Shown here: positions 1 through 62,109 of the stretch, piece after piece | Layout of the letters: the number at the start of each line of letters is the position of its first letter | Numbering within the stretch: the stretch's first letter is position 1 | Source of the DNA: Deltaproteobacteria bacterium | GTDB lineage: Bacteria > Desulfobacterota > Syntrophobacteria > BM002 | Reading direction: 5' to 3' | Assembly: GCA_020347625.1 (NCBI GenBank) | Contig: CP070735.1 | Span: 2,628,902 to 2,691,010 of the forward strand | DNA length: 62,109 nucleotides | The notes under the pieces: model-generated | Database searches by the model: none | Told to the model about the DNA's origin: nothing | What the model saw: the letters and a program-made list of their open reading frames with translations, nothing else | Made by a program: the position numbers and the translations under genes

Positions 1-165
1 CACAAAATGCTGAGGTAAAAACTTCCGGATGTGGGTTAAACATATCTTGCCAATATGTGAACTTCCGGGAAACTCAAGATATGAAGAGGATATGTGAACT
101 GTGGATTACATCCCTTAATCTAAACTCTGGCTGGTCTTGAATCTGGCACAAGATATTGTTTTCGA

Positions 166-321
166 TCAACGGTTCATAGGCTTGGGCAACTGCCTCTGTT
201 TAGGTGGTAGGAAAGACCTACAAACAGGACAAAACATATCAGTTAGCTTAACGATGACATCAAGCTCGCAATTGGGGCATTTGACAGCGTGGACTTTGAT
301 TCGTTTGATTTCGTCAACCAT
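166..321 (-). CDS. hypothetical 51-aa zinc-ribbon mini-protein (CPNC...CPVC)
   Basis: ATG at 321 inside ORF-track 166..348. Two CxxC pairs. Lies directly after mini-ORF 327..482. No family recognised. Confidence 0.3.
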   Translation of the reverse strand: MVDEIKRIKVHAVKCPNCELDVIVKLTDMFCPVCRSFLPPKQRQLPKPMNR

Positions 322-326
322 GATAA

Positions 327-482
327 TTACTCTTGTCGCAGGAAACACTCACCCAGAGGATATTCCTTATTACACTGCCAGCAGTAAACGGAATTGTCGC
401 CCACAGACCAAGAGATATTATCGTGACCGCATGGACACTGTTTGGGGGAGTTTGGAGGGAGAACAGTCTTGTCTTTTGCCAT
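327..482 (-). CDS. hypothetical 51-aa zinc-ribbon mini-protein (CPCG...CWQC)
   Basis: Hand-translated as MAKDKTVLPPNSPKQCPCGHDNISWSVGDNSVYCWQCNKEYPLGECFLRQE. Below the ORF-track size cutoff. An AT-rich putative promoter region lies upstream (484-720). Confidence 0.3.
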   Translation of the reverse strand: MAKDKTVLPPNSPKQCPCGHDNISWSVGDNSVYCWQCNKEYPLGECFLRQE

Positions 483-808
483 AGTTACACCTAGTTAATT
501 CTTAGATTCTTCCTCTCACTAGTTGACTATATGCCTTTGTAATTTCTAGCTAAATGTATATAACTATTTTTATAGCTTTTACTATCTTTGTAGTGTAATG
601 GTTAACTGACACACAGATTTGACAATAATTTAATAATCATTTTTGAGATATCCTTAACAGGAAGGAGACTACCTTCTTGGGGGACTTTTCATCGTACTTT
701 TTCAAAACGTCTTAAACTGTTCCCAGATTACAAAAATGTAGACAAGAATAGCAAGAAAAAACCCCAGCCGCCCTACAAGCCCAACATGTATAACAGAGGT
801 TTGAAAAA

Positions 809-1090
809 ATGGGTCACGTATACAAGAGGTCAATCGCGCCCACGCTCGCAAGCCTCTGGGGGGGATGCCCGGGGTCTCTTAGATGCGTGGGATGGCTGGA
901 TATTTTTCACGTGGTGGGCGCAGTAGCTACTGGGATCGGCTGGATCGAAGTGGGGCTTTTCAAGCGTGCGCATTTCAGGGGTATCGGGAGTATTTATGAG
1001 GGCAAGATCGTCGATTCTGAGGGCAGTTTAGCGGTCAGAATGTTGGCAGGTGTTGGGTATAGCGTTGGGAAACAGCCAAAGAATAAATAA
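809..1090 (+). CDS. hypothetical protein (93 aa)
   Basis: ORF only, with a weak AGAGG-like RBS. No recognisable motif. Confidence 0.25.
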   Translation: MGHVYKRSIAPTLASLWGGCPGSLRCVGWLDIFHVVGAVATGIGWIEVGLFKRAHFRGIGSIYEGKIVDSEGSLAVRMLAGVGYSVGKQPKNK

Positions 1091-1118
1091 AAGGGCTAAC
1101 GGTCTACCGTAAGCCCTT
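1081..1118 (-). terminator. candidate intrinsic terminator of the tRNA-Gln/tRNA-Glu unit
   Basis: On the minus strand, stem AAGGGCT/AGCCCTT is followed by TTATTTATT, directly 3' of tRNA-Glu. Confidence 0.45.
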
Positions 1119-1127
1119 GATTTAATT

Positions 1128-1203
1128 TGGCAGTCCCAACGGGACTCGAACCCGTGTCTTCGGCGTGAGAGGCCGATATCCTAGACCACTAGACGATGGG
1201 ACC
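1128..1203 (-). tRNA. tRNA-Glu (anticodon CTC)
   Basis: Reverse complement reads GGTCCCATCGTCTAGTGGTCTAGGA...TCGGC-CTCTCAC-GCCGA...GGTTCGAGTCCCGTTGGGACTGCCA. Cloverleaf folded by hand. CCA is encoded. Confidence 0.9.
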
Positions 1204-1220
1204 GCAATATGAAGTTAAAC

Positions 1221-1354
1221 GTTGTATGTTATAAGTTATCAGTTATTAGTTGTTGGCTATCAGGTTAAGAAAATAAGGACTAGTCTTATTGTTTGTAGAG
1301 ATACAGAACAGTGGCTGTTGTTCCTCGTATAACTAATAACTAATAACGTATAAC
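1221..1354. repeat. heptamer-array hairpin element
   Basis: GTTGTAT GTTATAA GTTATCA GTTATTA GTTGTTG (1221-1267) faces CGTATAA CTAATAA CTAATAA CGTATAA (1326-1354). Confidence 0.8.
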
Positions 1355-1367
1355 CCCCCCGGGGCAA

Positions 1368-1441
1368 TGGCTGGGGGAGGAGGATTCGAACCCCCGTAGC
1401 ATGATCCAGAGTCATGCGTCCTACCACTAGACGATCCCCCA
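1368..1441 (-). tRNA. tRNA-Gln (anticodon CTG)
   Basis: Reverse complement reads TGGGGGATCGTCTAGTGGTAGGACG-CATGA-CTCTGGA-TCATG...GGTTCGAATCC...TCCCCCAGCCA. Confidence 0.9.
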
Positions 1442-1497
1442 ACGGAAAATGAAAAGTAGACTATGGTTGGCGGAAAGTCAAGGGGAAAGTCGGTATT

Positions 1498-1661
1498 CAG
1501 CGGGCAGCGGGCAGCTCGCAGCGGGCAGTAGGCAGAAAAGAGTTATACGTTATTAGTTAAACGTTATACGGGAAAAAATCGGTGATTTAGAACTTTTCGC
1601 AGGTTTAGAGACTCTTCGAGGATAGCGAATAACGTATAACATATAACTAATAACATATAAC
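1498..1661. repeat. heptamer-array hairpin element
   Basis: CAGCGGG CAGCGGG CAGCTCG CAGCGGG CAGTAGG then GTTATAC-type units. Inverted ATAACGTATAAC-type units at 1628-1661. Confidence 0.8.
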
Positions 1662-1838
1662 TTCCCCGTCACTTTGGAGAGTGCCCCATGCGCCTAAAAC
1701 ATATATAATCGCAGGTATCTGGCAGCTTGACCAAAAACCGTTTAGAAAGGCTCAAAATTTGCAAGGAGAAGGGGTCACTTATTAACGGAAAAAGTTAAGC
1801 GTTTTGCATTGGGCAAAACTTAGCTAAGGGATCATTAT

Positions 1839-1885
1839 CAGCTGCCTGCTGCCAGCTGTCAGCTGCTAGCTGTGGGCTGGCGCCC
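1839..1885. repeat. heptamer array (CAGCTGC/CTGCTGC type)
   Basis: CAGCTGC CTGCTGC CAGCTGT CAGCTGC TAGCTGT GGGCTGG. Partly complementary to the 1498 array. Confidence 0.7.
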
Positions 1886-1894
1886 ACAAAGTGC

Positions 1895-1922
1895 TTGACA
1901 AACCTAAGGCTTTTTTTATACT
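1895..1922 (+). promoter_or_regulatory. sigma-70-type promoter upstream of yceD-rpmF-fabH
   Basis: TTGACA (1895-1900), 16-nt spacer, TATACT (1917-1922), about 45 nt before the yceD start. Confidence 0.45.
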
Positions 1923-1967
1923 TACGACTTCAATCTTCAAAAGATCTCAAATAGGGGATGGTGATCT

Positions 1968-2507
1968 TTGAAAGTTAGGGTGGATGAGCTTCCAGAGTAC
2001 GGCGGGATGATCCACTTCCACGAGACTGAATCCTGGTTTTCTTCCAGGATGAATTCTGCGGAAGATACTCGGGAAATCAGCCTGGCGCGACCCGTGAGCG
2101 TTGACCTGGAGTTCATTCCAGAAACCGAGCAGGTTAGAATTAACGGCCATCTGCAAACGGCAGTGCGCCTCGCCTGCAGCCGTTGCCTGCAAGACTATGT
2201 CTTGCAGTTGGACGAAATTATTACTTTCGTCCTTTTGCGGCCTCCGCCCGATGAGATGCCTGAAGAGATTGATCTCAGTTCTCAAGACCTGGACACTGAG
2301 TTCTACGATGGCACCACCATCGATGTGGATCTCATCGTCGCAGAACAGATCTTCCTGGCACTACCCCAAAAGCCGTTATGCCGGGAGGAGTGCCGGGGAA
2401 TCTGTGCCGGCTGCGGCGCGGACCTGAACCAAGAGCCGTGCCGATGTGAAAAGAAAGAAACAGGATCTGTTTTTGAACCTTTAAGATCCATGAAAATCGA
2501 CCAATAG
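1968..2507 (+). CDS. yceD: YceD/DUF177 family protein (23S rRNA accumulation protein)
   Basis: TTG start. C-terminal CxxC..CxxC (CREECRGICAGCG). Conserved position directly upstream of rpmF. Confidence 0.8.
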   Translation: MKVRVDELPEYGGMIHFHETESWFSSRMNSAEDTREISLARPVSVDLEFIPETEQVRINGHLQTAVRLACSRCLQDYVLQLDEIITFVLLRPPPDEMPEEIDLSSQDLDTEFYDGTTIDVDLIVAEQIFLALPQKPLCREECRGICAGCGADLNQEPCRCEKKETGSVFEPLRSMKIDQ

Positions 2508-2559
2508 TCCGTTCTTAGTCGCCTTTTGGCGGCCCATAATGGAGAAGGAGCAAGATCGG

Positions 2560-2742
2560 ATGGCTCTCCCCAAGAGACGTCACTCAAAGAGTAGAACAAG
2601 AAAGAAAAGATCGCACCATAGACTCGAGCCACCCACGCTCTCCCTGTGTTCTCAGTGCAACGAGCCCAAGTTGCCGCACCACGCCTGTCCAAGCTGTGGA
2701 ACTTATAAGGGGAGGGAGGTTATCCAGACAGAGGAGGTGTAA
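2560..2742 (+). CDS. rpmF: 50S ribosomal protein L32
   Basis: MALPKRRHSKSRTRKKRSHH N-terminus and CxxC..CxxC. GGAGAAGGAG RBS before the ATG at 2560. The ORF-track start 2539 is judged too early. Confidence 0.9.
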   Translation: MALPKRRHSKSRTRKKRSHHRLEPPTLSLCSQCNEPKLPHHACPSCGTYKGREVIQTEEV

Positions 2743-2930
2743 GCGCACTCCAATGCTTTCTGGAGGTAAACTCTCACGATTTATTTTGGCCTCAGCGCGG
2801 ACCGGACGGTCCGGTCCGAAATGTGCCAGGGGCTAATATGACCGGAACAGAGGTTCGGGAATAGGGTAATCCTTAAGTTGAATCTGGCTCAAATTGGAGC
2901 CCGGATCTCCTTGGATAAAAAGGAAATCCC

Positions 2931-3914
2931 GTGAATCGCAGCGTCATCATAGGAACAGGATCAGCTGTACCCAAGAAGGTTGTCACCAACGAGGACCTGG
3001 AATCCATAGTTGACACCTCAGACGAGTGGATTCGCACACGCACCGGTATCAAACAGAGGTACATAGCTGAAGACGGTGAGACCACTTCCTCCCTGGCCAC
3101 GGTGGCGTCACTGAGGGCCCTAGAGATGGCAGGGGTGAGCCCGGAAGAGGTTGACATGATCGTGGTGGGTACCACCTCTCCCGATATGATCATGCCCAAC
3201 ACAGGCGCCTTGATACAAAAGCACCTCGGGGCAACAAAAGCTTTCGGTTTTGACGTCTATGCGGCTTGCAGCGGCTTTGTCTACGCCCTAGCGGTTGCAG
3301 ACAAATTCGTGAAGGAGAAGCCAGGCAGCAAAATACTGGCCGTCGGTGCGGAGATTCTCTCCAGCATCACAGATTGGCAGGATCGAAACACCTGTGTTCT
3401 TTTTGGTGATGCTGCAGGAGTTGTTCTGCTAGGCGGTTCGCAAGAGTCCGATCGGGGCATCCTTTCCACCCATCTGCGATCGGATGGTCGTCTTTGGGAA
3501 CTGCTGCACATTCCAGGGGGCGGATGCGTATATCCCCCCAGTGCCGAGATGGCCGAGAAGCGTGACTATTGTATACGTATGCAAGGCAATGAGGTGTTCA
3601 AACATGCTGTCCGGTCCCTCGCTGGGGTGGCCAGGGAAGCCATGGAGGAAAATCAGCTGAAGCCGGATGATATCGACCTCTTTATTCCACACCAGGCCAA
3701 CATGCGCATAATGAAGAAGGTGGCGGAAAGTTTGGAGATTCCCATTGACCGGGTTTATGTGAATATCGATCGATACGGCAACACGTCTTCAGCAAGTATT
3801 CCAGTGGCCCTTGACGAGGCCAACCGTTCTGGCCGTCTCAAGCGAGGAGACCTGGTGCTCTTGGACGCCTTTGGAGGGGGCTTCACCTGGGGAGCAGTAA
3901 TGATTCGCTGGTAG
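2931..3914 (+). CDS. fabH: 3-oxoacyl-ACP synthase III
   Basis: FabH-like over full length (AACSGF active-site Cys, HQAN, GNTSSAS). GTG start. Confidence 0.9.
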   Translation: MNRSVIIGTGSAVPKKVVTNEDLESIVDTSDEWIRTRTGIKQRYIAEDGETTSSLATVASLRALEMAGVSPEEVDMIVVGTTSPDMIMPNTGALIQKHLGATKAFGFDVYAACSGFVYALAVADKFVKEKPGSKILAVGAEILSSITDWQDRNTCVLFGDAAGVVLLGGSQESDRGILSTHLRSDGRLWELLHIPGGGCVYPPSAEMAEKRDYCIRMQGNEVFKHAVRSLAGVAREAMEENQLKPDDIDLFIPHQANMRIMKKVAESLEIPIDRVYVNIDRYGNTSSASIPVALDEANRSGRLKRGDLVLLDAFGGGFTWGAVMIRW

Positions 3915-3975
3915 AGGATTTGTTGAGTCGTTAGCTTCGCGCAGTTCAACACTTGTCTGTGAGAGGAGGGCGTCA

Positions 3976-5145
3976 GTGGACTATTTCTTGACCGAAGAAC
4001 AGCAGATGATCAAAGAGATTGCGGCCAAAATCGCTACCGAGAAAATTCGACCCATACGTGCTGAACTGGATGAGAGCGAAGACTTCCCGTGGGAGATTAT
4101 GAAAATTCTGGCGCAGTCGGACCTCTTTGGGGTCTATCTTCCAGAAGAGTACGGTGGTCTGGGTGGAGGGGTGCTTGAAAACTGCTTGGCAATCGAGGAG
4201 CTAGGCCGGGCGTGTATCGGCGTTGCCACCACTTATGCGGCCAGTGGTCTGGGAGCTTATCCTATTTTGCTCTATGGCAACGAAGAACAGAAGCAAAAAT
4301 ACCTGCCTGTGATCGCCAGCGGTGAAAAGTTGGCTGCGTTCGGGGTTACGGAAGCTGGCGCCGGCAGTGACGCGGGTGGCATTCAAACCACCGCCAAACG
4401 AGATGGAGATGACTACATTCTCAACGGCACCAAACAGTGGATCACCAATGGAGGTGAGGCTGAAATCTACACGGTCGTCGCCATTACTGACCGGAAGAAA
4501 GGTGCCAGGGGGGCAAGCGCGTTTATCGTCGAGAATGGGGACCCTGGATTTTCCTTCGGCAAGAAGGAAAAGAAGATGGGCATTCGTACTTCGGCCACCC
4601 GAGAACTGCTCTTCAACGATTGCCGTATTCCCGCAGACCGCCTCATCAGCCGTGAAGGCATGGGATTCATCGTCACCATGAAGACTTTTGACGTCTCGCG
4701 CCCCGGTATCGGTGCTTTGGCAGTGGGTCTGTGTCAGGGTGCGCTGGACATATCGGTGGAATATGCCCGCAAGCGGGTGCAGTTCGGTAAGCCCATTATC
4801 TCGTTTCAGGCCGTACAACACATGCTGGCTGACATGGCCACCGAAACAGAGGCAGCCCGTGCCCTGGTCTACGCCGCGGCGCGTTACATAGATAGTGAGG
4901 CCAAAGATATTTCCAAATTTTCCGCTATGGCGAAGCTTTTTCCCACTGATGTTGCCATGCGGGTGACCACTGATGCTGTGCAGGTGCTGGGAGGCTACGG
5001 CTATATGCGCGACTACCCGGTGGAAAAAATGATGCGAGATGCCAAAATACTCCAGATCTACGAGGGGACGAACCAGGTTCAGCGCAACATCATCGGTCAG
5101 GAGTTAAACAAAGAATACGGACGAATCAAGGAAACCTTTTTCTAG
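3976..5145 (+). CDS. acyl-CoA dehydrogenase (butyryl-CoA dehydrogenase-like)
   Basis: ACAD motifs (GVTEAGAGSD, QVLGGYGY, YEGTNQVQ). GTG start with GAGGAGGG RBS. Confidence 0.9.
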   Translation: MDYFLTEEQQMIKEIAAKIATEKIRPIRAELDESEDFPWEIMKILAQSDLFGVYLPEEYGGLGGGVLENCLAIEELGRACIGVATTYAASGLGAYPILLYGNEEQKQKYLPVIASGEKLAAFGVTEAGAGSDAGGIQTTAKRDGDDYILNGTKQWITNGGEAEIYTVVAITDRKKGARGASAFIVENGDPGFSFGKKEKKMGIRTSATRELLFNDCRIPADRLISREGMGFIVTMKTFDVSRPGIGALAVGLCQGALDISVEYARKRVQFGKPIISFQAVQHMLADMATETEAARALVYAAARYIDSEAKDISKFSAMAKLFPTDVAMRVTTDAVQVLGGYGYMRDYPVEKMMRDAKILQIYEGTNQVQRNIIGQELNKEYGRIKETFF

Positions 5146-5146
5146 G

Positions 5147-5250
5147 CGTTTAGCCTGTTATGCCGGTTAAGCCGGCTAAGCCAGTTAGATGCTTTAGACT
5201 CGTCGACTTTAACTGGCTAAACCGACAAAACTGACAGAACTGGCCAAACA
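5147..5250. repeat. heptamer-array hairpin element inside the acd-etfB gap
   Basis: GCCGGTTAAGCCGGCTAAGCCAGTTAG...TAACTGGCTAAACCGACAAAACTGACAGAACTGGCC. Confidence 0.6.
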
Positions 5251-5292
5251 CTTAAATCTATTCTAAGCACTTAATACCATTGGAGTTTCTTC

Positions 5293-6084
5293 ATGCACAT
5301 TGTTGCTTGTATTAAACAGGTGCCCGATGCCAAAGACGTCCGCATCGACCCCGAGACCTGCACACTGGTGCGCCAGGGTGTGGAGAGCATAGTCAATCCT
5401 CATGATTGGTATGCAGTGGAAGCAGCCTTGCGCTTGCGGGACGAGTACGGTGGCAAGGTAACCGTGCTGACCATGGGACCGCCACAGGCTGAAGAGGCCC
5501 TGAGAGAAACCCTCGCGCTGGGTGTTGACGAGGCCGTGCTTTTGAGCGACCGGGCCTTTGCCGGCGCAGATACCTGGGCCACCTCGCTGACTCTGGCTCG
5601 GGCTATTATAAAGCTGGGCCCGGTGGATCTTGTCATCTGCGGTAAACAGGCCATCGATGGAGACACTGCCCAGGTGGGTCCAGGACTGGCAGCGCATTTG
5701 GACCAGCCCTACACCACATATGCCCGGAGGCTTGAGTTACAGGACGGCGGGCTGTTGCTGGCTGAGCGCTTGACCGACATGGGCTACGAGGTCGTGCAAA
5801 TGCCCCTGCCGGCAGTAGTTACTGTGATTAGGGAAATTGGCGATCCCAGGATGCCGGGACTAAAGCACAAAATGCGGGCTCGAAAGCAAGAAATCCCAGT
5901 AATGGGTGCTGCTGATTTGGAGCTGAATCCCGAGGAAGTGGGGTTGCAGGGATCTTTCACCCAGGTTGTCAGGGTTTTTAGTCCACCACCCCGTTGCGAC
6001 CGGGAGATGCTTACCGGCGAACCAGAGGAACAGGCGGAGAAACTTATTAACCGATTAAAGGAAGCTAAGGTACCGGGTCTATGA
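5293..6084 (+). CDS. etfB: electron transfer flavoprotein, beta (small) subunit, bifurcating-type signature
   Basis: N-terminal VACIKQVPD and GKQAIDGDTAQVGP resemble the FixA/bifurcating Etf small subunit. Confidence 0.9.
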   Translation: MHIVACIKQVPDAKDVRIDPETCTLVRQGVESIVNPHDWYAVEAALRLRDEYGGKVTVLTMGPPQAEEALRETLALGVDEAVLLSDRAFAGADTWATSLTLARAIIKLGPVDLVICGKQAIDGDTAQVGPGLAAHLDQPYTTYARRLELQDGGLLLAERLTDMGYEVVQMPLPAVVTVIREIGDPRMPGLKHKMRARKQEIPVMGAADLELNPEEVGLQGSFTQVVRVFSPPPRCDREMLTGEPEEQAEKLINRLKEAKVPGL

Positions 6085-7271
6085 AGCCCATAGTTGACAA
6101 AGAAAAATGTACAGGTTGCGGCGACTGCGTGGAAATATGTCCCGTGGAGGCCATTGAGGTAGTGGATGAGATCGCGCAGGTGAATGATGACTGCACCCTT
6201 TGTGGTCTCTGTGTGGATGCGTGTCCCGATGAGGCTATTGATATGCCTGAGGTCATCGGCCCTGCGACAGATGACATCGAGTCGTACAAGGGAGTTTGGG
6301 TTGTGGCCGAGCACCACGGTGGCGAGGTGCATTCAGTCTCTTTTGAACTACTGGGTGCAGGCAGGAATTTGGCTGACAAGCTGGGAGTGGAGCTGGCAGC
6401 GGTAATCATCGGGGATCAGCTTCAGGAGGCTGCCGAACAGCTCATCGGCTACGGGGCCGATCGGGTTTACTTGGCGGAAGATCCAGCTCTGGCGCTCTTC
6501 AACGACGAATCTCACGCCAATGTTCTCACCGAGCTCATCGAGCAGAAGAGACCGGCGATCCTTTTGGCGGGGGCAACCGCAATGGGCCGCTCTTTTATTC
6601 CCCGGGTGGCCGTGGCAGTAGGAACTGGTCTGACGGCTGATTGTACCGAACTTGATATCGGCGAAGATGGACTCCTCTATCAAACCCGACCGGCCTTTGG
6701 TGGCAACATCATGGCCACCATCCTCTGTCCAAATCGTCGCCCGCAGATGGCAACGGTCAGGCCTATGGTAATGAGAAAGCCCGATTTCGATACTCAGCGC
6801 CAGGGAGTGGTGGAAGCTTTTGCCCCTAGCGCTAAGGCAGTTGCCTCCCGGGTGCAGGTGCTCGAGACCGTTACGCTCGCGCAGGAAACAGCTCGTTTGA
6901 CCGAGGCTGATGTGGTGGTCACGGGCGGCCGGGGATTACAAAAGGCGGAGAATTTTAAAATCATCGAAGAGGTGGCACTTCTTGTGGATGGTGCGGTTGG
7001 CGCCACCAGGAGTGTGGTGGACGAAGGGTGGATGCCTTACAGTCATCAGGTAGGTCAGACGGGCAAAACGGTTTCTCCCAAGCTTTACCTAGCTTGCGGT
7101 GTTTCTGGTGCCATCCAGCATGTTGTGGGGATGCAGGGCTCCGAGATCATTGTGGCGGTAAACAAAGATCCGGATGCGCCAATCTTCGATGTGGTCAACT
7201 ACGGTGTGGTGGCGGACCTGTTTGAATTTCTTCCTGCTTTGGTGAAGAAAATAAGAGAGCAACGAAGCTAA
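6081..7271 (+). CDS. etfA: electron transfer flavoprotein, alpha (large) subunit with N-terminal 2x[4Fe-4S] ferredoxin domain
   Basis: [12 protein letters not shown] and [12 protein letters not shown] motifs followed by an EtfA/FixB body. ATGA overlap with etfB. Confidence 0.9.
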
Positions 7272-7276
7272 TTTAT

Positions 7277-7487
7277 AAATCCGAAATTAAATTTAGGAAT
7301 TGGGGAATTAAGGAATTGAGGGATTGGACACGAATTCATTAAATTGTCTGTGCAAGCTTTTCTAATTCCTGAATCCCTTAATTCCAGAATTTCTCAATTT
7401 ATTTGGGTGTTTCGGATTTCGACCCGCCCGCCTCGCCTGAACGAGCAGGCTCGCGATGGCGGGCAGGTATTCGGATTTCGGATTTGC
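7277..7487. repeat. nested heptamer-array hairpin element (etfA-fabG gap)
   Basis: AAATCCG AAATTAA ATTTAGG AATTGGG GAATTAA GGAATTG...AATTCCT GAATCCC TTAATTC...CGGATTT. A second hairpin is CCCGCCCGCC...GGCGGGC. Confidence 0.8.
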
Positions 7488-7552
7488 TTAGAGGCGATAT
7501 TGGAAATTGTCAACTTCTCTTAATTTAATTTTTAGGCCTGCGGGGTGAAAAG

Positions 7553-8305
7553 ATGGCTGAGAACGACAAGAGGGTAGCGGTTGTTACTGGAGGGTCAAAG
7601 GGCATAGGTCGTGCAATTATCATGGCACTGGCTGAACCGGGGTTGACAGTGGTGTTTAATCACTATGATCCTCCCGATGACAAGGCCGCAGACGAGACCA
7701 TCCAAATGGCACGGGACAAAGGGTGCGAAATCGAGGGGGTTCGACTGGATGTCTCAGATTACCAGGCGGTTCAGGAGTTCATCAAAGGTGTGGTGGAGCG
7801 TCATGACCGGGTTGACATCCTGGTTAACAACGCCGGCATTACCCGGGACAACCTTCTGTCAAGACTGAAAGAGGTGGATTGGGATGCGGTACTGGCGGTG
7901 AATCTCAAAAGTGTCTTCAACTGCACCCAAGCAGTTGCCCGCTACATGATGAAGCAGCGTTACGGTCGAGTGGTGAGCATAGCATCAGTTGTGGGGGCTA
8001 TGGGTAACGCAGGCCAGGCCAACTATGCGGCATCCAAGGCGGGCATTATGGGATTCACCAAGTCGGTGGCGCGCGAATTGGCGAGCCGCAATGTGACCGT
8101 TAATGCGATCGCTCCTGGTTTTATCGAGACTGAGATGACGGCACAGCTCCCCGAGAAGGCCAAGGAGGCCTTTCTGGCCCAGATTCCACTGGGTCGTGCC
8201 GGCCAGCCTGAGGATGTTGCCCAGTTGGTGAAATTCCTAGTTTCAGAGGAGGGTTCGTACATCACGGGCCAGGTAATTCATTTGAACGGCGGAATGTATA
8301 TGTAG
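7553..8305 (+). CDS. fabG: 3-oxoacyl-ACP reductase
   Basis: SDR with TGGSKGIG, NNAG and YAASKAG. Confidence 0.9.
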   Translation: MAENDKRVAVVTGGSKGIGRAIIMALAEPGLTVVFNHYDPPDDKAADETIQMARDKGCEIEGVRLDVSDYQAVQEFIKGVVERHDRVDILVNNAGITRDNLLSRLKEVDWDAVLAVNLKSVFNCTQAVARYMMKQRYGRVVSIASVVGAMGNAGQANYAASKAGIMGFTKSVARELASRNVTVNAIAPGFIETEMTAQLPEKAKEAFLAQIPLGRAGQPEDVAQLVKFLVSEEGSYITGQVIHLNGGMYM

Positions 8306-8447
8306 GCGCCTAGCATGCTAGCCGCCCGCAGAGAGCTCGGGGCATGGGGCATAGAGGGACATGTATTTCTGTAATATACACTATGCTTCATGGTCGATGA
8401 CCAGAGAAACAACATTTTTGCCGTTCCTCAACAGGTAGGAATATACG

Positions 8448-9689
8448 ATGAAAAGACGGGTCGTAGTTACGGGTCTAGGTCTGGTGACACCATTGGCAAT
8501 CGGAGTTGAAGAGACATGGTCGGCCCTGGTGGCCGGTAAATCGGGTATTGGTCCCATAACCAAATTCGATGCCAGCGAGACGACCACTAAGATTGCCGGG
8601 GAAGTCAAAGATTTCAATCCAGAGGATTACGTCTCCCGCAAAGAGGTCAGGCGGATGGACCTGTTCACCATCTACTCCCTGGCAGGCACCCGGATGGCCG
8701 TAGAGGATGCCAAACTGGTAATCAACGGCAACAACGCCAATCGGGTTGGAGTGGTAATTGGAACCGGTCTGGGTGGTCTCGGCACCTTCGAAAAATTCCA
8801 CAAGATTCTGCTGGAGGAAGGTCCAAAAAAGGTCAGCCCTTTCTTCATTCCCATGCTAATTGCCAATATGGCACCCGGTCAGATCTCCATTGTATACGGA
8901 GCCAAGGGGCCGAATATGGCCATTGAAACGGCATGTGCTGCTGGCACTCACGCAATTGGCGATGCCTTCAAGCAGATCCAGCGCGGTGCTGCTGATGTGA
9001 TGATCACAGGCGGGGTGGAGGCAACAGTCACGCCGCTGGCGATAAGCGGTTTCAATGCCATGCGGGCCATCTCCACCCGCAATGACGCCCCGGAAAAGGC
9101 CTCCCGTCCTTTTGACCTGGACAGGGATGGCTTTGTTTTGTCTGAGGGCTGTGGCATCCTCATCCTGGAAGCGCTGGATTATGCTCTCGAGCGAGGAGCC
9201 AAGATTCATGCGGAGGTCATCGGCTACGGTCTCACTGGAGACGGCTACCACATGGCGGCTCCGGCACCCGAGGGCGAGGGCATGGCCCGTTGCATGCAAA
9301 TGGCTGTTGATGATGCTGGGATTGCGCCCGAAGAGGTAGATTACATCAACGCGCACGGTACCTCCACCGACTTGAATGACAGATTTGAAACGCAAGCGAT
9401 AAAGACTGTTTTTGGCGAGCACAGCTATAAACTTGCCGTGAGTTCCACCAAGTCCATGACCGGACACCTTCTCGGTGGGGCAGGTGGGGCGGAGACTGCT
9501 TTCACCGTTTTGGCCATACAGAGAGGGATCATCCCCCCGACCATCAATTATGAAAATCCTGATCCGGACTGTGATTTGGATTACGTGCCCAACGTCTGTC
9601 GCGAGGCAGATGTGCGAATTGCGCTTACCAATTCATTCGGTTTCGGTGGAACCAACGCTGCGCTGGTTTTACGGCGTTACGACCCCTGA
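8448..9689 (+). CDS. fabF: 3-oxoacyl-ACP synthase II
   Basis: KAS II (ACAAG active-site Cys, HGTST, GHLLGAAG, FGFGGTN). Confidence 0.92.
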
Positions 9690-9723
9690 GACAGCACCCC
9701 GTGTTCTTTTTTGGAGGCTCTAT

Positions 9724-10155
9724 ATGAAAGTGGTTATTGGTAGTGATCATGCAGGCTTTTCCATGAAAACGCACGTCAGGACCTTGCTGGAGAACATGGG
9801 ACACACTGTGGAGGATGTGGGTTGCTACAGTGAAGAATCTGTGGACTACCCAGTCTACGGCAAGGCGGTGGCAACGGGTGTTGCCAGCGGCGAATTTCCC
9901 AAGGGGATTCTCATCTGTGGCTCAGGGCAGGGTATGGCAATGATTGCCAACCGTTTTGTTGGCGTGCGGGCAGCCTTGTGCAACGATCTTTTTAGTGCTG
10001 TTCTGAGCAGGCGGCACAACGACGCCAATCTCCTGGTTATGGGGGGAAGGCTGATCGGAGCCGACTTGGCAGGGGAAATTGTTGCAACCTGGCTGAACAC
10101 AGAGTTTGATGGCGGCCGCCACCAGGGCAGGGTAGCGCAGCTGGATGAAATCTGA
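9724..10155 (+). CDS. rpiB: ribose-5-phosphate isomerase B
   Basis: MKVVIGSDHAGF..CGSGQGM. The ATG at 9724 was chosen because the ORF-track start 9475 overlaps fabF. Confidence 0.88.
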   Translation: MKVVIGSDHAGFSMKTHVRTLLENMGHTVEDVGCYSEESVDYPVYGKAVATGVASGEFPKGILICGSGQGMAMIANRFVGVRAALCNDLFSAVLSRRHNDANLLVMGGRLIGADLAGEIVATWLNTEFDGGRHQGRVAQLDEI

Positions 10156-10156
10156 T

Positions 10157-10320
10157 CATTTGGCATTTGGCATTTCGCGTTTCAAATCTCAAAACTGCAA
10201 TCAAAGAATACAGTAGCCAGTAGTCAAGGGCGAATTACTCCTGTTTGCTTTTCTCCTGAATTCTGACTCCTGACTCCTCACTCTATGCCCCATGCTCCAT
10301 GCCTTCTCACATCTCAAAAA
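10157..10320. repeat. composite heptamer-array element (copy A)
   Basis: CATTTGG x2.., GTAGCCA GTAGTCA, core AGGGCGAATTACTCCTGTTTGC, CTGACTC x2, CCATGCT CCATGCC. Confidence 0.85.
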
Positions 10321-10424
10321 GCATTTATCGTTGGACATTTTTATTTCTTTTGGCTATCCTCACTAACCGGCTATCCCTAGACAGGGTTCACTACGGTTGA
10401 ATTACACCAGAAGATGTTACGGAC

Positions 10425-11684
10425 ATGATAGATCTGGAGAGAATAGACCCGCAGATTGCAGAATCCATCCGGTTGGAGGAGCAAAGGCAGCTACAGAGGC
10501 TGGAACTCATTGCCTCGGAAAATTTTGCCAGTCCGGCAGTCAGGCAAGCACAGGCCAGCGTCCTGACCAACAAATATGCGGAGGGCTATCCCGGCCACCG
10601 ATATTATGGTGGCTGTGAATTTGTGGATACAGCGGAAAGTTTAGCGATTGAGCGGGCGAAAGAGTTGTTTGCTGCCGAATATGCCAACGTTCAACCGCAT
10701 TCCGGTTCACAGGCAAACATGGCAGTTTTTTTCTCGATCTTACAGCCGGGCGACACCATTATGGGTATGGACCTGCGCCATGGGGGCCATCTGACCCACG
10801 GCAGCCCCGTGAATTTTTCCGGCCGACTTTTCAGAGTGATATCCTACGGGGTAAATCGGCAGACGGAAACCATAGACATGGAGGCGCTTGAACGACTGGC
10901 TAAAGAGCAGCGACCCAAGCTGGTCATCGCCGGGGCAAGCAGCTACCCCCGGGCGATAAACTTTGCTTTTTTTCAAAGCGTCTGTGATGAGATTGGCGCC
11001 TATCTGATGGTGGATATGGCACACATTGCTGGTTTGGTGGCTGCTGGAGTCCATCCAAGTCCCATTCCACACAGCGACTTTGTGACCTCCACCACCCACA
11101 AGACCCTCAGGGGACCCAGGGGAGGTCTGATACTCGCCAGAGAGGGCCACGCCGACAAACTCAACAAGCAGATCTTTCCCGGTATACAGGGTGGACCACT
11201 CATGCACGTCATCGCTGCCAAAGCCGTGGCTTTCAAGGAGGCTCTTACTGCCGAGTTCCGCTCTTACCAAAAACAAATTGTGGTTAATGCCAAACGGCTG
11301 GCAGCGGAGTTGTTGGACAGAGGTTTTCGTCTGGTCTCCGGAGGAACCGATAATCACATACTACTCGTTGACCTGCGGGGGAAGGGACTTACCGGAGCGC
11401 AAGCCGAGGTCATTTTGGACAAGGCTTGGATCACGGTAAACAAGAACAGCATTCCATTCGATCCGGAAAAGCCTGCTGTAACAAGTGGTATCCGAGTCGG
11501 GACTCCGGCGGTGACCACGCGGGGCATGAAAGAGAATGATATGGCTGTAATAGCCAAGTTTATCCACCAGGCCCTCGAAGCTGGTGATGATGCTGCCGTG
11601 CTGGAGCAACTGAGCCGCCAGGTTGGCGATTTCTGTTCGCAGTTCCCTTTACACAAACCCGTATACGAGATGGAGGCGGCTTGA
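10425..11684 (+). CDS. glyA: serine hydroxymethyltransferase
   Basis: SHMT over full length ([19 protein letters not shown]). Confidence 0.95.
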
Positions 11685-11687
11685 GGT

Positions 11688-12149
11688 ATGGCGCGGCCTA
11701 GTTGGGAAGCCTATTTTATGGAAATCACCAACCTGGTGGCCCAGCGGTCCACCTGTAACCGTCGCAGTGTAGGGGCCGTTCTGGTAAAAGACAAGCGGAT
11801 CCTTGCAACTGGCTACAACGGCGCCCCTTCTGGCCTGCCACATTGTCTCGATGTGGGCTGCATGCGTGAGCAGAACAACATACCGTCGGGCCAACGGCAC
11901 GAACTCTGCCGGGGTTTACATGCAGAGCAGAATGTTATCATCCAAGCGGCGCGTCACGGCATACCAATTCAGGGCGCCACCCTTTACTGTACCACTAGGC
12001 CTTGTTCCATCTGTGCCAAGATGATCATCAATGCAAGTATTGTTGCTGTCTATTATGAAGAGGGCTATGCTGATGAACTCTCCGACCAGATGCTTAAGGA
12101 GGCCGGAATCGAGTTAGTTGGTTGGCAACCCCCTGACGGAGGTGAGTGA
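11688..12149 (+). CDS. dCMP deaminase / ComEB-type cytidine-deoxycytidylate deaminase
   Basis: Zinc motifs HAEQN and PCSICAKM. Confidence 0.85.
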
Positions 12150-12598
12150 TGAGGTGCCAATTCTGTGGTAACCTTAAGACTAGGGTGCTCGACTCCCGCC
12201 CAGGAAAGGATAACAATCACATTCGACGTCGACGACAATGCGTCGAGTGTGATCGGCGGTTCACCACTTTCGAACGGCTGGAGGAAAATCTTCCCCTAGT
12301 GGTTAAGAGAGATGGCCGTCTCGAGGCTTTCGACAGGGACAAGATGCTGGCCTCCGTTAAACAGTCTTGCACGAAACTTCCGGTGGCGGAGGGGCACCTC
12401 AATAGGATGGTGGGGCTGATCGAAAGCCGAATCCAGGAGAGCCGGCGGCGTAAACTTCGAAGTCAGGTTCTGGGAGATCTAGTGGCAGCTGCTTTGCTGG
12501 AGCTTCATCCGGCGGCTTATATTCGCTACTCCATTGTGCACCGGCAGATCCAGGATCTCCAAGACCTGCAGAAACTTTTGGAAGAGGAGTTTGGTTAA
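12149..12598 (+). CDS. nrdR: transcriptional repressor NrdR
   Basis: MRCQFCG..CVECDRRFTT zinc ribbon plus ATP-cone. The ATG overlaps the upstream TGA. Confidence 0.9.
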   Translation: MRCQFCGNLKTRVLDSRPGKDNNHIRRRRQCVECDRRFTTFERLEENLPLVVKRDGRLEAFDRDKMLASVKQSCTKLPVAEGHLNRMVGLIESRIQESRRRKLRSQVLGDLVAAALLELHPAAYIRYSIVHRQIQDLQDLQKLLEEEFG

Positions 12599-12605
12599 GG
12601 CTGCG

Positions 12606-13748
12606 GTGACAGACCAACGTTCTTTGGCAAGAAAAGATGAACAGTTCATGCGATCCGCCCTGCGATTGGCGGCCCGCGGTGTGGGGTACACCTCACCCAA
12701 TCCCATGGTAGGTGCCGTAGTGGTCAAGCGCGGCCGGGTGGTTGGTAAGGGATATCATCGCAAAGCAGGCACGCCGCACGCCGAGATTCATGCCCTGCAA
12801 GATGCCGGCGCGCGGGCGGTTGGGGCCACTCTGTATGTGACTCTCGAGCCATGCAATCATCAGGGCCGCACCCCGCCCTGCACAGAAGCGATTTTGCGCA
12901 GCGGGGTGGATCGGGTAGTGGTGGGGTGCAACGATCCCAATCCTCGAGTCAGTGGTGGGGGAGTTGATTTACTCAGATCTCGGGGTGTCCGGGTGGAAGT
13001 GGGTGTTCTCGGGGAGAAGTGCACCCGGCTTAATGAAGCGTTCATCAAACATGTGACCACCGGTTTGCCTATGGTGGTCGCCAAAGTGGCCGCCAGTTTG
13101 GACGGCAAGATTGCCAGTCACCGCGGCGATTCCCGTTGGATCTCAAATGAGCGTTCGCGGCGCTTTGTCCATCGATTACGCCATGCGGCGGACGCCATTT
13201 TGGTGGGGGTTGGGACCGTTATTGCGGACAATCCCAGCCTCACCACGCGACTCCCCGGTAGGAAGTGGAAAAATCCCCTCCGGATCATTCTGGATACCCA
13301 CCTACGAATACCTCTGGACAGCCTGGTAGTGGAGCAGACCGACGAAGCGCCAACGATTGTGGCAACCGGGCCAAAACCTTATAAGAAAAGAAGGGCTGCC
13401 CTGGAAGAGAGAGGCGTGGAAATCTTGCCATTGCCTCTAAAGAGCGGCCGAGTATCTCTGCCTGCACTCCTGGATCGGTTGGGAAAACGTGATATCATCA
13501 GTGTTCTTGTAGAGGGTGGAGCCGAGGTGCACGGTGGTTTTTTTTATGACAATCTTGTGGATAAGGTTTATCTTTTCTTTGCGCCAAAAATCATTGGTGG
13601 TAGCAGGGCTGTTCCCATGGTAGGTGGTATTGGCTCTGAGACCGTGGCCGAGGCCTCTCCTTTGAAGCATATACGGCTTCGCCGCTTCGATGATGATATA
13701 ATGGTGGAGGCTTATTTGGAACAGTCAACGCTTTTAAGCAAAAGTTAG
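12606..13748 (+). CDS. ribD: bifunctional riboflavin biosynthesis deaminase/reductase RibD
   Basis: HAEIHAL and PCNHQGRTPPC deaminase motifs plus a reductase domain. Start is uncertain (TTG 12591, GTG 12606 or ATG 12648). Confidence 0.88.
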   Translation: MTDQRSLARKDEQFMRSALRLAARGVGYTSPNPMVGAVVVKRGRVVGKGYHRKAGTPHAEIHALQDAGARAVGATLYVTLEPCNHQGRTPPCTEAILRSGVDRVVVGCNDPNPRVSGGGVDLLRSRGVRVEVGVLGEKCTRLNEAFIKHVTTGLPMVVAKVAASLDGKIASHRGDSRWISNERSRRFVHRLRHAADAILVGVGTVIADNPSLTTRLPGRKWKNPLRIILDTHLRIPLDSLVVEQTDEAPTIVATGPKPYKKRRAALEERGVEILPLPLKSGRVSLPALLDRLGKRDIISVLVEGGAEVHGGFFYDNLVDKVYLFFAPKIIGGSRAVPMVGGIGSETVAEASPLKHIRLRRFDDDIMVEAYLEQSTLLSKS

Positions 13749-13783
13749 GATAGTCCGGACAGAATGGGCGAGCAAGCGCATCT

Positions 13784-13910
13784 GGCATAGGGCATAGAGC
13801 ATAGAGCATGGGGTTCAAACATTTTAAAATTTGAAATTATTGGCCCTGGCTACTGACTACTGCTTTCTATTAATTCGCGTTACGCCTTGAGCCCTGTGCC
13901 TCTAGCCTAA
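13784..13910. repeat. composite heptamer-array element (copy C)
   Basis: GGCATAG GGCATAG AGCATAG AGCATGG...TGGCTAC TGACTAC...TAATTCGC. Confidence 0.8.
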
Positions 13911-13925
13911 CAGTGGAGATGACCC

Positions 13926-14582
13926 ATGTTCACCGGCCTGATTGAGGGAACTGGCAAGTTGGTGAAAGTGGAGCCGCGTGGTAAAGACATGCGGCTCAGT
14001 ATTCAGGCTTCCTTTGATCTGGAAGAGCTGAAGACTGGCGAGAGTGTCTCGGTTGACGGCGCCTGCCTTACTGTGGTTTCTTGGGAGGGAAGAATGTTTA
14101 CAGTGGACGTCTCCCAGGAGACCCTAGAACGCACCATTCTCGCCCAGAGGGGGGCCGGGGATGAGGTGAACCTGGAACGGGCTCTTAAGCTAGGCGACCG
14201 TCTAGGCGGACATTTGGTAAATGGCCACGTGGATGGCAGGGCCAGGGTGACCGCGCGGAAGAAAAGGGGTGAATCACTAGTTTTCGAATTTGAGGTTCCA
14301 GGTGAATTAGGCCGCTACTTCATCGAAAAAGGTTCGGTGGCGATCAACGGCGTAAGTCTCACAGTAAATCGATGCGATGAAAGGTCTTTTGATGTTAACA
14401 TAGTGCCACATACCGCCCGGTGGACCACCATAGGGAGCTGGCGGGTGGGAGACGAGGTGAATATCGAGGTTGATCTAATCGGCAAATACGTGGAGAAATT
14501 CCTGCGCAACATGCGGGAAGGCAGTTCTCCAAAAGCCGACGGCATGGATCGTGATTTTTTAGAGAAGCACGGATTTCTGTAA
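13926..14582 (+). CDS. ribE: riboflavin synthase alpha chain
   Basis: [11 protein letters not shown]-terminus and duplicated lumazine-binding repeats. Confidence 0.92.
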
Positions 14583-14719
14583 CGGAAGGCCAATTGTCAA
14601 AAGTCATTGGAAAATACAAGTCACACTGGCCATTTCGCCGTAGAGGCGACCTCTTGGTCGCAAAATGAAGCTGGGAAACCGGCTTAACCGGCGAAACTGA
14701 AAGAACTGGAGTAAAAGAA

Positions 14720-15952
14720 ATGCCAACCGCAAAAATTGCTGAGGCCCTGGAAGAGATCAGAGAAGGGAAGATGGTTATCCTGGTGGATGATGAGGACCGG
14801 GAAAACGAGGGTGATCTCTGCATGGCTGCCGAAAAGGCGACCCCAGAGGCCATAAACTTTATGGCAAGGTATGGAAGAGGATTGATCTGTCTTTCCTTGA
14901 CAGAGGAAAAGGTTGAGAAACTTCAGCTACCCATGATGGTTTCAAACAATGAGTCTAGGTTCGGGACCGCCTTCACCGTTTCAATCGAGGCTAGACTTGG
15001 GGTCACCACCGGAATCTCTGCTGCTGATCGGGCAACCACCATTCTGACTGCGGTGGACCCCGGCGCAAGACCAGAGGATCTGGTGAGTCCGGGACATGTC
15101 TTCCCCCTTCGGGCTCGAAAGGGCGGTGTATTGGTGCGTACCGGACAGACTGAGGGTTCGGTTGATCTAGCCAGGTTGGCAGGATTGAAGCCTGCCGGAG
15201 TCATTTGCGAGGTTATGAAAGACGATGGCACCATGGCGAGAATGCCTGACTTGGAAATATTTGCCAAGGAGCACGGACTCAAGATCGTTACTATTGCAGA
15301 TATTATCGAGTACAGGATGCGCCACGAGAGCTTTGTTGACCGTGCAGCAGTCACCATGCTGCCCACCATTCATGGCGGTGAATTTCAGGCCATTGTCTAT
15401 ACAAACGACATCGATCCCAGCCAGCACATTGCCCTGGTGAAGGGTGAGCTCAACCCGGATGAAGAGATATTGGTCCGCGTCCACTCAGAATGCCTCACCG
15501 GCGACAGTTTGGGCTCGCTTCGCTGTGATTGTGGAGACCAGTTGCATCGTGCCATGGAGATGGTTAGCGATGAAGGTAAGGGGGTTATCCTTTACATAAC
15601 CAACCAGGAAGGTCGTGGCATAGGTCTCGCCAATAAACTCAAGTCGTATGCTCTCCAGGATCAAGGAAAAGATACGGTGGAGGCCAACGAGGCCTTGGGA
15701 TTCAAGGCTGATTTAAGAGAATACGGGATAGGTGCTCAAATCTTGGTGGACCTTGGGGTCAGAAAGATGCGGCTTATGACCAATAATCCCAAGAAGATCG
15801 TTGGACTGGAAGGTTACGGTATCACCATAACCGAGCGGGTGCCCATCGAGATTCAGCCCAACCCCTGTAACCTTGACTATCTGAAAACTAAATGTTCAAA
15901 GATGGGCCACCTCATGGACCTGACCCAGCAGAAGGAGAAGGAGAATTACTGA
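14720..15952 (+). CDS. ribBA: bifunctional DHBP synthase / GTP cyclohydrolase II
   Basis: RENEGDL (RibB half). CxxxxxxxxxxCxC zinc site and QEGRGIGL (RibA half). Confidence 0.93.
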
Positions 15953-16038
15953 GATTGTAGATTGCAGATTGTGGGATTATATGAATCTTCTGTCTGAACT
16001 TCATTCAATCTGAAATCAAGAATCTAAAATCTGCAATG
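15953..16038. repeat. heptamer-array hairpin element
   Basis: GATTGTA GATTGCA GATTGTG, a loop, then CAATCTG AAATCAA GAATCTA AAATCTG CAATGCA. Confidence 0.85.
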
Positions 16039-16056
16039 CACAAGAGGGAGGTTAGC

Positions 16057-16524
16057 ATGCCGAAAACAGTTGAGGGGAAACTCGAGGCAAAAGGGCTAAA
16101 ATTTGCCGTCGTGGTCAGTCGCTTTAATGATTTCATCTGCGATCGACTTTTGGGGGGAGCACTGGACGCGCTGCTCAGAAGCGGCGCTAAGGAATCGGAC
16201 ATCGAGGTGATTAAGGTGCCCGGCGCCTGGGAGATTCCTCTCGTCTGTAAAAGCTTGGCGGATGGTAAGCCATACGACGCCATTGTTTGTCTTGGAGCTG
16301 TTATTCGCGGTTCTACACCTCACTTCGAATATGTTGCGGCTGAGGTCTCCAAGGGAATCGCGGCAGTAGGTCTGGAGTATGGTGTGCCCATCACCTTCGG
16401 GGTGCTAACTACGGACAGCTTGGAACAGGCCATTGAACGGGCGGGTACAAAAGCGGGTAACAAAGGCTTTGAAGCAGCTCAGGCAGCCATCGAGATGGCT
16501 AATCTTATGGGCCAGCTGAAATAG
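16057..16524 (+). CDS. ribH: 6,7-dimethyl-8-ribityllumazine synthase
   Basis: FAVVVSRFN and GAWEIP motifs. The ATG at 16057 is preceded by a GGGAGG RBS. Confidence 0.92.
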
Positions 16525-16607
16525 ACAAATATCGGCCTTTCTACCGCTTTGACCTCACAATAGACACTTTGGGGAGAGGGCTAAACAATAAGCTCTATGG
16601 TCTTTAT

Positions 16608-16775
16608 GCATCGCGTCATTTGGCTTCGCCGTCATTCATCGTCACTAAGTGGTTGGGTCACAAGGTTGTTTAGTAACTGGAGTACCCCAACATGGCATCG
16701 CTCTTTATAGTGATCTTTTCCTTTTACGACATAATGACTCAATGACGGGCGACAGCCCAAATGACCTAATGACCC
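16608..16775. repeat. heptamer-array hairpin element (ribH-nusB gap)
   Basis: CGTCATT..CGTCATTCATCGTCAC on the left. ATAATGAC TCAATGAC..AAATGAC CTAATGAC on the right. Confidence 0.7.
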
Positions 16776-16848
16776 TGCGCTTCGAGTGTTACGCCTCATA
16801 ACTAATCAGATAGGGTGCTCAAAGCCCACCACCATAGAGAACAAGAAT

Positions 16849-17322
16849 ATGGGTAGTCGACGTCGTTCCCGAGAAATGGCCGTCCAGGTGCTCTACCAGG
16901 CTGATATGGCCCGGGTTGATATCAATAAAGCGTTAGGAGTATTTTGCGAGCACTTCGAGGTCACCGATAGCATCAAAGACTTTGCCGTTGAACTGGTCAG
17001 GGGAGTAGATTTGCATCGAGCGGAAATTGACGGGCTGATCAAGAGATTTTCAGAGCATTGGCGGCTGGAACGCATGTCCATAGTGGATCGCAATATTCTA
17101 CGGTTGGCGGTGTTTGAGCTACTGAACCGTCCGGATATTCCTGCAAAAGTTTCCATCAATGAGGCGGTGGATCTCGGTAAGAAGTTTGGCTCAGAAGATT
17201 CCGGCTCTTTCATCAACGGCATACTCGACGGAATCCGTTTGCACCTGGAACAGAATGGTAGACGCAAAACTCCTCCAACTAACGATCCCACATTTGAACA
17301 GGCAGGAGAATCCGGGGGGTAA
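16849..17322 (+). CDS. nusB: transcription antitermination factor NusB
   Basis: [16 protein letters not shown]-terminus. Internal ATG chosen. Conserved ribH-nusB order. Confidence 0.88.
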
Positions 17323-17371
17323 GCAGTCATTTTGACCAGCAGCCTGCTAGGGACCCCGCACTAAGAATTAT

Positions 17372-17500
17372 TTCATTTTGCACAGCTCATTTCTCATATC
17401 GCATCTAACATTTTCTATTTATCTTATGTGAGTTGAAATTCATCCAATCATTGCGTCACAAGGTAAAATGACAAACGCGAAATGTGAATCAACAAATTCC
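17372..17500. repeat. heptamer-array hairpin element
   Basis: TCATTTT GCACAGC TCATTTC TCATATC GCATCTA...AAAATGA CAAACGC GAAATGT GAATCAA. Confidence 0.65.
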
Positions 17501-17534
17501 TTAATGCCTATTGGAGAAAAGTGCAGGAGGGATA

Positions 17535-20126
17535 ATGCAGTCCAGGTACAATCCAGCCAAAATTGAACCCAAGTGGCAGAACGTCTGGGAGAAAGGGCGC
17601 ATTTTCGAAGTAAGCGAAGATGAGAGCAAACCCAAGTATTATCTACTGGAGATGTTTCCCTATCCCTCAGGACGCATTCACATGGGGCACGTGCGAAACT
17701 ATACGATCGGGGATGTGGTAGCTCGCTATAAAAAAATGCGCGGTTTCAATGTGATTCACCCCATGGGCTGGGATGCTTTCGGCATGCCGGCGGAAAATGC
17801 TGCAATCAAGGCCAAAAGCCATCCAGCCACTTGGACCTACACCAACATCGCCCAGATGAAGGAACAGCTGAAACAGATGGGTTTCAGCTACGATTGGACC
17901 CGGGAATTAGCCACCTGCGACGTCTCCTATTATCGCTGGGAACAGCTACTGTTCCTCAAAATGTATGAACGAGGTCTGGCGTATCGCGAAAAGGCTTACG
18001 TAAACTGGTGCGCAACCTGCCAAACAGTACTCGCCAACGAACAGGTGGAGGCTGGACTGTGTTGGCGCTGCAGTGAAACGGTGGAACAGAAAGAGATGTC
18101 ACAGTGGTTTCTCAAAATCACTGATTATGCGGATGAACTGTTGGAATACTGTGACCGCATGCCGGGATGGCCGGAGCGAGTTCTCATCATGCAGCGCAAC
18201 TGGATTGGAAAGAGCGAAGGGGCGTTGATCAATTTTCCTATGGAGGATTCGGAGGAGCACATCCAGGTCTTTACCACACGTCAGGACACCGTTTACGGTG
18301 CAACCTTCATGAGCCTTGCAGTGGAGCACCCACTGTCCCTGAAACTCTGTCAAGGGAAGCCAGAGGAGGCCGCCGTCAAGGAATTCATTGAGAGGACTAA
18401 ACGTATCCAGCGCAGCGAAAGGACTTCTGAATTCTTTGAAAAGGAGGGGGTGTTCACCGGAGCCTATTGTCGCAATCCCATGACGGATGAGCGTATGCCC
18501 ATTTATGTGGCCAACTTCGTATTGATGGAATACGGCACAGGCGCGGTGATGGCAGTGCCAACCCATGATCAGCGGGATTTTGAGTTCGCCAATACCTACG
18601 GCCTGCCGTTGAAGGTCGTGGTCAACCCTCCAGGAGCTGAACTGGACGTCGACGGCATGGAAGAGGCGTATGAGGAAGATGGGGTTTTGACCAATTCTGG
18701 AGAATTCAGCGGAATGGGGAGTGCTGAGGCCAGGAAGGCCATTAACCAGTACCTGGAATCCACAGGTTTGGGCGAAGCTTCAATACATTACAGGCTGCGC
18801 GATTGGCTCATCTCCAGACAGCGTTATTGGGGCGCTCCCATCCCGATGATTTACTGCGATAAATGCGGCATCGTGCCCGTGCCTGAGGATGAATTACCGG
18901 TAGTCTTGCCTTTGGATGCCAGTCTCACGGCCAGTGGCGGTACACCACTGCCAACTCTCAAAGAATTCGTGGAAACCACCTGCCCCGAATGTAACGGCGG
19001 CGCCAGGCGGGAGGTGGACACCATGGACACATTCGTAGAGTCTTCATGGTATTTCATGCGGTATACCTGTCCAGATTACCAGAAGGGACCATTGGACAGA
19101 GCCAGAAACGACTACTGGATGCCGGTAGATCAGTACATAGGCGGCATTGAACACGCTGTGCTCCACTTGCTCTACTCGCGGTTTTTCACCAAGGTGCTGA
19201 GAGATATGGGGATGGTGGGTCAGGACGAGCCTTTTACCAATCTGCTAACTCAAGGAATGGTTTGCAAGGAGACGCTGCGTTGTCCAGAGCACGGCTGGCT
19301 GGCTCCAGAAGACACCGATGAGGAGAAGCCAGAGGTTTACCAGTGTCGCAAGTGCGGCACCGTAGCAGAGATTGGCAGGAAGGAAAAGATGTCCAAATCC
19401 AAGGGAAATGTGGTTGATCCTGGAGACCTGGTAGAGCGATACGGGGCTGATACAGTGAGACTTTTTTGCCTTTTCGCATCTCCACCTGAAAGGGACTTGG
19501 AATGGAGCGACCGGGGAGTGGAGGGCAGTGCCCGCTTTCTCAACCGACTCTGGCGTCTGGTATACGAAGAGCGCCAAGCCCTTCAGGGAGTTACCTCCTA
19601 TGATAGCAGTCACCCTCTGGAGGGAGAGTTGAGGGCTCTGCACCGAAAAACCCATCAGACTATCAAGAAAGTTACCGAGGATATTGAACAACGTTTTCAT
19701 TTCAATACAGCCATCAGTGCGGTGATGGAGCTGGTGAATGCCATCTATCAATTTCGCTCGGATGATAACCATGACCCTCAGGCTCTTCCTGTTCTGCGGC
19801 TGGCAGTGGAGATGGCACTGGTGCTGATCTCACCCATGATCCCACACATTGCAGACGAGATGTGGGAGGTCCTGGGGCATGAGAACAGTGTTGTTGAAGA
19901 GCAATGGCCACAATGGGACGAAGAGGCAATTGAGGAAGAGAAACAGCTCATTGTGGTTCAAGTGAACGGCAAGCTACGCAATCGCATCTATGTGTCACCC
20001 AGTGCCAGTAATGAGGAGATCCAGGAAACTGCCCTCAATGATGAGCGGATAAAAACATTTATAGGCGGCCAACCTGTTCGTAAAGTAGTCGTGGTTCCCG
20101 GTCGGCTGGTTAATGTGGTGATTTAG
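17535..20126 (+). CDS. leuS: leucyl-tRNA synthetase
   Basis: HMGH and KMSKS signatures. The ATG at 17535 follows a GCAGGAGGG RBS. Confidence 0.95.
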
Positions 20127-20131
20127 CTCAG

Positions 20132-20312
20132 CACGGAGAGACGGAGACACGACGACAACAAGACGCGGCGACGCGATGACACGGCGACACGGAGAGATTA
20201 CTAAAGCATAAGAAAGTTCTTTTCGAAGAGACAGTAATGAATCAGGATGGAAAAATCATAGAAGTTTTTCTTTTTCACCGCGTCTCCGTTTCCCCGCGCC
20301 CCCGTTTCGTTC
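20132..20312. repeat. heptamer-array hairpin element overlapping the lptE ORF start
   Basis: ACGGAGA GACGGAG ACACGAC...CGGCGAC ACGGAGA on the left. CGTCTCC GTTTCCC CGCGCCC CCGTTTC on the right. Confidence 0.75.
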
Positions 20313-20854
20313 CATTCTTCCGGATTTTCGGACTGCTGAGGCTTTACTTGGCCCTAATTGTCGGTTCTGTCGTTATCCTGAGTGTCGCGGGTTGCGGTTA
20401 CCACTTTGCCGGGACCGGTGGCCAGGCCCCGGGAAATATAAATAGCATTGCCGTTGATAATCTGCAAAACAGGACCGCCGAAGGGGGAATTGAGACGATC
20501 TTTACCAATGCCATAATCAATGAATTTATTCGCTGGAAAAGACTGGAGGTAAGGCCTCGTAGAGAGGCGGACGCGGTTATGGGGGGGAGTGTTGCCAGGA
20601 TTTCTACTTCTGTTGCTTCCCGCAGAGCCGCCAAGACAACCCTAACGACTCGTGTGACTGTTACCCTGTCTCTTACACTGACTGATGTCGACACCGAGGA
20701 GATTCTCTGGCAGAACAGATCGTTGAGCTATTACGAGGAGTATGTTGAGACGGGAGATGCACTGACTACCCGCAGATTGCGAACCGAGGCTATCCGTAGG
20801 ATAGCTGTCTGGCTGGCCGAAAAAATCCACCAAGATATATTCGAGGAATTTTGA
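20237..20854 (+). CDS. lptE: LPS-assembly lipoprotein LptE (RlpB-like)
   Basis: Lipobox LSVAGC. Conserved position after leuS. The first ~25 codons lie in a heptamer-repeat arm, so the real start is probably further downstream. Confidence 0.6.
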   Translation: MNQDGKIIEVFLFHRVSVSPRPRFVPFFRIFGLLRLYLALIVGSVVILSVAGCGYHFAGTGGQAPGNINSIAVDNLQNRTAEGGIETIFTNAIINEFIRWKRLEVRPRREADAVMGGSVARISTSVASRRAAKTTLTTRVTVTLSLTLTDVDTEEILWQNRSLSYYEEYVETGDALTTRRLRTEAIRRIAVWLAEKIHQDIFEEF

Positions 20855-20858
20855 AAAA

Positions 20859-21088
20859 TAGTCCGTAGTCCGTGGTCAGTGGTCCGTAGCCGGAAAGATT
20901 TCAAAGAAGGTGGACACAGTAAACTGGTATCTGAGCTGACAACACGATATGAGAAGGATCTATATTCTTGGTGTTGTGTCGGTCTGGCAGTAGAGGGAAG
21001 AACGTTGCTGATAGGGGGTAGGGTGCTTGTCCTCTTGTTACGAAAAAATAGATGCTAACGACGACGGACCACGGATCTCTGACAACCG
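20859..21088. repeat. heptamer-array hairpin element
   Basis: TAGTCCG TAGTCCG TGGTCAG TGGTCCG TAGCCGG on the left. CGACGAC GGACCAC GGATCTC on the right. An inner GACAACAC/GTGTTGTG hairpin is also present. Confidence 0.7.
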
Positions 21089-21091
21089 CCC

Positions 21092-21367
21092 CTATTGCTG
21101 CTCTACGCTAAGGGCGTGGACCTTCTTACTCAAGCGTGAAATCTTCCGCGCTGCAGTACGGTGATGTAACGTACCTTTGGATGCGGCCTGGTCAATAACA
21201 GGGATAGCCTTTTGAAGGGCTGCCTGTGCTTCCTCCACAGATTTCTTATCGAGGGCGGCTCGCACCTCTTTTATTACACTCTTGACTCTAGTTTTCACGG
21301 CTTTATTGCGCAGTCGCCGTTCTTCGCTTTGTTTGGCTCGTTTAATAGCAGACTTATGGGTGGCCAA
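21092..21367 (-). CDS. rpsT: 30S ribosomal protein S20
   Basis: MATHKSAIKRAKQSEERRLRNK N-terminus. Confidence 0.93.
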   Translation of the reverse strand: MATHKSAIKRAKQSEERRLRNKAVKTRVKSVIKEVRAALDKKSVEEAQAALQKAIPVIDQAASKGTLHHRTAARKISRLSKKVHALSVEQQ

Positions 21368-21505
21368 TTAAATTCCTCCTTTGCTTATCCTCCCAAGTAA
21401 CAAGCTAGATTATAAAATAAAATATTGCCCAAACTTAAGGACAATTGCGTCTTTTAACATTGCCCGTCCAAGGAAGTCAAGAATTATTCTTCGAGTCTAT
21501 CTGTA

Positions 21506-21964
21506 CTACTTGTTTTCGGATATTCTTGGGCGCAGGATTGCTATGGTTCCCAGAGCCTTGGCAGCGAGTTCGCCAGTCTCATCGTAAACCTCGCCTTCGA
21601 CCACGGCGCTGGAACGCCCACGATGCAATGCAATCCCCTTTGCCCTGATGGTCTGGTTAACCTCACGTACTGCCTTGATGAAGTTAATTTTCATCTCCTG
21701 ATGAAAATCAACTTCACCCCTTCTTTTAACCAGGGTGCGGGCAGCCACGAAAGTGGCCGCGTCTAGAAGCGCAAAAATGACTGTTCCCTGCAAAGTATCC
21801 CGATCATTCATAAACTCTTTTCTGAGCGGGAGCTGCATCTCACAAGTTCCCTCGCTTACCGATACAAGTTGGACACCCAGCCAGGAATAAAGTGGTTGAG
21901 AACCAGTTATTTCCCGGGCTCTCTTTAGAAACGCTTTCTCTCCCACCTTTTGAACTAAAGACAT
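21506..21964 (-). CDS. hotdog-fold thioesterase (PaaI family)
   Basis: Size and central GTVIFALLDAA..A segment are typical of PaaI/YbgC-like thioesterases. Confidence 0.65.
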   Translation of the reverse strand: MSLVQKVGEKAFLKRAREITGSQPLYSWLGVQLVSVSEGTCEMQLPLRKEFMNDRDTLQGTVIFALLDAATFVAARTLVKRRGEVDFHQEMKINFIKAVREVNQTIRAKGIALHRGRSSAVVEGEVYDETGELAAKALGTIAILRPRISENK

Positions 21965-21999
21965 GGCCAGTCTCTTCAGTATAGGTGTATGCTATGTGG

Positions 22000-22281
22000 T
22001 TACCATTTAAAGCGAACACCCATCCCGTGGGGTCCTCCTTGGTTCTCAGGGCTGGAGATGGTTGACCAGATAACTTCGGCAAAAACCTGCAGGGGTGAGC
22101 CGGTAGGGAGCTCAACGCTCAACAGAAGGCTTTCTTTGGGTTGCAGTGGCTCGTGGCAGCTAATGAAGGCGCCAAGGGTGCTGACGTCTCTCGTTTCTCC
22201 TTCCATGGTACCTTTGGAGGTAATCACCGTAACAGGCCATTCGACTCTTGATCTGTGATATAACCGCTTATCTACGTCCAT
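22000..22281 (-). CDS. PilZ domain protein (c-di-GMP receptor type)
   Basis: RLYHR (RxxxR) and DVSTLG (DxSxxG) motifs. The ATG at 22281 has an AAGAGG RBS. The ORF-track GTG start at 22308 lacks an RBS. Confidence 0.75.
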   Translation of the reverse strand: MDVDKRLYHRSRVEWPVTVITSKGTMEGETRDVSTLGAFISCHEPLQPKESLLLSVELPTGSPLQVFAEVIWSTISSPENQGGPHGMGVRFKW

Positions 22282-22381
22282 TTTAGCCTCTTGCGTCCGC
22301 TTTTGCACTGAGATTATAGTATGTCTCTGACCTCTACATGGTTTTGATCCAGTAAGAAATCAGTCTCTGAATCAGCTTATA

Positions 22382-22816
22382 CTAAAGCTTGGGGAGATCT
22401 TTTTGCAGTTCCTCTATATATGCCACAGCCCTTTCCAGTTCACTGGTAAGGTGGCGAATTTGAAGAACCGACTTTACCCGGATGGAGAGTTCAGCCATAT
22501 CAAAAGGCTTGTTTACAAAGTCGTCAGCTCCCATCTCCAGGGCTTCTATTTTGTTATCTTCGAACCCGGTTATCATGATCACTGGTATAAGTCTGGTTTC
22601 TTCCTTTTCCTTTAGTCTCTTGCAGACCTCTATCCCATCGATCCCGGGCATCTTTATGTCCAATATGATTGCCTGTGGATTTTCTGTTCCCGCCAGCTCT
22701 ATGGCTTCTTTCCCATCTGCGGCCAAAATTACTTCATATCCCTGGGCTGTTAGGAAGCTGTCTAGTAAGTCTCTTATTTCCTGTTCATCATCAACTACCA
22801 AGACCGTGTCAGCCAT
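22382..22816 (-). CDS. single-domain response regulator (CheY-like receiver)
   Basis: VLVVDDE, ILDIKMPGIDG and DDFVNKP motifs. AGGAGGGG RBS. Confidence 0.88.
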   Translation of the reverse strand: MADTVLVVDDEQEIRDLLDSFLTAQGYEVILAADGKEAIELAGTENPQAIILDIKMPGIDGIEVCKRLKEKEETRLIPVIMITGFEDNKIEALEMGADDFVNKPFDMAELSIRVKSVLQIRHLTSELERAVAYIEELQKDLPKL

Positions 22817-22971
22817 GGTGCCCCTCCTTTTCTGGCGGCAGAATCACTGGCGTTCACGAAACATTGTTCTGCTCCATGCGGATAACGTGCGCCGGGTCCT
22901 TGGGAAAAGACTAGGTCAGCATAATGGAGGTCTGCTCAGAGGGCAAGAGAAAACATTATGGTGCGACGAAG

Positions 22972-23040
22972 ACAGATTTCAGATTCTAGATTGTAGATTG
23001 CAGATTGCAGAATGGTGTTGTGAGAAGAGGGAAGATAATC
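22972..23040. repeat. heptamer array
   Basis: CAGATTT CAGATTC TAGATTG TAGATTG CAGATTG CAGAATG. Confidence 0.8.
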
Positions 23041-23074
23041 TCGTGAGGCTTCTAAAGTGATGATGACCAATTCT

Positions 23075-23437
23075 TTACAACCGGCGTCGATCAATTTTAA
23101 CGTAACGGTTCTGTACCAGGCTGCGAAGAAAACGGAGGTCGTTCTCGGAAATTTGCGTGAACTGAATGCCCACTCCGTAAGAAGGACTATCTTCGCTAGG
23201 GGTGAGAGTCGTAGACCTGACCACCTTACCGCTAACATTTATTGGCTGGTGGCCGGGGGCTTTAATAACGATGCGAAGATTTTCTTTCAGGGGCGGTACG
23301 TCTTTGCATGAGACAAGCGCGCCAGAGGGACTGACATTTTCTGTCTCTCCCCCTGTTTTGTCTTTGGCAGCCAAGAAAGTCACCGGCCACTTTACATCAG
23401 CTCTGGAGTATCGCCTTCTTTCACGAAAAGCAGACAT
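23075..23437 (-). CDS. PilZ domain protein
   Basis: RRYSR and NVSPSG motifs. The ATG at 23437 was chosen because the upstream part of the ORF runs into a GCATRGG repeat array. Confidence 0.7.
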   Translation of the reverse strand: MSAFRERRRYSRADVKWPVTFLAAKDKTGGETENVSPSGALVSCKDVPPLKENLRIVIKAPGHQPINVSGKVVRSTTLTPSEDSPSYGVGIQFTQISENDLRFLRSLVQNRYVKIDRRRL

Positions 23438-23575
23438 GTTTCGAGCCCTTATTTTTTTCTTTAGAGCAGGGTTAAGAGTCGAGGTAACTTGTGCCGGAAG
23501 CAAGTTTGCACAATGAGCTAAGGGGTATTTTACCATAAAATTCTCATTGGTTAAATAAGGAGTCAGTATAACTGA

Positions 23576-23700
23576 GCATGGGGCATAGGGCATGGGGCAT
23601 AGGGCAAATTCAGAAATCCTTCGCTCTAATCCCTTTGCTTTTTCGCTTTACGCTATGCGCTATGCGCTATGCGACCCTCAATCTGCAATCTGAAATCCCT
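23576..23700. repeat. heptamer-array hairpin element
   Basis: GCATGGG GCATAGG GCATGGG GCATAGG GCAAATTCAGAAATCCTTC...CTATGCG x3 ACCCTCA ATCTGCA ATCTGAA. Confidence 0.85.
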
Positions 23701-23779
23701 CTTTGAGCTGGCCCAGAGGCAAGCTTTCTGTGACTAAATAAAAAGGACTTAGACTGTTCATCTAAGTCCGTGTTTTCAT

Positions 23780-23855
23780 TGGAGCGGGAGACGGGTTTCG
23801 AACCCGCAACCCTCAGCTTGGAAGGCTGATGCTCTGCCAGTTGAGCTACTCCCGC
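23780..23855 (-). tRNA. tRNA-Gly (anticodon TCC)
   Basis: Reverse complement reads GCGGGAGTAGCTCAACTGGCAGAGC..TCAGC-CTTCCAA-GCTGA..GGTTCGAAACCCGTCTCCCGCTCCA. Confidence 0.9.
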
Positions 23856-24007
23856 TCAGGGCAAATTATGAACCAACTTATAGCACGGCAGGTACGATTA
23901 GATCAACAGGGAATATCCCCATTTCAGTTTGCAACAGGCAGTCAGCAGCGGGCCGTATCATCGGACAGCGTCGAGTCATACGGAGTCTCTTTCCACCGCA
24001 AAAGATC

Positions 24008-24036
24008 TTGACAGTCAACCACCTAACTGTTAGTAA
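24008..24036 (+). promoter_or_regulatory. candidate promoter of tRNA-Cys
   Basis: TTGACA (24008-24013), 17-nt spacer, TAGTAA (24031-24036). The tRNA starts about 10 nt downstream. Confidence 0.35.
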
Positions 24037-24046
24037 TGATTGAAAA

Positions 24047-24122
24047 GGCGGCATGGCCAAGTGGCTAAGGCAACGGTCTGCAAAACCGTTATTCCCCGGT
24101 TCGAATCCGGGTGCCGCCTCCA
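24047..24122 (+). tRNA. tRNA-Cys (anticodon GCA)
   Basis: GGCGGCATGGCCAAGTGGCTAAGGC-ACGGT-CTGCAAA-ACCGT..GGTTCGAATCCGGGTGCCGCCTCCA. Confidence 0.9.
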
Positions 24123-24205
24123 GACAATTCAGGGGGTTAGGCGGCTTAGCCTAACCCCTTTTCAGTACAATCTGAAAAGGGACTTCTACCATTACTTGGT
24201 GCATT

Positions 24206-24787
24206 ATGGACGAGTATGGATCTCACAACTCCGAGGGCCCAGAACCTGTGCAACCTGTGGCCAGCGGGACAGGACTCATCAGGGGATTTCTGTCAACCGC
24301 CAAGGCGGTACTTCTAAGTCCGCGCAGGTTTTTTCCAGCTATGCCGGTGGAAGGCGGACTTCTGGGTCCCTACGTCTTCTTCCTGTTTTGCACGGTGTTT
24401 GCTTTTCTACTCTCTCTCGGCCTGACTGTAGCCGCATCCAAGACTATTTCTCCTTGGATCCTCCTTATGATGCTAGCGGCACTGACCATGCCATTTGTGA
24501 GCGCCGCGATTTTGAACCTGCTTTTTACCAAGCTATTGCGAAAAAGCGGCTCCTACGAGGCTACGTTCAGGGTGGTTTGCTATGCCAGTGCGGTTAACCT
24601 GTTTGCCTGGATTCCGGCTGTTTTTGTTATTCTCCTCTTTCAGTTTTACGAAATCTACCTTTCTGCTTTGGGGTTGAGCATTGTCCACAGAACCAGTCTG
24701 GGGCAAGCCCTTATGGTTGTTGTTGGGACGCTGCTTACTCTTTCCTTGGTGGTAACCTTTGTGGCAAGAGTCCTATTTCCCCTCTGA
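24206..24787 (+). CDS. Yip1-family integral membrane protein
   Basis: Soluble N-terminus followed by about five TM helices, with a Yip1-like layout. Confidence 0.55.
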   Translation: MDEYGSHNSEGPEPVQPVASGTGLIRGFLSTAKAVLLSPRRFFPAMPVEGGLLGPYVFFLFCTVFAFLLSLGLTVAASKTISPWILLMMLAALTMPFVSAAILNLLFTKLLRKSGSYEATFRVVCYASAVNLFAWIPAVFVILLFQFYEIYLSALGLSIVHRTSLGQALMVVVGTLLTLSLVVTFVARVLFPL

Positions 24788-25002
24788 AAGACAGTCCAGC
24801 CCGCGGTGTGTTAAGTCGTACGATTTATTTGAGCAAAGAAAACCTGGCCCATCGATGATCCCGCCCTGAGGGGAAGAACCAGGTTTTCTTTTCCCAAATA
24901 AGGCGTATGATTGGAAGCAGAGTATAGGTTGGAAACAAATATACAGGTAAACAGGCTAGACCGGCTAAACCAATTGGCTGAATAGAGACTGGGGAGGATG
25001 TC

Positions 25003-25545
25003 ATGCAGTGGTCCATCAGGGACAGGCAAATAGTTCTGCTGCAAGGAGATATCACCGAGATGGATACAGATGCCATCGTCAACGCTGCCAACAAGGACTT
25101 GGTTCTGGGAGCAGGTGTAGCTGGCGCCATACGCACCAAAGGAGGCCCTAGTATCCAAGAAGAGTGTAACCGGATAGGTGGTGCTCCGGTGGGAGGGGCA
25201 GCAATAACCACCGGTGGTAATCTCACGGCTAGATATGTAATCCATGCAGTTGGTCCCCGAATGGGGGAGGGTGATGAGGACCGGAAACTGGCGGATGCCA
25301 CCCGGAACAGCTTGAAACTTGCCCATGAAAAAGGGTTGGCAAGCATTGCTTTCCCAGCCATTAGCACCGGGATATTCGGATTTCCTAAAGACCGATGCGC
25401 CAGGATCATGCTTTCAACTGTGGCTGAAAGCTTGAAAAGCGAGGATTTAACTCTAAAACAAGTGGTGTTCTGCCTTTGGGGCGAGGAGACATTGCAGATA
25501 TTTGATGCAGCTGCTAGGGAGTTATTTTCAGGGGAAGATGGGTGA
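25003..25545 (+). CDS. macro domain protein (O-acetyl-ADP-ribose deacetylase, YmdB-like)
   Basis: GDITEMDTDAIVNAAN, GAGVAGAI and AFPAISTGIFGFP motifs. GGGAGGA RBS. Confidence 0.88.
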   Translation: MQWSIRDRQIVLLQGDITEMDTDAIVNAANKDLVLGAGVAGAIRTKGGPSIQEECNRIGGAPVGGAAITTGGNLTARYVIHAVGPRMGEGDEDRKLADATRNSLKLAHEKGLASIAFPAISTGIFGFPKDRCARIMLSTVAESLKSEDLTLKQVVFCLWGEETLQIFDAAARELFSGEDG

Positions 25546-25547
25546 GG

Positions 25548-25945
25548 GGGGATTGTGGATTGCGGATTGAGGGTCGCAGAGAGCAGAGCGCATAGCGCAT
25601 AGCGACAAAGCATGGGGCATGGGGCATGGAGCATGGAGCATAGAGTAAGGAATAAGGAGTGAGGAGTCGGGAGTCAGAATCCAGGAGACAAGCAAACAAG
25701 AGTAATTCGCCCTTAACTACTGGCTACTGACTACTGACTACTGGATTCTTTGATGTAGGATGTGGGATTGCGGATTGCAGATTTCGGATTTGGGAATTCA
25801 GGGAGTATTGTACGTCATTATGTTCCGCTGTCAGTTTTTGTAAATGCCTGCGTGCACAGCGTTTTTTGAGCAGCCGGCTGCTAGCTGTCCGCTGCCTGCT
25901 GGGCAAAACGTCTTACTGCCTACTATCTACTGTCTACTGTCTACT
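25548..25945. repeat. composite heptamer-array element (copy B, about 400 nt)
   Basis: GGATTG units, GCATAGC x2, CATGGGG/CATGGAG x4, TAAGGAA.., core GAGTAATTCGCCC, GCTACTG ACTACTG x2, GGATTGC x2, later CTGCCTG../CTACTGT x2. Confidence 0.85.
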
Positions 25946-26312
25946 TACCCACGCCCGTGAGTTCCGCGAACTGCTCCTGGGAGATCTGCGAGATGCTTTT
26001 GCCAATGCTAAATATGAGTGAGGATTCTGTGCGCGGCTCGAATACTTTACCGACCTGAATTACGGGATCTCTAAGCCAGAGGAAGTAATCCTCGAAGAAG
26101 CAAAGAGCTAGATCAACATTTTCAGTATCCGCGAGCATTTCGGCAAAGGCCAGGTTTCTAATAAGAGCTCTGCCCCTAAGTTGTTTTTGTCCCTTTTTGT
26201 CCAACCAGACTTCGAAAGTGGCATTTCGCAGTGGCAATCGATTCTTTTTCGTGTCAGCGTCTACTAGATAAGCTTGGTCAACTTCGTAGAGTCCTTCTGG
26301 TAAATCGATCAT
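25941..26312 (-). CDS. hypothetical protein
   Basis: ORF with a GGAGAG RBS before the ATG at 26312 (alternative start 26357). No family recognised. Confidence 0.45.
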   Translation of the reverse strand: MIDLPEGLYEVDQAYLVDADTKKNRLPLRNATFEVWLDKKGQKQLRGRALIRNLAFAEMLADTENVDLALCFFEDYFLWLRDPVIQVGKVFEPRTESSLIFSIGKSISQISQEQFAELTGVGK

Positions 26313-26399
26313 TGTTGTCTCTCCAAATTTAGGCAGTGGTAATTTCGCATTTTTCATTTACCATTCTTTTGAAACATTGTTATAAGTTCCACCGCCTCG

Positions 26400-26528
26400 A
26401 TCTGCAATGTTAAATGCGAAATGAGAAATACTATCGCCGCGTCACCGCGTCACCGTATCAATACGCTACGCCTGGTGCACAGTTCCTAGTGCCTAGTGCC
26501 TAGTGCTTACTGCGCAAAGCATAGAGCG
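26400..26528. repeat. heptamer arrays (several families in series)
   Basis: ATCTGCA ATGTTAA ATGCGAA ATGAGAA; CGCGTCA CCGCGTC ACC; TCCTAGT GCCTAGT GCCTAGT GCTTACT. Confidence 0.8.
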
Positions 26529-26529
26529 C

Positions 26530-27333
26530 TTACGCCGAGACGTTACCACCCAATGTCTCTTTAATAATCTTCAGCAAGAATTCGTGTAGAGCCTGATTGC
26601 CGGCAACCACATCTCCTGTCCAGATGTGGTCTCCACCTCCGGTGAAATCCGAGATAGATCCACCCGCTTCCTTCACCAATAGGTGCCCTGCAGCAATGTC
26701 CCAGGGACTGAGGCCGAGCTCCCAGTATCCTTCACAGCGACCGCAGGCCACATAAGCAAGGTCAAGAGCGGCTGCCCCACTCCGGCGGATATCGCTCACC
26801 CGTTTGAACACCTGAGTGAATCCCTTGAGATAGACGGACAGAATAGATTTTTCTCTCCAGGGAAAAGCGGTGGCCACCAGTGCTTCTTTTAGCTTCTGGC
26901 GAGTGGAAACCGCTATGGGGTGTCCATTGAGGGTTGCGCCTTGACCCTTCTGAGCAAAAAAAAGCTCATTTCGACAAGGATCATAAACCGCAGCCAAGAC
27001 CACTGCACCCTTATGCTCCAAGGCGATGCTTACTGCAAAAACCGGGAAGCCATGGATGAAGTTGGTGGTTCCGTCCAATGGGTCCACCAGCCAGCGGGTC
27101 ACGCTCTGGCCGGGAATTGTTCTGTCTTCTTCTGCTAGAATGTCATGTTCCGGATGGCGACTTCGGATTAGCCGGATAATTGCCTCTTGTGCTGCCAGGT
27201 CCGCCTCAGTTACGAAATCGAAGCTGCCCTTGGACTGCACATGTAAAGTTTTAAACCTGTTGTGGTAATCCAGAAGAATACCGCCAGCCTCCTTGACACA
27301 GTCCACAAGAGTCTTTGTTAGTTGCTCGTTCAT
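26530..27333 (-). CDS. suhB: inositol monophosphatase family protein (SuhB-like)
   Basis: WLVDPLDGTTNF and AAGHLLVKEAGG motifs. Confidence 0.88.
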   Translation of the reverse strand: MNEQLTKTLVDCVKEAGGILLDYHNRFKTLHVQSKGSFDFVTEADLAAQEAIIRLIRSRHPEHDILAEEDRTIPGQSVTRWLVDPLDGTTNFIHGFPVFAVSIALEHKGAVVLAAVYDPCRNELFFAQKGQGATLNGHPIAVSTRQKLKEALVATAFPWREKSILSVYLKGFTQVFKRVSDIRRSGAAALDLAYVACGRCEGYWELGLSPWDIAAGHLLVKEAGGSISDFTGGGDHIWTGDVVAGNQALHEFLLKIIKETLGGNVSA

Positions 27334-27393
27334 CGTTCCCCCAAGAGTAGTCTAGGACAGCATACTACCAGGATTGATATGTTGACAAATGAT

Positions 27394-27462
27394 TTTGCAT
27401 TTCGGATTTGGGATTTGAGATGTGGGATGTGAGGTGTGCAATGCGAAATGAGAAATGCGAAA
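27394..27462. repeat. heptamer arrays
   Basis: TGCATTT CGGATTT GGGATTT GAGATGT GGGATGT GAGGTGT GCAATGC GAAATGA GAAATGC. Confidence 0.8.
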
Positions 27463-27572
27463 GGTTCAATGAAGTTGATCTTTTCGCCCATGTTGTGGTA
27501 AAGTCCACCCCACCAGGTGGATACGGCATACCACTTGGTATTCCTGTCAACTGAGAGAGACTTGACCCAACC

Positions 27573-27977
27573 ATGATCATCTATGATTTGCGGTGCGCCA
27601 ACAACCATAGATTTGAGGGCTGGTTTGATAGTGGCGACGATCTGGAGTGTCAGCTGGCTCAAGGACAAGTCGCCTGCCCCTACTGCGACGATATTTGTAT
27701 AGAAAGAGTTCTGTCTCCTGTGTCTATACAGAAAAAGGGTGCGGCAACTCGGGAGTTGGAGAGCACTTTCCAGGCATGGCGAAGATTATGTGACTACGTC
27801 CAGGAAAATTTCGAAGACGTAGGCCACAATTTCGCCCGAGAAGCCTTGAAGGTACACCACGGCCAGACCGAGGAGCGTAATATTAGGGGGGTCACTACGG
27901 AAGGAGAAGAAAAAATGCTCGAGGAGGAGGGCGTTCCTTTCGTAAAAATTCCCATGCCGCAGCAGTTGGATAGTTAA
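27573..27977 (+). CDS. DUF1178 family protein
   Basis: MIIYDLRCANNHRFEGWF...CPYC N-terminal zinc-ribbon pattern is typical of DUF1178. Confidence 0.7.
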   Translation: MIIYDLRCANNHRFEGWFDSGDDLECQLAQGQVACPYCDDICIERVLSPVSIQKKGAATRELESTFQAWRRLCDYVQENFEDVGHNFAREALKVHHGQTEERNIRGVTTEGEEKMLEEEGVPFVKIPMPQQLDS

Positions 27978-28144
27978 TTGTGATTCCTTTTTTCTCCAGA
28001 CCAAAACACCGTATCCCAACGGTATCCGACGCATTGCGGTTTCATCTCATGAGTCCCTTTTGTTCTTGCTTGAGCGCTATAAAGGCAGGAAGACTGTACT
28101 AGGTGTCATTTTTCGTTCTATATCGATCTTTGACGGGCTGATCT

Positions 28145-28660
28145 ATGGAAAATGTTCTCCTGCTCAACGCGACCTACGAACCACTTCGTGTAATTTCCTG
28201 GAAAAGGGCTGTTACTCTCCTGACCCTCGGAAAGGTTGAGGTGCTGGAAACCTATGAGAGGGAGGTGAGATCGGTCACCCTCGCTATCAGGTTGCCTGCT
28301 GTAGTCAGACTCTTGCATCTTGTTCGCTTTCGAAATCATACCATCCGTTTTTCCCGGCAAAACATTTATATTCGTGACAAGTACAAGTGCCAGTACTGCG
28401 GCAGGAAGATGGATCCCTGTGACCTGACCTACGACCATGTGATACCTAAATCCATGGGTGGCAAAACAGCCTGGGAGAACATTGTCACTTGCTGCTTGCC
28501 TTGCAACAAGAGGAAAGGAGGGCGTACTCCGACGCAGGCAAAGATGCATTTGATTCGCAAAGCAAGAAGACCTAGCTGGCACCCAATGTTGATGATAACT
28601 CTGAGAATCAGAAATACGCCCGAATCTTGGCGGGATTATCTCTTTTGGCATTCGGCGTGA
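28145..28660 (+). CDS. HNH endonuclease
   Basis: CQYCGRK...DHVIPKSMGG..WENIVTCCLPCNKRKG HNH core. Confidence 0.85.
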   Translation: MENVLLLNATYEPLRVISWKRAVTLLTLGKVEVLETYEREVRSVTLAIRLPAVVRLLHLVRFRNHTIRFSRQNIYIRDKYKCQYCGRKMDPCDLTYDHVIPKSMGGKTAWENIVTCCLPCNKRKGGRTPTQAKMHLIRKARRPSWHPMLMITLRIRNTPESWRDYLFWHSA

Positions 28661-28680
28661 GGGGTGGCGATACTCCCAAA

Positions 28681-29529
28681 ATGATCATCGACTCACACAC
28701 GCATATTTTCCCCCCTTTTGTTAGACAAGACCGCGATCCTTTTATTGAAGTAGAGCCAGCTTTTCGACTTCTCTACAGTTCACCCAAAGCAAAGCTCGCA
28801 GGAGCCGCCGCTCTAATTGAGGCGATGGACCGGTCCGGAGTTGATCGAAGTGTTGTCTTTGGTTTTCCCTGGAGTGATCCCGAACTCATGCGGAGGCACA
28901 ATGACTATGTGGGGGAAGTATCCAGTCGATTCTCAGAGCGTCTACTGCCGTTTGTCTGCGTTAATCCCAAGGCTCCCCAGGCCATAGAAGAGGTGGAGCG
29001 CTGTCTGGCCGGCGGTATGTATGGAGTAGGGGAGTTAGCCTTTTACACTGAGGAATTGAATGCAGCGGTTACGAAAACCCTGGAGCCAATTGCATCTTGC
29101 TGCCGCACCTACCAGGTGCCGCTGATGCTTCATGCCAATGAACCAGTGGGACACCATTACCCCGGCAAGGCTGAGATACTGCTAAAGGCTCTCTATGAGC
29201 TAATTCGAAACTTTCCTGATAATCGATTTATTTTGGCTCACTGGGGCGGGGGACTCTTTATGTACGAGTTGCTGAGAAAAGAGACGAAACAGGTTCTCTC
29301 CCAGGTTGCTTACGACACTGCTGCGTCCCCATTCCTCTATGATCCCGAAATCTATGCTGTGGCAGTAAAAATAGTGGGTGCACAGCGAATTCTCTTTGGC
29401 AGCGATTACCCGCTTATAACACCAGATCGATATTTTGAAGAAATGTCTACGGCGGGTCTGTCGGATGAAGATCAAGGCTGGATAAAAGGGCGGTCAGCAA
29501 GCAACTGGTTGAACCTTGAGAAAGTGTAG
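28681..29529 (+). CDS. amidohydrolase-2 family metal-dependent hydrolase
   Basis: MIIDSHTHIFPP N-terminus and a TIM-barrel hydrolase pattern (..HANE.., ..GSDYP). Internal ATG chosen. Confidence 0.75.
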   Translation: MIIDSHTHIFPPFVRQDRDPFIEVEPAFRLLYSSPKAKLAGAAALIEAMDRSGVDRSVVFGFPWSDPELMRRHNDYVGEVSSRFSERLLPFVCVNPKAPQAIEEVERCLAGGMYGVGELAFYTEELNAAVTKTLEPIASCCRTYQVPLMLHANEPVGHHYPGKAEILLKALYELIRNFPDNRFILAHWGGGLFMYELLRKETKQVLSQVAYDTAASPFLYDPEIYAVAVKIVGAQRILFGSDYPLITPDRYFEEMSTAGLSDEDQGWIKGRSASNWLNLEKV

Positions 29530-29570
29530 CTCCGTGCAAGGATTCATGTAAGGTTTAAGGAGGATACGGT

Positions 29571-29963
29571 ATGGAGTCCCTGAAAAGCAATCTCAAGGCA
29601 GCACTGGAGGAGGAGATAGCCAGGATTCCCCAGCCCTTTCGACAGGGGGCTGTGGTTCACCAGACAATCAAGTGCTTTCTGTATGCCATGGTCAAAGCAG
29701 CAGATCTATGGCCAGTTCCAAATTTCAAGCCGCCTCGGTTTAGCGACGGTTTTCTCGATCTCATCGGAGTTGACGCCACCCATGCTGTGATGTGCGCATT
29801 TGCCATCGGTCCGGTGGTTGAGTTAAAAGCAGTAAAGAGTCTGGAGGCTCTGGATGTGGACGAAAAGTGGATGATTACCTATTCAACTCTGAGCAAAAAG
29901 GTGCAGGAAAGCACTTTCTTCCTCAAGCCGGGCATCCAGCATTTGCATTTGGAACAGAAGTAA
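29571..29963 (+). CDS. hypothetical protein
   Basis: Strong TAAGGAGG RBS. No family recognised. Confidence 0.55.
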   Translation: MESLKSNLKAALEEEIARIPQPFRQGAVVHQTIKCFLYAMVKAADLWPVPNFKPPRFSDGFLDLIGVDATHAVMCAFAIGPVVELKAVKSLEALDVDEKWMITYSTLSKKVQESTFFLKPGIQHLHLEQK

Positions 29964-30808
29964 TCATCCTGCTCACAAGAACAGGTCTGCACTGGATTGA
30001 ATGACGTGTTCCCGGCAGAAAACGGGGTCCTTAGAGCTGGAACTGCAGTGAATATATGGGGATTGTTAAAAAGTGAACAAGCTGAAAACAAAGGTTTTTC
30101 CCCTTGACTTTGCAGGGTCTTTGTGAAATACAGAGTCAATACGCGCCCTTGTTAAAAATTCTCATCCTGAATTCATTACAGTCATCGCGACCGATTCGAA
30201 TCGTAAAGTAAACTTATCTACAGGTCCAGCCAGAGTGCTCGAGAAAAATGACACACCAATTCAGTCGGATATCCTAAACCTAACCTGGGCGCAAGCGCGG
30301 TCACGCGCCATTGTTATACACATCTAACTTGAGACTGGAAGGAGGTGATAAAAGAGTCCGTTGAGAACAGGCAACTCTTTGAAGGGTTGCCGGTCGACTG
30401 GTATCGTTACCTCTGCGACGCTACATATTATTCTCTCGAGTAACAGTGAAATGATCTCGCAGCTTAGAGTAGTCTGAACAAAGTAATCATGAAATCTTGT
30501 TAGCGGCGAATTCAGCATCGAGCCGGATTTGCCAGGCACTGGAAGATAGCCTCCGGATGCAGCAGGCCCGATCGGCTTGTGGGGGAGTGACTATGCATCT
30601 TGGAAGCTTCGAAAACAAGAGCAATTCTTCCAGATGCCGGTTTTTGCCTTACCAAAATATGTTCTTGATTCCTGGCTTCAACCAATTGGTCCAAGAAGCT
30701 TCAGGGTCGATGTCAGACAGAGGGCGAGGGGGCTGTTGGTTTCGAGAAGGTTCTCAGAGGGATCGTACCAGAGATGAAAGTGGACTAAAAATATGAGGAG
30801 GAAGCATT

Positions 30809-32104
30809 ATGACTATTGGTATTGGAAAGTATGCCATAGGCTATAACCAACCCGTTGACAAGCTTCCCGGAAGAGCGTGGGTCACTGTTCTCGCTGGTAC
30901 GACCATCAACCTCTGTCTGGGTTGTTTGTACGCCTGGTCTGTATGGCTCAAGTACCTCACCGACGAGGCCTACATGGTGGCCCACGGTTGGCCCGGAGCA
31001 CTCACCGCTGAGCAGGCCTCCAACCCCAAGTCAATGTGTATTCTCATTTTCGCCCTGCTCATGATCCCGGGCGGAAAGATCCAGGATAAATATGGTCCCA
31101 CAGCTTCCGCTACCATCGGCGCCATCGCCATGGGTATCGGTATGATCATCGCCGGTACCGCTAAGTCATACGCAGGTATTCTCTGGGGATTTGGCGTAGG
31201 CGGCGGTATTGCCATGGGCGTTGCTTATGCCGCTCCGGTTCCGGCGACGGGCAAATGGTTGGGCCCACACCAGAGGGGCTTCTTCTTGGGTCTCACGGTT
31301 GCTGGTTACGGAGGTGCGGCCTTTTACGTGGCTCCACTGGTCAAGTGGATGATCATAAACCAGTCCCTGTCTGCCTCGTTTACGGTACTGGGAGTCGCCT
31401 ACCTGATCGTCATCTTCTTCTGTGGACTGCTGTTGAAATGGCCCGAGCCGGGGTACGAAGGACCTAAACCGCCGGAGGCTTGGACTGCAGCCCAACAAGC
31501 GAAGGGGACGTCGACCACGGTGGACTGGGTCGCGGGAGACATGGTCAAGACCTGGCAGTTCTATGCGCTGATTCTTCTCTTCTGCTTGAACACCCAGGCG
31601 GGTCTTCTCATCATCGGCCACGCTGCCAAGTTCATCAAGCCCATGCTGGCTTCAGGGTTCATTCTGGTGTCCGCCGGTGGTGCGTTGAACGCCCTCGGCC
31701 GTGTGGGTACCGGTAAGTACTCTGATATCATCGGCAGGGACAAGGCCTACATGGTCAATGCCGCAGCGGCTGCTGTTTGCATGTTCGCGCTGCCCACGGT
31801 CATCAACGCCAAGAATCTGTTCCTGGCGTTCCTGTTCTGCATGATTGCTTACTGGGTGTACGGTGGTGGTCTCGCTTTGATGCCATCTTACACACTTGAC
31901 TTCTACGGCCCCAAGAACCTGGGCTTCAACTACGGCCTGGTGTTCATCGGCTGGGGTTTGGGTGCTTTCATGCCGAAGCTGGGCGGCTACATCAGGGACG
32001 TGACCGGGCACTATGACAATGCCTTTTACGTTGCCGGTGGTCTGCTAATCCTGGCAATTCTCATCGCCCTGGTGACCAAGAGACCGCACAAGGCCGGAGT
32101 GTGA
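30809..32104 (+). CDS. MFS transporter, oxalate/formate antiporter (OFA)-like
   Basis: About 12 TM helices. OFA-type N-terminus (..INLCLGCLYAWSVW..). GAGGAGG RBS. Confidence 0.8.
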   Translation: MTIGIGKYAIGYNQPVDKLPGRAWVTVLAGTTINLCLGCLYAWSVWLKYLTDEAYMVAHGWPGALTAEQASNPKSMCILIFALLMIPGGKIQDKYGPTASATIGAIAMGIGMIIAGTAKSYAGILWGFGVGGGIAMGVAYAAPVPATGKWLGPHQRGFFLGLTVAGYGGAAFYVAPLVKWMIINQSLSASFTVLGVAYLIVIFFCGLLLKWPEPGYEGPKPPEAWTAAQQAKGTSTTVDWVAGDMVKTWQFYALILLFCLNTQAGLLIIGHAAKFIKPMLASGFILVSAGGALNALGRVGTGKYSDIIGRDKAYMVNAAAAAVCMFALPTVINAKNLFLAFLFCMIAYWVYGGGLALMPSYTLDFYGPKNLGFNYGLVFIGWGLGAFMPKLGGYIRDVTGHYDNAFYVAGGLLILAILIALVTKRPHKAGV

Positions 32105-32133
32105 TAGGTTAATATTAACCATTAGCAAAAAAG

Positions 32134-32165
32134 GCGGGAAGGATTTTTCCTTTCCGCTTTTTTTT
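32134..32165 (+). terminator. intrinsic terminator after the MFS gene
   Basis: GCGGGAAGGA-tttt-TCCTTTCCGC followed by T8. Confidence 0.75.
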
Positions 32166-32166
32166 G

Positions 32167-32216
32167 GGCATAGAGCATAGGGCATAGGGCAAATTCAAAA
32201 TCCTTCACCCTATGCT
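32167..32216. repeat. short heptamer-array element
   Basis: GGCATAG AGCATAG GGCATAG GGCAAATTCAAAATCCTTC..CCTATGC. Shares the GCATAGGGCAAATTCA(G)AAATCCTTC unit with 23576..23700. Confidence 0.75.
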
Positions 32217-32836
32217 TAGTGATACGCTGCGAACCTGCCTAGGGCGTCAACAATGGGAGTGAATGTGTCGCGCAAAAACGGTATTCCCGAAAAACGGTCA
32301 AATAAGACCATGGCCAAGATGATGAAGGGTCCAGCCTTGCAAAAAAGGCTCCAGACGCGCTCTTGGGCCCGGGGCACCAACAGGTAGATCAGCCTCGAGC
32401 TAGCGAGGGGAGGAATGGGCAGGAGGTGGTAAGCGCTCACCATGATGCTTACGTCGATGACAGTTTGGACGACGCGGTCTGTCCAGAATGTGTCCTTTAC
32501 AAACGCCACAGTTAGAGCTAGGACAACACTGGTGAAGGGAGCAATAAGAGATATGATAAGCCACCCCAGCTTTTGTCTCTTGAATCTGATCTGCTGGTCG
32601 TCTATTTGCCTGCCCCAGCCGAATCCTCCAGCGAAAAAGACAATTATACCAAGAATGTCGAGGTTTATTAAGGGATTGAAGGCGTTGTAATCAAACTGCA
32701 CACCTTCCTCCGGCGGAGGATTGGCGAAGCTCAGGGCAAAGAAACGGGTAAAGCCGCAACCAATAGTTACGATCAGGAGAATTGCCAAAGAAGCGTAAAT
32801 AATCTCTTCCCCGGTCAGAGTCAGTACATACAGCAT
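32216..32836 (-). CDS. M50 (site-2 protease)-like membrane protein lacking the HExxH motif
   Basis: NPLINLDILG...GGFGWGRQID matches the M50B NPxxHLDxxG...FGWAKPVP region. The expected HExxH position reads GFTRFFA. GGAGGAG RBS. Confidence 0.6.
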   Translation of the reverse strand: MLYVLTLTGEEIIYASLAILLIVTIGCGFTRFFALSFANPPPEEGVQFDYNAFNPLINLDILGIIVFFAGGFGWGRQIDDQQIRFKRQKLGWLIISLIAPFTSVVLALTVAFVKDTFWTDRVVQTVIDVSIMVSAYHLLPIPPLASSRLIYLLVPRAQERVWSLFCKAGPFIILAMVLFDRFSGIPFLRDTFTPIVDALGRFAAYH

Positions 32837-32899
32837 AACTCCTCCGATTTGGATGGGGGGAACCGTAGCAACGGTCTAAATCAACGGAAATAAGCTGGT

Positions 32900-33184
32900 T
32901 TAAAGGGTGAGTAGTTCTTCAAACCTCTTCTGTAAGCTTTTTGATATTCTGTTATAGACGAATCCACGAGCTATCAAGGGTAGCAGGATGAGTCCGTAGA
33001 GGTAAATGTCAGATGCTTTGAAGGTCTGGATGAGAACCATTATGCTGAGTATTATAAGTGCAGTAATCGTATTGCTCATGGAATTGGTAAGGTCATGGAG
33101 TTTTTGCTCCAGATATTGATGCAACTGGGTGTGATTAACGATCAGCTTGTCACCCTTTCTCTTGTGATCTATGATTACCTTCAA
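32900..33184 (-). CDS. hypothetical small membrane protein
   Basis: ORF with a TTG start and two predicted TM helices. Weak support. Confidence 0.3.
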   Translation of the reverse strand: MKVIIDHKRKGDKLIVNHTQLHQYLEQKLHDLTNSMSNTITALIILSIMVLIQTFKASDIYLYGLILLPLIARGFVYNRISKSLQKRFEELLTL

Positions 33185-33407
33185 TTTTTACCCCGCTTCC
33201 TACTCGCTGGAGCCGTTGTTGGACTAGAGATTGGTCCAATGGTCGATAGATTCATTCAATTGTGGAGGGCCAAAATTTGGCATCCGCGCTATTTTTTCGA
33301 AACTTATGCTAAAATGGTTTTACTGTCAATTGTTGAAATAAACCCCCAATCTTGGGGTAAGGGGTTCCTCCCTTACAAAGTCGCGCATCCGTAACACCAT
33401 TGCACCC

Positions 33408-35105
33408 ATGATGGAAAATGGCTCTATGGCAAGCCGTCGTGTCCTGATCATCGATACTCATGAACCGGACGTCCAGGAGCTAAGACCGGTCTTGGACACT
33501 GCGGGCTACGAGGTGGTTGTGGCTAGGGACAGCCATGAGGCGCTAAAACAGGCCCATGAACTCCAACCTGAGGTTGTGCTCCTGGGGATTCAAAGTGCCA
33601 ATCTTAATGGACTTCAGATCCTTCGCCGTCTGAAGAAAAGAGGTACCACCACGGATATACCGGTCATTCTTCTATTGGAAAAATTCGATGAAGAGTACGT
33701 GGCCCAGGGGTTGCAGATGGGAGCTGAGGACTACCTGCTGAAGACCGCCGGCGAGGACTTTCTGCTGCGCAGGGTCGGGGTAATGGCCCGGATTCGTCAA
33801 AAAGAAAGGCTGCACCGCGAGGTGCTCGCAAGATACCACCAATACTTCGATGGTGAAGAATATGGGTTGTTTCTCAGCACGCGAGAGGGAAGATTCCTGG
33901 ATGTGAATCAGAATCTGGTCAAGATCTTGGGTTACGACAGCAGAGATGAACTTCTTGGTATAGATATCAAGAAAGACCTTTACTGGGATCTGAAAGATCG
34001 GGAGCGCTTTCAGCAGATGATTGAAAGCCAGGGCTTTGTCAAAAATTTCAAGGTGAACTTAAGAGGAAAGGACGGCCAGAAGGTTACCATCTTGCTTAGT
34101 GGCCAGGCGGTTCTTGATGAAAAAGGCAGTATCATCGGTTATGAGGGCTACAACATAGACATCTCCGACCAGCCAGAAGTTGCTGAGATTGAGCCAGGCC
34201 GTCCGGAGGCGAAGCGGTTCATCGGCAGGTTTTTGAAGCTTTTTGGGTCAAAGGTGCTTCCTTTCGGCGCTGATTTCTTCTCTCTCATGAAAATGACCGA
34301 ACTGATAGCTGAACGGTATGAAAAGGTTGAGCGGTTGGGATTGGGTAGTTTTGGAGAAGTGTGGAAAGTGCGTGATGTGGAAAGAGAAGGCCGCTCTCCT
34401 TACTACGTTGCCAAGATTCCTATGAGCAAGAAATTAAACACCAGGTTTCGTAAAGAAGCGGAAATTTGTCGTCGGTTAGATGACCACCCCAACGCAATCA
34501 AAATTGTTGATGTTGTAGAGCACCGAGGCAGGGTTGTGTTGCTGCAAGAATTTGTGGAGGGAGATTCGCTGAAAGAGCTCACACAGCGCTCTCTTGAAGA
34601 GACTGAAAAACAAAAAATCCTCTACCAGTTGATTGATATCGTTGCCCATGCCCACCGCCACCGAATAGTGCACCGGGACATCAAACCGGAGAACATCCTC
34701 ATTCGTCAGGATGGCATCCTGAAACTTTTAGATTTCGGCGTGGCCAAAGAGCTGAAAGATGAAGACATAAGCAGCACCATGGTGGGGTCCAGGCCATACA
34801 TGGCCCCAGAGCAGATCATGGGTGAGAGCCAGATAGCCAGCGATGTCTGGGCCCTGGGCGTAATTATCTATTTCCTTTACACTGAAATCCTGCCTTTCTT
34901 CGACGATAACGAGAAGGCATTGATGGATTTGATCCTCACCAGAGAACCGGAGCCCCCGCGAGATATCGAGCCCTCCATACCGGAGGAACTGGAGAGTATT
35001 ATCCTGAAATGTCTCAGGAAAGATCCAAAAGAACGCTTTGCTGACGCCGGTACCTTGAAGCAGGCACTGCTGGACAAATTTCCCGATTTCGGCAAAGCCA
35101 ATTAA
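33408..35105 (+). CDS. pseudo-receiver / PAS / Ser-Thr protein kinase fusion
   Basis: REC-like N-terminus with Gly at the phospho-acceptor position (VVLLGIQS). PAS region. Hanks kinase motifs GLGSFGEVW, VAKIP, HRDIKPEN, DFG and APE. Confidence 0.85.
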   Translation: MMENGSMASRRVLIIDTHEPDVQELRPVLDTAGYEVVVARDSHEALKQAHELQPEVVLLGIQSANLNGLQILRRLKKRGTTTDIPVILLLEKFDEEYVAQGLQMGAEDYLLKTAGEDFLLRRVGVMARIRQKERLHREVLARYHQYFDGEEYGLFLSTREGRFLDVNQNLVKILGYDSRDELLGIDIKKDLYWDLKDRERFQQMIESQGFVKNFKVNLRGKDGQKVTILLSGQAVLDEKGSIIGYEGYNIDISDQPEVAEIEPGRPEAKRFIGRFLKLFGSKVLPFGADFFSLMKMTELIAERYEKVERLGLGSFGEVWKVRDVEREGRSPYYVAKIPMSKKLNTRFRKEAEICRRLDDHPNAIKIVDVVEHRGRVVLLQEFVEGDSLKELTQRSLEETEKQKILYQLIDIVAHAHRHRIVHRDIKPENILIRQDGILKLLDFGVAKELKDEDISSTMVGSRPYMAPEQIMGESQIASDVWALGVIIYFLYTEILPFFDDNEKALMDLILTREPEPPRDIEPSIPEELESIILKCLRKDPKERFADAGTLKQALLDKFPDFGKAN

Positions 35106-35353
35106 ATCAATCACGCCTTTGCTGCATTACCGCTTCACACCACTGATGGTTAGTCCCCAAATTTTTGGCCCGGATTGTCTTAGTCTTGCCTAATGTCGCC
35201 CAGGTTAACTCCGGCGGTAAAATCTAAAGTCAGTGAAAAAAGCTGGCAGGGAAATTGCTTAACTTGACATTGGCGCCCAGCGACATTAACTGTCGTTTTC
35301 ACGGAGCGAGTGAAAAGAAAAAGTTTTTGCGGTGCCGGAAGGAGTCTGGGCCA

Positions 35354-36070
35354 ATGAAAAGAATAATCATTGCAACACTTGCATATATAGTGATGACCAC
35401 CTCTGTCGCCTGGGCACAGGATGCCATGTATTTCTATCAACGTGGTATGGAAAGCTCCCTGGCAAACAAGAGAATAGCGTACTTCACCAAGGCTTTGGAA
35501 AAAAACCCAAGTCTGGTGGAGGCTTACGAAAAAAGAGCCATTCACTATTATTTCCAGAGGCGCTACGCCAAGGCCATTCAGGATTACAGCAAAATCATTG
35601 AGTTGAAACCTGAAGGGGCTGAGGCCTATCTTATGCGGGGGTCGGCTCAGTTGAAAGCGGGAGAAGCAGAGCTGGCGATCAGCAATTTAAGCCGTGCCAT
35701 AGAGCTAGACCCAAGAGCTGCGAGTGCCTATGGCTATCGGGCAGAGGCCTACCGTCTCAAAGGAATGGCAGAAGAGGCAGTCCTTGACTCCACCAAGGCC
35801 ATCAGTCTGCGGGGTGATGAGCGGACAACTGCTAGAGCCTATGCAACCCGAGCCAAAGCCCACCAACAGCTTGGGCACGAGGAGCAATCCGATGCCGATT
35901 TCAATAAATCTGTTGAATTAGATCCCAGATACGTGCTGATCCGTTATTTAACTGGTACCAGTAGTTTGGAGGGTGTCCGTCGGATGGGTCTTATGGGCAT
36001 TATAACAATTTGTTTTATTGGAATTTTCCAGATTTCTCTGCGAGCACCAAAAAAAAAGGGAGAGCACTGA
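35354..36070 (+). CDS. TPR-repeat protein with signal peptide and C-terminal TM helix
   Basis: MKRIIIATLAYIVMTTSVAWA signal peptide. Repeated TPR units (A..Y..A..L.P). Internal ATG chosen. Confidence 0.75.
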   Translation: MKRIIIATLAYIVMTTSVAWAQDAMYFYQRGMESSLANKRIAYFTKALEKNPSLVEAYEKRAIHYYFQRRYAKAIQDYSKIIELKPEGAEAYLMRGSAQLKAGEAELAISNLSRAIELDPRAASAYGYRAEAYRLKGMAEEAVLDSTKAISLRGDERTTARAYATRAKAHQQLGHEEQSDADFNKSVELDPRYVLIRYLTGTSSLEGVRRMGLMGIITICFIGIFQISLRAPKKKGEH

Positions 36071-36140
36071 TGCCGCCGTTGCGATGTCCTTTGACAGTTA
36101 TCTTCGGACGGGGTAACTCCACCAGAGTGCGAGATTGTCT

Positions 36141-36160
36141 GGATTTGAAGCTTCAAATCC
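36141..36160. terminator. 20-bp perfect palindrome between convergent genes
   Basis: GGATTTGAAGCTTCAAATCC. There is no U-tract on either strand, so a terminator function is speculative. Confidence 0.3.
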
Positions 36161-36161
36161 A

Positions 36162-36713
36162 TCAAAAACCATACTGGGTACCGATATCACATACCATGAT
36201 TACCACGTCTGTGCTGCGTCCGTGAAGGTCTTTCACCAATCCCTCGATCACCGCTTTGCTGGAAAACCCAGCCTTCCTGAAGACGGAGAGGGCTTCCGGA
36301 AAATCGAGCGGCAGCTCAGCCCACAGCTTCTCAAGACCAAATTCCGCAGCCAATTCAACGATCTCGTGAATCAGTAAAGTGCCGAGACCCTTATGGTGGT
36401 ATTCCGGGTCCACCACCACACGAACGGTGCCGATGTGGTGCTTCCAGCCGTATGGTATGCGGTGCAAGGATACATCACCGACAATGCGGTCACCGTCTAG
36501 GGCGACGATAGGGAAAGCTCGACTGTAGTCGATATTCTTGGTCCAGGAATCTATGATTTGAACATCGGTTACATCGTGGCGTAGATAAAGGCGCAGGTCT
36601 TCAGGGAGCGATTGGAAAAAGGTGATAAGCGCCTCTTTATCCTCGGCCACCAGGGGCCGCAGGAGAACAATACTGCCGTCCTTTAGCTTGCATTCTTTCT
36701 TGTAATCTTTCAT
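36162..36713 (-). CDS. GNAT family N-acetyltransferase
   Basis: Acetyl-CoA motif HHKGLGTLL and a GNAT-typical layout. Confidence 0.8.
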   Translation of the reverse strand: MKDYKKECKLKDGSIVLLRPLVAEDKEALITFFQSLPEDLRLYLRHDVTDVQIIDSWTKNIDYSRAFPIVALDGDRIVGDVSLHRIPYGWKHHIGTVRVVVDPEYHHKGLGTLLIHEIVELAAEFGLEKLWAELPLDFPEALSVFRKAGFSSKAVIEGLVKDLHGRSTDVVIMVCDIGTQYGF

Positions 36714-36749
36714 CGTGGCTTCCCCCCTGGACTTATAAGCGTGTACACA

Positions 36750-37496
36750 TCATACACCAGTTTCCAGCCTTTCCGCTAGGTACTCAGGTAGCTTGGCATT
36801 GCGGATCTTTGCTTGGGCCGAGTGCAGATCATAGGAAACGGACTTAAACTGAATCGTCTCCGGTTCGTTGGAGAATACAAGATATGATGCTTTCCAATTG
36901 TGCTCCCGTGGTTGGCCCACACTACCCGGATTGATCAGGTACATCTGTTCTGGATCTAACAGGATATTTTCTTCGGGAATCTTCAGACTGGAGACTTTCC
37001 CTCGAACGTCACGCTGCCACACAGCACGTTTGTGTGTGTGGCCGAAAAATCCAATTCGCACTCCGACTGTTCGCTTGCGCATATAGTTGAATGCCTTTTT
37101 TGCCTGGAAGAGGTAGAAAAGGTAAGCATCAGGATTGCCGGGGGCACCGTGAAAGACGAGATAGCGATCCCAAATGACCCGGGTGTGCTCAAGTTTCTTA
37201 AGAAAGCGCTTGTGAATTGGAGCCAGTTTGTTGGCGGACCACTTCACCGCCTGGTAAGCCAAAATATTGAAGCCCTCGGCGTGTTTCATTTCCGTGGCAG
37301 CCCGGTCATGATTGCCTTGGATGCTGATGATTTGCCGACCCTGCACTAAATCAACGCACTCCACTGGGCTGGCATTGTAGCCAACCAAATCACCAAGATT
37401 GATAATTAGTGATATATCTTCCTGGTCGATGGCGTCAAGTACGGCCTTCAGGGCTTCGATATTTGAATGGATATCGGAAATAACGGCAACTTTCAT
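36750..37496 (-). CDS. calcineurin-like metallophosphoesterase
   Basis: ISDIHSN, LGDLVGY, GNHD and GHTH motifs. Confidence 0.85.
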   Translation of the reverse strand: MKVAVISDIHSNIEALKAVLDAIDQEDISLIINLGDLVGYNASPVECVDLVQGRQIISIQGNHDRAATEMKHAEGFNILAYQAVKWSANKLAPIHKRFLKKLEHTRVIWDRYLVFHGAPGNPDAYLFYLFQAKKAFNYMRKRTVGVRIGFFGHTHKRAVWQRDVRGKVSSLKIPEENILLDPEQMYLINPGSVGQPREHNWKASYLVFSNEPETIQFKSVSYDLHSAQAKIRNAKLPEYLAERLETGV

Positions 37497-37508
37497 GGAA
37501 ACTCGATA

Positions 37509-37616
37509 CTGGATGCTGATCGCTGGATGCTAGCCGCTCCAGGTGGGATATGCGATGTGCGATGTGAGATGGGGGATAGGCATGAATTCATCCCACATAT
37601 CAGATCACACATCCAT
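37509..37616. repeat. heptamer-array hairpin element (VWA-phosphoesterase gap)
   Basis: CTGGATG CTGATCG CTGGATG..TGCGATG TGCGATG TGAGATG GGGGATA, loop ggcatgaattca, then TCCCACA TATCAGA TCACACA. Confidence 0.8.
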
Positions 37617-37622
37617 AACTTG

Positions 37623-39203
37623 CTATTCTAGTGCTAGATAGTTTCGAACGCTGCCCAGTACGATCCGCGGGATATCATTCGTGTCGTTTACGCCGAATAC
37701 TGAGATGTTCTTGTTTTTCACCGATGCCTTGATGAACCTGAGGGCGCCGCTCTTCTTGCCAACATGGACTGCGGTCACTCTGTTTTTAAGTCGCGAAAAC
37801 CGCGAGACGGTTTGATCCAGATTGGTGATTTGCATGTCGGTGATCAGGAATATATCTGGGTCATCCTCCAGAGCGACACTGGTGACTTCGTCAACATCTA
37901 GAGCGGTCCCACCGCCAAAATATCTACAGAGGACCTTGTAGATGAGTGGTCGACTGCGGGTGAAAGATAGATATTCCCTGCCACCGGCTGGCGCGTCACT
38001 GAAGTTGTAGACCGCCACACTGGCATCATGGCGCAAATAGGCATCAGCCGCACAGCCACCGCCAAGAACCGCATACGATAACTGGCTGCGGGGATCCACC
38101 ATGCTGCCTGAAGAGTCGATAATCACAAGACAGTTGGGTGTTTTCTCTTTCTTGCCGTATATCAGACCTTCTCGCCTTTCCCAAATTTGGGTAATACCGG
38201 GAAGATACTTACCGAAACTTGACCATGGATCCAGGTCTTGGAATGGTTGACAGACTTCCCAGGGGCGATGGGAGTGGGGATGGAGGTGACCGGAATCCTT
38301 CAACGGCATTTTGCGAAGGGGCAGGGCGTAGTTTTCCGCCAATTTCATGTAATAGAGCCGATTGGCCTCAACAGGGCTTCCAGCGCCGTGTCCCATATCC
38401 TCGCCGCTTTTATCGCAAGGGGACTCGAGCTCGTTTTGCAAATACTCGAGAACCTCGGCGAACTCCTCGGGAGAATCCGCATCTCTGGCAAATTCGCGCA
38501 AGGCTTGTTCGATCTCTTCAGGAGCATACTGCTGGAAGCCATGCCTGCCCATTCGAGTCTGTTCATCCGGGGAACTGCTCTTTGTCTCTTCAAGCAGGGG
38601 GCGGATGCCGCGAATGAAACGCGTCAGACTAGCCAGCCACCTGCGCTTGTCCAGATAGGGAATGGCAACGAGTCTTTTCACTGCATCTTGGTTTCTCTTG
38701 CCACCCAAGTCTACTCCCCAAATCTCCTCATACAGGGAGAAGATGACCTCTTCCAATGGCGTGCGCGCGCCACTCCGATAAAGCTGAGGCAGGGAGCTTT
38801 GCCTTTCCCTAACCGCATGGGTGTCGGCTACAACGTCCATGAATAGGTCGGCGGCTGTACGGGCGAGGTCATTGTCGCCAAGGATTTTCTTGGCTCGGGC
38901 ATAGAGGCGCAGGTGAGTAGCGAGGTCCCAAGGGCAGCAGGTATAATGGCTAACTCCATGATCCAGAAGCGCTTCCAAGATGGTTTCCACTGGTAGCAAC
39001 TGCGCCATTGCCTCAATATAGTCAACATTGAGAATAATCTGTTTGTTACGGATTTCCATGCCGACCGGGGAACCGCTTTTATCAAACCTGGGCAGGGGTA
39101 GTTCAGGATACAGGTGCCGACGACGAACCTCCGGCCACAGTCGCTGCAGCATTTCCTCCAGGTCTTCAGATTGTTCAGGTCGTTCCCTGTTGTCGTTCAT
39201 CAA
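37623..39203 (-). CDS. VWA domain protein with uncharacterised N-terminal helical region
   Basis: C-terminal VWA domain with MIDAS motif VIIDSSGSM. The N-terminal ~330 aa are unassigned. Confidence 0.8.
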   Translation of the reverse strand: MMNDNRERPEQSEDLEEMLQRLWPEVRRRHLYPELPLPRFDKSGSPVGMEIRNKQIILNVDYIEAMAQLLPVETILEALLDHGVSHYTCCPWDLATHLRLYARAKKILGDNDLARTAADLFMDVVADTHAVRERQSSLPQLYRSGARTPLEEVIFSLYEEIWGVDLGGKRNQDAVKRLVAIPYLDKRRWLASLTRFIRGIRPLLEETKSSSPDEQTRMGRHGFQQYAPEEIEQALREFARDADSPEEFAEVLEYLQNELESPCDKSGEDMGHGAGSPVEANRLYYMKLAENYALPLRKMPLKDSGHLHPHSHRPWEVCQPFQDLDPWSSFGKYLPGITQIWERREGLIYGKKEKTPNCLVIIDSSGSMVDPRSQLSYAVLGGGCAADAYLRHDASVAVYNFSDAPAGGREYLSFTRSRPLIYKVLCRYFGGGTALDVDEVTSVALEDDPDIFLITDMQITNLDQTVSRFSRLKNRVTAVHVGKKSGALRFIKASVKNKNISVFGVNDTNDIPRIVLGSVRNYLALE

Positions 39204-39225
39204 GCACTCTATATTGAGACGGGTA

Positions 39226-39424
39226 GTTGTACGTTAAATGTTATTAGTTATACGTTATTAGTTATACGTTATACGTTATGAGTCATACCTTATTCGGTTT
39301 TCACTGCATCTGCAGCGGAAGTCAGTCGTCGAAGAATTCCCCGATCATCAGACTTACTTTTCCCGTTTAACTAATAACTAATAACTAATAACTAATAACT
39401 CTATCTTGCCTAGTGCCTAGTTTT
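39226..39424. repeat. heptamer-array hairpin element (GXGXG-VWA gap)
   Basis: GTTGTAC GTTAAAT GTTATTA GTTATAC GTTATTA GTTATAC GTTATAC GTTATGA on the left. TAACTAA x4-5 then CTAGTGC on the right. Confidence 0.85.
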
Positions 39425-39431
39425 CCTTGTG

Positions 39432-40106
39432 CTACGCCGGACCCACTGGCTCTCCAGCTTGATAGATCTGGCCGGAAGCAACTCTACCTAGGCCACGGAT
39501 GCGGCTTCCTACCCAGATTTCGCCGCCCTGCATCCATTCACCGGTGTTGCGACCGCAGTGTTTGTGAATTGAAATCTTGCCCTCAGTCATCCCAGCGCCG
39601 GCCCAGTCGCCTGTGGAGCCGGTTACAGTAACCTCACCACCCTGGAGAGCGGAGCCAGTGAAATTTCCCGCATCACCCTCAACGCGCAAGGATTTGCCGT
39701 AGGGGAGACGATAACCAAGAAAGTGTAGGGTCCGTTTCATCTCGCCGAGCCTGAGGACGATGGCGTCTTCATCTGCGTTATTGCAGAGTGCAGCAATGTA
39801 AATCCCGGCTGGTCCTGAAATGAGGTAAGGTATGTCAGTGCCGCTATCCAACACGTAACAGAAATCCTCGATGCTATGAGCGTCGTAGCTTACTTCCTTA
39901 ATTACCTCTGTGGCAGTCTTGTATGCTTCGATCACACGATTGTGCTCCACAAACCAGACAAGGCTCTTGAGCTCCTGCTCCACTAATTTGCCATAGCCTG
40001 CTGCTAGATCGCCCATGATCTGATCATGGGCCGCTGCCAGTCGATCCAAAGGCAGGTTTTTGGCCTTTGACAGAAAATCCTTAAAGTCTTCAAAAGGGTT
40101 AAACAC
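39432..40106 (-). CDS. GXGXG-repeat (GltB C-terminal/FwdC-like beta-helix) domain protein
   Basis: GDAGNFTGSALQGGEVTVTGSTGDWAGAGMTEGKISI..GGEIWVG. GTG start abuts the ATPase stop (TAA|GTG), with a GGAGGAG RBS. Confidence 0.7.
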   Translation of the reverse strand: MFNPFEDFKDFLSKAKNLPLDRLAAAHDQIMGDLAAGYGKLVEQELKSLVWFVEHNRVIEAYKTATEVIKEVSYDAHSIEDFCYVLDSGTDIPYLISGPAGIYIAALCNNADEDAIVLRLGEMKRTLHFLGYRLPYGKSLRVEGDAGNFTGSALQGGEVTVTGSTGDWAGAGMTEGKISIHKHCGRNTGEWMQGGEIWVGSRIRGLGRVASGQIYQAGEPVGPA

Positions 40107-41438
40107 TTACTCCTCCAGGTTCAGATCCTTTCGGATCTCTGCATAAATGGGGTGATCACCGGCCAGTGGCTCTAGAACTTCCCCTTGGAAGATGCGATAA
40201 GCGTTGGCCAGTGCCGCCTTGACGCGTTCAGCCTGCTCGCTGTAGCGCTGGTAAACTTCGCTTATGGCCTGACGGGCCAGGTGGATTTGTAGAGGGTCAT
40301 CGCGACGGTCTTTTTGCAGCAGAGAGAGGTGCGTGTCGGTCCACTGAGCCCGGTGGGCCAGACAGTAGGGGCCAACAGCACGGATCTCTTCAATTCCCAC
40401 TTCACCTGCATCCGTAAACCAGGCCAGCGCTTTCGCGTAGTTGGCCAGTGAGACAGGTAACCGGTTGGAAGCACAATTGCGCAGTCGGTGGCAGAGATAG
40501 CCTGTATAATGGCAGCCCTCCTCGCAAACCTCGCTGGAGCGTTTCTGACCGTGGCGCTCGCAAAAGGAAAGTTCGGCGAGCAGCATTCTTGCGTAGGCGT
40601 TGGCGTCCTGATCGAGACCTACGGCAGAAATGTGCTGGCGAACCTTTTCCCTGCTGGCAGAATCCAAAGTAGACAGTTGCAATGATTCTTGGAGGTAAGT
40701 ACCAAATGATTCAGAAATGGCCCCAAGTCGTGATTTTTTCTCCTCAGGCGGCAGTTTTTCTTTTAAGACCTCCTGGAGTTCTCGTTCCAGATCAGGATGC
40801 CGTAGGAGTTCTTCTTTTTCCTGTCGCTGGCTAATCAGGAAGGCATAACTGGGGCCAGGGTAGCGCGACTCAACCATCACATCAAAGCGGTCCAACAAAG
40901 GGGCAATGATGGTGTTAGTGCCCTGATCCTGGTAATTGGCAGTGGCGAAGAGACAGTACTCATCGTTCAGGATCATCTCGTTGAGATATTCCCAGTTGCC
41001 CCGGTCCACTCCATCCAGGATCATGCTCTGTTTGGTCTCCGGCAGTCTGTTGATCTCATCCACGATCTTTACGGGAAGCTGAACAAAGTGAGACCATACG
41101 ACCTCCTCCTGACCCGTATTCAGTTTGCCGAGATCAGGTCTGCCGATAATTTTCTCCTCAGTTTGTTCGGGATGGCCGGAAACCTCACTGGCCCAAACTG
41201 TACCTGCCGGTAGTTGGTATAGCAGGGAACCAACGTACTCGGCGGCGGTGGTTTTTCCTAGCCCGGGTTCACCAATGATCAAGGCCTTCCCACCCAGCAG
41301 AGCTGTCAGAAGACTAAAGAGAAGAGTGGAATTGAACTGTTCTCCCCCGACTTGAAGATCGGGACGGTTGAAGTAGAGATTTGATTGGATGAAATCGTAG
41401 AGCTTCCGGGCCGTATGCCGATATGTGCCGTTTTCCAT
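40107..41438 (-). CDS. MoxR-class AAA+ ATPase
   Basis: Walker A GEPGLGKT and Walker B KIVDEINR. The ATG at 41438 follows AAAGGAGA (alternative start 41462). Cys-rich C-terminal segment. Confidence 0.85.
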   Translation of the reverse strand: MENGTYRHTARKLYDFIQSNLYFNRPDLQVGGEQFNSTLLFSLLTALLGGKALIIGEPGLGKTTAAEYVGSLLYQLPAGTVWASEVSGHPEQTEEKIIGRPDLGKLNTGQEEVVWSHFVQLPVKIVDEINRLPETKQSMILDGVDRGNWEYLNEMILNDEYCLFATANYQDQGTNTIIAPLLDRFDVMVESRYPGPSYAFLISQRQEKEELLRHPDLERELQEVLKEKLPPEEKKSRLGAISESFGTYLQESLQLSTLDSASREKVRQHISAVGLDQDANAYARMLLAELSFCERHGQKRSSEVCEEGCHYTGYLCHRLRNCASNRLPVSLANYAKALAWFTDAGEVGIEEIRAVGPYCLAHRAQWTDTHLSLLQKDRRDDPLQIHLARQAISEVYQRYSEQAERVKAALANAYRIFQGEVLEPLAGDHPIYAEIRKDLNLEE

Positions 41439-41511
41439 AGCTTTAGTTCTCCTTTGCAGCATTTACTATATCCTCTCCACCGTATTAAGTAAATAACGCC
41501 ACAAAAATGAT

Positions 41512-41716
41512 AGGGCGCAAGGCGCACGGCACAAGACGTAAGGTGAAAGAAACCTATTAGGAGCTAGAATTCAGGAGCTAGGAGCGAGGGAGGAAATATT
41601 GGGATATCGGTGGTTCTCCTGAATTCTGGCTACTGTCTGCTGGATTCTACGAATTTGCCTTGCGCCTTGTGCCGTGTGCCTTGCGTCACGCACTCAGCGT
41701 GAGCGCTGAGTGCGAA
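41512..41716. repeat. heptamer-array hairpin element
   Basis: GGCGCAAGGCGCACGGCACAAG...AGGAGCTAGAATTCAGGAGCTAGGAGC..CTCCTGAATTCTGGCTACTG...CTTGCGCCTTGTGCCGTGTGCCTTGCG, plus CGCACTCAGCG/CGCTGAGTGCG. Confidence 0.8.
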
Positions 41717-41808
41717 ATGTTAATTGACAGGGGTGGCGGGATTGCAGTACTTATGACAGGTAGCAGACCTTTTTTGGACTCCAGTTTAAATCAGTTAAGG
41801 GGGGGTAG

Positions 41809-42234
41809 ATGAAGATTCGAGATATTATGGTGACTGAGGTGGTTACACTGCACGTCGATGAAGAATTATCGCTGGCCAGTGACATCATGAATCTGGCACG
41901 AATTCGGCATCTACCAATCGTGGAGGGCGACCGTCTGGTGGGGATTATCAGCCAGCGCGACTTGTTTAAGGCCTCTTTGGCATCGGTGATGGGATATGAT
42001 TACGCTGAAACTCGCGACCACCTCAAGTCAGTATCCATCAGGGAAGCCATGGTAGAAAATGTGATTACGGTAACCCCGGACGCAGGCATCCAAGAGGCGG
42101 GAAAGATCATGTTGGATAAAAAGATTGGCTGTCTGCCGGTGGTACAAGAAAATCGTTTAGTAGGCATGGTAACCGAAACAGACATCCTCCGTTGCTTTCT
42201 CCTACATTGGGAGGACTGTACCAGAGGTGAATAA
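41809..42234 (+). CDS. CBS domain pair protein
   Basis: Two CBS repeats (MVTEVVTL...; MVENVITV...GCLPVV). GGGGGG RBS. Confidence 0.85.
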   Translation: MKIRDIMVTEVVTLHVDEELSLASDIMNLARIRHLPIVEGDRLVGIISQRDLFKASLASVMGYDYAETRDHLKSVSIREAMVENVITVTPDAGIQEAGKIMLDKKIGCLPVVQENRLVGMVTETDILRCFLLHWEDCTRGE

Positions 42235-42291
42235 AGATCATTGGGGCGAAAGAAAGGTTTAATCTAACCGTTTTTACCAAGAAACCGCGAT

Positions 42292-42648
42292 CTATGACTT
42301 GGGTAGTTTTGCCTTAAAGTCCTCCAAGGCCATTTGTTCGAGATACTCTCTGTCGTCGGCGGATATCTCGGTAAATTTTACACCGATGATTCGGGGCCGA
42401 TTGGACTGGTCTTTACTGTCTGACCATATAACTATGGCTGCCACCTCCAAGGGTTCCCTCTCGGGAGCCTTTATTGTCATTTGTACCGGTTCATCGAGAT
42501 CCACGTGCTCTGTGCAGCGAATATGAGCTCCTCCAGCACTAATATCTCTCGTTTTCCCTTCCACAAATCCTTTTGAGGTCTCCAATTTGACAGGCCACTC
42601 TACTCTAAGTCTGAAGGACAGACGCTTTTGATCGCCAACCTCAATCAT
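42292..42648 (-). CDS. PilZ domain protein
   Basis: RLSFR and DISAGG motifs. Paralogous to 22000..22281 and 23075..23437. Confidence 0.78.
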   Translation of the reverse strand: MIEVGDQKRLSFRLRVEWPVKLETSKGFVEGKTRDISAGGAHIRCTEHVDLDEPVQMTIKAPEREPLEVAAIVIWSDSKDQSNRPRIIGVKFTEISADDREYLEQMALEDFKAKLPKS

Positions 42649-42767
42649 CTACACCCCCATTCTGCTTTCACATGAGCAAACTTACCTTTCTGAGCAAATT
42701 CTACAAAAAGCATGCCAAAAGCCGCGTGAGAAAAACCGTAAGATAAGCCTGGATCTGACAAGTCAGG

Positions 42768-42855
42768 TGGTGCCTGGGGCGAGACTCGAACTCGCACGGG
42801 ACATGGTCCCAAGGGATTTTAAGTCCCTTATGTCTACCAATTCCATCACCCAGGC
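42768..42855 (-). tRNA. tRNA-Leu (anticodon TAA)
   Basis: Reverse complement reads GCCTGGGTGATGGAATTGGTAGACAT-AAGGGA-CTTAAAA-TCCCTT, a long variable arm, then GGTTCGAGTCTCGCCCCAGGCACCA. Confidence 0.88.
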
Positions 42856-42915
42856 ACAAGGGCAGATAGGTCAAGGCAAAATCTAGATGGTTTCCCTGAA
42901 TATGTCAATTGTTAG

Positions 42916-42960
42916 GTGAATCCGCAATCCGGTATCCGCAATCCAAAATCGATTAATAAT
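42916..42960. repeat. heptamer array
   Basis: GTGAATC CGCAATC CGGTATC CGCAATC CAAAATC. Confidence 0.75.
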
Positions 42961-44095
42961 CTCGCCCGAGTAAGTGCAGATTGCCGATATGGACGTTCTT
43001 CAGGCCGGCGCTTTCGGCGACCTCCTTGCAGCGGAGCGCATGGCTGCGGGAGGTGGTTGGAAGGTCTTGCAGATGAAAATGAGGATAAAAACCGAGAAGA
43101 CTATAGGGGATCTCTGGGTTCAACTGGGCGATGTAGCGCGCAATTCCTGCGACTTCCACCTCGTCCACATAGCCCGGCACCAAGAGGGTGCTGGCAATCA
43201 GAAAAGGTGGCACCGGCCTTTGCTGGACGAACTCGCTCAACACTTTGAAGTTATCTAGAGTTTTTCGATTTGTCACCCCACAAAGGGCATGGTGAACACT
43301 TTCATTCCATGCCTTGAGATCAAATTTTATTAATCCACCCGAGTCAAATGATAACCTTGCCATCATACTCAGGAAGGGCTCTTGCACGGCCCCATTGGTC
43401 TCCCAGCAAATCCTGAGGACGCGCTCAGATGCCATTTGCAGAGCCAGTTTTGAGGCCTTAAGGGCATGGAGAATTTGCGGAGTCGGATCTCCACCGAAAT
43501 AGCAAATGCAGCTGGTGTTAAGCTTCACCGCTCCAGCCAACTGCTTTGCAGTGACACGTTGAGTTGAGCGAGTTCGATCTTTGAACTGGTGATTTTGACA
43601 ATAAAGGCAATTAAAGGAACAGGCATTATAGAAGACAGCCAGATTGTTATGGCCATGTTCAGGGCCGTCGGAAACAGCATACTGTGGATAGCCACAGCCC
43701 GTACCACCCGGACAAACAAAATCACCCACACAGTTTGTGGGAAGGGGGTCGTAATAATAGGAGAGATTTCCCTCGTGCGGCCGGCCGCCCTTTATCTTAC
43801 CGTCTTCCGCTCGGCGGAGGCCGCAGAAGCCAACACCGCCCTCGGGGATTTTGCATAGATGAACGCAAAGCTTACAGGCGACCCCAGACTCAGCCCGGGG
43901 CGGGCTCTCCGGTAGACCGTAGGGTTTTCGGGTACGAGCGTGAACGCTTTTGATTTCAGGCCAAACATCCTCAAAGTGGGACCGGATACAATTTGCACAG
44001 AAGCCTATGACATCGGAAATGGCTGGACTACTCTTGCCGCATTGTCGGCATTTGCCCGAGGGAATTCTAACTAGCACCTTTCCAATACCGGTCAT
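42953..44095 (-). CDS. radical SAM enzyme, AmmeMemoRadiSam-type
   Basis: CSFNCLYC (CX3CX2C) motif. N-terminal CKLCVHLCKIPEGGVGFCGLR resembles the AmmeMemoRadiSam family. Confidence 0.7.
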   Translation of the reverse strand: MTGIGKVLVRIPSGKCRQCGKSSPAISDVIGFCANCIRSHFEDVWPEIKSVHARTRKPYGLPESPPRAESGVACKLCVHLCKIPEGGVGFCGLRRAEDGKIKGGRPHEGNLSYYYDPLPTNCVGDFVCPGGTGCGYPQYAVSDGPEHGHNNLAVFYNACSFNCLYCQNHQFKDRTRSTQRVTAKQLAGAVKLNTSCICYFGGDPTPQILHALKASKLALQMASERVLRICWETNGAVQEPFLSMMARLSFDSGGLIKFDLKAWNESVHHALCGVTNRKTLDNFKVLSEFVQQRPVPPFLIASTLLVPGYVDEVEVAGIARYIAQLNPEIPYSLLGFYPHFHLQDLPTTSRSHALRCKEVAESAGLKNVHIGNLHLLGRDY

Positions 44096-44130
44096 TAGCC
44101 ACTCTCAGAAAAAAGATTTATACATATTTT

Positions 44131-44348
44131 GATGGAGTAATGGAGTGACTAGAAATTCCAAATAACAAATCACAAATCCCAAACAAATCACAATGACCAA
44201 AATTCGAAATTCCAAACCTGTTTTTTGTTTTGGTCATTTGGTATTGGAATTTGAGATTTGTTTGTAATTTGGTGCTTGGAGTTTGGGATTTCATTAACTC
44301 CAACATTCCATCATTCCAGTATTCCACTATTCCAGTACTGCAGTACTC
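44131..44348. repeat. about 220-nt nested heptamer hairpin element (copy S)
   Basis: GGAGT-type outer units. Inner arms CAAATAA CAAATCA CAAATCC CAAACAA... facing ...TTTGAGA TTTGTTT GTAATTT. Positions 44227-44292 are the exact reverse complement of 61575-61640. Confidence 0.9.
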
Positions 44349-44352
44349 TATT

Positions 44353-44868
44353 TTACCTTTGTATCTTACTCAGGAAAAGATCCAGGGCCAAATCCCGGGT
44401 GTTTTCGGTAATAGGTATCACCAAAACGTCATGACGTTTCTTTATACCCTGAATAAAGTGGTCGCCTCTCATGGCAATAGAACCGATAACATGGTGTTCT
44501 GAATCCAGTACCTTTATCAAGATTTTCTTGAAAAGTGATGAGAAGCACTCCATTTTGCCTATTTCGTCAACAACGACTATCTCCCCGCTCTTGGCTGGTT
44601 GCATTGATGGCACAGCGACCTCGTCGAGATCGTGGAGATTCACCCCGTATTTACCCACTCTGAATTTACTTTTAATATTTTGATGAGCCAAAACGCCTGT
44701 TTTTCCATCCAGAGTAGTTATTGAAAACCCTACCCGCAGGCCCTTATGCCTTATCTCCCTGGTAAAAAAACCGGTTGCCGGTTTACCTATTTTCTGGATA
44801 ACCTTTTCGATCAGAGTGGATTTTCCGGATCGGGGCGGGCCGGTGACAAGAATGTTTGTGGCTGCCAC
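44353..44868 (-). CDS. THEP1/NTPase_1-type nucleoside triphosphatase
   Basis: ILVTGPPRSGKSTLIEKV P-loop, VVDEIGKME, about 170 aa. Confidence 0.75.
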   Translation of the reverse strand: MAATNILVTGPPRSGKSTLIEKVIQKIGKPATGFFTREIRHKGLRVGFSITTLDGKTGVLAHQNIKSKFRVGKYGVNLHDLDEVAVPSMQPAKSGEIVVVDEIGKMECFSSLFKKILIKVLDSEHHVIGSIAMRGDHFIQGIKKRHDVLVIPITENTRDLALDLFLSKIQR

Positions 44869-45038
44869 ATATACTCCTGGTGTTGGTTTGCCTCGGCTAT
44901 AAAGATATTAAGGCAAAAAGATAGGGTGAAAGTCAATCTTGGAATGATTAGGTTAGTAAAAGTAGGGGAGGGATGGGAGGATCGAGGCCATTCCTTCCCT
45001 CGTTCAATCGCGGCTGGAAGCCGCTCCAAGACCAATGA

Positions 45039-45128
45039 AACTAGGCACTAGGAACTATGCACTAGGCACTAAAATGAGCAACCAAATAAGATTTTCTGTG
45101 CTTAGTGCTTAGTGTTTAGTGTCCAGTA
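45039..45128. repeat. heptamer-array hairpin element
   Basis: AACTAGG CACTAGG AACTATG CACTAGG CACTAAA, a loop, then TGCTTAG TGCTTAG TGTTTAG TGTCCAG. Confidence 0.85.
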
Positions 45129-45146
45129 AATCAGAGGAGATTTACC

Positions 45147-45599
45147 ATGAAAACAAAATGTCTAGCATTAATTTTGACGCTCGCCATGGTTGCCTTCGGG
45201 GCAGGAAAGGCTTCGGCTCATTGTGAAATTCCCTGTGGCATCTATGACGATCAGTTACGAACGGATCTAATCGCTGAGCATGCCACCACAATTGAAAAGT
45301 CGATGAAAAAAATTGTGGAGTTGGGCAAGCAAAATCCCGTAAACTACAATCAGCTTGTTCGGTGGGTTTCAAACAAAGAGAAACACGCCAATGAAGTACA
45401 GCATATTGTCACCCAATACTTCATGACCCAGCGTATCAAACCAGATGCCAAGAAATACTCGGAAAAATTGACCGTTTTGCATCAAATGTTGATTGCAGCT
45501 ATGAAGTGTAAGCAGACTGCTGATCTCTCCAACGTGAATACCCTTCGGTCACTGCTGAAGGAATTTGAAATTCTCTATTTCGATCATACACACAAGTAA
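45147..45599 (+). CDS. sodN: nickel superoxide dismutase with Sec-type signal peptide
   Basis: Ni-hook HCEIPCGIYD immediately after MKTKCLALILTLAMVAFGAGKASA. GAGGAG RBS. Confidence 0.85.
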   Translation: MKTKCLALILTLAMVAFGAGKASAHCEIPCGIYDDQLRTDLIAEHATTIEKSMKKIVELGKQNPVNYNQLVRWVSNKEKHANEVQHIVTQYFMTQRIKPDAKKYSEKLTVLHQMLIAAMKCKQTADLSNVNTLRSLLKEFEILYFDHTHK

Positions 45600-45670
45600 T
45601 GGGAGAGAGGTGGTGTGGGCCGATTCGGCCCATATGTCTCTGACACAGGGGTAGAACGGGAAAGCTCTTG

Positions 45671-46996
45671 ATGGACCTGAAATTGGAAAATCTTCTGGCT
45701 GACAAGGAAAATCTGGAACGGATCCTCGACAACCTTATGGAAGGGATCATCGCGCACGACAAGGAAAGGCGCATCCTTTTCTTTAATCGGGCCGCAGAGA
45801 GAATAACCGGATACGATAGGATAGACATCCTGGGAAGGGACTGTCACGAGGCATTCGGGGCACCATTTTGTGGTGGGCGCTGCTCATTTTGCGGAGAACC
45901 GCCCAATTCCTGGACCCGGGTTGATTATCCCCTCAATATTGTCAGCAAGCAGGGCGATCCGAGACGGATCGAGATGTCGGTAACAGGGATGACCGATGAA
46001 ACCGGTTGCTTTGTGGGGGTGCTGGCCGCCTTCCGGGACGTGACCGATCTGATTGGCTTACAGATCAGGCTCGGTCAAGTTACCAGTTTTGCTGGAATAA
46101 TCGGGCAGGATCACAAGATGCTCCAAATCTTTGAGCAGATAAGGGAGTTGGCCACCAACGACTATCCGGTGAATATCACCGGTGAGACAGGAACGGGCAA
46201 AGAGCTTGTTGCCGCAGCCATCCACAATGAGAGTCAGAGAGGTGGGGGCCCCTTCGTCCCGATTAACTGCGGCGCCTTGCCTGAGGGCGTACTCGAGAGC
46301 GAGCTTTTCGGGCATGTGAAAGGAGCCTTCTCCGGGGCAATCCGGGACAAGAAGGGCAGGTTTGAGCTGGCAGATGAGGGCACCATTTTTCTTGACGAGG
46401 TGACAGATCTCCCCAAAAGCATGCAGGTAAAGCTCCTGCGTGTTCTGCAAGAGGGAACATTCGAGAGGGTGGGAGGCGAGGAAACTATCACGGTAAACGT
46501 GAGGGTGATCAGTGCCACCAACCGTGACCTGAAGCGCGAGGTGGATAGAAATAACTTTCGAGAAGACCTTTACTACCGGCTTAACGTAGTGCCCATTGAG
46601 CTGCCGCCACTTCGGGATCGAAAAAACGACATTCCTCTTTTGGTTGAACATTTTTTAAAGGCGGCCAGGGAAAAGGGGCAGAAAGCAACGGGACTATCCA
46701 AGAAAGCTCTGGCCGTAATGCTAGACTATCCATGGCCCGGAAATGTTCGCGAGTTACAAAATGCCATTCATTACGGACTGGTCAAGTGCAAGGGTAAGGT
46801 AATACAAATAGAAGACTTGCCCCTGGAACTGAGAGAAAGAAATTCTCGGCGCGGTCCGGTTAGAAAGCTTGATGAGCAGGCGGTAAGGGCTGCCCTGGAG
46901 TTGACGGGCGGCAACAAGGCCAAAGCTGCCAGACATTTGGGTGTCGGTCGCGCCACCCTCTATCGCTTCCTGGCGGATTTTCCGGATGTCTCATGA
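45671..46996 (+). CDS. sigma-54-dependent transcriptional activator with Cys-rich PAS sensor domain
   Basis: PAS domain containing CHEAFGAPFCGGRCSFC. AAA+ motifs GETGTGKE and GAFSGA. C-terminal Fis-type HTH. Confidence 0.9.
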   Translation: MDLKLENLLADKENLERILDNLMEGIIAHDKERRILFFNRAAERITGYDRIDILGRDCHEAFGAPFCGGRCSFCGEPPNSWTRVDYPLNIVSKQGDPRRIEMSVTGMTDETGCFVGVLAAFRDVTDLIGLQIRLGQVTSFAGIIGQDHKMLQIFEQIRELATNDYPVNITGETGTGKELVAAAIHNESQRGGGPFVPINCGALPEGVLESELFGHVKGAFSGAIRDKKGRFELADEGTIFLDEVTDLPKSMQVKLLRVLQEGTFERVGGEETITVNVRVISATNRDLKREVDRNNFREDLYYRLNVVPIELPPLRDRKNDIPLLVEHFLKAAREKGQKATGLSKKALAVMLDYPWPGNVRELQNAIHYGLVKCKGKVIQIEDLPLELRERNSRRGPVRKLDEQAVRAALELTGGNKAKAARHLGVGRATLYRFLADFPDVS

Positions 46997-47130
46997 GACA
47001 TATCTGTCTCATAATTAAACTTGAGACATCTAAAAGTGGAATTCTTTTCTTCTAGTCATTATTAGGTACAATGTTTATTGCTTAATCCCACTCATCGCTG
47101 CTGACTGATAAGTGTCTCATAGGTGTCTCA
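46987..47130. promoter_or_regulatory. upstream activator sites: six TGTCTCA/TGAGACA heptamers
   Basis: TGTCTCATGAGACA palindrome at 46987-47000 overlaps the activator stop codon. Further copies at 47005-47011, 47022-47028, 47113-47119 and 47124-47130. Confidence 0.6.
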
Positions 47131-47226
47131 CAAAACTCCGATGAGGCAATTAGTCCTTCAATAGTCATATTTATTTAACTATATAATATTACTTATTTTT
47201 ATAACTTTATCTACCAAACTGGTTTC

Positions 47227-47243
47227 TTGGCATGAATCTTGGG
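47227..47243 (+). promoter_or_regulatory. candidate sigma-54 (-24/-12) promoter
   Basis: TTGGCATGAATCTTGGG has correct GG-N10 spacing but -12 reads GG rather than GC. An AT-rich putative bend region (47161-47215) lies between the UAS and the promoter. Confidence 0.5.
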
Positions 47244-47307
47244 TTGGAGATTAAACACACATTAGAAAGAAACTCACAACAGAGACATCTACGGAGGAGA
47301 AACAATA

Positions 47308-47481
47308 ATGTCTCGAGAGCGGCTGACAACTGGTACTGAGGTGGCTCCGGGTATATACAGATGTAATGCCTGCGCCAAGCAGATTGACTGTCAAGACGAA
47401 GAGTGCAAGTTGCCCCAGTGCAGCGCTTGTGGCAGCTTTTCGTGGAGAACGACCAGGCTGCTAAGCAAAAAAGATTCCTAA
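47308..47481 (+). CDS. 57-aa zinc-ribbon mini-protein
   Basis: Not in the ORF track. ACGGAGGAG RBS. Translation MSRERLTTGTEVAPGIYRCNACAKQIDCQDEECKLPQCSACGSFSWRTTRLLSKKDS. Confidence 0.6.
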   Translation: MSRERLTTGTEVAPGIYRCNACAKQIDCQDEECKLPQCSACGSFSWRTTRLLSKKDS

Positions 47482-47498
47482 ATCGCAAGGAGGGAGAG

Positions 47499-47699
47499 AT
47501 GAGCAAGAAAAGATACGAAGTGAAAGGCAAATGCCCCAATTGTGCCTGCGGTACTATTTCTGACATGAGCGCAGAAGAGATTAAGGCCAAGACGATCGAT
47601 GGGGACAAGTTGGAGATCCATTGCCCCGAGTGCATGGAAGTACATCAGGCCAACATCAGGTCAGTCTGCCCCGAATACGCAGACGAATGCCACCTGTAG
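47499..47699 (+). CDS. 66-aa Cys-rich mini-protein
   Basis: AGGAGGGAG RBS. MSKKRYEVKGKCPNCAC...HCPECMEVH...CPEYADECHL. The ORF-track start 47403 is judged too early. Confidence 0.6.
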   Translation: MSKKRYEVKGKCPNCACGTISDMSAEEIKAKTIDGDKLEIHCPECMEVHQANIRSVCPEYADECHL

Positions 47700-47721
47700 A
47701 TCGTTTAAGGAAGGAGATAGC

Positions 47722-47931
47722 ATGGCAAAGCCGGAAGACATGTATCAGTGCCAGACGACTAATTGTGGTTGTCTCTATGATCCGGATCGTGGAGACAGAA
47801 GAAGTAAGATTCCCAAGGGGACAGATTTTGATAATTTGCCCGGGGAGTGGAAATGTCCGGTTTGTGGCGCCGGTAAGAAGATGTTTCGGCCACTCCGAGG
47901 ACCGGGTTCGGTAGTAGAGGAGGGTAGCTAA
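47722..47931 (+). CDS. type-2 rubredoxin (Rdl-like, CX4C first knuckle)
   Basis: YQCQTTNCGCLYDPDRGD...WKCPVCGAGK. AAGGAGA RBS. Confidence 0.8.
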   Translation: MAKPEDMYQCQTTNCGCLYDPDRGDRRSKIPKGTDFDNLPGEWKCPVCGAGKKMFRPLRGPGSVVEEGS

Positions 47932-47968
47932 GAGCTTTAATTAACGCTTAGCGAGAAAGTGAACCATT

Positions 47969-48172
47969 TTGAAACCTTGCAATCAGACCATAAAGAAGAC
48001 ATTGGATATGGTGGACAGCATGCTCATCCTTGCAGACGAGGGCGATGCTGTGCGTGAAGATGTTGGATGCGGCATACTTTACGCTGTGTTGCGGGATTCG
48101 GCATACAAAATAAAAAAGCTGGCCGAGGCGGAGCGCAAAGCTCACTTTGAGAAGGGCTGGTGGCAAGAGTAA
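47969..48172 (+). CDS. hypothetical small protein
   Basis: ORF in an operon context. Start is uncertain (TTG 47969 or ATG 48008). Confidence 0.4.
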   Translation: MKPCNQTIKKTLDMVDSMLILADEGDAVREDVGCGILYAVLRDSAYKIKKLAEAERKAHFEKGWWQE

Positions 48173-48189
48173 GCAGGGGAGGTGAGACA

Positions 48190-48300
48190 ATGGCAACTTT
48201 CAAATGCAATACCTGCGGTCATGAAAAAGAAGGAAGATGTAAACCCCAGAAATGCCCTGAGTGCGGCGAAAAGAAGACATTCGAAAAAAAGTCCTCATAG
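48190..48300 (+). CDS. 36-aa zinc-ribbon mini-protein
   Basis: Not in the ORF track. GGGGAGG RBS. Translation MATFKCNTCGHEKEGRCKPQKCPECGEKKTFEKKSS. Confidence 0.55.
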   Translation: MATFKCNTCGHEKEGRCKPQKCPECGEKKTFEKKSS

Positions 48301-48315
48301 CTGTGGAGAGAGCTG

Positions 48316-49146
48316 ATGCGGATGGGACCCCTTGAGCTTTACAAAAAACTGCCAAAGACTAACTGCGGCGATTGTGGTCATCCCTCTTGCCTTGCCTTCG
48401 CCACCCAGGTTGTCGGATATGGCCAAGACCTTCGAGACTGCCCTCACCTGGCAGAGGCTGCCCTCCAGGAGGTGGAGAGTATAATTGAGGAGCAAAGAAA
48501 AGAAGGTGTCTACGTCAAGCAAGATAATCACAAAATAACCCGGGATCACCTGAGAGAGAAGATTAAGAGCCACGACTTCAAATCAATCGCTCCGGGGCTG
48601 GGGGTGAGTTACTCAGAAGATAACGGCTTGGTTACTCTGAAAATTCCATATTTCGATCGCGTGGTCAGCATGAGCCATAGTGGGATCTTGGCTGAGAACA
48701 GTGAGGAGTTTGATCCCTGGGATGAAGTACTTCTCTATAATTACATCTTTTTTGCCGGTTCAAAGCCTTTGAGCGGCGATTGGGTAGGATTGGAAAATTT
48801 CCCGAATTCTTTGCCCAAGCGTGCGGCACTTGATGAGGGTTGTCACCGACGCATCAGTGAGGTCTTTTCTGGGGCCAGAACTGCACTGGAAAGTGCTTGT
48901 CAGAAGCTAGGAGGCACAAGAGTGGTAGATGGACACAGCGGTGACCTGGCCTTTCAGTTTCAACCGCTTCCCAGGATGCCACTTCGTCTGCTTTTTTGGG
49001 ACGAAGATAGGGAGGAGGGCTTCGAAGCACAGTCCAAGGTCCTTTTCAACGCAGCAGCCATAGAATATCTGGACCTCGAAGGTCTAACTTTTGTGGCCGA
49101 GAAACTGGCCAATAAATTGATTCAAATTAAGAAAGGAGGAACTTGA
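48316..49146 (+). CDS. putative Fe-S cluster domain + DUF3786-like protein
   Basis: N-terminal CGDCGHPSCLAF...DCPHL resembles the putative Fe-S domain of corrinoid Fe-S proteins. The body is DUF3786-like. Confidence 0.6.
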   Translation: MRMGPLELYKKLPKTNCGDCGHPSCLAFATQVVGYGQDLRDCPHLAEAALQEVESIIEEQRKEGVYVKQDNHKITRDHLREKIKSHDFKSIAPGLGVSYSEDNGLVTLKIPYFDRVVSMSHSGILAENSEEFDPWDEVLLYNYIFFAGSKPLSGDWVGLENFPNSLPKRAALDEGCHRRISEVFSGARTALESACQKLGGTRVVDGHSGDLAFQFQPLPRMPLRLLFWDEDREEGFEAQSKVLFNAAAIEYLDLEGLTFVAEKLANKLIQIKKGGT

Positions 49147-49640
49147 TGTCTAAGACGGAACAGAATCTGAGGGATGCTTTTGCTGGGGAGTCCCAGGCCA
49201 ACCGTAAATATCTTGCCTTTGCAGAAAAGGCTGAGAAAGAGGGGTACCCGCAGGTTGCCAAACTATTTCGAGCTGCAGGTGCGGCAGAAACTGTTCATGC
49301 CCACGCTCATTTGCGCGCCCTGGGGGAGATTGGCAGCACTGCAGAGAACCTTAATGTTGCCGTGGCCGGTGAAACCCACGAGTTTAAGAGTATGTATCCT
49401 GAAATGATCGAGGTCGCCAAGGAAGAGGGCAACAAGAAGGCAGAGAGAAGCTTTGTCTTTGCCAATGAGGTGGAGAAGGTCCACGCTGACCTTTATCAGC
49501 AAGCTCTGGACAACCTGGATAGCCTCGAAGAGGCGGACTACTACGTTTGCAGTGTATGCGGCATGACCGTTGAAAATGAACCTCCTGACACCTGCCCGGT
49601 GTGCGGTGCAAAAGCCAGCGCTTTTTTCAAGGTGGACTAA
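49146..49640 (+). CDS. rbr: rubrerythrin
   Basis: Diiron ferritin-like domain (NLRDAFAGESQANRKY, ETHE) plus a C-terminal rubredoxin knuckle CSVCG..CPVCG. The ATG overlaps the upstream TGA. Confidence 0.9.
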   Translation: MSKTEQNLRDAFAGESQANRKYLAFAEKAEKEGYPQVAKLFRAAGAAETVHAHAHLRALGEIGSTAENLNVAVAGETHEFKSMYPEMIEVAKEEGNKKAERSFVFANEVEKVHADLYQQALDNLDSLEEADYYVCSVCGMTVENEPPDTCPVCGAKASAFFKVD

Positions 49641-49706
49641 TCGTTCTACGGTTCCCAACCTACCTGGGTTCGAGGGATAATCTCGAAGGTCAGATTCGTT
49701 TCTCGA

Positions 49707-49759
49707 GCCCGGAGGTTGTAACGCTCGCCGGTACAGGGTAACGGATTCCACCTCCGGGC
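49707..49759 (+). promoter_or_regulatory. 10-bp perfect inverted repeat with 33-nt loop between rbr and the next ORF
   Basis: GCCCGGAGGT (49707-49716) pairs with ACCTCCGGGC (49750-49759). There is no U-tract and the function is unknown. Confidence 0.3.
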
Positions 49760-49780
49760 ATTGAAAATGGAGGTAACCAC

Positions 49781-50134
49781 ATGTTGACTATCGAAGAAAT
49801 AAAGGAAAACCAAGAAATTATGGACTGCCTTAACCTGGAGATGACTCCTGAGAAGGCGGTGGCTCTTTACCTGGAGTGGGGCTCATCCTGGGCCCACGGT
49901 CGGGACTTTGTCAGATCCAACACTGATGTGAGTTGCTACTTCACCATCGATGCCTGGGAGAAGCCGGCAAAGCTTCTTCTGATAAGGCGGAGCATGGCGG
50001 AAGGGGAAATCCTTGGAGAAGTGGACGCGCCGCGTGAGCTTGTGGAAAGGGAACTCGAAGCCTGGGGCGGTAGGAGAGGAAGCTACGGGATCAGTGAATT
50101 GCTGAAAGAGTGGCTTCGTTCGCAGCTCAGTTGA
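49781..50134 (+). CDS. hypothetical protein
   Basis: GGAGG RBS. No family recognised. Confidence 0.55.
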   Translation: MLTIEEIKENQEIMDCLNLEMTPEKAVALYLEWGSSWAHGRDFVRSNTDVSCYFTIDAWEKPAKLLLIRRSMAEGEILGEVDAPRELVERELEAWGGRRGSYGISELLKEWLRSQLS

Positions 50135-50196
50135 AATGATCTCTGCCCCGTGCAATATGGGATCACTGAAAATTAGTCGAGACCGTAATGACAGAA

Positions 50197-50230
50197 ATGC
50201 CAGCCCCAATGGGCTGGCATTTTTCCTTTT
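50197..50230 (+). terminator. intrinsic terminator
   Basis: ATGCCAGCCC-caat-GGGCTGGCAT followed by TTTTCCTTTTT. Confidence 0.75.
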
Positions 50231-50247
50231 TATTGAGTTGATAAACC

Positions 50248-50277
50248 TTGACGAGATTTAGTCGGAAAAACTATATT
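50248..50277 (+). promoter_or_regulatory. sigma-70-type promoter of the ferritin-like gene
   Basis: TTGACG, 18-nt spacer, TATATT. Confidence 0.4.
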
Positions 50278-50327
50278 CGAGGTAGGCTTAACATTGGTTT
50301 TACCAAACCCAGCTACGGAGGTTCGTT

Positions 50328-51185
50328 ATGGAAAAGTCGGAATTGATCGCGATGTTGAACAAGGACATCGCCGAGGAGCATGCGGCGATCATTCGCTATC
50401 TTACTCATAGCTATTTAGAGGGTGAAGATACCCCTATCGGTGCAGGTTTGCTGTCTCGCTCCAGGGAGGAAATGTGGCATATGCACTGGCTTGGCATGGT
50501 CATAGGAGACCTGGGTGGTGAGCCCAATTTGACGCCAGCCCCTTACCCCTATGACCCCACCAATCGCGAAACAATCTTCAAGTCCTATGTTGAGTATGAG
50601 CTGAAGTTGGTCCCCCACTACAAGGGAGAGGCGGACAGAGTGGATGACCCTCACATTAAGCGGGTATTAGAGCGGGAGGGCTGGGAATCCGCTATGCACG
50701 CAAAGAAATTTCAAAGGGTGTTGGACAAGCTCACTCCAGATGAAGCCGCGGGTGTTCCAGGAGAAGAGAATGAGCTGCCCAAAGAGTTCGTCGATCAACT
50801 TCAGGATCTGGTGGCAAGCAAGTACACCCAAGTGTTGCAGCACGTGCGAAATGGTTGGGTCCTCCAACGGGAAGGAATCACCGGCTGGGAACTTATGGAC
50901 TTCTCCATGACCCAGATGAAGCAACTGGCCCATATTGCCGAAGAGGTGGCTGAAAATGGAATAACGCCGCGGCTCGAGGCTGGTCAAATCGATACGAGTC
51001 GGTCCATCGGTGTGGCGCTGCAAAAAACCCTGGAGGACGTGCGTGCCTCTCGTGAACGCCACCTGAAGTTCCGTGATGACAGTGAAACGCAGAAACATGC
51101 AGGCCTCGTTGTTAACCTGGACCTCACCCTCCAGCAGGAGGAGTATGAGGCAGGCGAAATCGAGGACTGGATTAAGAAGCTATAA
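50328..51185 (+). CDS. ferritin-like (bacterioferritin-family) protein, apparently tandem-domain
   Basis: LNKDIAEEHAAIIRY and EEMWH in the first half, with a similar helical pattern in the second half. Confidence 0.65.
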   Translation: MEKSELIAMLNKDIAEEHAAIIRYLTHSYLEGEDTPIGAGLLSRSREEMWHMHWLGMVIGDLGGEPNLTPAPYPYDPTNRETIFKSYVEYELKLVPHYKGEADRVDDPHIKRVLEREGWESAMHAKKFQRVLDKLTPDEAAGVPGEENELPKEFVDQLQDLVASKYTQVLQHVRNGWVLQREGITGWELMDFSMTQMKQLAHIAEEVAENGITPRLEAGQIDTSRSIGVALQKTLEDVRASRERHLKFRDDSETQKHAGLVVNLDLTLQQEEYEAGEIEDWIKKL

Positions 51186-51199
51186 TCAAGGAGAAAATA

Positions 51200-51859
51200 A
51201 TGGCAAAGATCGGTGTGCTTCTCTCAGGATGTGGCGTATTTGACGGTGCAGAAATACATGAGGCTGTGCTAACCATGCTGGCGCTGGACCGGGCCGGCGC
51301 TACAATTGTCTGCATGGCACCAGATGTCGACCAGTACCACGTGGTCAATCACCTAACACAGGAAGAAATGACTGAAAAGCGGAACGTGCTGGTGGAATCA
51401 GCTCGCATTGCCCGTGGCGAGATAAAGGATCTCAAAGATGTCAAAGCTGCTGATTTGGATGGTCTGATCATGCCCGGTGGGTTCGGCGCGGCTAAGAACC
51501 TGAGCGACTTTGCCTTCAAGGGTGCAGAATCCACTGTCGAAGCCGAGGTAAAACGGATCCTCGAGGAAATGTCGGCGGCTAGTAAACCCATTGGTGCGAT
51601 CTGTATCTCCCCGGCTCCCTTGGCCAAAGCGCTTTCTGCCAAGAAACCCGAGGTGACCATCGGAAACGATCAATCCACTGCAGAGGCCATTGAAGCCATG
51701 GGCGGTCAGCACAAAACTTGCACGGTGGATATGATTCATGTGGACGGTGCAAACAAAGTGGTCACCACACCTGCCTACATGCTGGGGCCTGGCATCAAAG
51801 ACGTGGCAGTCGGTATTGAGAAGTTGGTGCACAAGGTGCTTGAACTTGCCGGGGGTTAG
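51200..51859 (+). CDS. elbB: ElbB-type DJ-1/PfpI family glyoxalase
   Basis: MAKIGVLLSGCGVFDGAEIHE N-terminus and GAICISP nucleophile elbow. Confidence 0.82.
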   Translation: MAKIGVLLSGCGVFDGAEIHEAVLTMLALDRAGATIVCMAPDVDQYHVVNHLTQEEMTEKRNVLVESARIARGEIKDLKDVKAADLDGLIMPGGFGAAKNLSDFAFKGAESTVEAEVKRILEEMSAASKPIGAICISPAPLAKALSAKKPEVTIGNDQSTAEAIEAMGGQHKTCTVDMIHVDGANKVVTTPAYMLGPGIKDVAVGIEKLVHKVLELAGG

Positions 51860-52084
51860 GGAGAACGTATCTGCAGCCTTTTAGAGAGGCAAAATAAACT
51901 TAATAAATAACATTATATTTTGAATGAATATTTAAACAATAATAATTATATATAGAGCGGTTACTTTGACTAGTAAACCACTGGTGTAGCTTTTTAAGGT
52001 ACGGTCTCACAACATGGTTTTTCCACTTTAAATAGTAGCGCCGGGCCACAGTCAACGTTAAAAAACCAGGATAAAAGAGAGCCT

Positions 52085-52561
52085 ATGGAAGAGGGCAGGG
52101 GCAAGAGAAGGAGTTTGCGGGTTCCGGTTCATCTTGATGTACGTTGTGACCTGGCTGACGGATCCACTATTAAAGCTAAAATCATCAACTTGGGCACGGA
52201 GGGCATTTTTGCTAAATCAGTCGATCCAATCAGCCCTGGCGATAGCATAACCCTAGAGTTCCTTTTGCCGGGCACCCTCAATTCAATCAAGCTGGCCGGA
52301 GAAGTGATGTATTCTCGCACTCAGGAGGGGGAACAAGACTCGGATGAAGATTTCCATGTGGCGGGTATTAAGTTCATCGATCTTGCAGAGCCTTATCACA
52401 CCCTGATTCGAGATTATACGCTCAAAATGCTGGACAACGAGGAGATTTTACGTGACGGGGGAATTCTCCACGTGCTCGACGACATCCGTAATCTCCCGCC
52501 TTCAGACAGGTTAAAGGCTTACCATGTCCTGATCAAGAAGGGCTCAGGGCCGGTGGGTTGA
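52085..52561 (+). CDS. PilZ domain protein (partly degenerate second motif)
   Basis: RRSLR is present. The second motif reads NLGTEG instead of D/NxSxxG. Confidence 0.65.
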   Translation: MEEGRGKRRSLRVPVHLDVRCDLADGSTIKAKIINLGTEGIFAKSVDPISPGDSITLEFLLPGTLNSIKLAGEVMYSRTQEGEQDSDEDFHVAGIKFIDLAEPYHTLIRDYTLKMLDNEEILRDGGILHVLDDIRNLPPSDRLKAYHVLIKKGSGPVG

Positions 52562-52715
52562 TTGTAGATTTAAGATTGTAAATTTAAGATTTAAGATTGG
52601 GGAATCCTTCTTTGGTGCTTTTCTTTCTGATAGCTATCTGAAGTAACCTCAGCATTAGGTTACAGGTAACAAATTACCTAAATCCGCAATCCGCAATCTG
52701 TAATCCGGAATCGAG
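52561..52715. repeat. heptamer-array hairpin element
   Basis: TGTAGAT TTAAGAT TGTAAAT TTAAGAT TTAAGAT on the left. CCTAAAT CCGCAAT CCGCAAT CTGTAAT CCGGAAT on the right. Confidence 0.8.
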
Positions 52716-52741
52716 AGGGTCTAATATTATATTTCGTTTCC

Positions 52742-55660
52742 CTAAAGCAACTTGATAACCTCCAGCCAATCTTTCCGTTCGGCAGTGGCGCTCTCAATGG
52801 CACTTGGAGAGCCGATTACCTTCACTAATCCCCTCTCCCTGACCCCATCCAGAACATCAGCAAAAGTTCTGAAATCTTTGGCTGACGTCTTCAAAACTTC
52901 CTCACGTAGAGACTGTCTTTTCTCGTCGGTGTCTTTGGTCAGGTAGCGAACCATGGAAGTATACCCTTTGGCGTCAGGGAGGAGATGCTTGTCAATGTCG
53001 CCGATGGTCCCGATGATACCCTTTTTCAGTTCCTCTTCTCTCAGGTCAGCCGAGCGAAGGAATTGCACCGTCTGATCAAATGTTTCCACTGTTTTAGTCA
53101 AATTGGGGTCCCTGTATGAGACAAACGTCAGGGTGCCGGACAGATGATTAAAGAGACAAAAAGCGCCATAAGCACCACCCTGGACGCGAACACGTTCCCA
53201 CAACCAGGCGGTTCGTAGAAAACGAGTGATTACGTGAACCGAGCCGTGTAAGCGGTAGCCTAGTTGATAAAGATTTGCCCCTTTGCCCACGTAATTAACC
53301 TGAGCCGGTATGGTCATACCTTCAAAGCCGGGAAATTCCTCTGGGGACCACTCAAAAAAGTGAACCGGCTCTGAGGGAAGGTTGTTCAAAAAATCGCTCA
53401 GGTCAACCTCGAGGTTAATCCAGCTCTTTTCATCGCAGGTAGCGTTGATGAGCATGTTCTCCCGGTTCACCAGCGCTCGATGTATCTCTTCAAGGCTGTT
53501 AAGCACGCTGGGCCAGTCCTCATCGATCCTCTGGGTGAGATTGCGCAAAAAGGAAAGGTAGCTCACACCTCTCATCTGTTCAGCGGCCCAGTCTGCCTCA
53601 CTAAAGTGGGCACGCAGCCGCAAATTGACCACCTGGTGTCCTTCGGGCACCAATTTTTGCTCCTGGCGAGCCTTCTCCTCAATGACCATCTGACGAAAGC
53701 GCTCCCTATTATCAAGTTGAACCTTAAGGAATACATCTCGCAAGATGGCCATAAGTTCATTGCTCTGGGCAAACATGGCTTTTCCGCGCAGGAACAGCCA
53801 GGATGTCCCCCGATCTTTCCCGGTGATCGCTGAAGCGAAGGATTGCGGGTAAATCCCTCCTGTCTCGCGGCTGATGCGCTGTGTGAGTGTGACAAAGTCT
53901 TCCTCTTCGGTACCCAACTCTAGGAGGGCCCGGCCAAAGAGAGGGATAAAGGAAAGGTATTTCTGCTCTAGGGCGTGCAGGTTGAAGCCCACATCTAAAT
54001 AGACAATACCGCTTGTGGCCAGATCGTGAAACAGGATCTGAGTGTTTTTGTGCTGCGTTACAGTTAAGGGGATTGTTTTGTTGTTTTTGTCCAAGTCGGC
54101 AAGCTTCAAAGTGGGGATAGTGGCCAGTGCCTCCGCGGAATCAGGGGTTTGCTGGATTCGTTTGAGCTGCAAGGTTTGCTCAATTGTAGATTGCAGCTCA
54201 GCTTGACTCATGCCAGATCTGGCCTCGTCCAGACGAACTCGCTCTTCCTTTTCTTGTCTCTCTGTCAGATTAGGATCAGGCTGCAAAATAAGAGTGGCAC
54301 GGTGTGGGTTTTTTAGAAAAAAGCGATCGATCATCCTCTCGAAGAACGAATCATTGGCGGCCAGTTGGGATTTTACCTTTGCGAGGGGACCTTCAAAGGC
54401 GAGTAGGACCAGGGGGTCACCACCGTAGAGCCAGGTGGTGAGAGCACGCAACATGAGCAACAGCCCTTGAGGGTATCCTCTGGGATTGTTTTCGCGAAGT
54501 CGGAATTCAATGGTATTGAGTGCAGCCTCCACGGTCAGCGGATCGATGCCGTCTTTTGCCAAAGTGCTCAAGGTCTGAAGGATGAGATTCTCAATACGAT
54601 CGCCGTTATGTATATCGATACCCTTCAGTCCAGTAGAAAAATACATCTGCCTCAGCTCATCCTCAAGACCCACACCGGCCAGATCTTCGCCTAGGCCGGA
54701 GTCGATGAGGGCCTTGCGTAAGGGCGAGGCTGGCATCCCCAGGAGGATGTAATTCAAAATTCTGAGAGCTAGGTTGGTCTCAGAATTTGCGGTCTCGGTG
54801 AGCAGCCAGTTGATGGTGATCATCCCCTTTGCTTCACCGGTCTCGTCGGCTCCTGCGGCAAAAGGGTGAACAATTCGTTTGGGCTGATCAAACGGCGGCT
54901 GCAACGGTATACTTGAATCCATCTCCAGAAAGTCAAAATCTTTGAGGTAATCATTTACCAATCTCAACCGCTGCTCCGGGTCATCATCGCCGTGGAAGAA
55001 GATACGAGCATTGGAGGGGTGGTAGTATTTTTGATGGAATGATTTGAACTGCTCAAAAGTAAGGCTGGGGATGTGCTTTGGATCGCCACCTGAATCAAGT
55101 CCATAGGTATGGTTAGGGAAAAGCGATTGCTGGCTGTATTCGGCGAGAACTCTGTCGGGGGAGGAATAGGCGCCTTTCATCTCGTTGAATACGACCCCTT
55201 TGTAGATGAGGGGTTCGTCCGATGATTCCAGGTCAAAATGCCATCCCTCCTGCTGTAAGGTGAACGGTGTCAACCGTGGATGAAGAACAGCGTCGAGATA
55301 AACGTCTATAAGATTGTAAAAGTCTTGCAGGTTTTGACTGGCTACAGGGTAGCAAGTCTTGTCTGGATAGGTGAAGGCGTTGAGAAAGGTTTGGAGGGAG
55401 CCTTTCATGAGTTCCACAAAGGGTTCCTTGAGTGGATATTTTCGCGAGCCGCAAAGCACAGAGTGCTCCAGGATATGAGCAACACCGGTTGAGTCAGAGG
55501 GTGGCGTGCGGAAGGTGATGCCGAAGACCTTATTCTCGTCATTGTTTATGATAGATAGCAACTCGGCCCCAGTTTTGATGTGGCGATAGAGTTCAGCTTT
55601 ACTTTGCAATTCAGTGATGTGCGTTTCGGTGATCAGTTCAAAGCCATGAATCGTTTTCAT
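52742..55660 (-). CDS. M16C family zinc metallopeptidase (PreP/falcilysin-like)
   Basis: HILEHSVLCGSRKYPLKEPFVELMKGSLQTFLNAFTYPDKTCYPVAS. The ATG at 55660 follows a GGAGG RBS. Confidence 0.9.
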   Translation of the reverse strand: MKTIHGFELITETHITELQSKAELYRHIKTGAELLSIINNDENKVFGITFRTPPSDSTGVAHILEHSVLCGSRKYPLKEPFVELMKGSLQTFLNAFTYPDKTCYPVASQNLQDFYNLIDVYLDAVLHPRLTPFTLQQEGWHFDLESSDEPLIYKGVVFNEMKGAYSSPDRVLAEYSQQSLFPNHTYGLDSGGDPKHIPSLTFEQFKSFHQKYYHPSNARIFFHGDDDPEQRLRLVNDYLKDFDFLEMDSSIPLQPPFDQPKRIVHPFAAGADETGEAKGMITINWLLTETANSETNLALRILNYILLGMPASPLRKALIDSGLGEDLAGVGLEDELRQMYFSTGLKGIDIHNGDRIENLILQTLSTLAKDGIDPLTVEAALNTIEFRLRENNPRGYPQGLLLMLRALTTWLYGGDPLVLLAFEGPLAKVKSQLAANDSFFERMIDRFFLKNPHRATLILQPDPNLTERQEKEERVRLDEARSGMSQAELQSTIEQTLQLKRIQQTPDSAEALATIPTLKLADLDKNNKTIPLTVTQHKNTQILFHDLATSGIVYLDVGFNLHALEQKYLSFIPLFGRALLELGTEEEDFVTLTQRISRETGGIYPQSFASAITGKDRGTSWLFLRGKAMFAQSNELMAILRDVFLKVQLDNRERFRQMVIEEKARQEQKLVPEGHQVVNLRLRAHFSEADWAAEQMRGVSYLSFLRNLTQRIDEDWPSVLNSLEEIHRALVNRENMLINATCDEKSWINLEVDLSDFLNNLPSEPVHFFEWSPEEFPGFEGMTIPAQVNYVGKGANLYQLGYRLHGSVHVITRFLRTAWLWERVRVQGGAYGAFCLFNHLSGTLTFVSYRDPNLTKTVETFDQTVQFLRSADLREEELKKGIIGTIGDIDKHLLPDAKGYTSMVRYLTKDTDEKRQSLREEVLKTSAKDFRTFADVLDGVRERGLVKVIGSPSAIESATAERKDWLEVIKLL

Positions 55661-56667
55661 AACTGCCTCCGTGTTATGCTCGAGCAATCCTTCGAATCCA
55701 GAGGAATGTTTTCCGCGCCCGAATTCGTTGCAAATAATTTAAGAATAGATTTACACTTGTCGACCCCTGGCCTACACGATTCACGAAAAGAGAAAGACAA
55801 ACTGTTTAGTAATCTCACCCGGAGATAATAGATTACTTTATGCCCTTATAATGGAATCAGGATAAATTCCCCGAGGAATCTCCCACCCCAAAAAGAATGA
55901 CGAGATTCTTCCCAGCTACGCTTGTCAGAATGACATCCTAATTCTGACATTTGCATATAAACACTAATTGGATCGAATTTATAGCCTTTAAGTAGCTATT
56001 TTATGTATCAGTGAAATGCTCGTTTTTGTATGTCAATATCGTGTTAAAAATCACTGCTGACTAAACAGTTAAATTATATCGATTAATTTGTAATTATCAT
56101 TAAATCATACTTGTTGCGTAGTTTATTGTGATGACAGGTCACCATTTGTTTATATGTCATAATTGACATAACTGTTTATTCTTGACAGTGAGATGGAATG
56201 TGCTATTTTTGTAGCCAAGATATTGCCGTAATTGGATTATTGGTTCATTTATTCACCTTATCCCTACTTCAAAGCGCCCCGAGCGCCAAGCATTCTGTGA
56301 AGCAGAGAATTCCTGAATTAGTGCGGTAACTAGATCGGACAGATGCTAAGGAAACTAATACTTTGCTTCATCGTTATTCCTTGAGTTGCCTACCTGGACT
56401 GAATTGGAGGGCAGAACGTATTCTGCTCTGGCGGCGAAGTTTGCATCCTATTCCTTTTTTTAGGTCTGATGCCTGCGTTCCTGAAACGGAATTGATAGCG
56501 AGTCAAAGGATCGACGGTTGCAACGGCAGGCGCAGGATTAAATGAACGGATAGTCAGAGGTGTTTGTCCACCTCTGACAAGGGAAAGGAGGTGTTAAGAG
56601 TCAATAACTGACACGAAGCAGAGTTGAATTGCACCGATGTTTCATGAAAGGAGGGCAAATTAGACCC

Positions 56668-59600
56668 ATGCAGATCACGAGAAGAGATTTCATGAAGATC
56701 TCTGGTGCAGCAGTAGGTGGCCTTGCTCTCGGTGGATTGGGTTTCAACCTGACACCGGTCAAGGCACACGCCAAGGCGCTCAAAATTGCCTGGGCGAAGG
56801 AAACTACCACCATCTGCCCCTACTGCGCCGTTGGTTGTGGCATTATTGCACACACCGCCAGAGATGGGTCGGGCAAGCTTATTAACACCGAGGGCGATCC
56901 AGACCACCCCATCAACCAGGGTTCCCTATGCGCCAAGGGTGCAGCCCTTTATCAACTTGTCACTGAGGACAGCAGGGTCAAGACGGTTCTCTACCGAGCC
57001 CCATACAGTAGCAAGTGGGAAAGGAAATCCTGGGATTGGGCCCTGAGCGAGATTGCCAAGCGGGTGAAGCGAAGCCGTGATGCCAGCTTCACAGCCAAGA
57101 ACAGCAAGGGCCAGCTGGTCAATCGGACCAATGGTATCGCCCACGTGGGTAGCGCCGCCCTTGATAACGAGGAATGTTGGGCGCTTCAGGCGATGATGCG
57201 TGCCCTGGGCCTGGTTTACATTGAACATCAGGCCCGTATCTGACACAGCGCCACTGTTGCGGCTCTGGCAGAGTCGTTCGGACGCGGCGCAATGACCAAT
57301 CATTGGATTGACATCGGCAACAGCGACTGCATCCTGGTGATGGGAAGCAACGCTGCCGAAAACCATCCCATCTCCATGAAATGGGTTATGAAAGCCATGG
57401 AGAATGGGGCAACCCTTCTAAGTGTTGATCCCCGTTTTACCCGGACCTCAGCCAAGGCGGATTTTTACACGGCTTTGCGTTCAGGGACCGACATCGCCTT
57501 CTTGGGCGGGATGATCAACTACATTATCGAAAATGAACTCTTTTTCAGCGAGTACCTGGCCTGGTACACCAACGCCAGTTTCATTCTGGGCGGCAAGTAC
57601 GGGTTCGAAGATGGCCTCTTTGCAGGTTACAACCCGCAAACCCGCTCCTACGACAAGTCCTACTGGGCTTTTGAAAGGGAGCCGAGCGGTATTCCCAAAA
57701 AGGACGTCACTCTCAGGCACCCGCGTTGCGTGTTCCAGCAGCTGAAGAAGCATTTTTCCCGTTACACCCTTGATAAAGTCTCGGCCATTACCGGCACACC
57801 CGAAGAGGATCTGCTCAAAGTCTACAAGACCTATGCGGCCTCAGGTGAAAAGGGCAAGGCCGCCACAATCATGTACGCCATGGGCTGGACTCAGCACACT
57901 GTAGGCGTCCAGAACATTCGGGCCATGGCCATTATCCAGTTGCTTCTTGGCAACATGGGAGTGGCCGGCGGCGGGGTGAATGCGCTTCGCGGTGAGTCCA
58001 ATGTCCAGGGCTCCACGGATCACTGCCTGCTCTGGCACATCTGGCCCGGCTACCTGAAGACACCCAGGTCATCCAACGTTTCGTTGGAAGCTTACAACAA
58101 GAAGTGGACTCCGAAGACCAGCGATCCACTCAGCGCCAACTGGTGGGGTAATTATCCCAAGTATTCGGTGAGTTTTCTCAAGTCCATGTTCGGTGTAAAT
58201 GCCACTCAGAAGACCGATTTCGGCTACGACTGGTTGCCCAAGGCAGATGATGGGAAAACATACTCGTGGCTGGATCTGTTTGATGCCATGTACAGAGGTG
58301 AATTCACCGGCTTCTTTGCCTGGGGCCAGAATCCGGCCTGCTCCGGCGCCAATGCCAACAAGAACCGCAAGGCATTTGCCAAGCTGGACTGGATGGTAAA
58401 CGTCAACCTGTTTGATAACGAAACCGGCTCGTTCTGGTATGGCCCGGGAATGGACCCCAAGAAGATCAAGACCGAGGTCTTCTTCCTGCCAGCTGCTGCT
58501 TCCGTGGAAAAGGAAGGCTCCATTACCAACAGTGGTCGCTGGAGTCAGTGGCGTTACAAGGCGACGGATGCGCCCGGAGATGCCCGACCTGACGGCGATA
58601 TCATGGTAGAGCTTTTCGATAAGATTCGGGCGCTTTACCGGAGAAGGAGAGGGGTTTTCCCAACGCCCATCCTGAACCTCAAGTGGGACTATACCACCAA
58701 CGGTAAGTTCGATGCCCACAAGGTGGCAAAGGAGATCAACGGCTACTTTCAGCGGGATGTCACCGTCAAGGGCAAGAACTTCAAGGCGGGGACCTTGGTT
58801 CCCAGTTTCGCCTTCCTGCAGGCGGACGGCTCCACCTCATCGGGTAACTGGCTCTACTGCCAGAGTTACACTGAAAAGGGGAATATGGCAGCGCGCCGCA
58901 GCACCGTGGATAAATCCGGTATCGGTCTCTACTCTGAGTGGTCCTGGTGCTGGCCGGTGAACCGTCGGATTATCTACAACCGGGCCTCGGTGAATCGAAG
59001 AGGCGTGCCCTGGGATCAGGAGCATCCGGTGATTCGCTGGACCGGGGAGAAATGGGCAGGTGATGTGCCTGATGGCGGCTGGCCGCCCATGCTCGACGCC
59101 GACGGCAAGCTGAACCCCAAGACCAAGTACCCCTTCATTATGAAGCCGGAAGGCCATGCTCATGTGTTCGGACCGGGGCGCGCTGACGGGCCCTTTCCCG
59201 AGCACTACGAGCCGCTGGAGTGTCCCATCGAGAAGAACTTGATGAGTGCGCAGTTCGTCAATCCAACCATCAAGGAATTCACCACAGCCGCAGACGCCCG
59301 GGCCACCTGCGATCCACGCTACCCAATAGTTGCCTCGACCTACCGGGTCACCGAGCACTGGCAGACCGGTGTTTTGACCCGCTGGCAGCCTTGGCTCTTG
59401 GAAGCGCAGCCCCAGTCGTTCTGCGAGATGAGTGAAGAGCTAGGAAAGCTAAGGGGCATCCGGAACGGTGACAAGGTTATTGTGGAGTCGGCACGTGGAA
59501 AAGTGGAAGCGGTGGCAATTGTGACCAAACGCTTCCGACCCTTCAAGATTGCCGGTGCCACGATTCATCAAGTGGGATTGCCCTGGTGTTATGGCTGGGT

Positions 59601-59712
59601 CACGCCCAAGGACGGCGGTGACAGTTCAAACTTGCTCACTCCTTCCATCGGTGATCCCAATACGTTGATCCCGGAAACCAAGGCCTTTATGGTCAATGTC
59701 AGGAAGGCATAG
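56668..59712 (+). CDS. fdnG: formate dehydrogenase catalytic subunit, selenocysteine-containing, Tat-exported
   Basis: Tat motif TRRDFMK. CPYCAVGCG [4Fe-4S] motif. In-frame TGA at 57241-57243 in the context HQARI-U-HSATVAALAESFGRGAMTN. ORFs 56629..57243 and 57292..59712 share one frame. Confidence 0.9.
57244..57275 (+). promoter_or_regulatory. candidate SECIS stem-loop just 3' of the UGA
   Basis: CUGUU (57254-57258) can pair with GGCAG (57267-57271). Only hand-folded and weak. Confidence 0.3.
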
Positions 59713-59729
59713 AAGGAGGTGAGACCTGT

Positions 59730-60506
59730 ATGGCTGACAAATCGTTTTTTATAGATACCACGAAGTGTACAGCCTGCCGAGGCTGTCAGGTTGCCTGCAA
59801 GCAGTGGAACAAGTTGCCGGCTACCAAGACATCCAATTGGGGCAGCTACCAGAACCCAGCAGATCTCTCCTTCGCCACCTTCAAGCTAGTCAGATTTAGG
59901 GAGGTGGTTTCCGGGGGTAAGCTGAGATGGTACTTTTTCCCGGACCAGTGCAGGCACTGTCTCGAGCCACCGTGTAAGGACACTGCCGAAGGGTATGTGG
60001 ATGGGGCCATCCTCCAGGATGAGGCCACGGGTGCTGTCATTTATACTGACAAGACCCGCAAGCTAAGCGACTCAGCCTTTGAGGAAGTTCGAGAGTCGTG
60101 CCCTTACAATATACCTCGGCAGGATCCTGCAACTAGATTGGTGACCAAGTGCACCATGTGCTTCGACCGGGTGTCCAATGGTCTAATGCCCGCTTGCGTA
60201 AAGGCCTGTCCCACCGGTACCATGAACTTCGGCAATCGGCGTGACATGATGAAGATGGCCAAGGCGCGGCTGGCACAACTGAAGAAGGCAGGGTACCGTA
60301 AGGCCCAGCTTCTGGATGCGGACTCTATCCGGGTCATTTTCGCAGTGGTGGACGACCCCATGATTTACTACAAGTTTGCCGTTGCGCAAAACGATGTGGG
60401 TATCAATCGCAAGCTGGCCCTGCGCAAACTCCTTCGGCCTGCCACCGGTCTAGTGGCCGGCGTGGCCATGCTGGGGAGCATTGCTGACACCTCGCGATCC
60501 GAATAA
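59730..60506 (+). CDS. fdnH: formate dehydrogenase iron-sulfur subunit with C-terminal TM anchor
   Basis: CTACRGCQVACK, CRHCLEPPC and CTMC..C..ACP clusters. Hydrophobic C-terminal helix. Confidence 0.88.
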   Translation: MADKSFFIDTTKCTACRGCQVACKQWNKLPATKTSNWGSYQNPADLSFATFKLVRFREVVSGGKLRWYFFPDQCRHCLEPPCKDTAEGYVDGAILQDEATGAVIYTDKTRKLSDSAFEEVRESCPYNIPRQDPATRLVTKCTMCFDRVSNGLMPACVKACPTGTMNFGNRRDMMKMAKARLAQLKKAGYRKAQLLDADSIRVIFAVVDDPMIYYKFAVAQNDVGINRKLALRKLLRPATGLVAGVAMLGSIADTSRSE

Positions 60507-60522
60507 GATCGCACCTAATCTC

Positions 60523-60551
60523 GGGAGGGACTTCTGTCCCTCCTTTTTTTT
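60523..60551 (+). terminator. intrinsic terminator after fdnH
   Basis: GGGAGGGAC-ttct-GTCCCTCC followed by T8. Confidence 0.7.
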
Positions 60552-60597
60552 ATGCTATAAAAATGGTGACCGGCCTCAAATCAGAAAGGAAAGGCCC

Positions 60598-61485
60598 ATG
60601 ACTGCTAAGGATCTCGATGACCTCTACCAGCGCATGTCGGATCGGCTCAATCAAATAAAGCGGCAGCGCAGTGAACACGACGAAATCCTGTCGTTTTACG
60701 CCAAGGTATTAACAGCCCAACACGAAGCTCAGCAGGAAACAGTCATTCCCGAAATCGACCTGCAGGAGGATCGGTTCAAGCTAAAGATCGAGGAGGGATT
60801 TCCCCTCATCGAGCGAGAGAATTTTCCCGTAGACAGAGACGGCACTGAGCGTCTCTTTAAGAAGCTCTGCCAGATTTCTCTTGATGAAAATCCAGTGCTT
60901 GCAGCTGCCGGGAAGACCCTGCTCGAGACAATGGATTCCGGAAAGACCGAGTTTGCTCAATTGATTGGCGCAGTTCTAAAGAACGATACAGAGGTCATCG
61001 AGAGCATCGCAAAGGATCTGGAGGTTGACACACCCATTCTTCAGGCCTTGGCAAAGCTGAGCTTACAGCCTTCACTTTTGGCGACGGCCGCAGCTGTTGC
61101 TCAACGCGCTGCCCTGGATGACTGGAAGCACGAATACTGCCCCGTATGCGGGGGACTGCCGGCCATGGCAGCATTGGTGGGTGAAGAAGGCAAACGGCAG
61201 GCCCTCTGCTCATTTTGTGGCCATTTCTGGGAGCTAACCCGGATGAGCTGTCCATATTGTAACAATACCAAGCAGGAAGATCTTCGCTACTTTTACGCGG
61301 AAGGGGAGGCTCTCTATCGGGTGCACATCTGCGAAAAGTGCAAGGGTTATCTCAAAGTCATGGACACCCGCGAGGGTGGTGACCTGAAGGGTTTGGCTGT
61401 GGATGACCTTGCCACCGGTCATCTTGACTTGCTAGCCGAAGAGGAGGGTTACCAGCGTAAGGCCCCTAGGGTCCTAGGAATTTAG
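60598..61485 (+). CDS. fdhE: formate dehydrogenase accessory protein FdhE
   Basis: CPVCGG, CSFCGHFW, CPYC and CEKCKGY motif series. Internal ATG at 60598 chosen. Confidence 0.85.
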   Translation: MTAKDLDDLYQRMSDRLNQIKRQRSEHDEILSFYAKVLTAQHEAQQETVIPEIDLQEDRFKLKIEEGFPLIERENFPVDRDGTERLFKKLCQISLDENPVLAAAGKTLLETMDSGKTEFAQLIGAVLKNDTEVIESIAKDLEVDTPILQALAKLSLQPSLLATAAAVAQRAALDDWKHEYCPVCGGLPAMAALVGEEGKRQALCSFCGHFWELTRMSCPYCNNTKQEDLRYFYAEGEALYRVHICEKCKGYLKVMDTREGGDLKGLAVDDLATGHLDLLAEEEGYQRKAPRVLGI

Positions 61486-61537
61486 ATCCGTTTGGTCTAG
61501 AAAAGGCAGCTGCTGTTTCAGTTATGGCGGTTTAGCT

Positions 61538-61733
61538 GAGAGTACTACTGAGTGGCTGGAGTGTTGGAGTCTGTGAAATCCCAAACTCCAAGCACCAAAT
61601 TACAAACAAATCTCAAATTCCAATACCAAATGACCAAAACAGTTTTGGAATTTTGAATTTTGGTCATTGTGATTTGTTTGATATTTGATATTTGAGATTT
61701 GGAATTTCTATTATTTCACTAATCCGTTACTCC
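61538..61733. repeat. about 200-nt nested heptamer hairpin element (copy T, inverted relative to S)
   Basis: 61575-61640 is the exact reverse complement of 44227-44292. The other arm and the outer GGAGT/ACTCC units are also collinear with copy S. Confidence 0.9.
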
Positions 61734-61809
61734 CGAAGCGATTGAAGTGGAAGGAACTGAGAGCCTGCGTTGATGATGCTCTATAGTCAGCTTGGCCGTG
61801 TGTTGCGCC

Positions 61810-62109
61810 TTATTTTTTCAGTTTCTCCAGTTCTCCGACGAGAACTTCCAAACGTGGCCTGGTGTTGATGTCGTGCACGTCTATGTAGCGAATAATTCCC
61901 TTCTTGTCGATTACAAACAGGGCCCTCTCGCTGACGCCATCCGATCGTAAAACCCCATATTTATCTGCCACCGCACCGTGAGGGTAAAAGTCCGAGAGCA
62001 CGGGGAACCACAACGTCCCACCACCCATGCACATTTGATTGGTCCAGGCATACAGGGTTGGAATGTTGTCTACCGTGATGCCCAGAAGGATGGCGTCGTT
62101 TTGGTCGAA
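61810..62109 (-). CDS. peroxiredoxin (AhpC/TSA family), 5' end outside the window
   Basis: The frame stays open to the window edge (FDQNDAILLGITVDNIPTLYAWTNQ...). The C-terminal half is Prx-like. Confidence 0.75.
   Translation of the reverse strand, partial: FDQNDAILLGITVDNIPTLYAWTNQMCMGGGTLWFPVLSDFYPHGAVADKYGVLRSDGVSERALFVIDKKGIIRYIDVHDINTRPRLEVLVGELEKLKK

Follow-up and report, generated by a model that had tools for sequence, protein, structure and literature searches.

The window analysed here is a stretch of 62,109 nucleotides from a member of the Desulfobacterota, a bacterium that resembles sulfate reducers. As the earlier note had proposed, its DNA carries pervasive and strictly intergenic tandem arrays of degenerate heptamers: an array scan found 37 arrays of period 7 in the spacers, against 0–3 for each other period from 4 to 12, a mean of 0.07 and a maximum of 2 in dinucleotide-shuffled spacers, and zero period-7 arrays in 50.5 kb of coding DNA. 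TRF returned 87 rows, 48 of period 7 and 12 of period 14, and recovered all of the arrays named earlier as examples, namely CAGCGGG at 1498, GGCATAG at 13784, AGATTGT at 15952, TAGTCCG at 20859, TAACTAA (4.7 units) at 39368, ACTAGGC at 45040 and the ACGGAGA type at 20132, which was called as the 8-mer CACGGAGA. Intergenic identity at lag 7 was 0.319 compared with 0.257 in shuffles (z=15.4), and the autocorrelation extended to lag 14 (z=12.4) and lag 21 (z=9.1); coding DNA had 3-nt periodicity only. The units consist of a constant core of 4–5 nt and 2–3 variable positions, and about 12 families are present in 62 kb, in both orientations, as had been claimed. Arrays of similar style with period 8 or 9 also occur (7290–7399, 20132–20195, 44299–44347 and 5148–5242).

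Arrays occupy 20 of the 67 spacers (about a third), comprising 12 of 49 co-directional, 4 of 9 convergent and 4 of 9 divergent ones, and no preference for a gene context was found across them. The earlier observation that every gene orientation hosts arrays, tight operons included, holds: some are found within the ribD-ribE-ribBA-ribH-nusB operon, and others separate two tRNA genes. The elements extend from a stop codon up to the ribosome-binding site that follows it. The array-poor stretch is likewise real, with a single array (32168) between 27.5 and 37.5 kb. In agreement with the earlier note, the window contains no ORF, transposase or CRISPR organisation that would account for the arrays; a Pfam search of the 62 kb found no transposase, Y1_Tnp, RAYT, IHF/HU or Csp gene.

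None of the loci described below is assigned a strand; the methods that support each are given in brackets, and fold stability is expressed as the z of the minimum free energy (MFE). The first locus (1213–1354; TRF, fold) is a tRNA-Glu/tRNA-Gln hairpin with arms GTTATNN (1213–1256) and NNATAAC (1326–1354) and an inverted partner of 0.90 identity. The same family forms the hairpin GTTATAC... / ...ATAACAT at 1541–1662 (TRF, fold, inverted partner 0.90) and recurs at 39225–39400. Nearby are a direct CAGCGGG array of 4–5 units (1498–1535) and a CAGCTGC array, whose unit is self-complementary (1839–1872; both TRF and array scan). The spacer between an acyl-CoA dehydrogenase gene and etfB has two period-9 arrays, GTTAAGCCG and AACTGACAA (5148–5242; TRF); that between etfA and fabG has a period-8 hairpin, AATTGAGG... 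/ ...CCTNAATT (7290–7399; TRF, fold, z -4.8, partner 0.86), and a small TTCGGAT array (7470–7485); and that between fabG and fabF has a short GGGGCAT remnant (8330–8359). A direct-only mosaic at 10157–10303 (TRF) is composed, in order, of a CATTTGG array, CAGTAGY units, a non-repeat core, an MTYCTGA array and an ATGCCCC array, and includes TTTCTCCTGAATTCTGACTCCTGA (10250–10273), which is identical over 24 nt to the class 3 site Gmet_I304A of Geobacter metallireducens. Within the rib operon, the ribD–ribE spacer holds a mosaic of a GCATAGR array with CTACTGA and GCCYTGW units (13778–13925; TRF, weak fold); the ribBA–ribH spacer holds a hairpin that begins at the stop codon, with three GATTGYR units opposite a YRGATT-complement arm (15952–16032; TRF, fold, partner 0.85); and the ribH–nusB spacer (16610–16790) holds degenerate CGTCATT-type left and AATGAC-type right arms around a loop of about 95 nt, with a weak whole-spacer MFE z of -0.7 to -1.0. 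Downstream of leuS lies a period-8 pair (20132–20308; TRF), of which one arm (20132–20195) is an (S)ACGGAGA array, the reverse complement of the G. metallireducens class 2 consensus TCTCCGTS, and the second (20273–20308) contains GTCTCCGT. The convergent lptE–rpsT spacer (20859–21075; TRF) has a TAGTCCG/TGGTCAG array at 20859–20889 and a GGACCACGGA-type partner near 21050–21075.

In the remainder of the window, a CAGATTG array (22973–23011; TRF, array scan) is separated by a PilZ gene from its inverted partner, CAATCTG (23679–23697); the partner belongs to a locus in which a hairpin of GCATRGG and CGCTATG arrays is followed by the CAATCTG array (23576–23699; TRF, fold). A species-specific 400-nt cluster of direct arrays, the largest in the window (25546–25945), has an MFE z of +0.7 to +1.3 and no predicted hairpin in its spacer. 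Its register passes in a single 7-nt phase from GGATTGY through GCAGAGC, GCATAGC, GCATGGG and GTAAGGA to GTCAGAA, and is followed by a core and by CTACTGR, GGATTGC, CAGCYGC and TACTGYC arrays. AAATGMGA units, CCGCGTCA 8-mers and a CCTAGTG array lie at 26399–26513 (TRF), and a self-folding array at 27391–27464 (TRF, fold) morphs from ATTTYGG through ATGTGRG to AATGMGA. At 32166–32215 a GGGCATA array and its short partner, CCCTATGC (TRF, fold), are directly preceded by a canonical intrinsic terminator (32124–32165). Hairpins follow at 37509–37615 (GTGCGAT-type units; TRF, fold, z -2.35) and 39225–39421 (nine GTTATWM and 4.7 TAACTAA units, with two TGCCTAG units; TRF, z -3.9, partner 0.90). The nested hairpin at 41514–41685 (TRF, fold, z -9.45) has outer arms GGCGCAA and GCCTTGY and class-3-like inner arms AGGAGCTAGAATTCAGGAG and TTCTCCTGAATTCTGG. 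An AATCCGC array (42912–42952; TRF) adjoins tRNA-Leu. A further nested element (44126–44347; TRF, z -5.0) has outer 8-mer arms, GGAGTRAT and ATTCCAGT-type, and inner arms AAATNNC and GNNATTT; its inverted second copy, with TTTTGAA and TTTGATA arrays, is at 61539–61733 (TRF). Between these lie a hairpin with ACTAGGC and GTGCTTA arms (45040–45122; TRF, fold, z -5.4) and GATTKWA and AATCCGC arrays around a loop of about 80 nt (52560–52714; TRF, fold).

Complementarity between arms exceeds that of controls, which were reverse-only and complement-only 21-mers: the best reverse-complement 21-mer within 250 nt had a mean identity of 0.73 compared with 0.61 (Wilcoxon p~1e-6), and reached at least 0.80 in 11 of 42 arrays. 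The mean MFE z was -2.8 in spacers with arrays and -0.95 in those without, the strongest values being -9.5, -5.4 and -5.0. About half of the arrays have a nearby reverse-complement partner and are predicted to form long, imperfect and in some cases nested hairpins. That inverted pairs capable of folding are found at many loci, as stated earlier, is thus borne out, although "usually" overstated the palindromy, because the other half, including the largest cluster, are direct-only mosaics (MFE z of at least -0.8 at 10157–10303, 13778–13925 and 25546–25945).

Comparison with conspecific contigs that are 99.2–99.9% identical to the window answered the earlier call to compare unit copy number among strains: it differs, always in steps of 7 or 14 nt. 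All four indels lie within arrays, at 25562 (7 nt), 23673 (7 nt), 23606 (14 nt) and 20887 (14 nt), the last within the array at 20859–20889, from which two other samples lack 14 nt. In strain L090, 234 nt of arrays contain 3 indels, and the 9244 nt outside them contain 0 (Fisher p=1.5e-5). SNP density, by comparison, is flat (arrays 0.49%, spacers 0.65%, coding DNA 0.50%). Slipped-strand events therefore lengthen and shorten arrays by whole units. Because adjacent units differ by 1–2 bases, a "family" drifts stepwise along one register, and such gradual change is seen at 25546–25700 and 27392–27462.

Entire mosaics, cores and loops included, have also been copied into other spacers in either orientation, and recur at distant loci over 73–161 nt with 86–93% identity. 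The segments 10211–10283 and 25657–25729 are 93% identical over 73 nt, including the core AAGGGCGAATTACTC.TGTTTGCT; 44150–44310 and 61557–61710 are inverted copies, 88% identical over 161 nt, with 68 nt identical; 23636–23690 and 25558–25612 form a further pair; and a GCATRGG array with the loop AAATTCARAATCCTTC is common to 23581–23622 and 32166–32206. In four relatives (L001–L004) whose LeuRS is 83–85% identical to that of the window, the rpiB–glyA, ribD–ribE, ribBA–ribH, leuS–lptE and lptE–rpsT spacers are occupied as they are in the window; occupancy thus outlasts species-level divergence, even as the units themselves are exchanged. The ribBA–ribH spacer has GATTGYR arms in the window, L001 and L003, has arms of the 8-mer GGAGTRWT in L004, and is a 23-nt spacer without an element in L005, and L002 and L003 have 33–39 nt where the window has the 400-nt cluster (25.5 kb). 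Relative to L001, the ribH–nusB spacer of the window has an insertion bounded by TGACCT...TGACCT. Furthermore, 20-mers of (GGATTGC)n were found in 64 IMG/VR stretches, and a phage-like contig (L115) has inverted pairs between phage structural genes.

On balance, these loci are best regarded as hypervariable tandem arrays of 7-nt (also 8- and 9-nt) units within mosaic, often palindromic intergenic elements, STRR- and REP/BIME-like, that evolve by slippage and by copy-and-paste. Such elements would owe their persistence mainly to being tolerated and self-propagating in spacers that permit them, and phage-like contigs, in which these arrays also occur, could carry them from one lineage to another. 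Co-transcribed inverted arms would form imperfect stem-loops of 20–40 bp, which probably influence the processing or the stability of mRNA incidentally and not as a designed regulon. It is unlikely that the inverted arrays are instead RNA-level elements, selected as long stem-loops in polycistronic transcripts for RNase III/E processing, 3′-end protection, translational coupling or cistron insulation (cf. REP/BIME). Fold stability far beyond that of shuffles (z -9.5, -5.4, -5.0, -4.8 and -3.9) argues for such selection, and loops of 20–100 nt, whose length makes it hard for duplex DNA to extrude a cruciform, mean that any structure would form in RNA or single-stranded DNA; however, the more stable RNA strand is the transcribed strand in just 6 of the 11 loci of known polarity, which give no sign of RNA-strand-specific selection, and the strand asymmetry tracks the G-rich + strand. 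Against the hairpins that run exactly from stop codon to ribosome-binding site in the rib operon, and that between two tRNAs, stand the half of the arrays without an inverted partner, the equally occupied divergent spacers and the existence of separate canonical terminators (32124–32165). The ribBA–ribH hairpin is kept in four relatives, even with its family replaced (L004), and this, with the conserved occupancy, could reflect selection for structure rather than tolerance; in L090 both arms of the 23.6-kb hairpin are shorter, by 14 and 7 nt, a hint of coordinated change (n=1). Yet arm length differs among strains, the ribBA–ribH spacer has no element in L005, and that of the 25.5-kb cluster is 33–39 nt long in L002 and L003.

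That the elements are of the REPIN/MITE type, non-autonomous and dependent on a RAYT (IS200/IS605-like) or other transposase that acts in trans from elsewhere in the genome, with the inverted pair as terminal repeats or hairpin, is improbable. Inverted arms with family-specific loops, dispersed copies in both orientations, presence or absence at orthologous spacers and the TGACCT-bounded insertion would all fit, but consistent target-site duplications and sharp ends are lacking, the arms differ in unit number and sequence as fixed termini would not, and many arrays are solo or direct-only. REPIN systems usually have one to three RAYTs, whereas about 12 families would require many, and no transposase or Y1_Tnp gene, nor any other mobilising enzyme, was identified within the 62-kb window. 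IS elements do associate with class 1 sites in Geobacter (PMC2700814). Least probable is that the arrays are DNA-level sites for a nucleoid-associated or global regulator, as Aklujkar et al. (2009; PMC2700814) proposed for IHF/HU, or that 7-nt units on single strands are recognised by a protein, as MacGregor (2015; PMC4679880) proposed for Csp/S1; a binding hypothesis has also been published for Nostoc (bioRxiv 10.1101/2022.06.06.494920). A constant core with variable positions at periods 7–9 does resemble protein-site arrays, and the identical 24-mer in a distant genus suggests a conserved recognition sequence, against a view of pure tolerance. About 12 unrelated cores in 62 kb would nevertheless call for either a large set of proteins or no sequence-specific protein at all; families replace one another at one spacer (ribBA–ribH), copy number drifts among strains, units spaced every 7 nt do not keep step with the turn of the DNA helix, the window has no neighbouring IHF/HU/Csp gene, and the literature examined reports demonstrated binding in no organism. 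The preference for 7 nt lies outside what slippage and copy-and-paste explain.

The earlier note had reasonably offered STRR and REP/BIME as analogues. STRR sequences, the heptamers of heterocystous cyanobacteria reportedly described by Mazel et al. in 1990 (cited in PMC4692102), are tandem heptanucleotides in several families per genome, intergenic and in many copies, as are the arrays here; the host, by contrast, is not cyanobacterial, and inverted pairing, to our knowledge no defining STRR feature, is frequent in the window. No STRR1-3 units (CCCCAGT, TTGGTCA, CAACAGT) were found in the window, and of the cyanobacterial heptamers GGGGAYT, TTTTGAA and GACYAAT only TTTTGAA occurs exactly, one-mismatch resemblances being within chance. 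Like the arrays here, the REP/BIME elements of enterobacteria and the REPINs of Pseudomonas are foldable intergenic mosaics of short modules in alternating orientation; they lie between co-transcribed genes, reach hundreds of copies per genome and have a presumed effect on mRNA stability. A REP module, however, is a single imperfect palindrome of 20–40 nt, in few RAYT-linked families per genome, and we know of no unit-step length polymorphism in REP, in contrast to the many families of polymorphic tandem 7-mers here, where no RAYT occurs in 62 kb.

Closer parallels have been published, and the earlier view of an undescribed class is not supported. TAACTGA direct repeats occur in Beggiatoaceae, cyanobacteria and Bacteroidetes, mostly just upstream of start codons and in one orientation (MacGregor, 2015; PMC4679880), and Xanthomonas has GGGAATC repeats, some as inverted pairs (Rehm et al., 2015; PMC4692102). 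Both are intergenic direct heptamers of 2–6 or more units whose length differs among relatives, but their genomes are dominated by a single unit, whereas the window has many families, no positional preference and frequent inversion; TAACTAA in the window is one base from TAACTGA, which alone is not significant. In those genomes contigs often end in repeats, and some hold mixed heptamer assemblages. A heptameric SSR excess in many prokaryotic genomes (Mrazek et al., 2007, cited in PMC4692102) shares the intergenic period-7 excess and a proposed origin in polymerase slippage and, as far as it is represented there, is a statistical survey that does not deal with mosaics, inverted pairing or the spread of composite elements. 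Intergenic direct repeats of 6–42 nt are known in G. bemidjiensis (PMC2996986).

The nearest relatives are the sites that Aklujkar et al. (2009; PMC2700814) annotated in G. metallireducens as "putative global regulator binding sites" (Gmet_I1##-I3## A/B), which are tandem 7–9-mers of 3–5 units, mostly in opposite-strand pairs at a variable spacing of about 75–115 bp, intergenic also within operons (proBA), and absent from a sister species; the unit is GTTGCTYN in class 1, TCTCCGTS[Y] in class 2 and MTYCTGA in class 3. The earlier note had named a match to a catalogued family with known function among the findings that would refute it: the family is catalogued, and a known function is not attached to it. 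The window lies in a Desulfobacterales/Syntrophobacterales-like MAG lineage rather than in Geobacterales, has no class 1 arrays, and stands apart by a larger number of families (about 12 in 62 kb) at greater local density, by its long arrays of morphing units, by nested and direct-only mosaics, and by evidence of slippage and dispersal, of which the Geobacter study gave none. Tandem 7-, 8- and 9-nt units, inverted pairing, intergenic position and multiple families are nonetheless shared, together with the exact 24-nt class 3 match and consensus-level class 2 matches, and, judged by these sequence features, the elements are of the same class as the "class 1-3 paired putative global-regulator sites" of G. 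metallireducens.

The 7-nt periodicity of the spacer DNA claimed in the earlier note lies well above the shuffled background. An independent lag-match scan found 37 period-7 arrays, against a mean of 0.07 (maximum 2) in dinucleotide-preserving spacer shuffles, with 0-3 arrays at any of the other periods between 4 and 12; no period-7 array was found in the 50.5 kb of coding sequence scanned. Lag-7 autocorrelation agrees, with an identity of 0.319 in intergenic DNA and 0.257 ± 0.004 in its shuffles (z=15.4); intergenic DNA also has harmonics at 14 and 21, and coding DNA has 3-nt codon periodicity only. Tandem Repeats Finder, which returned 87 rows in the window (period 7 in 48, period 14 in 12), recovered in place all of the examples previously named. 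Arrays of like style have periods of 8 (7290-7399, 20132-20195 and 44299-44347) and 9 (two, at 5148-5242), and the arrays of period 7 (37), 8 (3) and 9 (2) contain 2-9 units each. A period-21-nt repeat (31133-31179, 2.2 copies), in-frame inside an MFS transporter gene, is unrelated to the intergenic arrays.

With the gene map corrected, every one of the 42 arrays with periods of 7-9 lies in non-coding DNA. Forty sit within 20 of the 67 spacers (12 of 49 co-directional, 4 of 9 convergent and 4 of 9 divergent), and the remaining two, at 61.6 kb, lie past the final gene call; no bias toward 5′ or 3′ gene ends was found among the window arrays. The occupied spacers include four in the ribD-ribE-ribBA-ribH-nusB operon, others at the fab genes and at leuS-lptE, and the tRNA-Gln/tRNA-Glu gap, and the arrays enlarge intergenic DNA within otherwise tight operons. 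Strictly scored arrays make up 1.24 kb of the spacer DNA, which totals about 11 kb, and some 27 loci, including arms, loops and cores, total about 3.5 kb, which agrees with the size estimated before; the feature is striking in density, and its outline had been correctly described. A stretch of 941 nt (55688-56628), which separates a PreP-like M16 peptidase gene from its neighbor, carries no ORF of at least 90 aa, heptamer array or Rfam match. Four small single-domain PilZ proteins are encoded in the 62 kb (22000-22308, 23075-23593, 42292-42648 and 52085-52561), two of the four genes being directly array-flanked; the gene at 23075 lies between inverted CAGATTG and CAATCTG arrays 700 nt apart. 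Hairpin elements are also found at the upstream edge of an oxidative-stress cluster (45147-51859) comprising Ni superoxide dismutase, a sigma-54 activator, rubredoxin, DUF3786/Fe-S, rubrerythrin, ferritin-like and DJ-1/PfpI genes.

The description of the loci as hairpins holds for about half of the arrays; the rest have no inverted partner. When the best reverse-complement 21-mer at most 250 nt from each array was compared with reverse-only and complement-only controls, mean identity was 0.73 versus 0.61 (Wilcoxon p~1e-6), reaching at least 0.80 in 11 of the 42 arrays, and the partners of paired arrays are about 20-150 nt distant. Mean MFE z is -2.8 in array-bearing spacers (n=19) versus -0.95 in array-free ones (n=30), with values of -9.5 at 41463-41808, a nested hairpin of two unit families, -5.4 at 44869-45146, -5.0 at 44096-44352 (likewise nested), -4.8 at 7272-7552 and -3.9 at 39204-39431. 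No excess structure was found at 10157-10303, 13778-13925 or the 400-nt cluster at 25546-25945, which are direct-only mosaics. At 32105-32215, z reaches -8.7 mostly because of a canonical terminator beside the array (GCGGGAAGGA-loop-TCCTTTCCGC-T8, 32124-32165), a textbook intrinsic one with a 10-bp GC-rich stem and T8, directly upstream of a GGGCATA array. Ordinary intrinsic terminators, short GC-rich stems with a T run at the 3′ ends of transcription units, coexist with the heptamer elements and are distinct from them. The element hairpins themselves were rejected as terminators, since they are 20-40 bp long, AT-rich or mixed and without T tracts, and their equal frequency in divergent spacers also counts against that assignment. 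At 1204-1367 a 140-nt heptamer hairpin occupies the gap between the genes for tRNA-Gln(CTG) and tRNA-Glu(CTC); because both genes are on the same strand, the hairpin would be within a tRNA precursor.

Same-species contigs (99.2-99.9% identity) occur in NCBI GCA_975970745.1 and several Logan assemblies, and together with the relatives they provide direct evidence for unit-step length change among conspecific strains. Over 9.4 kb, contig L090 of strain GCA_975970745.1 differs from the window by 50 substitutions and by three indels, each of them within an array: CAATCCA (7 nt, 25562), CGCATAG (7 nt, 23673) and TGCCCTATGCCCCA (14 nt, 23606). A fourth length polymorphism, of 14 nt (ACGGACC ACTGACC) at 20887, was found in two other samples. 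Per base, the L090 comparison gives 3 indels in 234 array nt versus 0 in 9244 other nt (Fisher p=1.5e-5), and substitutions reveal no SNP hypermutability of the arrays (0.49% in arrays, 0.65% in other spacer DNA and 0.50% in genes). Because indels are array-confined while substitution density is equal across arrays, spacers and genes, the arrays are hot spots of whole-unit-step slippage and not general mutation hot spots. In the hairpin formed by 23576-23606 and 23651-23673, L090 has two units fewer in the left arm and one fewer in the right, a shortening of both arms that, as a single case, may be a coordinated change. At 25546-25700, units grade along a single unbroken 7-nt register, from GGATTGY through GCAGAGC, GCATAGC, GCATGGG, GCATGGA, GTAAGGA and GTGAGGA to GTCAGAA, so that array "families" are regions of a continuum; such gradual change is the pattern expected of local unit duplication and point mutation.

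Composite elements with non-repeat cores and loops recur at distant window loci in either orientation. Mosaic copies are found at 10211-10283 and 25657-25729 (73 nt, 93%; 92 nt at 86% when extended), at 44150-44310 and 61557-61710 (161 nt, 88%), and at 23636-23690 and 25558-25612 (55 nt, 87%), and a GCATRGG array, together with the beginning of its loop (AAATTCARAATCCTTC), recurs at 23581-23622 and 32166-32206 (93%). Whole mosaics are copied, because in-situ slippage cannot generate one non-repeat core twice, and slippage alone does not account for the elements. The 44-kb and 61-kb copies (44150-44185 versus 61675-61710) have an identical 68-nt stretch in one arm, and in the other arm three consecutive AAATNNC units differ at both variable positions (AA, CA, CC versus CT, AT, AT), which would fit unit gain or loss rather than point mutation.

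The host is placed by its LeuRS (17511-20126), which shares 83-85% identity with proteins from uncultured "Deltaproteobacteria"/Syntrophobacterales/Desulfobacterales MAGs (L001-L004) and 60-65% with those of many other Desulfobacterota, and by a gene order common to window 7.5-28 kb and L001-L004 (20 kb of synteny). These relatives rule out a cyanobacterial host, first assumed from the likeness to the STRR heptamer repeats of heterocystous cyanobacteria. Gene content is of anaerobe type (EtfAB with an Fe-S domain, rubrerythrin, rubredoxin, Ni-SOD and sigma-54 activators). Same-species short-read contigs repeatedly begin or end in or beside heptamer arrays, at window 10283 (contigs L081/L082), 13846-13894 (L086-L089), 20882 (L097), 23004 (L091) and 25645 (L090); most contigs bearing these genes are <5 kb, and the elements break up de Bruijn short-read assemblies of this lineage.

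The relatives constitute a syntenic genome set with different families in matching spacers. Occupancy tends to coincide among them, and a spacer that is empty in one is mostly empty throughout the set. The ribBA|ribH spacer has GATTGYR/complement arms in the window (3 left units), in L001 (5) and in L003 (4), an 8-mer GGAGTRWT/AWYACTCC hairpin in L004 and, in the further relative L005, 23 nt without an element; the ribD|ribE spacer has an 8-mer hairpin in L001, L003 and L004 and GCATAGR arrays in the window. The counterpart of the 400-nt cluster (25.5 kb) in L002 and L003 is a 33-39-nt spacer of three AGTGCCT units. The GGAGTRWT/AWYACTCC 8-mer is the commonest family in relatives (L002 15481-15580; L003 6300-6385; L004 6008-6104 and 8370-8400; L001 1180-1251) and is confined in the window to the outer arms of the 44.1-kb element, so family abundance shifts between species. 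Of the 80 Desulfobacterota loci, most have no period-7 arrays; dense arrays are found in the clade of the window and in a scattered minority of the others.

Similar arrays occur in phage-like contigs. An exact (GGATTGC)n 20-mer is present in 64 stretches of IMG/VR contigs, the majority high-GC, where the estimated chance expectation is <1 per given 20-mer, and these stretches contain 259 period-7 arrays in 627 kb versus 9-86 at other periods. Three contigs with GC of about 0.48 (L103, L115 and L127) carry GATTGCG/CGCAATC inverted pairs, in L115 at 132-224, 3199-3287 and 6901-7032, between ORFs with PHROG matches to head-tail adaptor and virion proteins; L138 (GC 0.61) has several other heptamer families, and a 21-mer of the Geobacter class 3 repeat is present in two viral contigs. 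These matches show that heptamer elements can reside in mobile genomes, transfer not being thereby demonstrated, and phage-like contigs are a possible vehicle of spread between hosts.

Array length changes by unit-step slippage, composite elements are copied, and spacers remain long occupied with turnover of their contents. We consider it somewhat better than an even bet that the elements are for the most part repeat DNA that propagates itself and is tolerated, with effects on mRNA that are likely and probably incidental. Co-transcribed inverted arms would form imperfect stems of 20-40 bp, a length that, as known from REP hairpins, suffices for cleavage by RNase III or for blocking 3′-exonucleases, so that effects on mRNA would be likely. 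This reading fits least well with the ribBA|ribH hairpin, kept despite family replacement, and with the two-arm shortening at 23.6 kb in one strain. That the elements are instead dedicated RNA elements is unlikely: under selection on RNA, G:U-compatible mismatches should favor the transcribed strand, whereas the more stable strand tends to be the G-rich + strand and is the transcribed one in 6 of 11 loci, which is no signal in a small sample.

Mobilization of the REPIN or MITE kind by an unseen transposase is quite unlikely. The mosaic, alternating organization of REP/BIME is also present in the window elements, and the ribH|nusB insertion has a possible 6-bp duplication, TGACCT; however, a REP/BIME or REPIN module consists of one imperfect palindrome, 20-40 nt long, whereas the window modules are tandem arrays of non-palindromic 7-mers, and MITEs have fixed terminal inverted repeats, target-site duplications and a discrete length, whereas the window elements, also dispersed, are variable in arm length and have no consistent duplication. 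A RAYT gene with the repeats on either side accompanies REP/BIME and REPIN elements; a Pfam scan of the approximately 60 window proteins found no RAYT (Y1_Tnp) or other transposase, and likewise no IHF, HU or Csp. Arrays that serve to bind protein are highly improbable; Nostoc heptamers alter reporter expression, with no binding partner identified (bioRxiv 10.1101/2022.06.06.494920), and the assignment of the Geobacter sites to IHF/HU is a speculative proposal of Aklujkar et al. (PMC2700814). It is distinctly improbable, too, that heptamer hairpins are one cross-phylum system with dedicated machinery rather than independent slippage products. Such machinery, a mobilizing enzyme, possibly phage-borne, or a reader of 7-nt units on single-stranded nucleic acid, would be common to Desulfobacterota, Geobacter, their phages and perhaps cyanobacteria and Beggiatoaceae, and if real would explain a 24-mer found also in Geobacter, the constant 7-9-nt period over a dozen unrelated cores and the two-arm shortening. 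The value of the finding lies in its comparative and population handles: strains, mosaics and syntenic genomes together form a tractable comparative system in which selfish DNA can be set against RNA- or DNA-level regulators.

Among known repeats, CRISPRs differ in having identical 24-48-nt repeats with unique spacers of similar length, whereas the window units are 7-9 nt long, contiguous and without spacers; Rfam at gathering thresholds returned five tRNAs only over the window and assigned the elements to none of its families. Knowledge of tandem heptamer repeats dates from 1990, with STRR, which resemble the window elements as tandem heptanucleotides in many intergenic copies and differ in their cyanobacterial host, that of the window belonging to Desulfobacterota. 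STRR1 CCCCAGT, STRR2 TTGGTCA and STRR3 CAACAGT equal no window array consensus in any rotation or strand. One-mismatch likenesses to published heptamers (TAACTGA, TTGGTCA and GGGGATT) were discounted as chance-level, because roughly one random 7-mer in four would show such a likeness (13 references, all rotations and strands), and the matches retained are a Geobacter class 3 24-mer and an exact TTTTGAA unit only. Tandem heptamer repeats are statistically over-represented in many bacteria, as PMC4692102 cites Mrazek (2007) for heptameric SSRs. Xanthomonas GGGAATC repeats include some inverted pairs and vary among close relatives (PMC4692102), and those of the TAACTGA type are described from Beggiatoaceae, cyanobacteria and Bacteroidetes (PMC4679880).

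The closest correspondence is with Geobacter metallireducens, in which Aklujkar et al. (PMC2700814) described class 1 (GTTGCTYN), class 2 (three repeats of TCTCCGTS[Y], 21 pairs) and class 3 (five heptamers MTYCTGA, 8 pairs) sites, mostly opposite-strand pairs at variable distance, intergenic, including the proB-proA gap, and absent from G. sulfurreducens. Like these sites of 3-5 tandem 7-9-nt units, the window arrays are runs of such units, and about half are paired on opposite strands, with the inverted-partner excess (p~1e-6); solo sites occur in Geobacter as well (I308B; PMC2700814). The class 3 24-mer TTTCTCCTGAATTCTGACTCCTGA of site Gmet_I304A (supplement alignment) has an exact match at 10250-10273 of the window, while the copies at 25667 and 41614 are diverged, and class 2 has two matches, at 20133 and 20181, at consensus level only, the 8-mer array 3′ of leuS being the reverse complement of its consensus. 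Class 1 was not found in the window, and most window families have no Geobacter counterpart among those that could be checked. The architecture and at least one family are thus common to the window and Geobacter, and there is evidence that composite mosaics, copied between loci, are likewise common to Geobacter and phage-like contigs. Intergenic direct repeats of 6-42 nt, with non-random co-occurrence, are also reported in G. bemidjiensis (PMC2996986), and the Desulfobacter/Deltaproteobacteria literature yielded nothing on heptamer repeats beyond the Geobacter genome papers. The elements are of a known, poorly understood kind and not a new category, and are best filed with the paired tandem-repeat sites of Geobacter, as analogs of STRR and REP/BIME.

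Follow-up and report, generated by a model that had tools for sequence, protein, structure and literature searches.

The solved structures nearest to the proteins described here belong to reductive, electron-bifurcating complexes (5OL2_C, 6FAH_A/B and 4KPU), among them the butyryl-CoA dehydrogenase (Bcd) of Clostridioides difficile and CarCDE, the caffeyl-CoA reductase-Etf of Acetobacterium woodii. Bcd genes adjoin those for thiolase, Hbd and Crt. The enoyl-ACP reductases FabI, FabL and FabV (SDR) and FabK (FMN TIM barrel) are each one NAD(P)H-dependent polypeptide, and in Firmicutes fabK occupies the operon place that corresponds to the one considered below. We found no open-access literature placing an acyl-CoA dehydrogenase (ACAD) and Etf in fatty-acid synthesis.

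A derived fatty-acid synthesis operon

The window (the whole stretch of DNA analysed, 62,109 nucleotides) comes from an uncultured member of the Syntrophobacteria and carries a derived version of its core operon for type II fatty-acid synthesis. Pfam and NCBIfam assignments order its genes as yceD-rpmF-fabH-ACAD-etfB-(ferredoxin)etfA-fabG-fabF-rpiB-glyA, all on the forward strand (Table 1), and, together with tblastn, they bear out the arrangement given in the original prediction, in which plsX, fabD and acpP are missing from the cluster. When the window was searched by tblastn with PlsX from a relative and with FabD and AcpP from this genome, no remnant of the three genes was detected (best E 0.087). 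The fabH of the window occupies the position of plsX in other Syntrophobacteria, and the fabG-fabF gap is the position of acpP in Desulfobulbia-type operons. The length of that gap had been given correctly, but the statement that it is filled with repeat units did not hold: TRF at a score of 30 returned nothing, leaving only a short palindrome (8305-8326), and it is the ACAD-etfB and etfA-fabG gaps that contain hairpins made of repeats. The latter gap measures 281 nt here versus only 12-30 nt in many relatives. Hairpins of the kind found near etfBA are dispersed intergenic repeats that occur throughout the genome. GC content is even over the whole block.

The promoter-like site ahead of yceD is the strongest on the forward strand between 1400 and 11800; the sole other such site in this range (10332-10360, 9/12 matches) lies after rpiB, and a motif scan detected no terminator-like sites in the operon gaps. 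The etfB stop and etfA start overlap by 4 nt.

A search of the genome for the canonical set located fabD, fabZ, two copies of acpP and a bona fide FabV (G000:987186-988361; 542 bits against an NCBIfam equivalog cut-off of 400) outside the cluster, so that half of the refuting condition set with the original prediction, such genes being present elsewhere, applies. The claim that no enoyl-ACP reductase is visible is thus true of the cluster and not of the genome. A FabK-like gene of the genome was rejected as FabK and proved to be an ortholog of FabX, scoring 251 bits against 7E1Q. By contrast with fabD and acpP, plsX was found in none of the 22 genomes of the family, and therefore has been lost rather than displaced. 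The derived trait here is the cluster's loss of plsX, fabD and acpP.

Table 1. Features of the fatty-acid synthesis block, in window coordinates.
Feature	Position	Strand	Evidence or remark
sigma-70-like promoter, TTGACA-16-TATACT	1895..1922	+	11/12 matches; ahead of yceD
yceD, 23S rRNA accumulation protein family	1968..2507	+	PF02620, E 1.3e-27
rpmF, ribosomal protein L32	2539..2742	+	TIGR01031, 84 bits (cut-off 23)
fabH, beta-ketoacyl-ACP synthase III	2931..3914	+	TIGR00747, 414 bits (cut-off 292)
ACAD, Bcd-like acyl-CoA dehydrogenase family flavoenzyme	3976..5145	+	three ACAD domains; 5OL2_C, 425 bits
imperfect hairpin, ACAD-etfB gap	5143..5254		short repeat units, period about 9
etfB, bifurcating type	5293..6084	+	KQVPD and DGDTAQVGP motifs; 6FAH_B, 257 bits
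etfA with N-terminal 2x[4Fe-4S] ferredoxin domain	6081..7271	+	6FAH_A, 396 bits; ferredoxin domain about 6081-6275
44-nt-arm hairpin, 8/16-nt repeat units	7285..7404		inside etfA-fabG gap
fabG, 3-oxoacyl-ACP reductase	7553..8305	+	TIGR01830, 337 bits (cut-off 298)
fabG-fabF gap, 142 nt	8306..8447		no acpP remnant
fabF, beta-ketoacyl-ACP synthase II	8448..9689	+	TIGR03150, 648 bits (cut-off 494)
rpiB, start approximate	9724..10155	+	Pfam domain from residue 86 of ORF 9475-10155
glyA, conserved end of syntenic block	10425..11684	+	Pfam/NCBIfam

A bifurcating-type Etf and a distinct dehydrogenase subfamily

Judged by sequence, the Etf belongs to the electron-bifurcating type (group 2, CarDE/Bcd-Etf), with CarDE (6FAH) closest. 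The motifs that had been quoted for EtfB are present, and DGDTAQVGP can be aligned with two bifurcating EtfBs, 6FAH_B and 4KPU_B. We take this motif to be the second-FAD/NADH site sequence that marks the bifurcating Etf group, where canonical Etfs have an AMP-site sequence instead. EtfB scored higher against bifurcating Etfs (257 bits for 6FAH_B, 240 for 4KPU_B, then 219, 214 and 213) than against human EtfB (105 bits), as did EtfA (396-288 bits versus 171 for human EtfA), which supports the bifurcating assignment proposed originally. EtfA aligns with CarE (6FAH_A) over residues 5-391, and its CarE-like ferredoxin domain, also as predicted, comprises a Pfam Fer4 match at residues 3-55 with two CxxCxxCxxxCP motifs aligned with those of CarE.

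The ACAD has the N-terminal, middle and C-terminal domains of its family and the catalytic glutamate in a YEGT motif (Glu363, invariant in 131/131 subfamily members). C. difficile Bcd is its top-scoring solved relative; its best NCBIfam match is AcrC (448 bits, below the equivalog cut-off of 640), and it scores 386 bits against the CyhCrbnylCoADH (cyclohexane-1-carbonyl-CoA dehydrogenase) model, below the cut-off of 650. The operon ACADs form a subfamily of their own, set apart from Bcd-like relatives by 14 positions with a conservation of at least 95%. These positions include only one gained arginine, and we saw no new basic patch hinting at ACP docking. The positions presumably forming the pocket base (MCAD Q95 and E99, human sequence numbering) carry small residues in operon ACADs and the Bcd-like group alike, so that neither comparison discriminates between ACP and CoA substrates.

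Conservation of the linkage and distribution of enoyl reductases

With the window proteins as queries, the arrangement yceD-rpmF-(plsX/fabH)-ACAD-etfB-fdEtfA-fabG-(acpP)-fabF-rpiB-glyA was recovered in all six Syntrophobacteria families sampled and in Desulfobulbia records. Outside the phylum, the linkage was seen in Nitrospirota (ACAD-etfB-etfA-fabD) and in one Dehalococcoidaceae (Dehalococcoidia) record. Of the 151 genomes surveyed in the phylum, each at least 90% complete, 70 have an ACAD ortholog (65-79% identity, one per genome), in every case within the fab operon; about half of the phylum thus keeps a Bcd-like ACAD in its core fatty-acid synthesis operon. Etf genes adjoin the ACAD in 42 of these 70 genomes, as they do in the window's lineage, whereas in the other 28 the ACAD stands without them between plsX/fabH and fabD or fabG. 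Across 120 distant loci no protein of the block is better conserved than the ACAD, whose median identity is 73%, compared with 65% for GlyA, 64% for FabF and 58% for AcpP. It is a long-standing, ancestral member of the operon and not, as the original prediction had it, an insertion.

Clear FabI and the operon ACAD are nearly exclusive: FabI was detected in 1/70 genomes with the ACAD versus 21/81 without it, in counts that ignore phylogeny. Within the class, many genomes that are 95-99% complete yielded no FabV, FabI, FabK or FabL, and the cultured isolate Desulfoferrobacter suflitae matched none of the four. Our first census classification demanded an adjoining Etf gene and gave no contrast in genomes lacking a reductase (13/38 versus 32/113); using the ACAD as query added 32 further genomes with a fab-operon ACAD, after which 28/70 carriers and 17/81 non-carriers had no FabI, FabI-like, FabK-like or FabV match, a contrast that is suggestive only. 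That 17 non-carriers also lack a detected reductase indicates that the reductase models are incomplete. FabI or FabK-like genes are present in some carriers, and two families carrying the module contain FabI-like SDRs that score about 150 bits. FabK was rejected as a clean marker, NMO-family paralogs being common in the phylum and the curated cut-off being passed by four genomes only.

Proposed function, alternatives and known systems

We propose that the operon ACAD, depending on its Etf, serves as an enoyl-thioester reductase in fatty-acid synthesis and that the pair possibly reduces ferredoxin, a reading drawn from sequence comparison that we consider about evenly poised between right and wrong. 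ACAD, EtfB and EtfA would most likely assemble into a complex resembling CarCDE and Bcd-EtfAB, with the trans-2-enoyl thioester of each elongation cycle as its substrate for reduction. NADH would deliver electrons to the FAD of EtfB; the first electron would pass through the FAD of EtfA and that of ACAD to the enoyl substrate, and the second, low-potential electron would reach ferredoxin by way of the two [4Fe-4S] clusters in the N-terminal domain of EtfA. We infer the reductive direction, the use of enoyl-ACP over enoyl-CoA and the coupling to ferredoxin. The etfB/etfA overlap, the single strong promoter-like site and the gaps without terminator-like sites may be counted in favour of this reading, while the FabV of the same genome, a CoA-dependent Bcd as best-scoring solved relative and the subfamily positions with no basic patch speak against it. 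Because of this FabV, the missing-reductase argument of the original prediction fails for this genome and holds for many relatives; the link it drew between ACAD/Etf and enoyl reduction in fatty-acid synthesis is nevertheless favoured by the wider comparative evidence. Beside the horizontally acquired FabV of this genus, the complex could be one of a pair of enoyl reductases, or the member of the pair that is used when there is a gain in reducing ferredoxin. More tentatively, and with rather less confidence than doubt, operon ACAD and Etf may constitute a fifth, non-homologous and electron-bifurcating class of enoyl-ACP reductase, in which 2 NADH are oxidised per elongation cycle and reduced ferredoxin is returned.

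The module could instead be an ordinary Bcd/EtfAB that converts short-chain acyl-CoA (crotonyl-CoA to butyryl-CoA, or back) and is only co-located or co-regulated with the fab genes, for instance to supply primers in acyl-CoA form or to keep NADH and ferredoxin balanced as cells grow. This seems unlikely to us, yet it deserves serious weight. It fits the Bcd and AcrC matches of the ACAD, the lack of an ACP-specific surface signal in the subfamily positions, the FabV of this genome and the FabI or FabK-like genes of some carriers, and the single paper we found that mentions genes of this kind reads them as Bcd/EtfAB (PMC6349859). Set against it, the operon has no thiolase, Hbd or Crt, all sizeable genes of the block being accounted for; the ortholog lies in the fab operon in every carrier of the phylum and in other phyla too; the ACAD is better conserved than FabF and AcpP; and clear FabI is nearly excluded. 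Butyrate fermentation is not known from the Syntrophobacter and Desulfobulbus relatives.

An oxidative acyl-thioester dehydrogenase within lipid synthesis, possibly a FabX-like "backtracking" enzyme in an anaerobic route to unsaturated fatty acids that passes its electrons to NAD+ by confurcation, is in our estimate quite improbable. Dehydrogenation is the default activity of ACADs, several carriers have no FabX-like gene, and Helicobacter pylori FabX provides a precedent, in that a dehydrogenase step can be part of FAS II (PMC8626469). This genome, however, already has its FabX ortholog, the isomerase function cannot be given to an ACAD, the missing reductase of many carriers would stay unexplained, and the nearest characterised complexes work reductively. 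The idea, also raised originally, that a module for beta-oxidation or syntrophy arrived in the operon only recently and took the place of plsX, fabD and acpP is hardly credible and is already contradicted by synteny: the hairpins flanking etfBA could pass for scars and the gene order is unlike the canonical operon, but the same block is found class-wide and in 70 of the 151 genomes, its GC is even, the hairpins are of the genome-wide kind, and plsX was lost, not displaced.

The enoyl-thioester reductase reading suggests a possibly energy-recovering, undescribed way to perform the last reduction of each elongation cycle. If it is right, many strict anaerobes, including half of the Desulfobacterota sampled, use an enoyl reductase annotated as "acyl-CoA dehydrogenase," and their metabolic models wrongly include a beta-oxidation or butyrate step and show a gap in lipid synthesis that is not real. 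A further reductase class would be blind to FabI- and FabK-directed inhibitors. If the enzyme also bifurcates, lipid synthesis would give energy or low-potential reductant back to strict anaerobes, altering what biomass formation costs syntrophs and sulfate reducers that are starved of energy, and the source of lipid hydrogen, a quantity used in isotope geochemistry, would change as well.

Among known systems, CarCDE shares with the window the combination of ACAD, EtfB and an EtfA with N-terminal 2x[4Fe-4S] domain, giving the full-length EtfA alignment (396 bits) and the best EtfB match. CarC itself, however, is only the 21st-best match of the ACAD (314 bits), caffeyl-CoA cannot be the substrate here, and a FAS II operon replaces the phenylacrylate respiration cluster. 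Bcd-Etf systems contain the best solved relatives of the ACAD (425 and 392 bits), and the catalytic glutamate, FAD-binding domains and bifurcating-type EtfB motifs are retained; their Etfs lack the ferredoxin domain, and the operon ACADs stand apart from Bcd-like relatives at the 14 subfamily positions. MbtN acyl-ACP dehydrogenase (78 bits) and the prolyl-carrier-protein dehydrogenases (4IRN, 203 bits) demonstrate that the ACAD fold can use carrier-protein thioesters, but they are distant from the window ACAD and oxidative, and to our knowledge enzymes of this type do not use bifurcating Etfs. With FabI, FabL, FabV and FabK the operon ACAD/Etf shares the proposed reaction, and with clear FabI it is nearly exclusive, but it is not homologous to any of them: in place of a single polypeptide there would be three subunits with three FADs and two Fe-S clusters, and reduced ferredoxin would be a possible second product.

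Organization and conservation of the fab operon

Genes in the window were called by listing open reading frames and scanning them against Pfam and NCBIfam. The genome to which the window belongs, G000, is an incomplete metagenome-assembled genome of 3.22 Mb (completeness 87.5%, GC 0.50) assembled as ~270 pieces with stretches of N between them, and the window is one whole contig. The calls include neither genes nor remnants of plsX, fabD, or acpP within the window, and therefore bear out the gene order, the motifs, and the 142-nt fabG-fabF gap of the original prediction. The etfB and etfA reading frames share 4 nt, a single strong sigma-70-like site lies upstream of yceD, and no terminator-like site was found in the intergenic gaps of the operon. 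The repeat units lie mainly in the ACAD-etfB and etfA-fabG gaps and not, as previously stated, in the fabG-fabF gap; they form hairpins that might influence transcript stability or how strongly the operon segments are expressed relative to each other. In many relatives these two gaps measure merely 0–30 nt.

Features of the fab operon in the window and related genes elsewhere in G000 (positions with the prefix G000:C1 lie outside the window)
Feature	Position	Strand	Basis or remark
sigma-70-like site	1895-1922		upstream of yceD
yceD	1968-2507	+	ORF, Pfam/NCBIfam
rpmF	2539-2742	+	ORF, Pfam/NCBIfam
fabH	2931-3914	+	above curated NCBIfam cut-off
acyl-CoA dehydrogenase (ACAD), three-domain	3976-5145	+	ORF, Pfam/NCBIfam
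hairpin, ACAD-etfB gap	5143-5254		built of short units with periods of ~8-9 and 16
etfB	5293-6084	+	ORF, Pfam/NCBIfam
etfA, N-terminal 2x[4Fe-4S] domain	6081-7271	+	ORF, Pfam/NCBIfam
hairpin, etfA-fabG gap	7285-7404		built of short units with periods of ~8-9 and 16
fabG	7553-8305	+	above curated NCBIfam cut-off
fabF	8448-9689	+	above curated NCBIfam cut-off
rpiB	between fabF and glyA	+	ORF, Pfam/NCBIfam
glyA	10425-11684	+	ORF, Pfam/NCBIfam
fabV	G000:C1:987186-988361	+	NF043048, 542 bits (equivalog cut-off 400)
TetR-family regulator (353 aa) with acpP directly behind it	G000:C1:1247064-1248514	+	acpP is one of two stand-alone copies
YihG-type lysophosphatidic acid acyltransferase	G000:C1:3175321-3176181	-	next after fabX ortholog
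fabX ortholog (NMO family)	G000:C1:3176373-3177470	-

Of the 41 genomes of the class Syntrophobacteria, 40 encode an EtfA ortholog of at least 57% identity, in every case within the block yceD-rpmF-X-ACAD-etfB-etfA-fabG-fabF-rpiB-glyA. Slot X is occupied by fabH in the family of the window and by plsX in most others of the class; in a few genomes it is empty, and one family has acpP between fabG and fabF. Linkage extends to Desulfobulbia-type records (rpmF-plsX-fabH-ACAD-etfB-etfA-fabG-acpP-fabF), Nitrospirota records (ACAD-etfB-etfA-fabD), and a Dehalococcoidaceae record (ACAD-etfB-etfA-yceD-rpmF-fabD-fabG). Given this constant block order throughout the class and the linkage in further groups, the description of the ACAD-Etf genes as inserted into the operon does not hold.

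We surveyed 151 genomes spread evenly over the phylum, each at least 90% complete; these are related to one another and are not independent samples. Searching with EtfA and inspecting the surrounding genes yielded 38 Etf-containing operons, while searching with ACAD identified orthologs, 65–79% identical and single in each genome, in 70 genomes, with the ortholog located in the fab operon in all 70. The etfBA genes adjoin ACAD in 42 of these carriers; in the other 28, ACAD stands alone with plsX or fabH on one side and fabD or fabG on the other, and the Etf genes lie elsewhere. Such Etf-less operons (loci L188–L223, e.g., L189, L191, and L197) mostly read plsX-ACAD-fabD-fabG-acpP-fabF, without fabH. 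Four small genomes of 1.5–1.8 Mb (L193, L201, L208, and L216) carry a ~60% identical ACAD-etfB-etfA outside the fab operon, perhaps the same enzyme without the operon linkage; these ACADs have most subfamily-specific residues in common with the operon ACADs. Across 120 distant loci, conservation within the block is highest for ACAD (median identity 73%, versus 65% for GlyA, 64% for FabF, 58% for AcpP, and 55% for RpmF).

Fatty-acid synthesis genes and enoyl reductases elsewhere

Outside the window, G000 encodes fabD (300 bits, above cut-off), fabZ, and two stand-alone copies of acpP. The TetR-family regulator preceding one acpP weakly resembles fatty-acid regulators of the FadR/FasR type (71 and 64 bits, below cut-offs). 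No plsX was found in G000 or its 21 family relatives, several of which reach 93–96% completeness, whereas most other families of the class possess it; the gene has therefore genuinely been lost throughout the family.

Among eight SDR matches in G000, neither FabI nor FabL is represented. The sole FabK-like gene, of the NMO family, was rejected as FabK: it is orthologous to FabX, the dehydrogenase/isomerase of Helicobacter pylori (251 bits to 7E1Q versus 68–90 to solved FabKs), and its C-terminal cysteines align with cysteines of 7E1Q. Together with the adjacent acyltransferase, it suggests FabX-type anaerobic unsaturated fatty-acid synthesis. G000 also has FabV, on a 3.6-kb contig. FabV occurs in 13 of the 41 class genomes, all from the window's genus or a single adjacent one, and in two of the 151 phylum genomes, both of the window's genus, so that its acquisition in G000 looks recent and, as we read its distribution, horizontal, on top of an older system.

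FabI-level and FabK-level scores were each obtained in two of the 41 class genomes, the remaining FabK matches being FabX-like, and FabL was found in none, the top match being mostly the operon's own FabG. FabI is present on an uncultured Syntrophobacter chromosome. None of the four reductases was found in many 95–99% complete class genomes or in the cultured Desulfoferrobacter suflitae DRH4. Over the 151 phylum genomes, clear FabI was detected in 1/70 ACAD carriers versus 21/81 other genomes (Fisher p ~1e-5, relatedness ignored), and FabI, FabI-like, FabK-like, and FabV proteins all went unseen in 28/70 carriers versus 17/81 others. These 17 non-carriers indicate that the search models miss some reductases; furthermore, FabK-like paralogs are widespread in the sample, and FabI-like SDRs (~150 bits) occur in two carrier families. 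The phyletic case for ACAD replacing an enoyl reductase is therefore suggestive, not decisive.

Candidate function of the ACAD-Etf module

The top solved relatives of ACAD are Bcd subunits of bifurcating complexes (Clostridioides difficile 5OL2_C, 425 bits; A. fermentans 4L1F, 392 bits), and the catalytic YEGT glutamate is retained; ACAD scored below every NCBIfam equivalog cut-off (AcrC 448 bits, cut-off 640). EtfB retains DGDTAQVGP and scored 213–257 bits against five bifurcating Etfs versus 105 bits against human EtfB. By sequence, ACAD and Etf form a CarCDE/Bcd-EtfAB-type machine, and we infer that the Etf would bifurcate electrons.

In the explanation with the most support, to which we give about an even chance, ACAD serves fatty-acid synthesis: Etf, with NADH as its probable donor and ferredoxin as the probable second acceptor, would pass electrons to ACAD, which would reduce the enoyl thioester in every elongation cycle. 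The full form of this proposal, in which a putative enoyl-ACP substrate and true bifurcation apply jointly, is less likely than not. The main rival, an ordinary short-chain Bcd/EtfAB merely co-located with fab genes, draws on the closeness of ACAD to C. difficile Bcd, the lack of an ACP-docking signal among 14 subfamily-specific ACAD positions, and the existence of FabV in G000; we nevertheless judge it unlikely, as the operon linkage is absolute, the conservation of ACAD extreme, and the block free of other butyrate-pathway genes. An oxidative, FabX-like role of ACAD fits poorly and is improbable, and a recently landed beta-oxidation module, also a poor fit, is highly improbable.

A full-text search of open-access literature found no paper tying ACAD/Etf to fatty-acid synthesis; the nearest, on Margulisbacteria and relatives, interpreted such genes as Bcd/EtfAB (PMC6349859). 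New here are the derived operon form, with fabH occupying the plsX slot and fabD and acpP dispersed, the loss of plsX across a whole family, and the occurrence of the module alongside an acquired FabV and a FabX ortholog in one genome. Among characterized systems, the likeness to caffeyl-CoA reductase extends to the ferredoxin domain, with EtfA aligning over its full length to CarE (6FAH_A, 396 bits).

Follow-up and report, generated by a model that had tools for sequence, protein, structure and literature searches.

A composite repeat in the 62,109-nt window (the whole stretch of DNA analysed here) is probably a case of the intergenic heptanucleotide arrays that occur throughout that window, a long SSR of the STRR type that varies slowly, like a VNTR, and is not a reversible switch. 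The composite element, about 120-170 bp long, is a mosaic repeat with dispersed copies, in which imperfect 7-nt arrays lie on either side of a 33-nt unique core. Its copies and alleles change almost only by whole 7-nt units gained or lost. Unit numbers change on the time scale of strain divergence, in about 1 array in 10 at 0.1-1.3% nucleotide divergence.

Results

Two copies of the composite element

Two composite copies, in opposite orientation, were found in the 62-kb window (Table 1). When the reverse complement of 10140-10330 was aligned locally with 25540-25830, copy A was found to be collinear with the forward strand of copy B (score, 154.5). The original prediction had drawn this collinearity from 10200-10303 to 25624-25754; the alignment holds and is even longer (10183-10303 versus 25622-25792), extending into GATTGCAG(A/T)TTT..GATTTG, beyond the range read there. 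In both copies the modules stand in the same order: GCATGG/GCATAG units, AGTGAGG AGTCRGG AGTCAGA, the core CAGGAGAnAAGCAAACAnGAGTAATTCGCCCTT, nACTAC TGGCTAC, and then TTCTTTGAT. A 74-nt block that includes the 33-nt core has 3 mismatches between the copies, and an inverted-repeat search of the window returned the copies as arms of 92 nt with 86% complementarity. A 25-nt core pattern occurs exactly twice in the window and not once in 100 shuffles; thus, the match between the copies is far above chance. TRF placed period-7 arrays at 10157-10175, 10253-10283, and 10285-10303.

The pairwise alignment of the two copies has gaps of 14, 14, and 21 nt, all three multiples of 7. The two 14-nt gaps are the extra unit pairs of copy B that had been predicted (TAAGGAA TAAGGAG and TGACTAC TGACTAC), while the 21-nt gap had been missed.

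An approximate search for the 33-nt core in all fetched loci gave matches only in orthologous contigs, and the core pattern GCAAACANGAGTAATTCGCCC had no match in the genome-contig collection or in the metagenome-contig collection. Since the JGI contig L091 does carry the core, these two collections must be missing either the relevant samples or short contigs.

Table 1. Composite copies, neighbouring features, and array indels of other samples, in window coordinates
Feature	Position	Strand	Remarks
CATTTSG-type array	10157-10190	+	Begins at the rpiB stop codon; outside the shared composite; TRF
Composite element, copy A	10183-10303	-	After the rpiB stop (10155), before the glyA promoter-like site; local alignment, inverted-repeat search
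Array indel	10184		+7 nt in L083
Array indel	~10214		+7 nt in L086; copy A
Non-repetitive 33-nt core, copy A	10226-10258	-	CAGGAGAAAAGCAAACAGGAGTAATTCGCCCTT on the - strand
Array indel	~10283		+7 nt in L002; copy A
Sigma-70-like site upstream of glyA	10332-10360	+	TGGACA-17-TATCCT; consensus match only, 0.6 expected in shuffles
Degenerate or replaced third member, ribD-ribE gap	13776-13868	+	GCATAG array, AT-rich middle instead of the core, GCCC, CTACTG array
Array indel	20868		-14 nt in L117
Array indel	22981		-7 nt in L110
Array indel	23576		-14 nt in L109
Array indel	23651		-7 nt in L109
Macro-domain gene	25003-25545	+	Bounds the gap of copy B
Arrays left of copy B (GGATTGY, GCAGAGM, GCATAGC, GCATGGG)	25540-25621	+	Separate module
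Array indel	25550		-7 nt in L091 and L109; GGATTGT unit missing
Array indel	~25610		-7 nt in L089; one GCATGGG unit missing
Composite element, copy B	25622-25792	+	395-nt convergent gap; local alignment, inverted-repeat search
Two extra units TAAGGAA TAAGGAG, 14 nt	25646-25659	+	Not in copy A; gap 1 of the pairwise alignment
Non-repetitive 33-nt core, copy B	25682-25714	+	CAGGAGACAAGCAAACAAGAGTAATTCGCCCTT
Two extra units TGACTAC TGACTAC, 14 nt	25728-25741	+	Not in copy A; gap 2, drawn as 12+2
Three extra units GATGTAG GATGTGG GATTGCG, 21 nt	25752-25772	+	Not in copy A; gap 3
Hypothetical gene	25941-26357	-	Bounds the gap of copy B
Array indel	26481		-14 nt in L091
Array indel	26485		-7 nt in L092 and L093
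Array indel	45109		-7 nt in L108

Host lineage and orthologous gaps

The host is an uncultured, anaerobic, Syntrophobacterales-like deltaproteobacterium; the closest named relatives by LeuS are Syntrophobacterales or Deltaproteobacteria MAGs, and the LeuS comparison gave roughly 60 relatives at 83-86% identity. A GlyA search (best identity, 65% among the matches listed) was discarded as a means of placing the organism, being swamped by a universally conserved peptide pattern. In relatives with 84% LeuS identity, the composite element was not found in the orthologous gaps. The gap between the Macro-domain gene and the next ORF is 2 nt long in these relatives versus 395 nt in the window, and the rpiB-glyA gap is 153 nt versus 269 nt. 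The same relatives keep matching unit types at orthologous positions. Further along the window, an inositol monophosphatase gene lies at 26530-27333, for which a protein look-up returned no record.

Heptamer arrays across the window

About 50 imperfect heptamer arrays occupy about 16% of the non-coding DNA of the window. Period 7, at a strict threshold, accounts for 6.8% of the bases in non-coding DNA versus 0.13% of those in coding DNA, the other periods reaching at most 1.1%. It totals 919 nt at this threshold, compared with 0-238 nt for each of the other periods among 4-12. A lenient threshold gave 53 period-7 runs (2,068 nt), 49 of them intergenic, and TRF reported about 60 rows of period 7 or period 14. 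Each array is a short, imperfect run of 2-5 non-identical units. Arrays are present in 23 of the 53 intergenic gaps, be these convergent, tandem, or divergent, at densities of 22% in convergent gaps versus 15% in divergent gaps. Many begin at, or a few bases from, stop or start codons.

Unit types and modules are shared among many loci, more often than by chance: identical canonical units at separate loci form 21 pairs versus 3.9 expected, and pairs within one mismatch number 157 versus 73 ± 8.6 expected. The arrays have no orientation bias relative to the genes (13 versus 12, and 15 versus 16). In a post hoc subset, arrays abutting stop codons are G+T-rich on the sense strand in 11 of 14 cases (p about 0.06). 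The + strand units of copy B mostly have GGA at the end. TAACTGA itself is found once in the window, reverse-complemented, at 1239. The window also holds a second dispersed family (44134-44350 and 61539-61733).

Neighbouring modules and the 13.8-kb locus

The CATTTSG-type array beside copy A has 5 units in the window and 6 in L083. At the same place, the distant relative L124 has TCATTTA TCATTTC TCGCTTT, so the type is conserved. The arrays left of copy B recur inverted at 23631-23699 (69 nt and 83% in the inverted-repeat search; alignment score, 78). A single continuous 7-nt register over 25.5-25.8 kb was rejected on account of a 1-nt slip in the GCAT phase between 25597 and 25610. A candidate fourth relative at 41.6 kb was also dropped, since it has only a 15-mer, CAGAATTCAGGAGAA, in common.

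A third relative of the composite had been proposed at 13784-13910. Its GCATAG and CTACTG arrays are indeed common to the two copies, but against the 25.6-kb region it scores 42.5, within the range of other intergenic regions that bear arrays (35-44), whereas the 10-kb copy reaches 154.5. The 8-mer TAATTCGC that had been read as its core occurs 3 times in the window, a count that 15% of shuffles reach, and is thus at chance level. On the other hand, a contig from another sample that maps to this locus (L094) does carry the 3′ part of the core. It starts with 30 nt identical to the 3′ part of the core of copy B, so that this part, intact, takes the place of the AT-rich sequence of the window, and a CTACTG array is present as well. 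Identity to the window is 78% over the following 40 nt and 99.75% in the coding flank. Thus, the 13.8-kb locus hosts a copy in other strains, and the version in the window is degenerate or replaced.

Variation among strains

The strain comparison covered 43 contigs from other samples (Logan, JGI, and NCBI assemblies), which are 98.7-100% identical to the window. Twelve distinct indels were found inside period-7 arrays, 9 of 7 nt and 3 of 14 nt (Table 1). The indels of other lengths were 1 nt in a G-run, 1 nt outside the arrays, and a 59-nt hairpin insertion/deletion. A comparison across related isolates had been proposed as a check on whole-unit gain and loss, and array indels of arbitrary length were not found among the 43 contigs. 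Both the three gaps between the paralogues and the 12 array indels between samples therefore bear out the change by whole units that had been predicted.

Unit number differs in 9 of 86 fully spanned array-by-contig comparisons. The JGI contig L091 covers all of copy B with 2 SNPs and no indel inside, and its core is identical. The SNP density of the compared contigs is 0.29% in coding and 0.55% in non-coding DNA. Indels amount to about 2.5 per kb inside arrays versus 2-3 in about 15 kb of other non-coding DNA. Roughly estimated, indels arise in an array a few tens of times as often as substitutions at a single site, which is orders of magnitude below the rate of phase-variable tracts. Short-read contig ends lie in arrays in 25 of 86 cases (7.4% expected). 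Since contigs break at arrays, the longest arrays, which possibly vary most, are sampled too rarely, and the true rate may be higher. At the 10-kb locus, L083 and L086 part sharply from the window sequence directly after an array. The diverging tails of both are contig ends and could be assembly tips.

Promoters and RNA structure around the copies

Copy A ends 29 nt upstream of the -35-like hexamer of the single glyA promoter-like site and is thus outside the promoter spacer. Two overlapping promoter-like sites facing copy B (25844-25807, - strand) were set aside, the shuffles giving 0.9 ± 0.9. Neither gap that holds a composite copy contains an intrinsic terminator. A role in Rho utilisation (a C-rich, G-poor strand 3′ of genes) was rejected because G-C skew is not biased (13 versus 12).

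The folds of both copies, on both strands, are not more stable than those of shuffles (z from -1.4 to +0.4), nor is that of the whole gap (z of +0.8 and -0.2). A hairpin between the AGTCAGG array and the CTGACTA array appears in the minimum-energy fold, yet it is no better than in shuffles. In an Rfam search of the window, only tRNAs reach the gathering score. There was no match with E ≤ 1 at 25480-25960, and the only match at 10100-10450 was at chance level, to a eukaryotic snoRNA model (E = 0.68). The composite thus matches no known structured RNA family of Rfam, and its reading as an RNA structure or RNA gene is unsupported by folding or by Rfam.

Discussion

Relation to known heptamer repeats

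The name STRR (short tandemly repeated repetitive heptanucleotides) and the units CCCCAGT, TTGGTCA, and CAACAGT reportedly go back to Mazel et al. 1990. The over-representation of heptameric repeats, their length variation between close relatives, and polymerase slippage have already been described (PMC4679880, PMC4692102), and PMC4692102 cites Mrazek 2007 for long SSRs in general. The arrays in the window fit this known class of intergenic heptanucleotide repeats (STRR, TAACTGA, and GGGAATC), in a new lineage: an excess of the 7-nt period, dispersal in non-coding DNA, and variation in unit number were all found.

The cyanobacterial STRRs of Calothrix, Nostoc, and Anabaena and the mixed heptamer arrays of Microcystis (PMC4692102, PMC4679880) likewise consist of tandem 7-nt units at many dispersed intergenic loci, with several unit types mixed per region and a function that is at most suggested to be regulatory. 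However, the present arrays are not STRRs in the strict sense of canonical units in a heterocystous cyanobacterium; the host is an anaerobic Syntrophobacterales-like deltaproteobacterium, the units are GCATRGR, GGATTGC, CTACTGA, GTTATAC, GTGCCTA, and AATGMGA, and the arrays flank a unique 33-nt core which is itself dispersed.

TAACTGA direct repeats are known from marine Beggiatoaceae and some Cyanobacteria and Bacteroidetes (MacGregor 2015, PMC4679880). They form intergenic sets of 2-6, and some genomes have "larger assemblages of heptamer repeats" in near-identical intergenic regions (PMC4679880). Both systems consist of intergenic heptamer direct repeats in which the contigs of relatives break, and TAACTAA, repeated 4.7 times at 39368-39400 of the window, is one base off TAACTGA. 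In Beggiatoaceae, one dominant unit stands mostly just upstream of start codons in forward orientation, whereas the window has dozens of unit variants in all gap classes without orientation bias, and is thus outside the TAACTGA system as defined by a dominant forward unit a few nt upstream of start codons.

The G-rich GGGAATC/GGGGA(T/C)T heptamer repeats of Xanthomonas and Nostoc (Rehm et al. 2015, PMC4692102) also represent an intergenic excess of heptameric SSRs that vary in length and sequence between close relatives at the same gene pair, with inverted arrangements and proposed slippage in 7-nt steps. They are of one, G4-forming type, whereas most units in the window cannot form G-quadruplexes; signs of module exchange between loci are a further difference of the window.

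Origin and possible function of the arrays

The unit indels probably arose by replication slippage or by unequal exchange between adjacent near-identical units. Modules may have been spread or replaced between loci by ectopic recombination with junctions inside arrays, and not by transposition. The arrays would then be slowly varying, largely neutral, VNTR-like filler of non-coding DNA. If they have a function, it would more likely be a general one, for example as a spacer in untranslated regions or as a binding platform, than one set by copy number. The recurrence of unit types across loci and their retention in relatives are unexpected under purely local neutral slippage; these recurrent, persistent units hint at function or continual homogenisation.

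A bolder extension, which can be held only tentatively, is that the arrays serve as junctions for the ectopic conversion of cassettes, core included, between loci, while a heptad-reading protein keeps the units. If so, the housekeeping operons rpiB-glyA and ribD-ribE would have different untranslated-region or upstream modules in strains whose genes are 99.7% identical. This would be a modular, array-mediated diversification of regulatory DNA, distinct from transposition and from classical phase variation.

It is slightly more doubtful that the arrays are binding platforms, read unit by unit by a single-stranded nucleic acid-binding protein (cold-shock, S1, or CsrA-like) or a DNA-binding protein. 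In untranslated regions, they would adjust termination, translation, or the stability of the mRNA, and the core would be a specific site. Such binders were proposed by MacGregor for the TAACTGA repeats, and CspB binds with one protein per heptamer (PMC4679880). The recurrence of particular heptamers far above chance, their persistence at orthologous positions in relatives, and the position of many arrays at or a few bases from stop or start codons are consistent with a binding platform, as are the GGA ends of most + strand units of copy B and, post hoc, the G+T-richness of stop-proximal arrays. However, the arrays have no overall orientation bias with respect to transcription, the composite copies are oppositely oriented relative to their upstream genes, and the units vary widely in sequence. 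Strains differ in unit number and can even dispense with whole modules, and no evidence points to a binder.

It is unlikely that the composite is a MITE-like non-autonomous element, moved whole by a transposase encoded elsewhere, with the arrays as part of its ends. Several observations would suit such an element: the dispersed copies have unrelated flanks and occur in both orientations, strains differ in whether a copy is present at the 13.8-kb and perhaps the 10-kb locus, the relatives lack the composite in their orthologous gaps, and the window holds another dispersed family (at 44 and 61 kb). However, the ends (10183/25792 and 10303/25622) have neither the terminal inverted repeats nor the target-site duplications that mark a transposable element, and their flanks are other heptamer modules. 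The homology fades into arrays common to other modules, and the left flank of copy B is a different module, found also at 23631-23699. The window proteins that were scanned include no identified transposase. The ATCTCAAAA repeat around copy A was rejected as a target-site duplication because its left copy falls inside the homology to copy B.

REP and BIME elements are built of imperfect palindromes of about 35-40 nt, which fold into stable hairpins. The composite resembles BIME/REP and MITEs in being short, dispersed, intergenic, and mosaic, with a limited module set in locus-specific combinations and a frequent position just after stop codons. In contrast, its modules are direct heptamer arrays rather than palindromic units, and terminal inverted repeats, target-site duplications, and a fold beyond shuffles are all absent.

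The contingency loci of host-adapted pathogens switch at high frequency; their tracts are long and perfect and belong to surface or restriction-modification genes, where they lie either in the coding region or in the promoter spacer. It was predicted that the composite loci could be switches of this type, with frequent slipped-strand unit changes toggling nearby promoters or RNA structures and producing phenotypic variants within a population. This now seems very unlikely. Length does change by whole repeat units, the unit-number polymorphism between samples is real, a 7-nt step at copy A would rotate upstream sites by about 240 degrees relative to the glyA promoter-like site, and deletion of heptamer repeats in Nostoc altered recF/recO reporter expression (bioRxiv 10.1101/2022.06.06.494920). 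However, unit number is constant in 90% of the spanned arrays across strains that diverge by 0.1-1.3%. Long perfect tracts and a coding or promoter-spacer position hold for none of the arrays, which are imperfect, have only 2-5 units, and lie in no coding region or spacer between promoter elements; the 9 differing comparisons among 86 argue, indirectly, for a low rate of change. The arrays are at least as dense in convergent gaps, one of which holds copy B and where no promoter is expected, as in divergent gaps, and no structure more stable than shuffles was found. The flanking genes are housekeeping genes (rpiB, glyA, the rib operon), not surface or restriction-modification genes.

That the unit differences are artefacts of repeat mis-assembly or sequencing is barely conceivable. 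Short-read contigs do break at arrays, and sequencing error could account for the two 1-nt indels, of which one is in a G-run. However, the -7 at 25550 is present in both a JGI contig and an NCBI MAG, and two Logan runs share the -7 at 26485. Unique flanks within single 31-mers anchor the variant junctions, the repeated stretches are shorter than k = 31, so that assembly collapse is no explanation, and the difference between copies A and B sits inside one contiguous window.

Significance

As a candidate switch, the composite element is not compelling. As slowly varying heptanucleotide arrays, the loci bring an anaerobic, uncultured, Syntrophobacterales-like lineage into the company of scattered bacteria whose intergenic DNA is full of such arrays, and the array indels together with the paralogue gaps are unusually clean natural-population evidence for exact 7-nt steps. 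A modest new point is that alleles differ by whole-module replacement with junctions in arrays. Why the unit is 7 nt, why units recur, and whether modules are exchanged between loci can be tested at defined loci. The arrays disrupt short-read assemblies of the host organism, and they could serve as VNTR markers for tracking its strains.

Two composite copies on one scaffold

As originally predicted, local alignment revealed that the reverse complement of 10183-10303 (copy A, at the 10-kb locus) is collinear with 25622-25792 (copy B, at the 25.6-kb locus). The module order is the same in both: GCATGG/GCATAG units, AGTGAGG AGTCRGG AGTCAGA, the non-repetitive core CAGGAGAnAAGCAAACAnGAGTAATTCGCCCTT, nACTAC TGGCTAC, and TTCTTTGAT. 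A 74-nt block enclosing the core has three mismatches, a repeat search paired the copies as 92-nt inverted-repeat arms with 86% complementarity, and the 25-nt core pattern occurs exactly twice in the window versus never in 100 shuffles. The match is not chance. The two exact 14-nt insertions predicted for copy B were found, together with a third gap of 21 nt beyond the homology end proposed earlier. Thus, all three gaps are multiples of seven. A third relative had been proposed at 13784-13910 (the 13.8-kb locus, in the ribD-ribE gap). In the window this relative (13776-13868) is weaker: it scores 42.5 against the 25.6-kb region, other array-bearing gaps score 35-44 and the 10-kb copy 154.5, and its 8-mer TAATTCGC occurs at the chance level. 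An intact copy does exist at this locus in another strain, as described below.

The window is chromosomal DNA of 50.6% G+C with the housekeeping gene order fabG-fabF-rpiB-glyA-nrdR-ribD-ribE-ribBA-ribH-nusB-leuS-lptE, which is typical of Desulfobacterota. The closest named LeuS sequences are from "MAG: Syntrophobacterales bacterium" (97%, partial) and "Deltaproteobacteria bacterium" (83-86%). Copy A occupies most of the 269-nt gap from the rpiB stop codon to a promoter-like site 5′ of glyA (10332-10360), and copy B lies within a 395-nt convergent gap between a Macro-domain gene and a hypothetical gene. The window also encodes a formate dehydrogenase-N alpha subunit, Ni-SOD, and sigma-54 activators. 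The alpha-subunit ORF matched its family model only from position 212, with a separate ORF just upstream (ORFs 56629-57243 and 57292-59712); the gene seems to be split by an in-frame stop codon, which is probably a selenocysteine TGA.

Heptamer arrays throughout the window

The composite element is not special within the window, where TRF found about 60 arrays of period 7 or 14. Under a strict threshold, 6.8% of non-coding and 0.13% of coding bases lie in period-7 arrays, and each of the other periods between 4 and 12 accounts for 1.1% or less. A lenient threshold gives 53 runs (2,068 nt; about 16% of non-coding DNA), 49 of them intergenic, and the array share of bases is 22% in convergent, 15% in tandem, and 15% in divergent gaps. 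Many arrays start right at a stop or start codon or a few bases away from one. Canonical units recur at separate loci more often than expected from composition (21 identical pairs versus 3.9; 157 pairs with one mismatch at most versus 73 +/- 8.6), and several multi-unit modules are common to two loci. Another composite family, about 200 nt long, has two inverted copies with about 88-95% identity over about 175 nt. It is built as a long imperfect palindrome with a unique centre, one half being made of (CAAATNN)n and the other of (NNATTTG)n arrays. Here too, the gaps between the copies add up to 7 (3+4) and 7 nt; one stretch, in a period-8 array, is ambiguous. Since a few arrays have a period of 8 or 9, the array process is not strictly heptameric.

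Positions of repeat features in the window and of array indels in contigs aligned to it
Feature	Position	Detail	Contig
Core, copy A	10226-10258 (-)	33 nt
Core, copy B	25682-25714 (+)	33 nt
Gap 1, extra in copy B	25646-25659	TAAGGAA TAAGGAG
Gap 2, extra in copy B	25728-25741	TGACTAC TGACTAC
Gap 3, extra in copy B	25752-25772	GATGTAG GATGTGG GATTGCG
Indel	10283	+7	L002
Indel	10184	+7	L083
Indel	about 10214	+7	L086
Indel	25610	-7	L089
Indel	25550	-7	L091, L109
Indel	26481	-14	L091
Indel	26485	-7	L092, L093
Indel	45109	-7	L108
Indel	23576	-14	L109
Indel	23651	-7	L109
Indel	22981	-7	L110
Indel	20868	-14	L117
Common module	23631-23699 / 25549-25617
Common module	23581-23615 / 32166-32200
Common module	42912-42952 / 52674-52714
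Common module	26470-26497 / 45040-45067
Second composite family	44134-44350 / 61539-61733	inverted orientation
Period-8 arrays, intergenic	7290-7326, 20132-20195, 44299-44334
Period-9 array, intergenic	5148-5242
(GTTATAC)n opposite (GTATAAC/TAACTAA)n	1213-1668, 39225-39404	inverted repeats 88-190 nt apart; adjoin tRNA-Glu/Gln and sit between two minus-strand genes
TAACTAA x4.7	39368-39400	perfect; one base off Beggiatoaceae TAACTGA repeat
G+T-rich arrays abutting stops (e.g.)	15949, 25540, 42917, 52556, 52657	GGATTGY-type and others

Whole-unit change between strains

The core had no match in the genome and metagenome contig collections searched. I obtained 43 contigs via exact flanking proteins (Logan runs, two JGI metagenomes, and one NCBI MAG, GCA_975970745.1), which are 98.7-100% identical to the window, with SNP densities of 0.29% in coding and 0.55% in non-coding DNA. 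All of the 12 distinct array indels are 7 nt (nine) or 14 nt (three), and several lie in or adjoin the two composite copies, in agreement with the predicted gain and loss of whole units. Thus, the arrays change unit-wise and are polymorphic in the population. There were no indels in coding sequence. A JGI contig covering all of copy B has two SNPs and no indels. Since some of the variants are repeated in independent samples and assemblers and the junctions are anchored to unique flanks within single 31-mers, the variants do not result from assembly collapse.

The sole further indels were a 59-nt difference at 7411 and two of 1 nt, at 24065 and in a G-run at 25546. The G-run (25543-25549), right after the Macro gene stop codon, has six G in the window versus five in L089; this sole array indel not a multiple of seven could be a homopolymer sequencing error. 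The 59-nt difference consists of a 48-nt GC-rich hairpin (ACCCGCCCGCC...GGCGGGCAGGTA, 7422-7469), unique in the window and lying inside a TTCGGAT array (context 7411-7480), plus one 11-nt direct repeat TTCGGATTTCG, which flanks the hairpin. A JGI contig (L083, 98.7% identical) lacks exactly this stretch. The hairpin could be a small insertion element, or its absence a deletion between the direct repeats.

Unit number differs in 9 of 86 array-by-contig cases with the array fully spanned; nine in ten arrays are unchanged at 0.1-1.3% divergence. Indel density is about 2.5 per kb of array, whereas the remaining non-coding DNA had two or three in about 15 kb, so the arrays are clearly indel-prone. 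As a rough estimate, the per-array indel rate exceeds the per-site substitution rate by a factor of a few tens and is orders of magnitude below that of phase-variable tracts; the longest arrays are under-sampled in this count because contigs break at arrays. Indeed, 25 of 86 contig ends (L001-L002, L083-L123) lie at or within 31 nt of an array versus 7.4% expected (p = 2e-9), four times the expected frequency.

Module replacement and closed relatives

A contig mapping to the ribD-ribE gap (L094), with 99.75% identity to the window in its coding flank, starts with GCAAACAAGAGTAATTCGCCCTTAACTACTTGCTACTGACTACTG, made up of the core's 3′ part and the CTACTG array. Its first 30 nt are identical to copy B and the first difference is at base 31, as expected of a k=31 contig start if the upstream sequence is common with copy B. 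Thus, that strain has an intact third copy at the 13.8-kb locus. In the window, AT-rich sequence replaces the core, and the next 40 nt are 78% identical to the contig. The gap therefore has two haplotypes (L094:1-70 versus window 13818-13885), with a sharp boundary to the conserved flank at 13883/13884. Three further Logan contigs begin exactly at this boundary, an indication that single samples contain both alleles, or a repeat. In L083 and L086, the sequence at the 10-kb locus likewise diverges from that of the window directly after an array, although these contig ends are less secure.

The composite is absent from two syntenic closed genomes, CP070692 and CP070689 (LeuS 84% identity). Their Macro gene and ORF are separated by 2 nt, within a GTGCCTA array of three units, and their rpiB-glyA gap is 153 nt and begins TCATTTA TCATTTC TCGCTTT. 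The unit types at these sites are thus old, and the large mosaic regions expanded more recently, in the lineage of the window. Per 22.6 kb, the closed relatives have about 250-290 nt of arrays and the window 752 nt. In CP070689 (20583-20604), the stop codons of both convergent genes lie within the GTGCCTA array; the same gap in the window (25546-25940) holds about 40 units. This unit type is also found upstream of the inositol monophosphatase gene in the window and CP070689.

Structure, origin, and possible role

No Rfam family matched. The copies are not more stable than shuffles on either strand (z -1.4 to +0.4), nor is the whole convergent gap (z +0.8 and -0.2), and no intrinsic terminator was found in either gap. 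The ends of the copies have no terminal inverted repeats or target-site duplication; the homology passes into other heptamer modules. Arrays have no preferred orientation with respect to the adjacent gene; the two orientations number 13 and 12 after stop codons and 15 and 16 before start codons. Of the 14 arrays that lie no more than 30 nt past a stop codon, 11 are rich in G+T on the strand that is sense for the preceding gene (post hoc, p about 0.06).

The best-supported reading is that the arrays are STRR-like heptanucleotide arrays and the composite a dispersed mosaic repeat. The gain and loss of whole units probably proceed via slippage or unequal exchange between neighbouring near-identical units, and composite modules are probably copied and replaced between loci via recombination at arrays. 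As for a role, particular units recur and persist, which slightly favours the possibility that the arrays may be protein-binding platforms. The predicted contingency switch, with unit number toggling nearby promoters or RNA structure, is not supported, since the rate of unit change is low, the arrays are imperfect, lie in convergent gaps and outside promoter spacers, and have no special structure, and the neighbours are housekeeping genes.

Mixed heptamer assemblages in nearly identical intergenic regions, with assembly breaks there, are known in Beggiatoaceae, Microcystis, and some Bacteroidetes (PMC4679880), and heptamer repeats upstream of recF/recO affected reporter expression in Nostoc (bioRxiv 10.1101/2022.06.06.494920). 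The window arrays belong to this generic class, being of 7-nt period, intergenic, dispersed, and variable in number. They differ from cyanobacterial STRR proper and from the TAACTGA system in units, lineage, and placement; nor do they fit the definition of contingency loci, and the element fits that of neither MITEs nor REP/BIME elements. Owing to the breaks at arrays, most public contigs measure 1-6 kb, and intergenic regions will be break points in MAGs of this lineage. Heptamer arrays are a known class in a lineage new for it, and the array-bounded cassette replacement between strains is modestly new.

Follow-up and report, generated by a model that had tools for sequence, protein, structure and literature searches.

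Five co-directional minus-strand genes were analysed in DNA of a Deltaproteobacteria bacterium (assembly GCA_020347625.1, contig CP070735.1, forward strand 2,628,902-2,691,010), and only three of them, encoding a AAA+ ATPase, a GXGXG beta-helix protein and a VWA protein, form a conserved unit. This triad is an unnamed, strongly conserved module of uncultured bacteria related to sulfate reducers. By analogy with known AAA+/VWA systems, and with moderate confidence, we read it as a machine of the AAA+/MIDAS kind that remodels proteins or assists their maturation without proteolysis, the beta-helix protein being an adaptor peculiar to its lineage. The term window refers here to the whole stretch of 62,109 nt. 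The five genes and the motifs quoted for them in an initial annotation of the window were borne out by ORF coordinates and translation (Table 1). Domain matches in Pfam are weak for the three core proteins and clear for the remaining two, a phosphoesterase and a GNAT acetyltransferase.

Table 1. Genes, domains and motifs of the locus, in positions of the window.
Feature	Position (nt)	Strand	Details
AAA+ ATPase, MoxR/ChlI-like	40107-41462	-	451-aa ORF
Walker A GEPGLGKT	41250-41273	-	from translation; invariant in ATPase alignment A4
Walker B KIVDEINR	41046-41069	-	from translation; invariant in ATPase alignment A4
Cys5-His lid-region insert of ATPase, CERHGQKRSSEVCEEGCHYTGYLCHRLRNC	40473-40562	-	C301, C313, C317, H318, C324, C330
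GXGXG beta-helix protein	39432-40106	-	224 aa
N-terminal half of beta-helix protein, family-specific	39723-40106	-	conserved N-terminal NPFxDF peptide
GXGXG right-handed beta-helix half, residues ~129-224	39432-39722	-	Pfam GXGXG E 5.9e-6
Spacer between beta-helix and VWA genes	39204-39431	.	228 bp
Putative pseudo-zincin-VWA protein	37623-39203	-	526 aa
N-terminal zincin-like domain, residues 1-260	38424-39203	-	AlphaFold2 pLDDT 84.5, pTM 0.84
HExxH-equivalent site, HGVSHYTCCPWDLATH	38913-38960	-	HGVSH in the window, Glu83 -> Gly
Conserved linker of VWA protein, residues 261-352	38148-38423	-	pLDDT <50
VWA domain with full MIDAS site	37623-38147	-	D363, S365, S367, T433, D456
MIDAS DSSGSM of VWA protein	38100-38117	-	from translation
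Calcineurin-like metallophosphoesterase (YfcE/Metallophos_2 type)	36750-37496	-	248 aa
GNAT acetyltransferase	36162-36713	-	183 aa

The genes for the ATPase, the beta-helix protein and the VWA protein occur in this order in all 63 genome loci having enough sequence, which come from MAGs of Thermodesulfobacteriota and Tectomicrobia. The flanks of these loci are mutually unrelated, and such constancy of gene order is far beyond chance. Loci picked via the VWA protein likewise hold the triad, and clustering of the ORFs in the flanks of 72 non-redundant loci revealed no conserved neighbour beyond it. The triad first read from a single stretch of DNA is conserved across genomes, together with its translational coupling. 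None of the models of Pfam, NCBIfam, PADLOC and PHROGs names the triad or the N-terminal domain of the VWA protein above threshold, nor does any solved structure or paper in the literature searched, in agreement with the initial remark that the three genes could not be assigned to any described system.

Most of the over 900 homologs of the ATPase measure 443-444 aa; the protein shows 55-65% identity across phyla, including the comparison of Tectomicrobia with Syntrophobacterales. Since its relatives are 443 aa in length, Met9 (41438), giving a protein of this size, is likelier to be the start than that of the listed ORF. The AAA+ module is intact, with Walker A, Walker B and the DRFD motif carrying the Arg finger (R192) all unchanged in 20 relatives. 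The protein scores narrowly above the gathering scores of Pfam AAA_5 (26.2 bits; gathering score 22) and AAA_lid_2 (24.9 bits; gathering score 22.7), and its 19.8 bits against the MoxR model AAA_3 lie under the cut-off of 27. The AAA+ motifs and the adjoining VWA gene agree with the original MoxR-class assignment; the dedicated model does not. Beyond its own family, the protein matches ChlI and Cob-chelatase best, both weakly, and the nearest solved ATPase by sequence is ChlI (E 0.005). Translation confirmed the Cys-rich segment noticed initially, as it did both Walker motifs. The segment is an insert in the lid region, whose five Cys and one His are invariant in the same 20 relatives; this cluster is retained in Entotheonella (L064), in a divergent triad (L093) and in one two-gene relative (L089), and is missing in loci L087 and L090. 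The insert probably represents a structural metal site.

The stop codon TAA of the ATPase gene directly abuts the GTG start of the beta-helix gene (junction GGAGGAGTAAGTG). Translational coupling, as proposed from this junction, is conserved among relatives, where it takes the form of 4-nt overlaps rather than of abutting codons. Full-length relatives of the beta-helix protein share 39-97% identity with it, and their gene is always located between the ATPase and VWA genes. The protein matches the FwdC model TIGR03122 (E 5.5e-21) with 75 bits, below the cut-off of 130.65, and the GXGXG family PF01493 with 26.4 bits, below the gathering score of 32.5; it also matches FwdC chains in PDB (E 1.2e-12). 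The assignment of its C-terminal half as a GXGXG beta-helix is therefore supported by homology to FwdC, with scores that stay under the curated cut-offs. This domain is homologous to FwdC/FmdC and to the C-terminal domain of GltB, yet the protein is not a FwdC equivalog. Its helix is shorter than in these proteins and is fused to a family-specific N-terminal half. Genes for FwdA, FwdB, FwdD, GltB or NMG-synthase subunits were not found in the flanks of the 63 triad loci. The N-terminal half has no family match in Pfam and NCBIfam; residues N3, F5 and F8 of its NPFxDF peptide are invariant (alignment A2), and D7 is changed in Entotheonella. The spacer that separates this gene from the VWA gene holds two heptamer tandem-repeat arrays in the window, and is far shorter in most other lineages, often mere tens of bases.

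The third protein likewise has more than 900 homologs, and its family is uniform in architecture (501-556 aa), extra domains being absent. The real start of the 526-aa ORF is probably the ATG one codon past the listed TTG. The protein itself has no Pfam match, and VWA_2 is matched by 27 of 33 relatives. The model of its C-terminal domain resembles TFIIH p44/Ssl1, Rpn10 and vWF-A domains (Foldseek E 2.5e-4, probability 1.0). Across the superfamily, four MIDAS residues (D363, S365, S367, D456) never vary, and the fifth, T433, is conserved to at least 90%. Fold, matches of relatives and conserved residues together substantiate the C-terminal VWA domain with the DSSGSM motif described initially. 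A weak match to ViaA (E 0.001) was found for the VWA domain of one distant member. The preceding linker is nearly invariant in sequence despite its low pLDDT, and its residues Y285, S329 and P335 are kept across the superfamily, which makes it a candidate docking segment.

The N-terminal domain of the VWA protein is confidently predicted by AlphaFold2 to be chiefly helical with a three-stranded sheet. Its superfamily comprises at least 290 clusters (50% identity) and is marked by the motif HExxH[YF]xx[C]P and a downstream Asp; HExxH is present in 88 of the 114 motif-bearing representatives. Superfamily alignment A7 shows H82 and H86 to be invariant and E83 and D123 to be at least 90% conserved. 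Every member examined of the clade to which the window belongs carries H[GA]xxH, where Gly or Ala takes the place of the Glu, and H82, H86, C90 and H97 are invariant within this clade. Here the domain has lost the catalytic Glu and has retained both His residues and D123, a candidate third metal ligand. No match of the domain to PDB was found by sequence or by fold (Foldseek, best E 0.96), and its matches in BFVD, to zincin, SprT and phage VWFA proteins, are weak. The motif, the superfamily membership and these very weak fold matches allow the domain to be partly assigned as zincin-like. The likeness of the superfamily to zincins of the M48, SprT and DUF2201_N types consists in the HExxH motif and a weak Peptidase_M48 match at this motif in one distant member. 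Pfam also contains the DUF2201_N plus DUF2201 architecture, which we take to be a putative metallopeptidase joined to a VWA-like domain. These two families (PF13203, PF09967) gave no match in 33 family members at E <=1 or in 10 distant superfamily members at E <=0.01. About 330 N-terminal residues had been left unassigned at the outset; none of the libraries searched names this domain even now, but residues 1-260 can be placed in the HExxH superfamily as a form devoid of the Glu.

The AAA+ gene always adjoins the VWA gene, superfamily relatives included, and the distant HExxH members are two-gene AAA+/zincin-VWA pairs without a beta-helix gene. The two-gene AAA+/HExxH-VWA pairs are the older form, and the beta-helix protein is a lineage-specific addition. 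A divergent triad with a shortened beta-helix subunit exists. The divergent triad L093 still has HExxH, and the beta-helix subunit is therefore compatible with a possibly active peptidase.

Clear Pfam matches confirmed the calcineurin-like phosphoesterase (Metallophos_2, E 2.7e-21) and the GNAT protein (Acetyltransf_1, E 1e-13). Of the 12 loci in the clade of the window that extend far enough, 11 have this pair downstream of the triad. Outside this clade, the pair is found downstream of the triad in one remoter lineage (L095), directly after the VWA gene with a 1-nt gap; the VWA protein of this lineage is only 38% identical. This recurrence hints at a functional tie to the triad. The five genes could accordingly be read as a single pathway, in which the phosphoesterase and the acetyltransferase modify the client of the remodelling machine or regulate the machine itself. 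We regard such a pathway as unlikely. The pair is missing from about 47 triad loci of clades with 39-58% identity outside the clade of the window, as well as from CP070692. Conversely, phosphoesterase and GNAT genes are paired where the triad is absent (L096, L098, L099), and all 80 phosphoesterase relatives elsewhere occur without it. The pair is a separate, self-standing two-gene module rather than part of the core, and the initial grouping of all five genes into one system is not supported.

The pairing of a AAA+ ATPase with an HExxH domain is shared by the superfamily with AAA+-zincin proteases (FtsH, family M41), and the triad could function as a split, FtsH-like ATP-dependent metalloprotease. 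In such an enzyme, substrates captured by the MIDAS site would be unfolded by the AAA+ ring and cut by the zincin head, a substitute catalytic residue being used in the clade of the window. The prevalence of canonical HExxH in the superfamily, the near-invariant downstream Asp and the adjacency of the AAA+ gene in every case are in line with this reading. Loss of the Glu may be compatible with catalysis through another residue, and D81, beside H82, is invariant in the clade of the window. However, D81 and position 83 would point to opposite sides of the helix turn, and D81 predates the Glu loss, as LDHE variants exist. Unlike in FtsH, the ATPase and the zincin are on separate polypeptides, joined via the VWA domain. 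The replacement of Glu in all clade members examined, together with the failure of any Pfam peptidase model to reach significance for the window protein or 33 relatives, makes proteolysis distinctly unlikely.

Two further readings go back to the initial annotation, and both were weakened by the comparison of loci. In vWA-MoxR ternary conflict systems a MoxR-like ATPase and a vWA protein are encoded together with a third conserved protein, which varies between VMAP, iSTAND, FtsH and beta-propeller proteins (Kaur et al., 2020; PMC7159879). The beta-helix protein could be the sensor or effector of such a defence system, and mobile or toxin-antitoxin genes are found in some flanks (HepT/NTP_transf_2 in L007, a transposase in L087). 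Nevertheless, defence genes do not recur as neighbours, the third component is none of the known types, and the triad has a single uniform architecture with very high sequence conservation and neither effector fusions nor variable effector domains. In addition, the triad proteins had no PADLOC match, and tblastn found no match to the VWA protein in phage and plasmid collections. High conservation and the lack of these matches fit a housekeeping role better than conflict, which we consider very improbable. Metal insertion into a tetrapyrrole or another cofactor, the least probable of the readings weighed, would follow the class I chelatases (BchI/BchD/BchH, CobS/CobT/CobN), with the beta-helix protein replacing the substrate-binding subunit. 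The three components, including AAA+ and VWA proteins, the conserved His/Cys clusters that could handle metal, and the chelatases found as best extra-family matches of the ATPase agree with this analogy. In contrast to chelatases, the triad has no large H/N subunit, its D/T-like subunit has a zincin-like instead of a AAA-like N-terminus, and BchH/CobN-like and tetrapyrrole genes are absent from the flanks of the 63 loci. The scores against the chelatase models TIGR02030 (21 bits; cut-off 466.95) and TIGR02442 (21.6 bits; cut-off 779.45) are far too low. The older two-gene relatives have no beta-helix subunit at all, and this protein is a later addition to the pair rather than a substitute for the large subunit.

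The closest relatives in organisation are the MoxR-type pairs CbbQ/CbbO, NorQ/NorD, CoxD/CoxE and RavA/ViaA, which, like the triad, combine an adjoining AAA_5 plus AAA_lid_2 gene with a C-terminal VWA domain bearing a complete MIDAS, and which are chromosomal, conserved and of one architecture. The triad differs from them in its ATPase, which is under the AAA_3 threshold and carries the Cys5-His lid insert, and in the intercalated, translationally coupled beta-helix subunit. The client genes of these pairs (Rubisco, NOR, CODH) were not found near the triad. To our knowledge, a zincin-derived N-terminal domain has not been reported for MoxR-type pairs.

In the favoured remodelling machine, the three proteins would together use ATP to remodel other proteins. 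CbbQ/CbbO, NorQ/NorD, CoxD/CoxE and Rea1 serve as models here: the pseudo-peptidase head would grip a client protein together with the MIDAS site, the conserved, poorly modelled linker would anchor the VWA subunit on the ring of the ATPase, and the client would be remodelled or released as ATP is hydrolysed. Having lost its general base, the head most likely serves to bind metal or peptide and not to cleave. The beta-helix protein may be a lineage-specific adaptor or scaffold, and the phosphoesterase-GNAT pair is independent, simply lying downstream in some lineages. In the bacteria that carry it, the triad could thus be a chaperone that assists, without proteolysis, the assembly or maturation of a housekeeping target, possibly that of a metal centre.

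All five co-directional minus-strand reading frames of the cluster were located exactly at the positions assigned in the initial annotation, and translation confirmed the motifs quoted there: Walker A (GEPGLGKT), Walker B (KIVDEINR) and a Cys-rich segment (CERHGQKRSSEVCEEGCHYTGYLCHRLRNC) in the AAA+ ATPase, and the MIDAS motif DSSGSM in the VWA protein. The ATPase stop codon (TAA) directly abuts the start codon (GTG) of the beta-helix gene and is preceded by GGAGGAG. Profile scans agree, though weakly, with the domain labels of these three core proteins. The ATPase narrowly passes the AAA_5 and AAA_lid_2 models and fails the MoxR model AAA_3; its relatives comprise 443 aa, indicating that translation more likely starts at Met9. 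The 224-aa protein hits both GXGXG and FwdC, in each case short of the curated cut-off, and matches the FwdC chains of the PDB at E 1.2e-12; the 526-aa VWA protein found no match in Pfam and NCBIfam scans. The fourth and fifth genes clearly encode a Metallophos_2 phosphoesterase, with weak Ser/Thr-phosphatase and YfcE matches, and a GNAT protein, with weak Pat, RimI and ArsN matches. At the sequence level, the individual proteins and profiles A3 and A4 matched nothing in the PDB beyond FwdC and, weakly, ChlI and a MoxR-like protein (2r44).

The beta-helix homologs, together with a scan in which one genome stood for each GTDB species, yielded 70 triad loci, all in metagenome-assembled genomes (MAGs) of Thermodesulfobacteriota (Syntrophobacterales, Desulfarculaceae, Desulfobacteraceae, Syntrophaceae) or Tectomicrobia/Candidatus Entotheonella; the nearest relative among the homologs, 97% identical, is from a Syntrophobacterales MAG (locus L008). 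Conservation of the triad as neighbours, which the initial annotation had proposed to survey, was borne out by tblastn with the five window proteins: the ATPase, beta-helix and VWA genes keep their order and orientation in 63/63 loci with enough contig, and each of the 7 incomplete loci is cut by a contig end. Identities of the three proteins drop in parallel, from about 85/85/80% to 55/42/45%. In relatives, a 4-nt overlap joins the first two genes, and their translational coupling is therefore conserved. Two loci picked via the VWA protein also contain a gene for a 232-247-aa protein between the ATPase and VWA genes. An apparent beta-helix-VWA fusion in locus L074 was rejected as a frame artefact of a GC-rich contig. 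The ATPase match is partial in loci L028 (4677-5336, 220 aa) and L068 (5410-5937, 176 aa) though the contig runs on; a frameshift, an assembly error or decay may be the cause.

The flanks of the triad vary by lineage, and clustering of flank ORFs from 72 non-redundant loci, aimed at a conserved client gene, revealed no further conserved neighbour; the six genes flanking the window's cluster are unrelated chromosomal genes, none of them conserved beside the triad in other genomes. In L001 (10353-12713) and L176 (5768-8119), the gene immediately after the triad encodes a Lon protease. These two loci have common downstream synteny (CTP_transf_3, IclR) and thus probably represent one lineage, and flank comparison indicates that Lon is no general neighbour. 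An Rfam scan of 35000-43000 found a single tRNA and nothing else, and promoter and terminator scans remained at background level. The window also contains many period-7 tandem-repeat arrays of 3.6-9 copies, each with a different heptamer and, where the position was checked, intergenic; they are reminiscent of the cyanobacterial heptamer STRR repeats.

Features of the window, near the cluster and elsewhere
Feature	Position	Strand	Remark
tRNA genes (four)	1128-1203, 1368-1441, 23780-23855, 24047-24122
Period-7 arrays, first set	1498-1528, 1629-1661, 1839-1872, 10253-10283, 20859-20889, 22973-23011, 23576-23606
Period-7 arrays, second set	25609-25645, 25716-25743, 25914-25945, 26470-26506, 27391-27428, 32166-32191
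Period-7 arrays, third set	39225-39287, 39368-39400, 45040-45071, 52566-52598, 52681-52712, 61677-61701		first two in the beta-helix/VWA spacer
REC-PAS-Ser/Thr kinase hybrid	33408-35105	+
Phosphoesterase-GNAT pair	36162-37496	-	outside the triad core
Linker of the VWA protein	38148-38423	-	residues 261-352
CBS-pair protein	41809-42234	+
PilZ protein	42292-42648	-
tRNA-Leu(taa)	42768-42855	-	between PilZ and radical-SAM genes, just upstream of the cluster
Radical-SAM enzyme	42953-44095	-
NTPase_1 (THEP1-type) protein	44353-44868	-
Sigma-54 activator	45668-46996	+

In the full-length AlphaFold2 model of the VWA protein, residues 8-260 form a confident N-domain and residues 261-352 a linker with pLDDT <50, followed by the VWA domain. 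The latter resembles TFIIH p44/Ssl1, Rpn10 and vWF-A domains in Foldseek (E 2.5e-4), VWA matches being the only ones obtained with the full model, and VWA_2 was found in 27 of 33 relatives. Modelled by itself, the N-domain reached pLDDT 84.5 and pTM 0.84; it matched nothing in the PDB, either by fold in Foldseek (best E 0.96) or by sequence, and its weak BFVD matches include, among the best, phage VWFA-domain proteins, a zincin protease and a SprT-like protein. The N-domain profile, used in an exhaustive HMMER search, recovered a superfamily that comprises at least 290 clusters at the 50% identity level, mostly proteins of 450-630 aa with the same N-domain and VWA layout. The motif HExxH[YFH]xx[C]P characterizes 88 superfamily representatives, and LDH[GA]xxH the window's clade. 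In an alignment of 31 superfamily sequences, H82, H86 and the MIDAS residues D363, S365, S367 and D456 are invariant, and E83, D123 and T433 reach 90% conservation or more, with G83 in the window protein. One distant member shows a weak Peptidase_M48 match on the motif. The N-terminal region, regarded initially as unassigned, thus belongs to the HExxH superfamily; its predicted fold would be that of a zincin, and it is read as a zincin-derived head in which the putative metal ligands remain and the catalytic base is gone. The linker is near-invariant in sequence (YYMKLAENY...HPHSH.PWE...DPW.SFGK..PGITQ.W) despite its low pLDDT. Its residues Y285, S329 and P335 are conserved throughout the superfamily, and it may represent a partner-binding segment.

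More distant relatives include two-gene pairs of an ATPase and a HExxH-VWA protein without a beta-helix gene (loci L087, L089 and L090); their ATPases share 32-38% identity with that of the window. In these versions the AAA+ protein measures 441-462 aa and the HExxH-VWA protein 593-628 aa, and there are long linkers of low complexity that are acidic or rich in Gln; the flanks of L089 and L090 are archaeal-looking (UPF0113, DUF7343, DUF87). A divergent bacterial triad (L093/L094), with ATPase and VWA proteins 49% and 35% identical to those of the window, keeps HExxH. Its middle protein, shortened to 174-179 aa (L093:4125-4664), has roughly two coils fewer and no NPF peptide at its N-terminus, and matches the beta-helix family with an hhalign probability of 98.5%. 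The existence of the two-gene pairs and of a triad keeping HExxH indicates that the beta-helix subunit was added to an older pair in a lineage-specific manner, the glutamate being lost later. The N-terminal NPFxDF peptide was considered as an acidic MIDAS ligand and dropped, as its Asp is replaced by Ala in Entotheonella and the peptide is absent from the short L093 form. The Cys5-His insert in the ATPase lid is invariant in the triad clade, kept in one two-gene relative and absent from two others, a distribution that fits a predicted structural metal site.

In the window's clade (at least 72% identity), 11 of the 12 loci that are long enough have the phosphoesterase and GNAT genes after the triad, and none of about 47 loci in clades with 39-58% identity does; in CP070692 a methyltransferase gene takes their place. 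The pair also directly follows a VWA gene, with a 1-nt gap, in locus L095, where the VWA protein, phosphoesterase and GNAT are 38, 51 and 55% identical to those of the window. A metagenome scan by means of a phosphoesterase alignment revealed 80 phosphoesterase relatives at 35-50% identity, none adjoining a triad, and the three closest (L096, L098 and L099) have a GNAT gene immediately downstream without the triad. Since the pair also occurs without the triad, it is a self-standing module that at times adjoins it. A loose functional tie may exist; a five-gene pathway, with all the products acting together, is unlikely.

The triad itself is real and lacks an assigned family: NCBIfam offers no name for its proteins or their distant relatives, and a literature search found no description of it. 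The initial view of it stands in this respect, and changes in that the system has three genes rather than five, is not chelatase-like and contains a pseudo-zincin VWA subunit. Its AAA+ module is catalytically intact by motifs, the MIDAS site is complete, the zincin-derived head lacks the general base, and the ATPase and VWA genes are strictly co-inherited with the beta-helix gene, which is translationally coupled. By likeness to CbbQ/CbbO, NorQ/NorD, CoxD/CoxE and Rea1, which we take as analogues, we give about even chances to the triad being a remodelling machine acting on a client protein. The VWA protein would hook the client through its MIDAS site and pseudo-peptidase head, the linker would dock the VWA protein onto the ATPase ring, ATP hydrolysis would remodel or release the client, and the beta-helix protein could serve as adaptor or scaffold. 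A wider and rather tentative proposal is that the triad and its two-gene relatives form a hitherto unrecognised, ancient AAA+ class of archaea and bacteria, its hallmark being a zincin head borne by the VWA-MIDAS adaptor itself (a "split FtsH with a MIDAS hook"). In the Thermodesulfobacteriota/Tectomicrobia branch the peptidase would then have become inactive and a GltB/FwdC-type beta-helix subunit would have been taken up, giving a dedicated non-proteolytic maturation factor for a housekeeping complex, possibly a metal-containing one.

An active protease would agree with the HExxH of the wider superfamily; the window protein has G83 at the position of the base, and this reading is distinctly improbable. 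A role in defence is very unlikely. The published vWA-MoxR ternary systems combine vWA proteins bearing variable effector domains with VMAP, iSTAND, FtsH or a beta-propeller as third component (PMC7159879); in contrast, the architecture of the triad is uniform and very conserved, with a GXGXG beta-helix as third component. Scans against PADLOC and PHROGs profiles left the beta-helix and VWA proteins without a match and returned nothing beyond generic ATPase models for the AAA+ protein; PADLOC yielded no match for the triad. A mobile-element origin was rejected, as tblastn of the VWA protein against phage and plasmid collections found no match. Least probable of all is the chelatase-like machine suggested initially by analogy: the curated models of chelatases reach some 21 bits, far short of their cut-offs (467 and 779), and the flank ORF clusters of the 72 loci contain no H/CobN-like gene linked to the triad.

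Rubisco, nitric oxide reductase, CO dehydrogenase and the chelatases are examples of difficult enzymes for whose assembly or repair AAA+/VWA pairs recur. The triad delineates an unnamed branch of such pairs, with a zincin-derived head on the VWA subunit, and the head superfamily lacks a Pfam or NCBIfam model. Three families are ready for curation. Its best-conserved bacterial form has gained a GltB/FwdC-type beta-helix subunit and lost the peptidase catalytic residue, providing a clear case of a peptidase turned pseudo-enzyme within an ATPase machine and of a GXGXG beta-helix in a new partner context. The practical value of the triad is limited before a client or phenotype is identified. Its carriers are uncultured Syntrophobacterales, Desulfarculaceae, Desulfobacteraceae and Entotheonella, and knowledge of the client could bring to light a maturation step so far overlooked in the metabolism of anaerobes.
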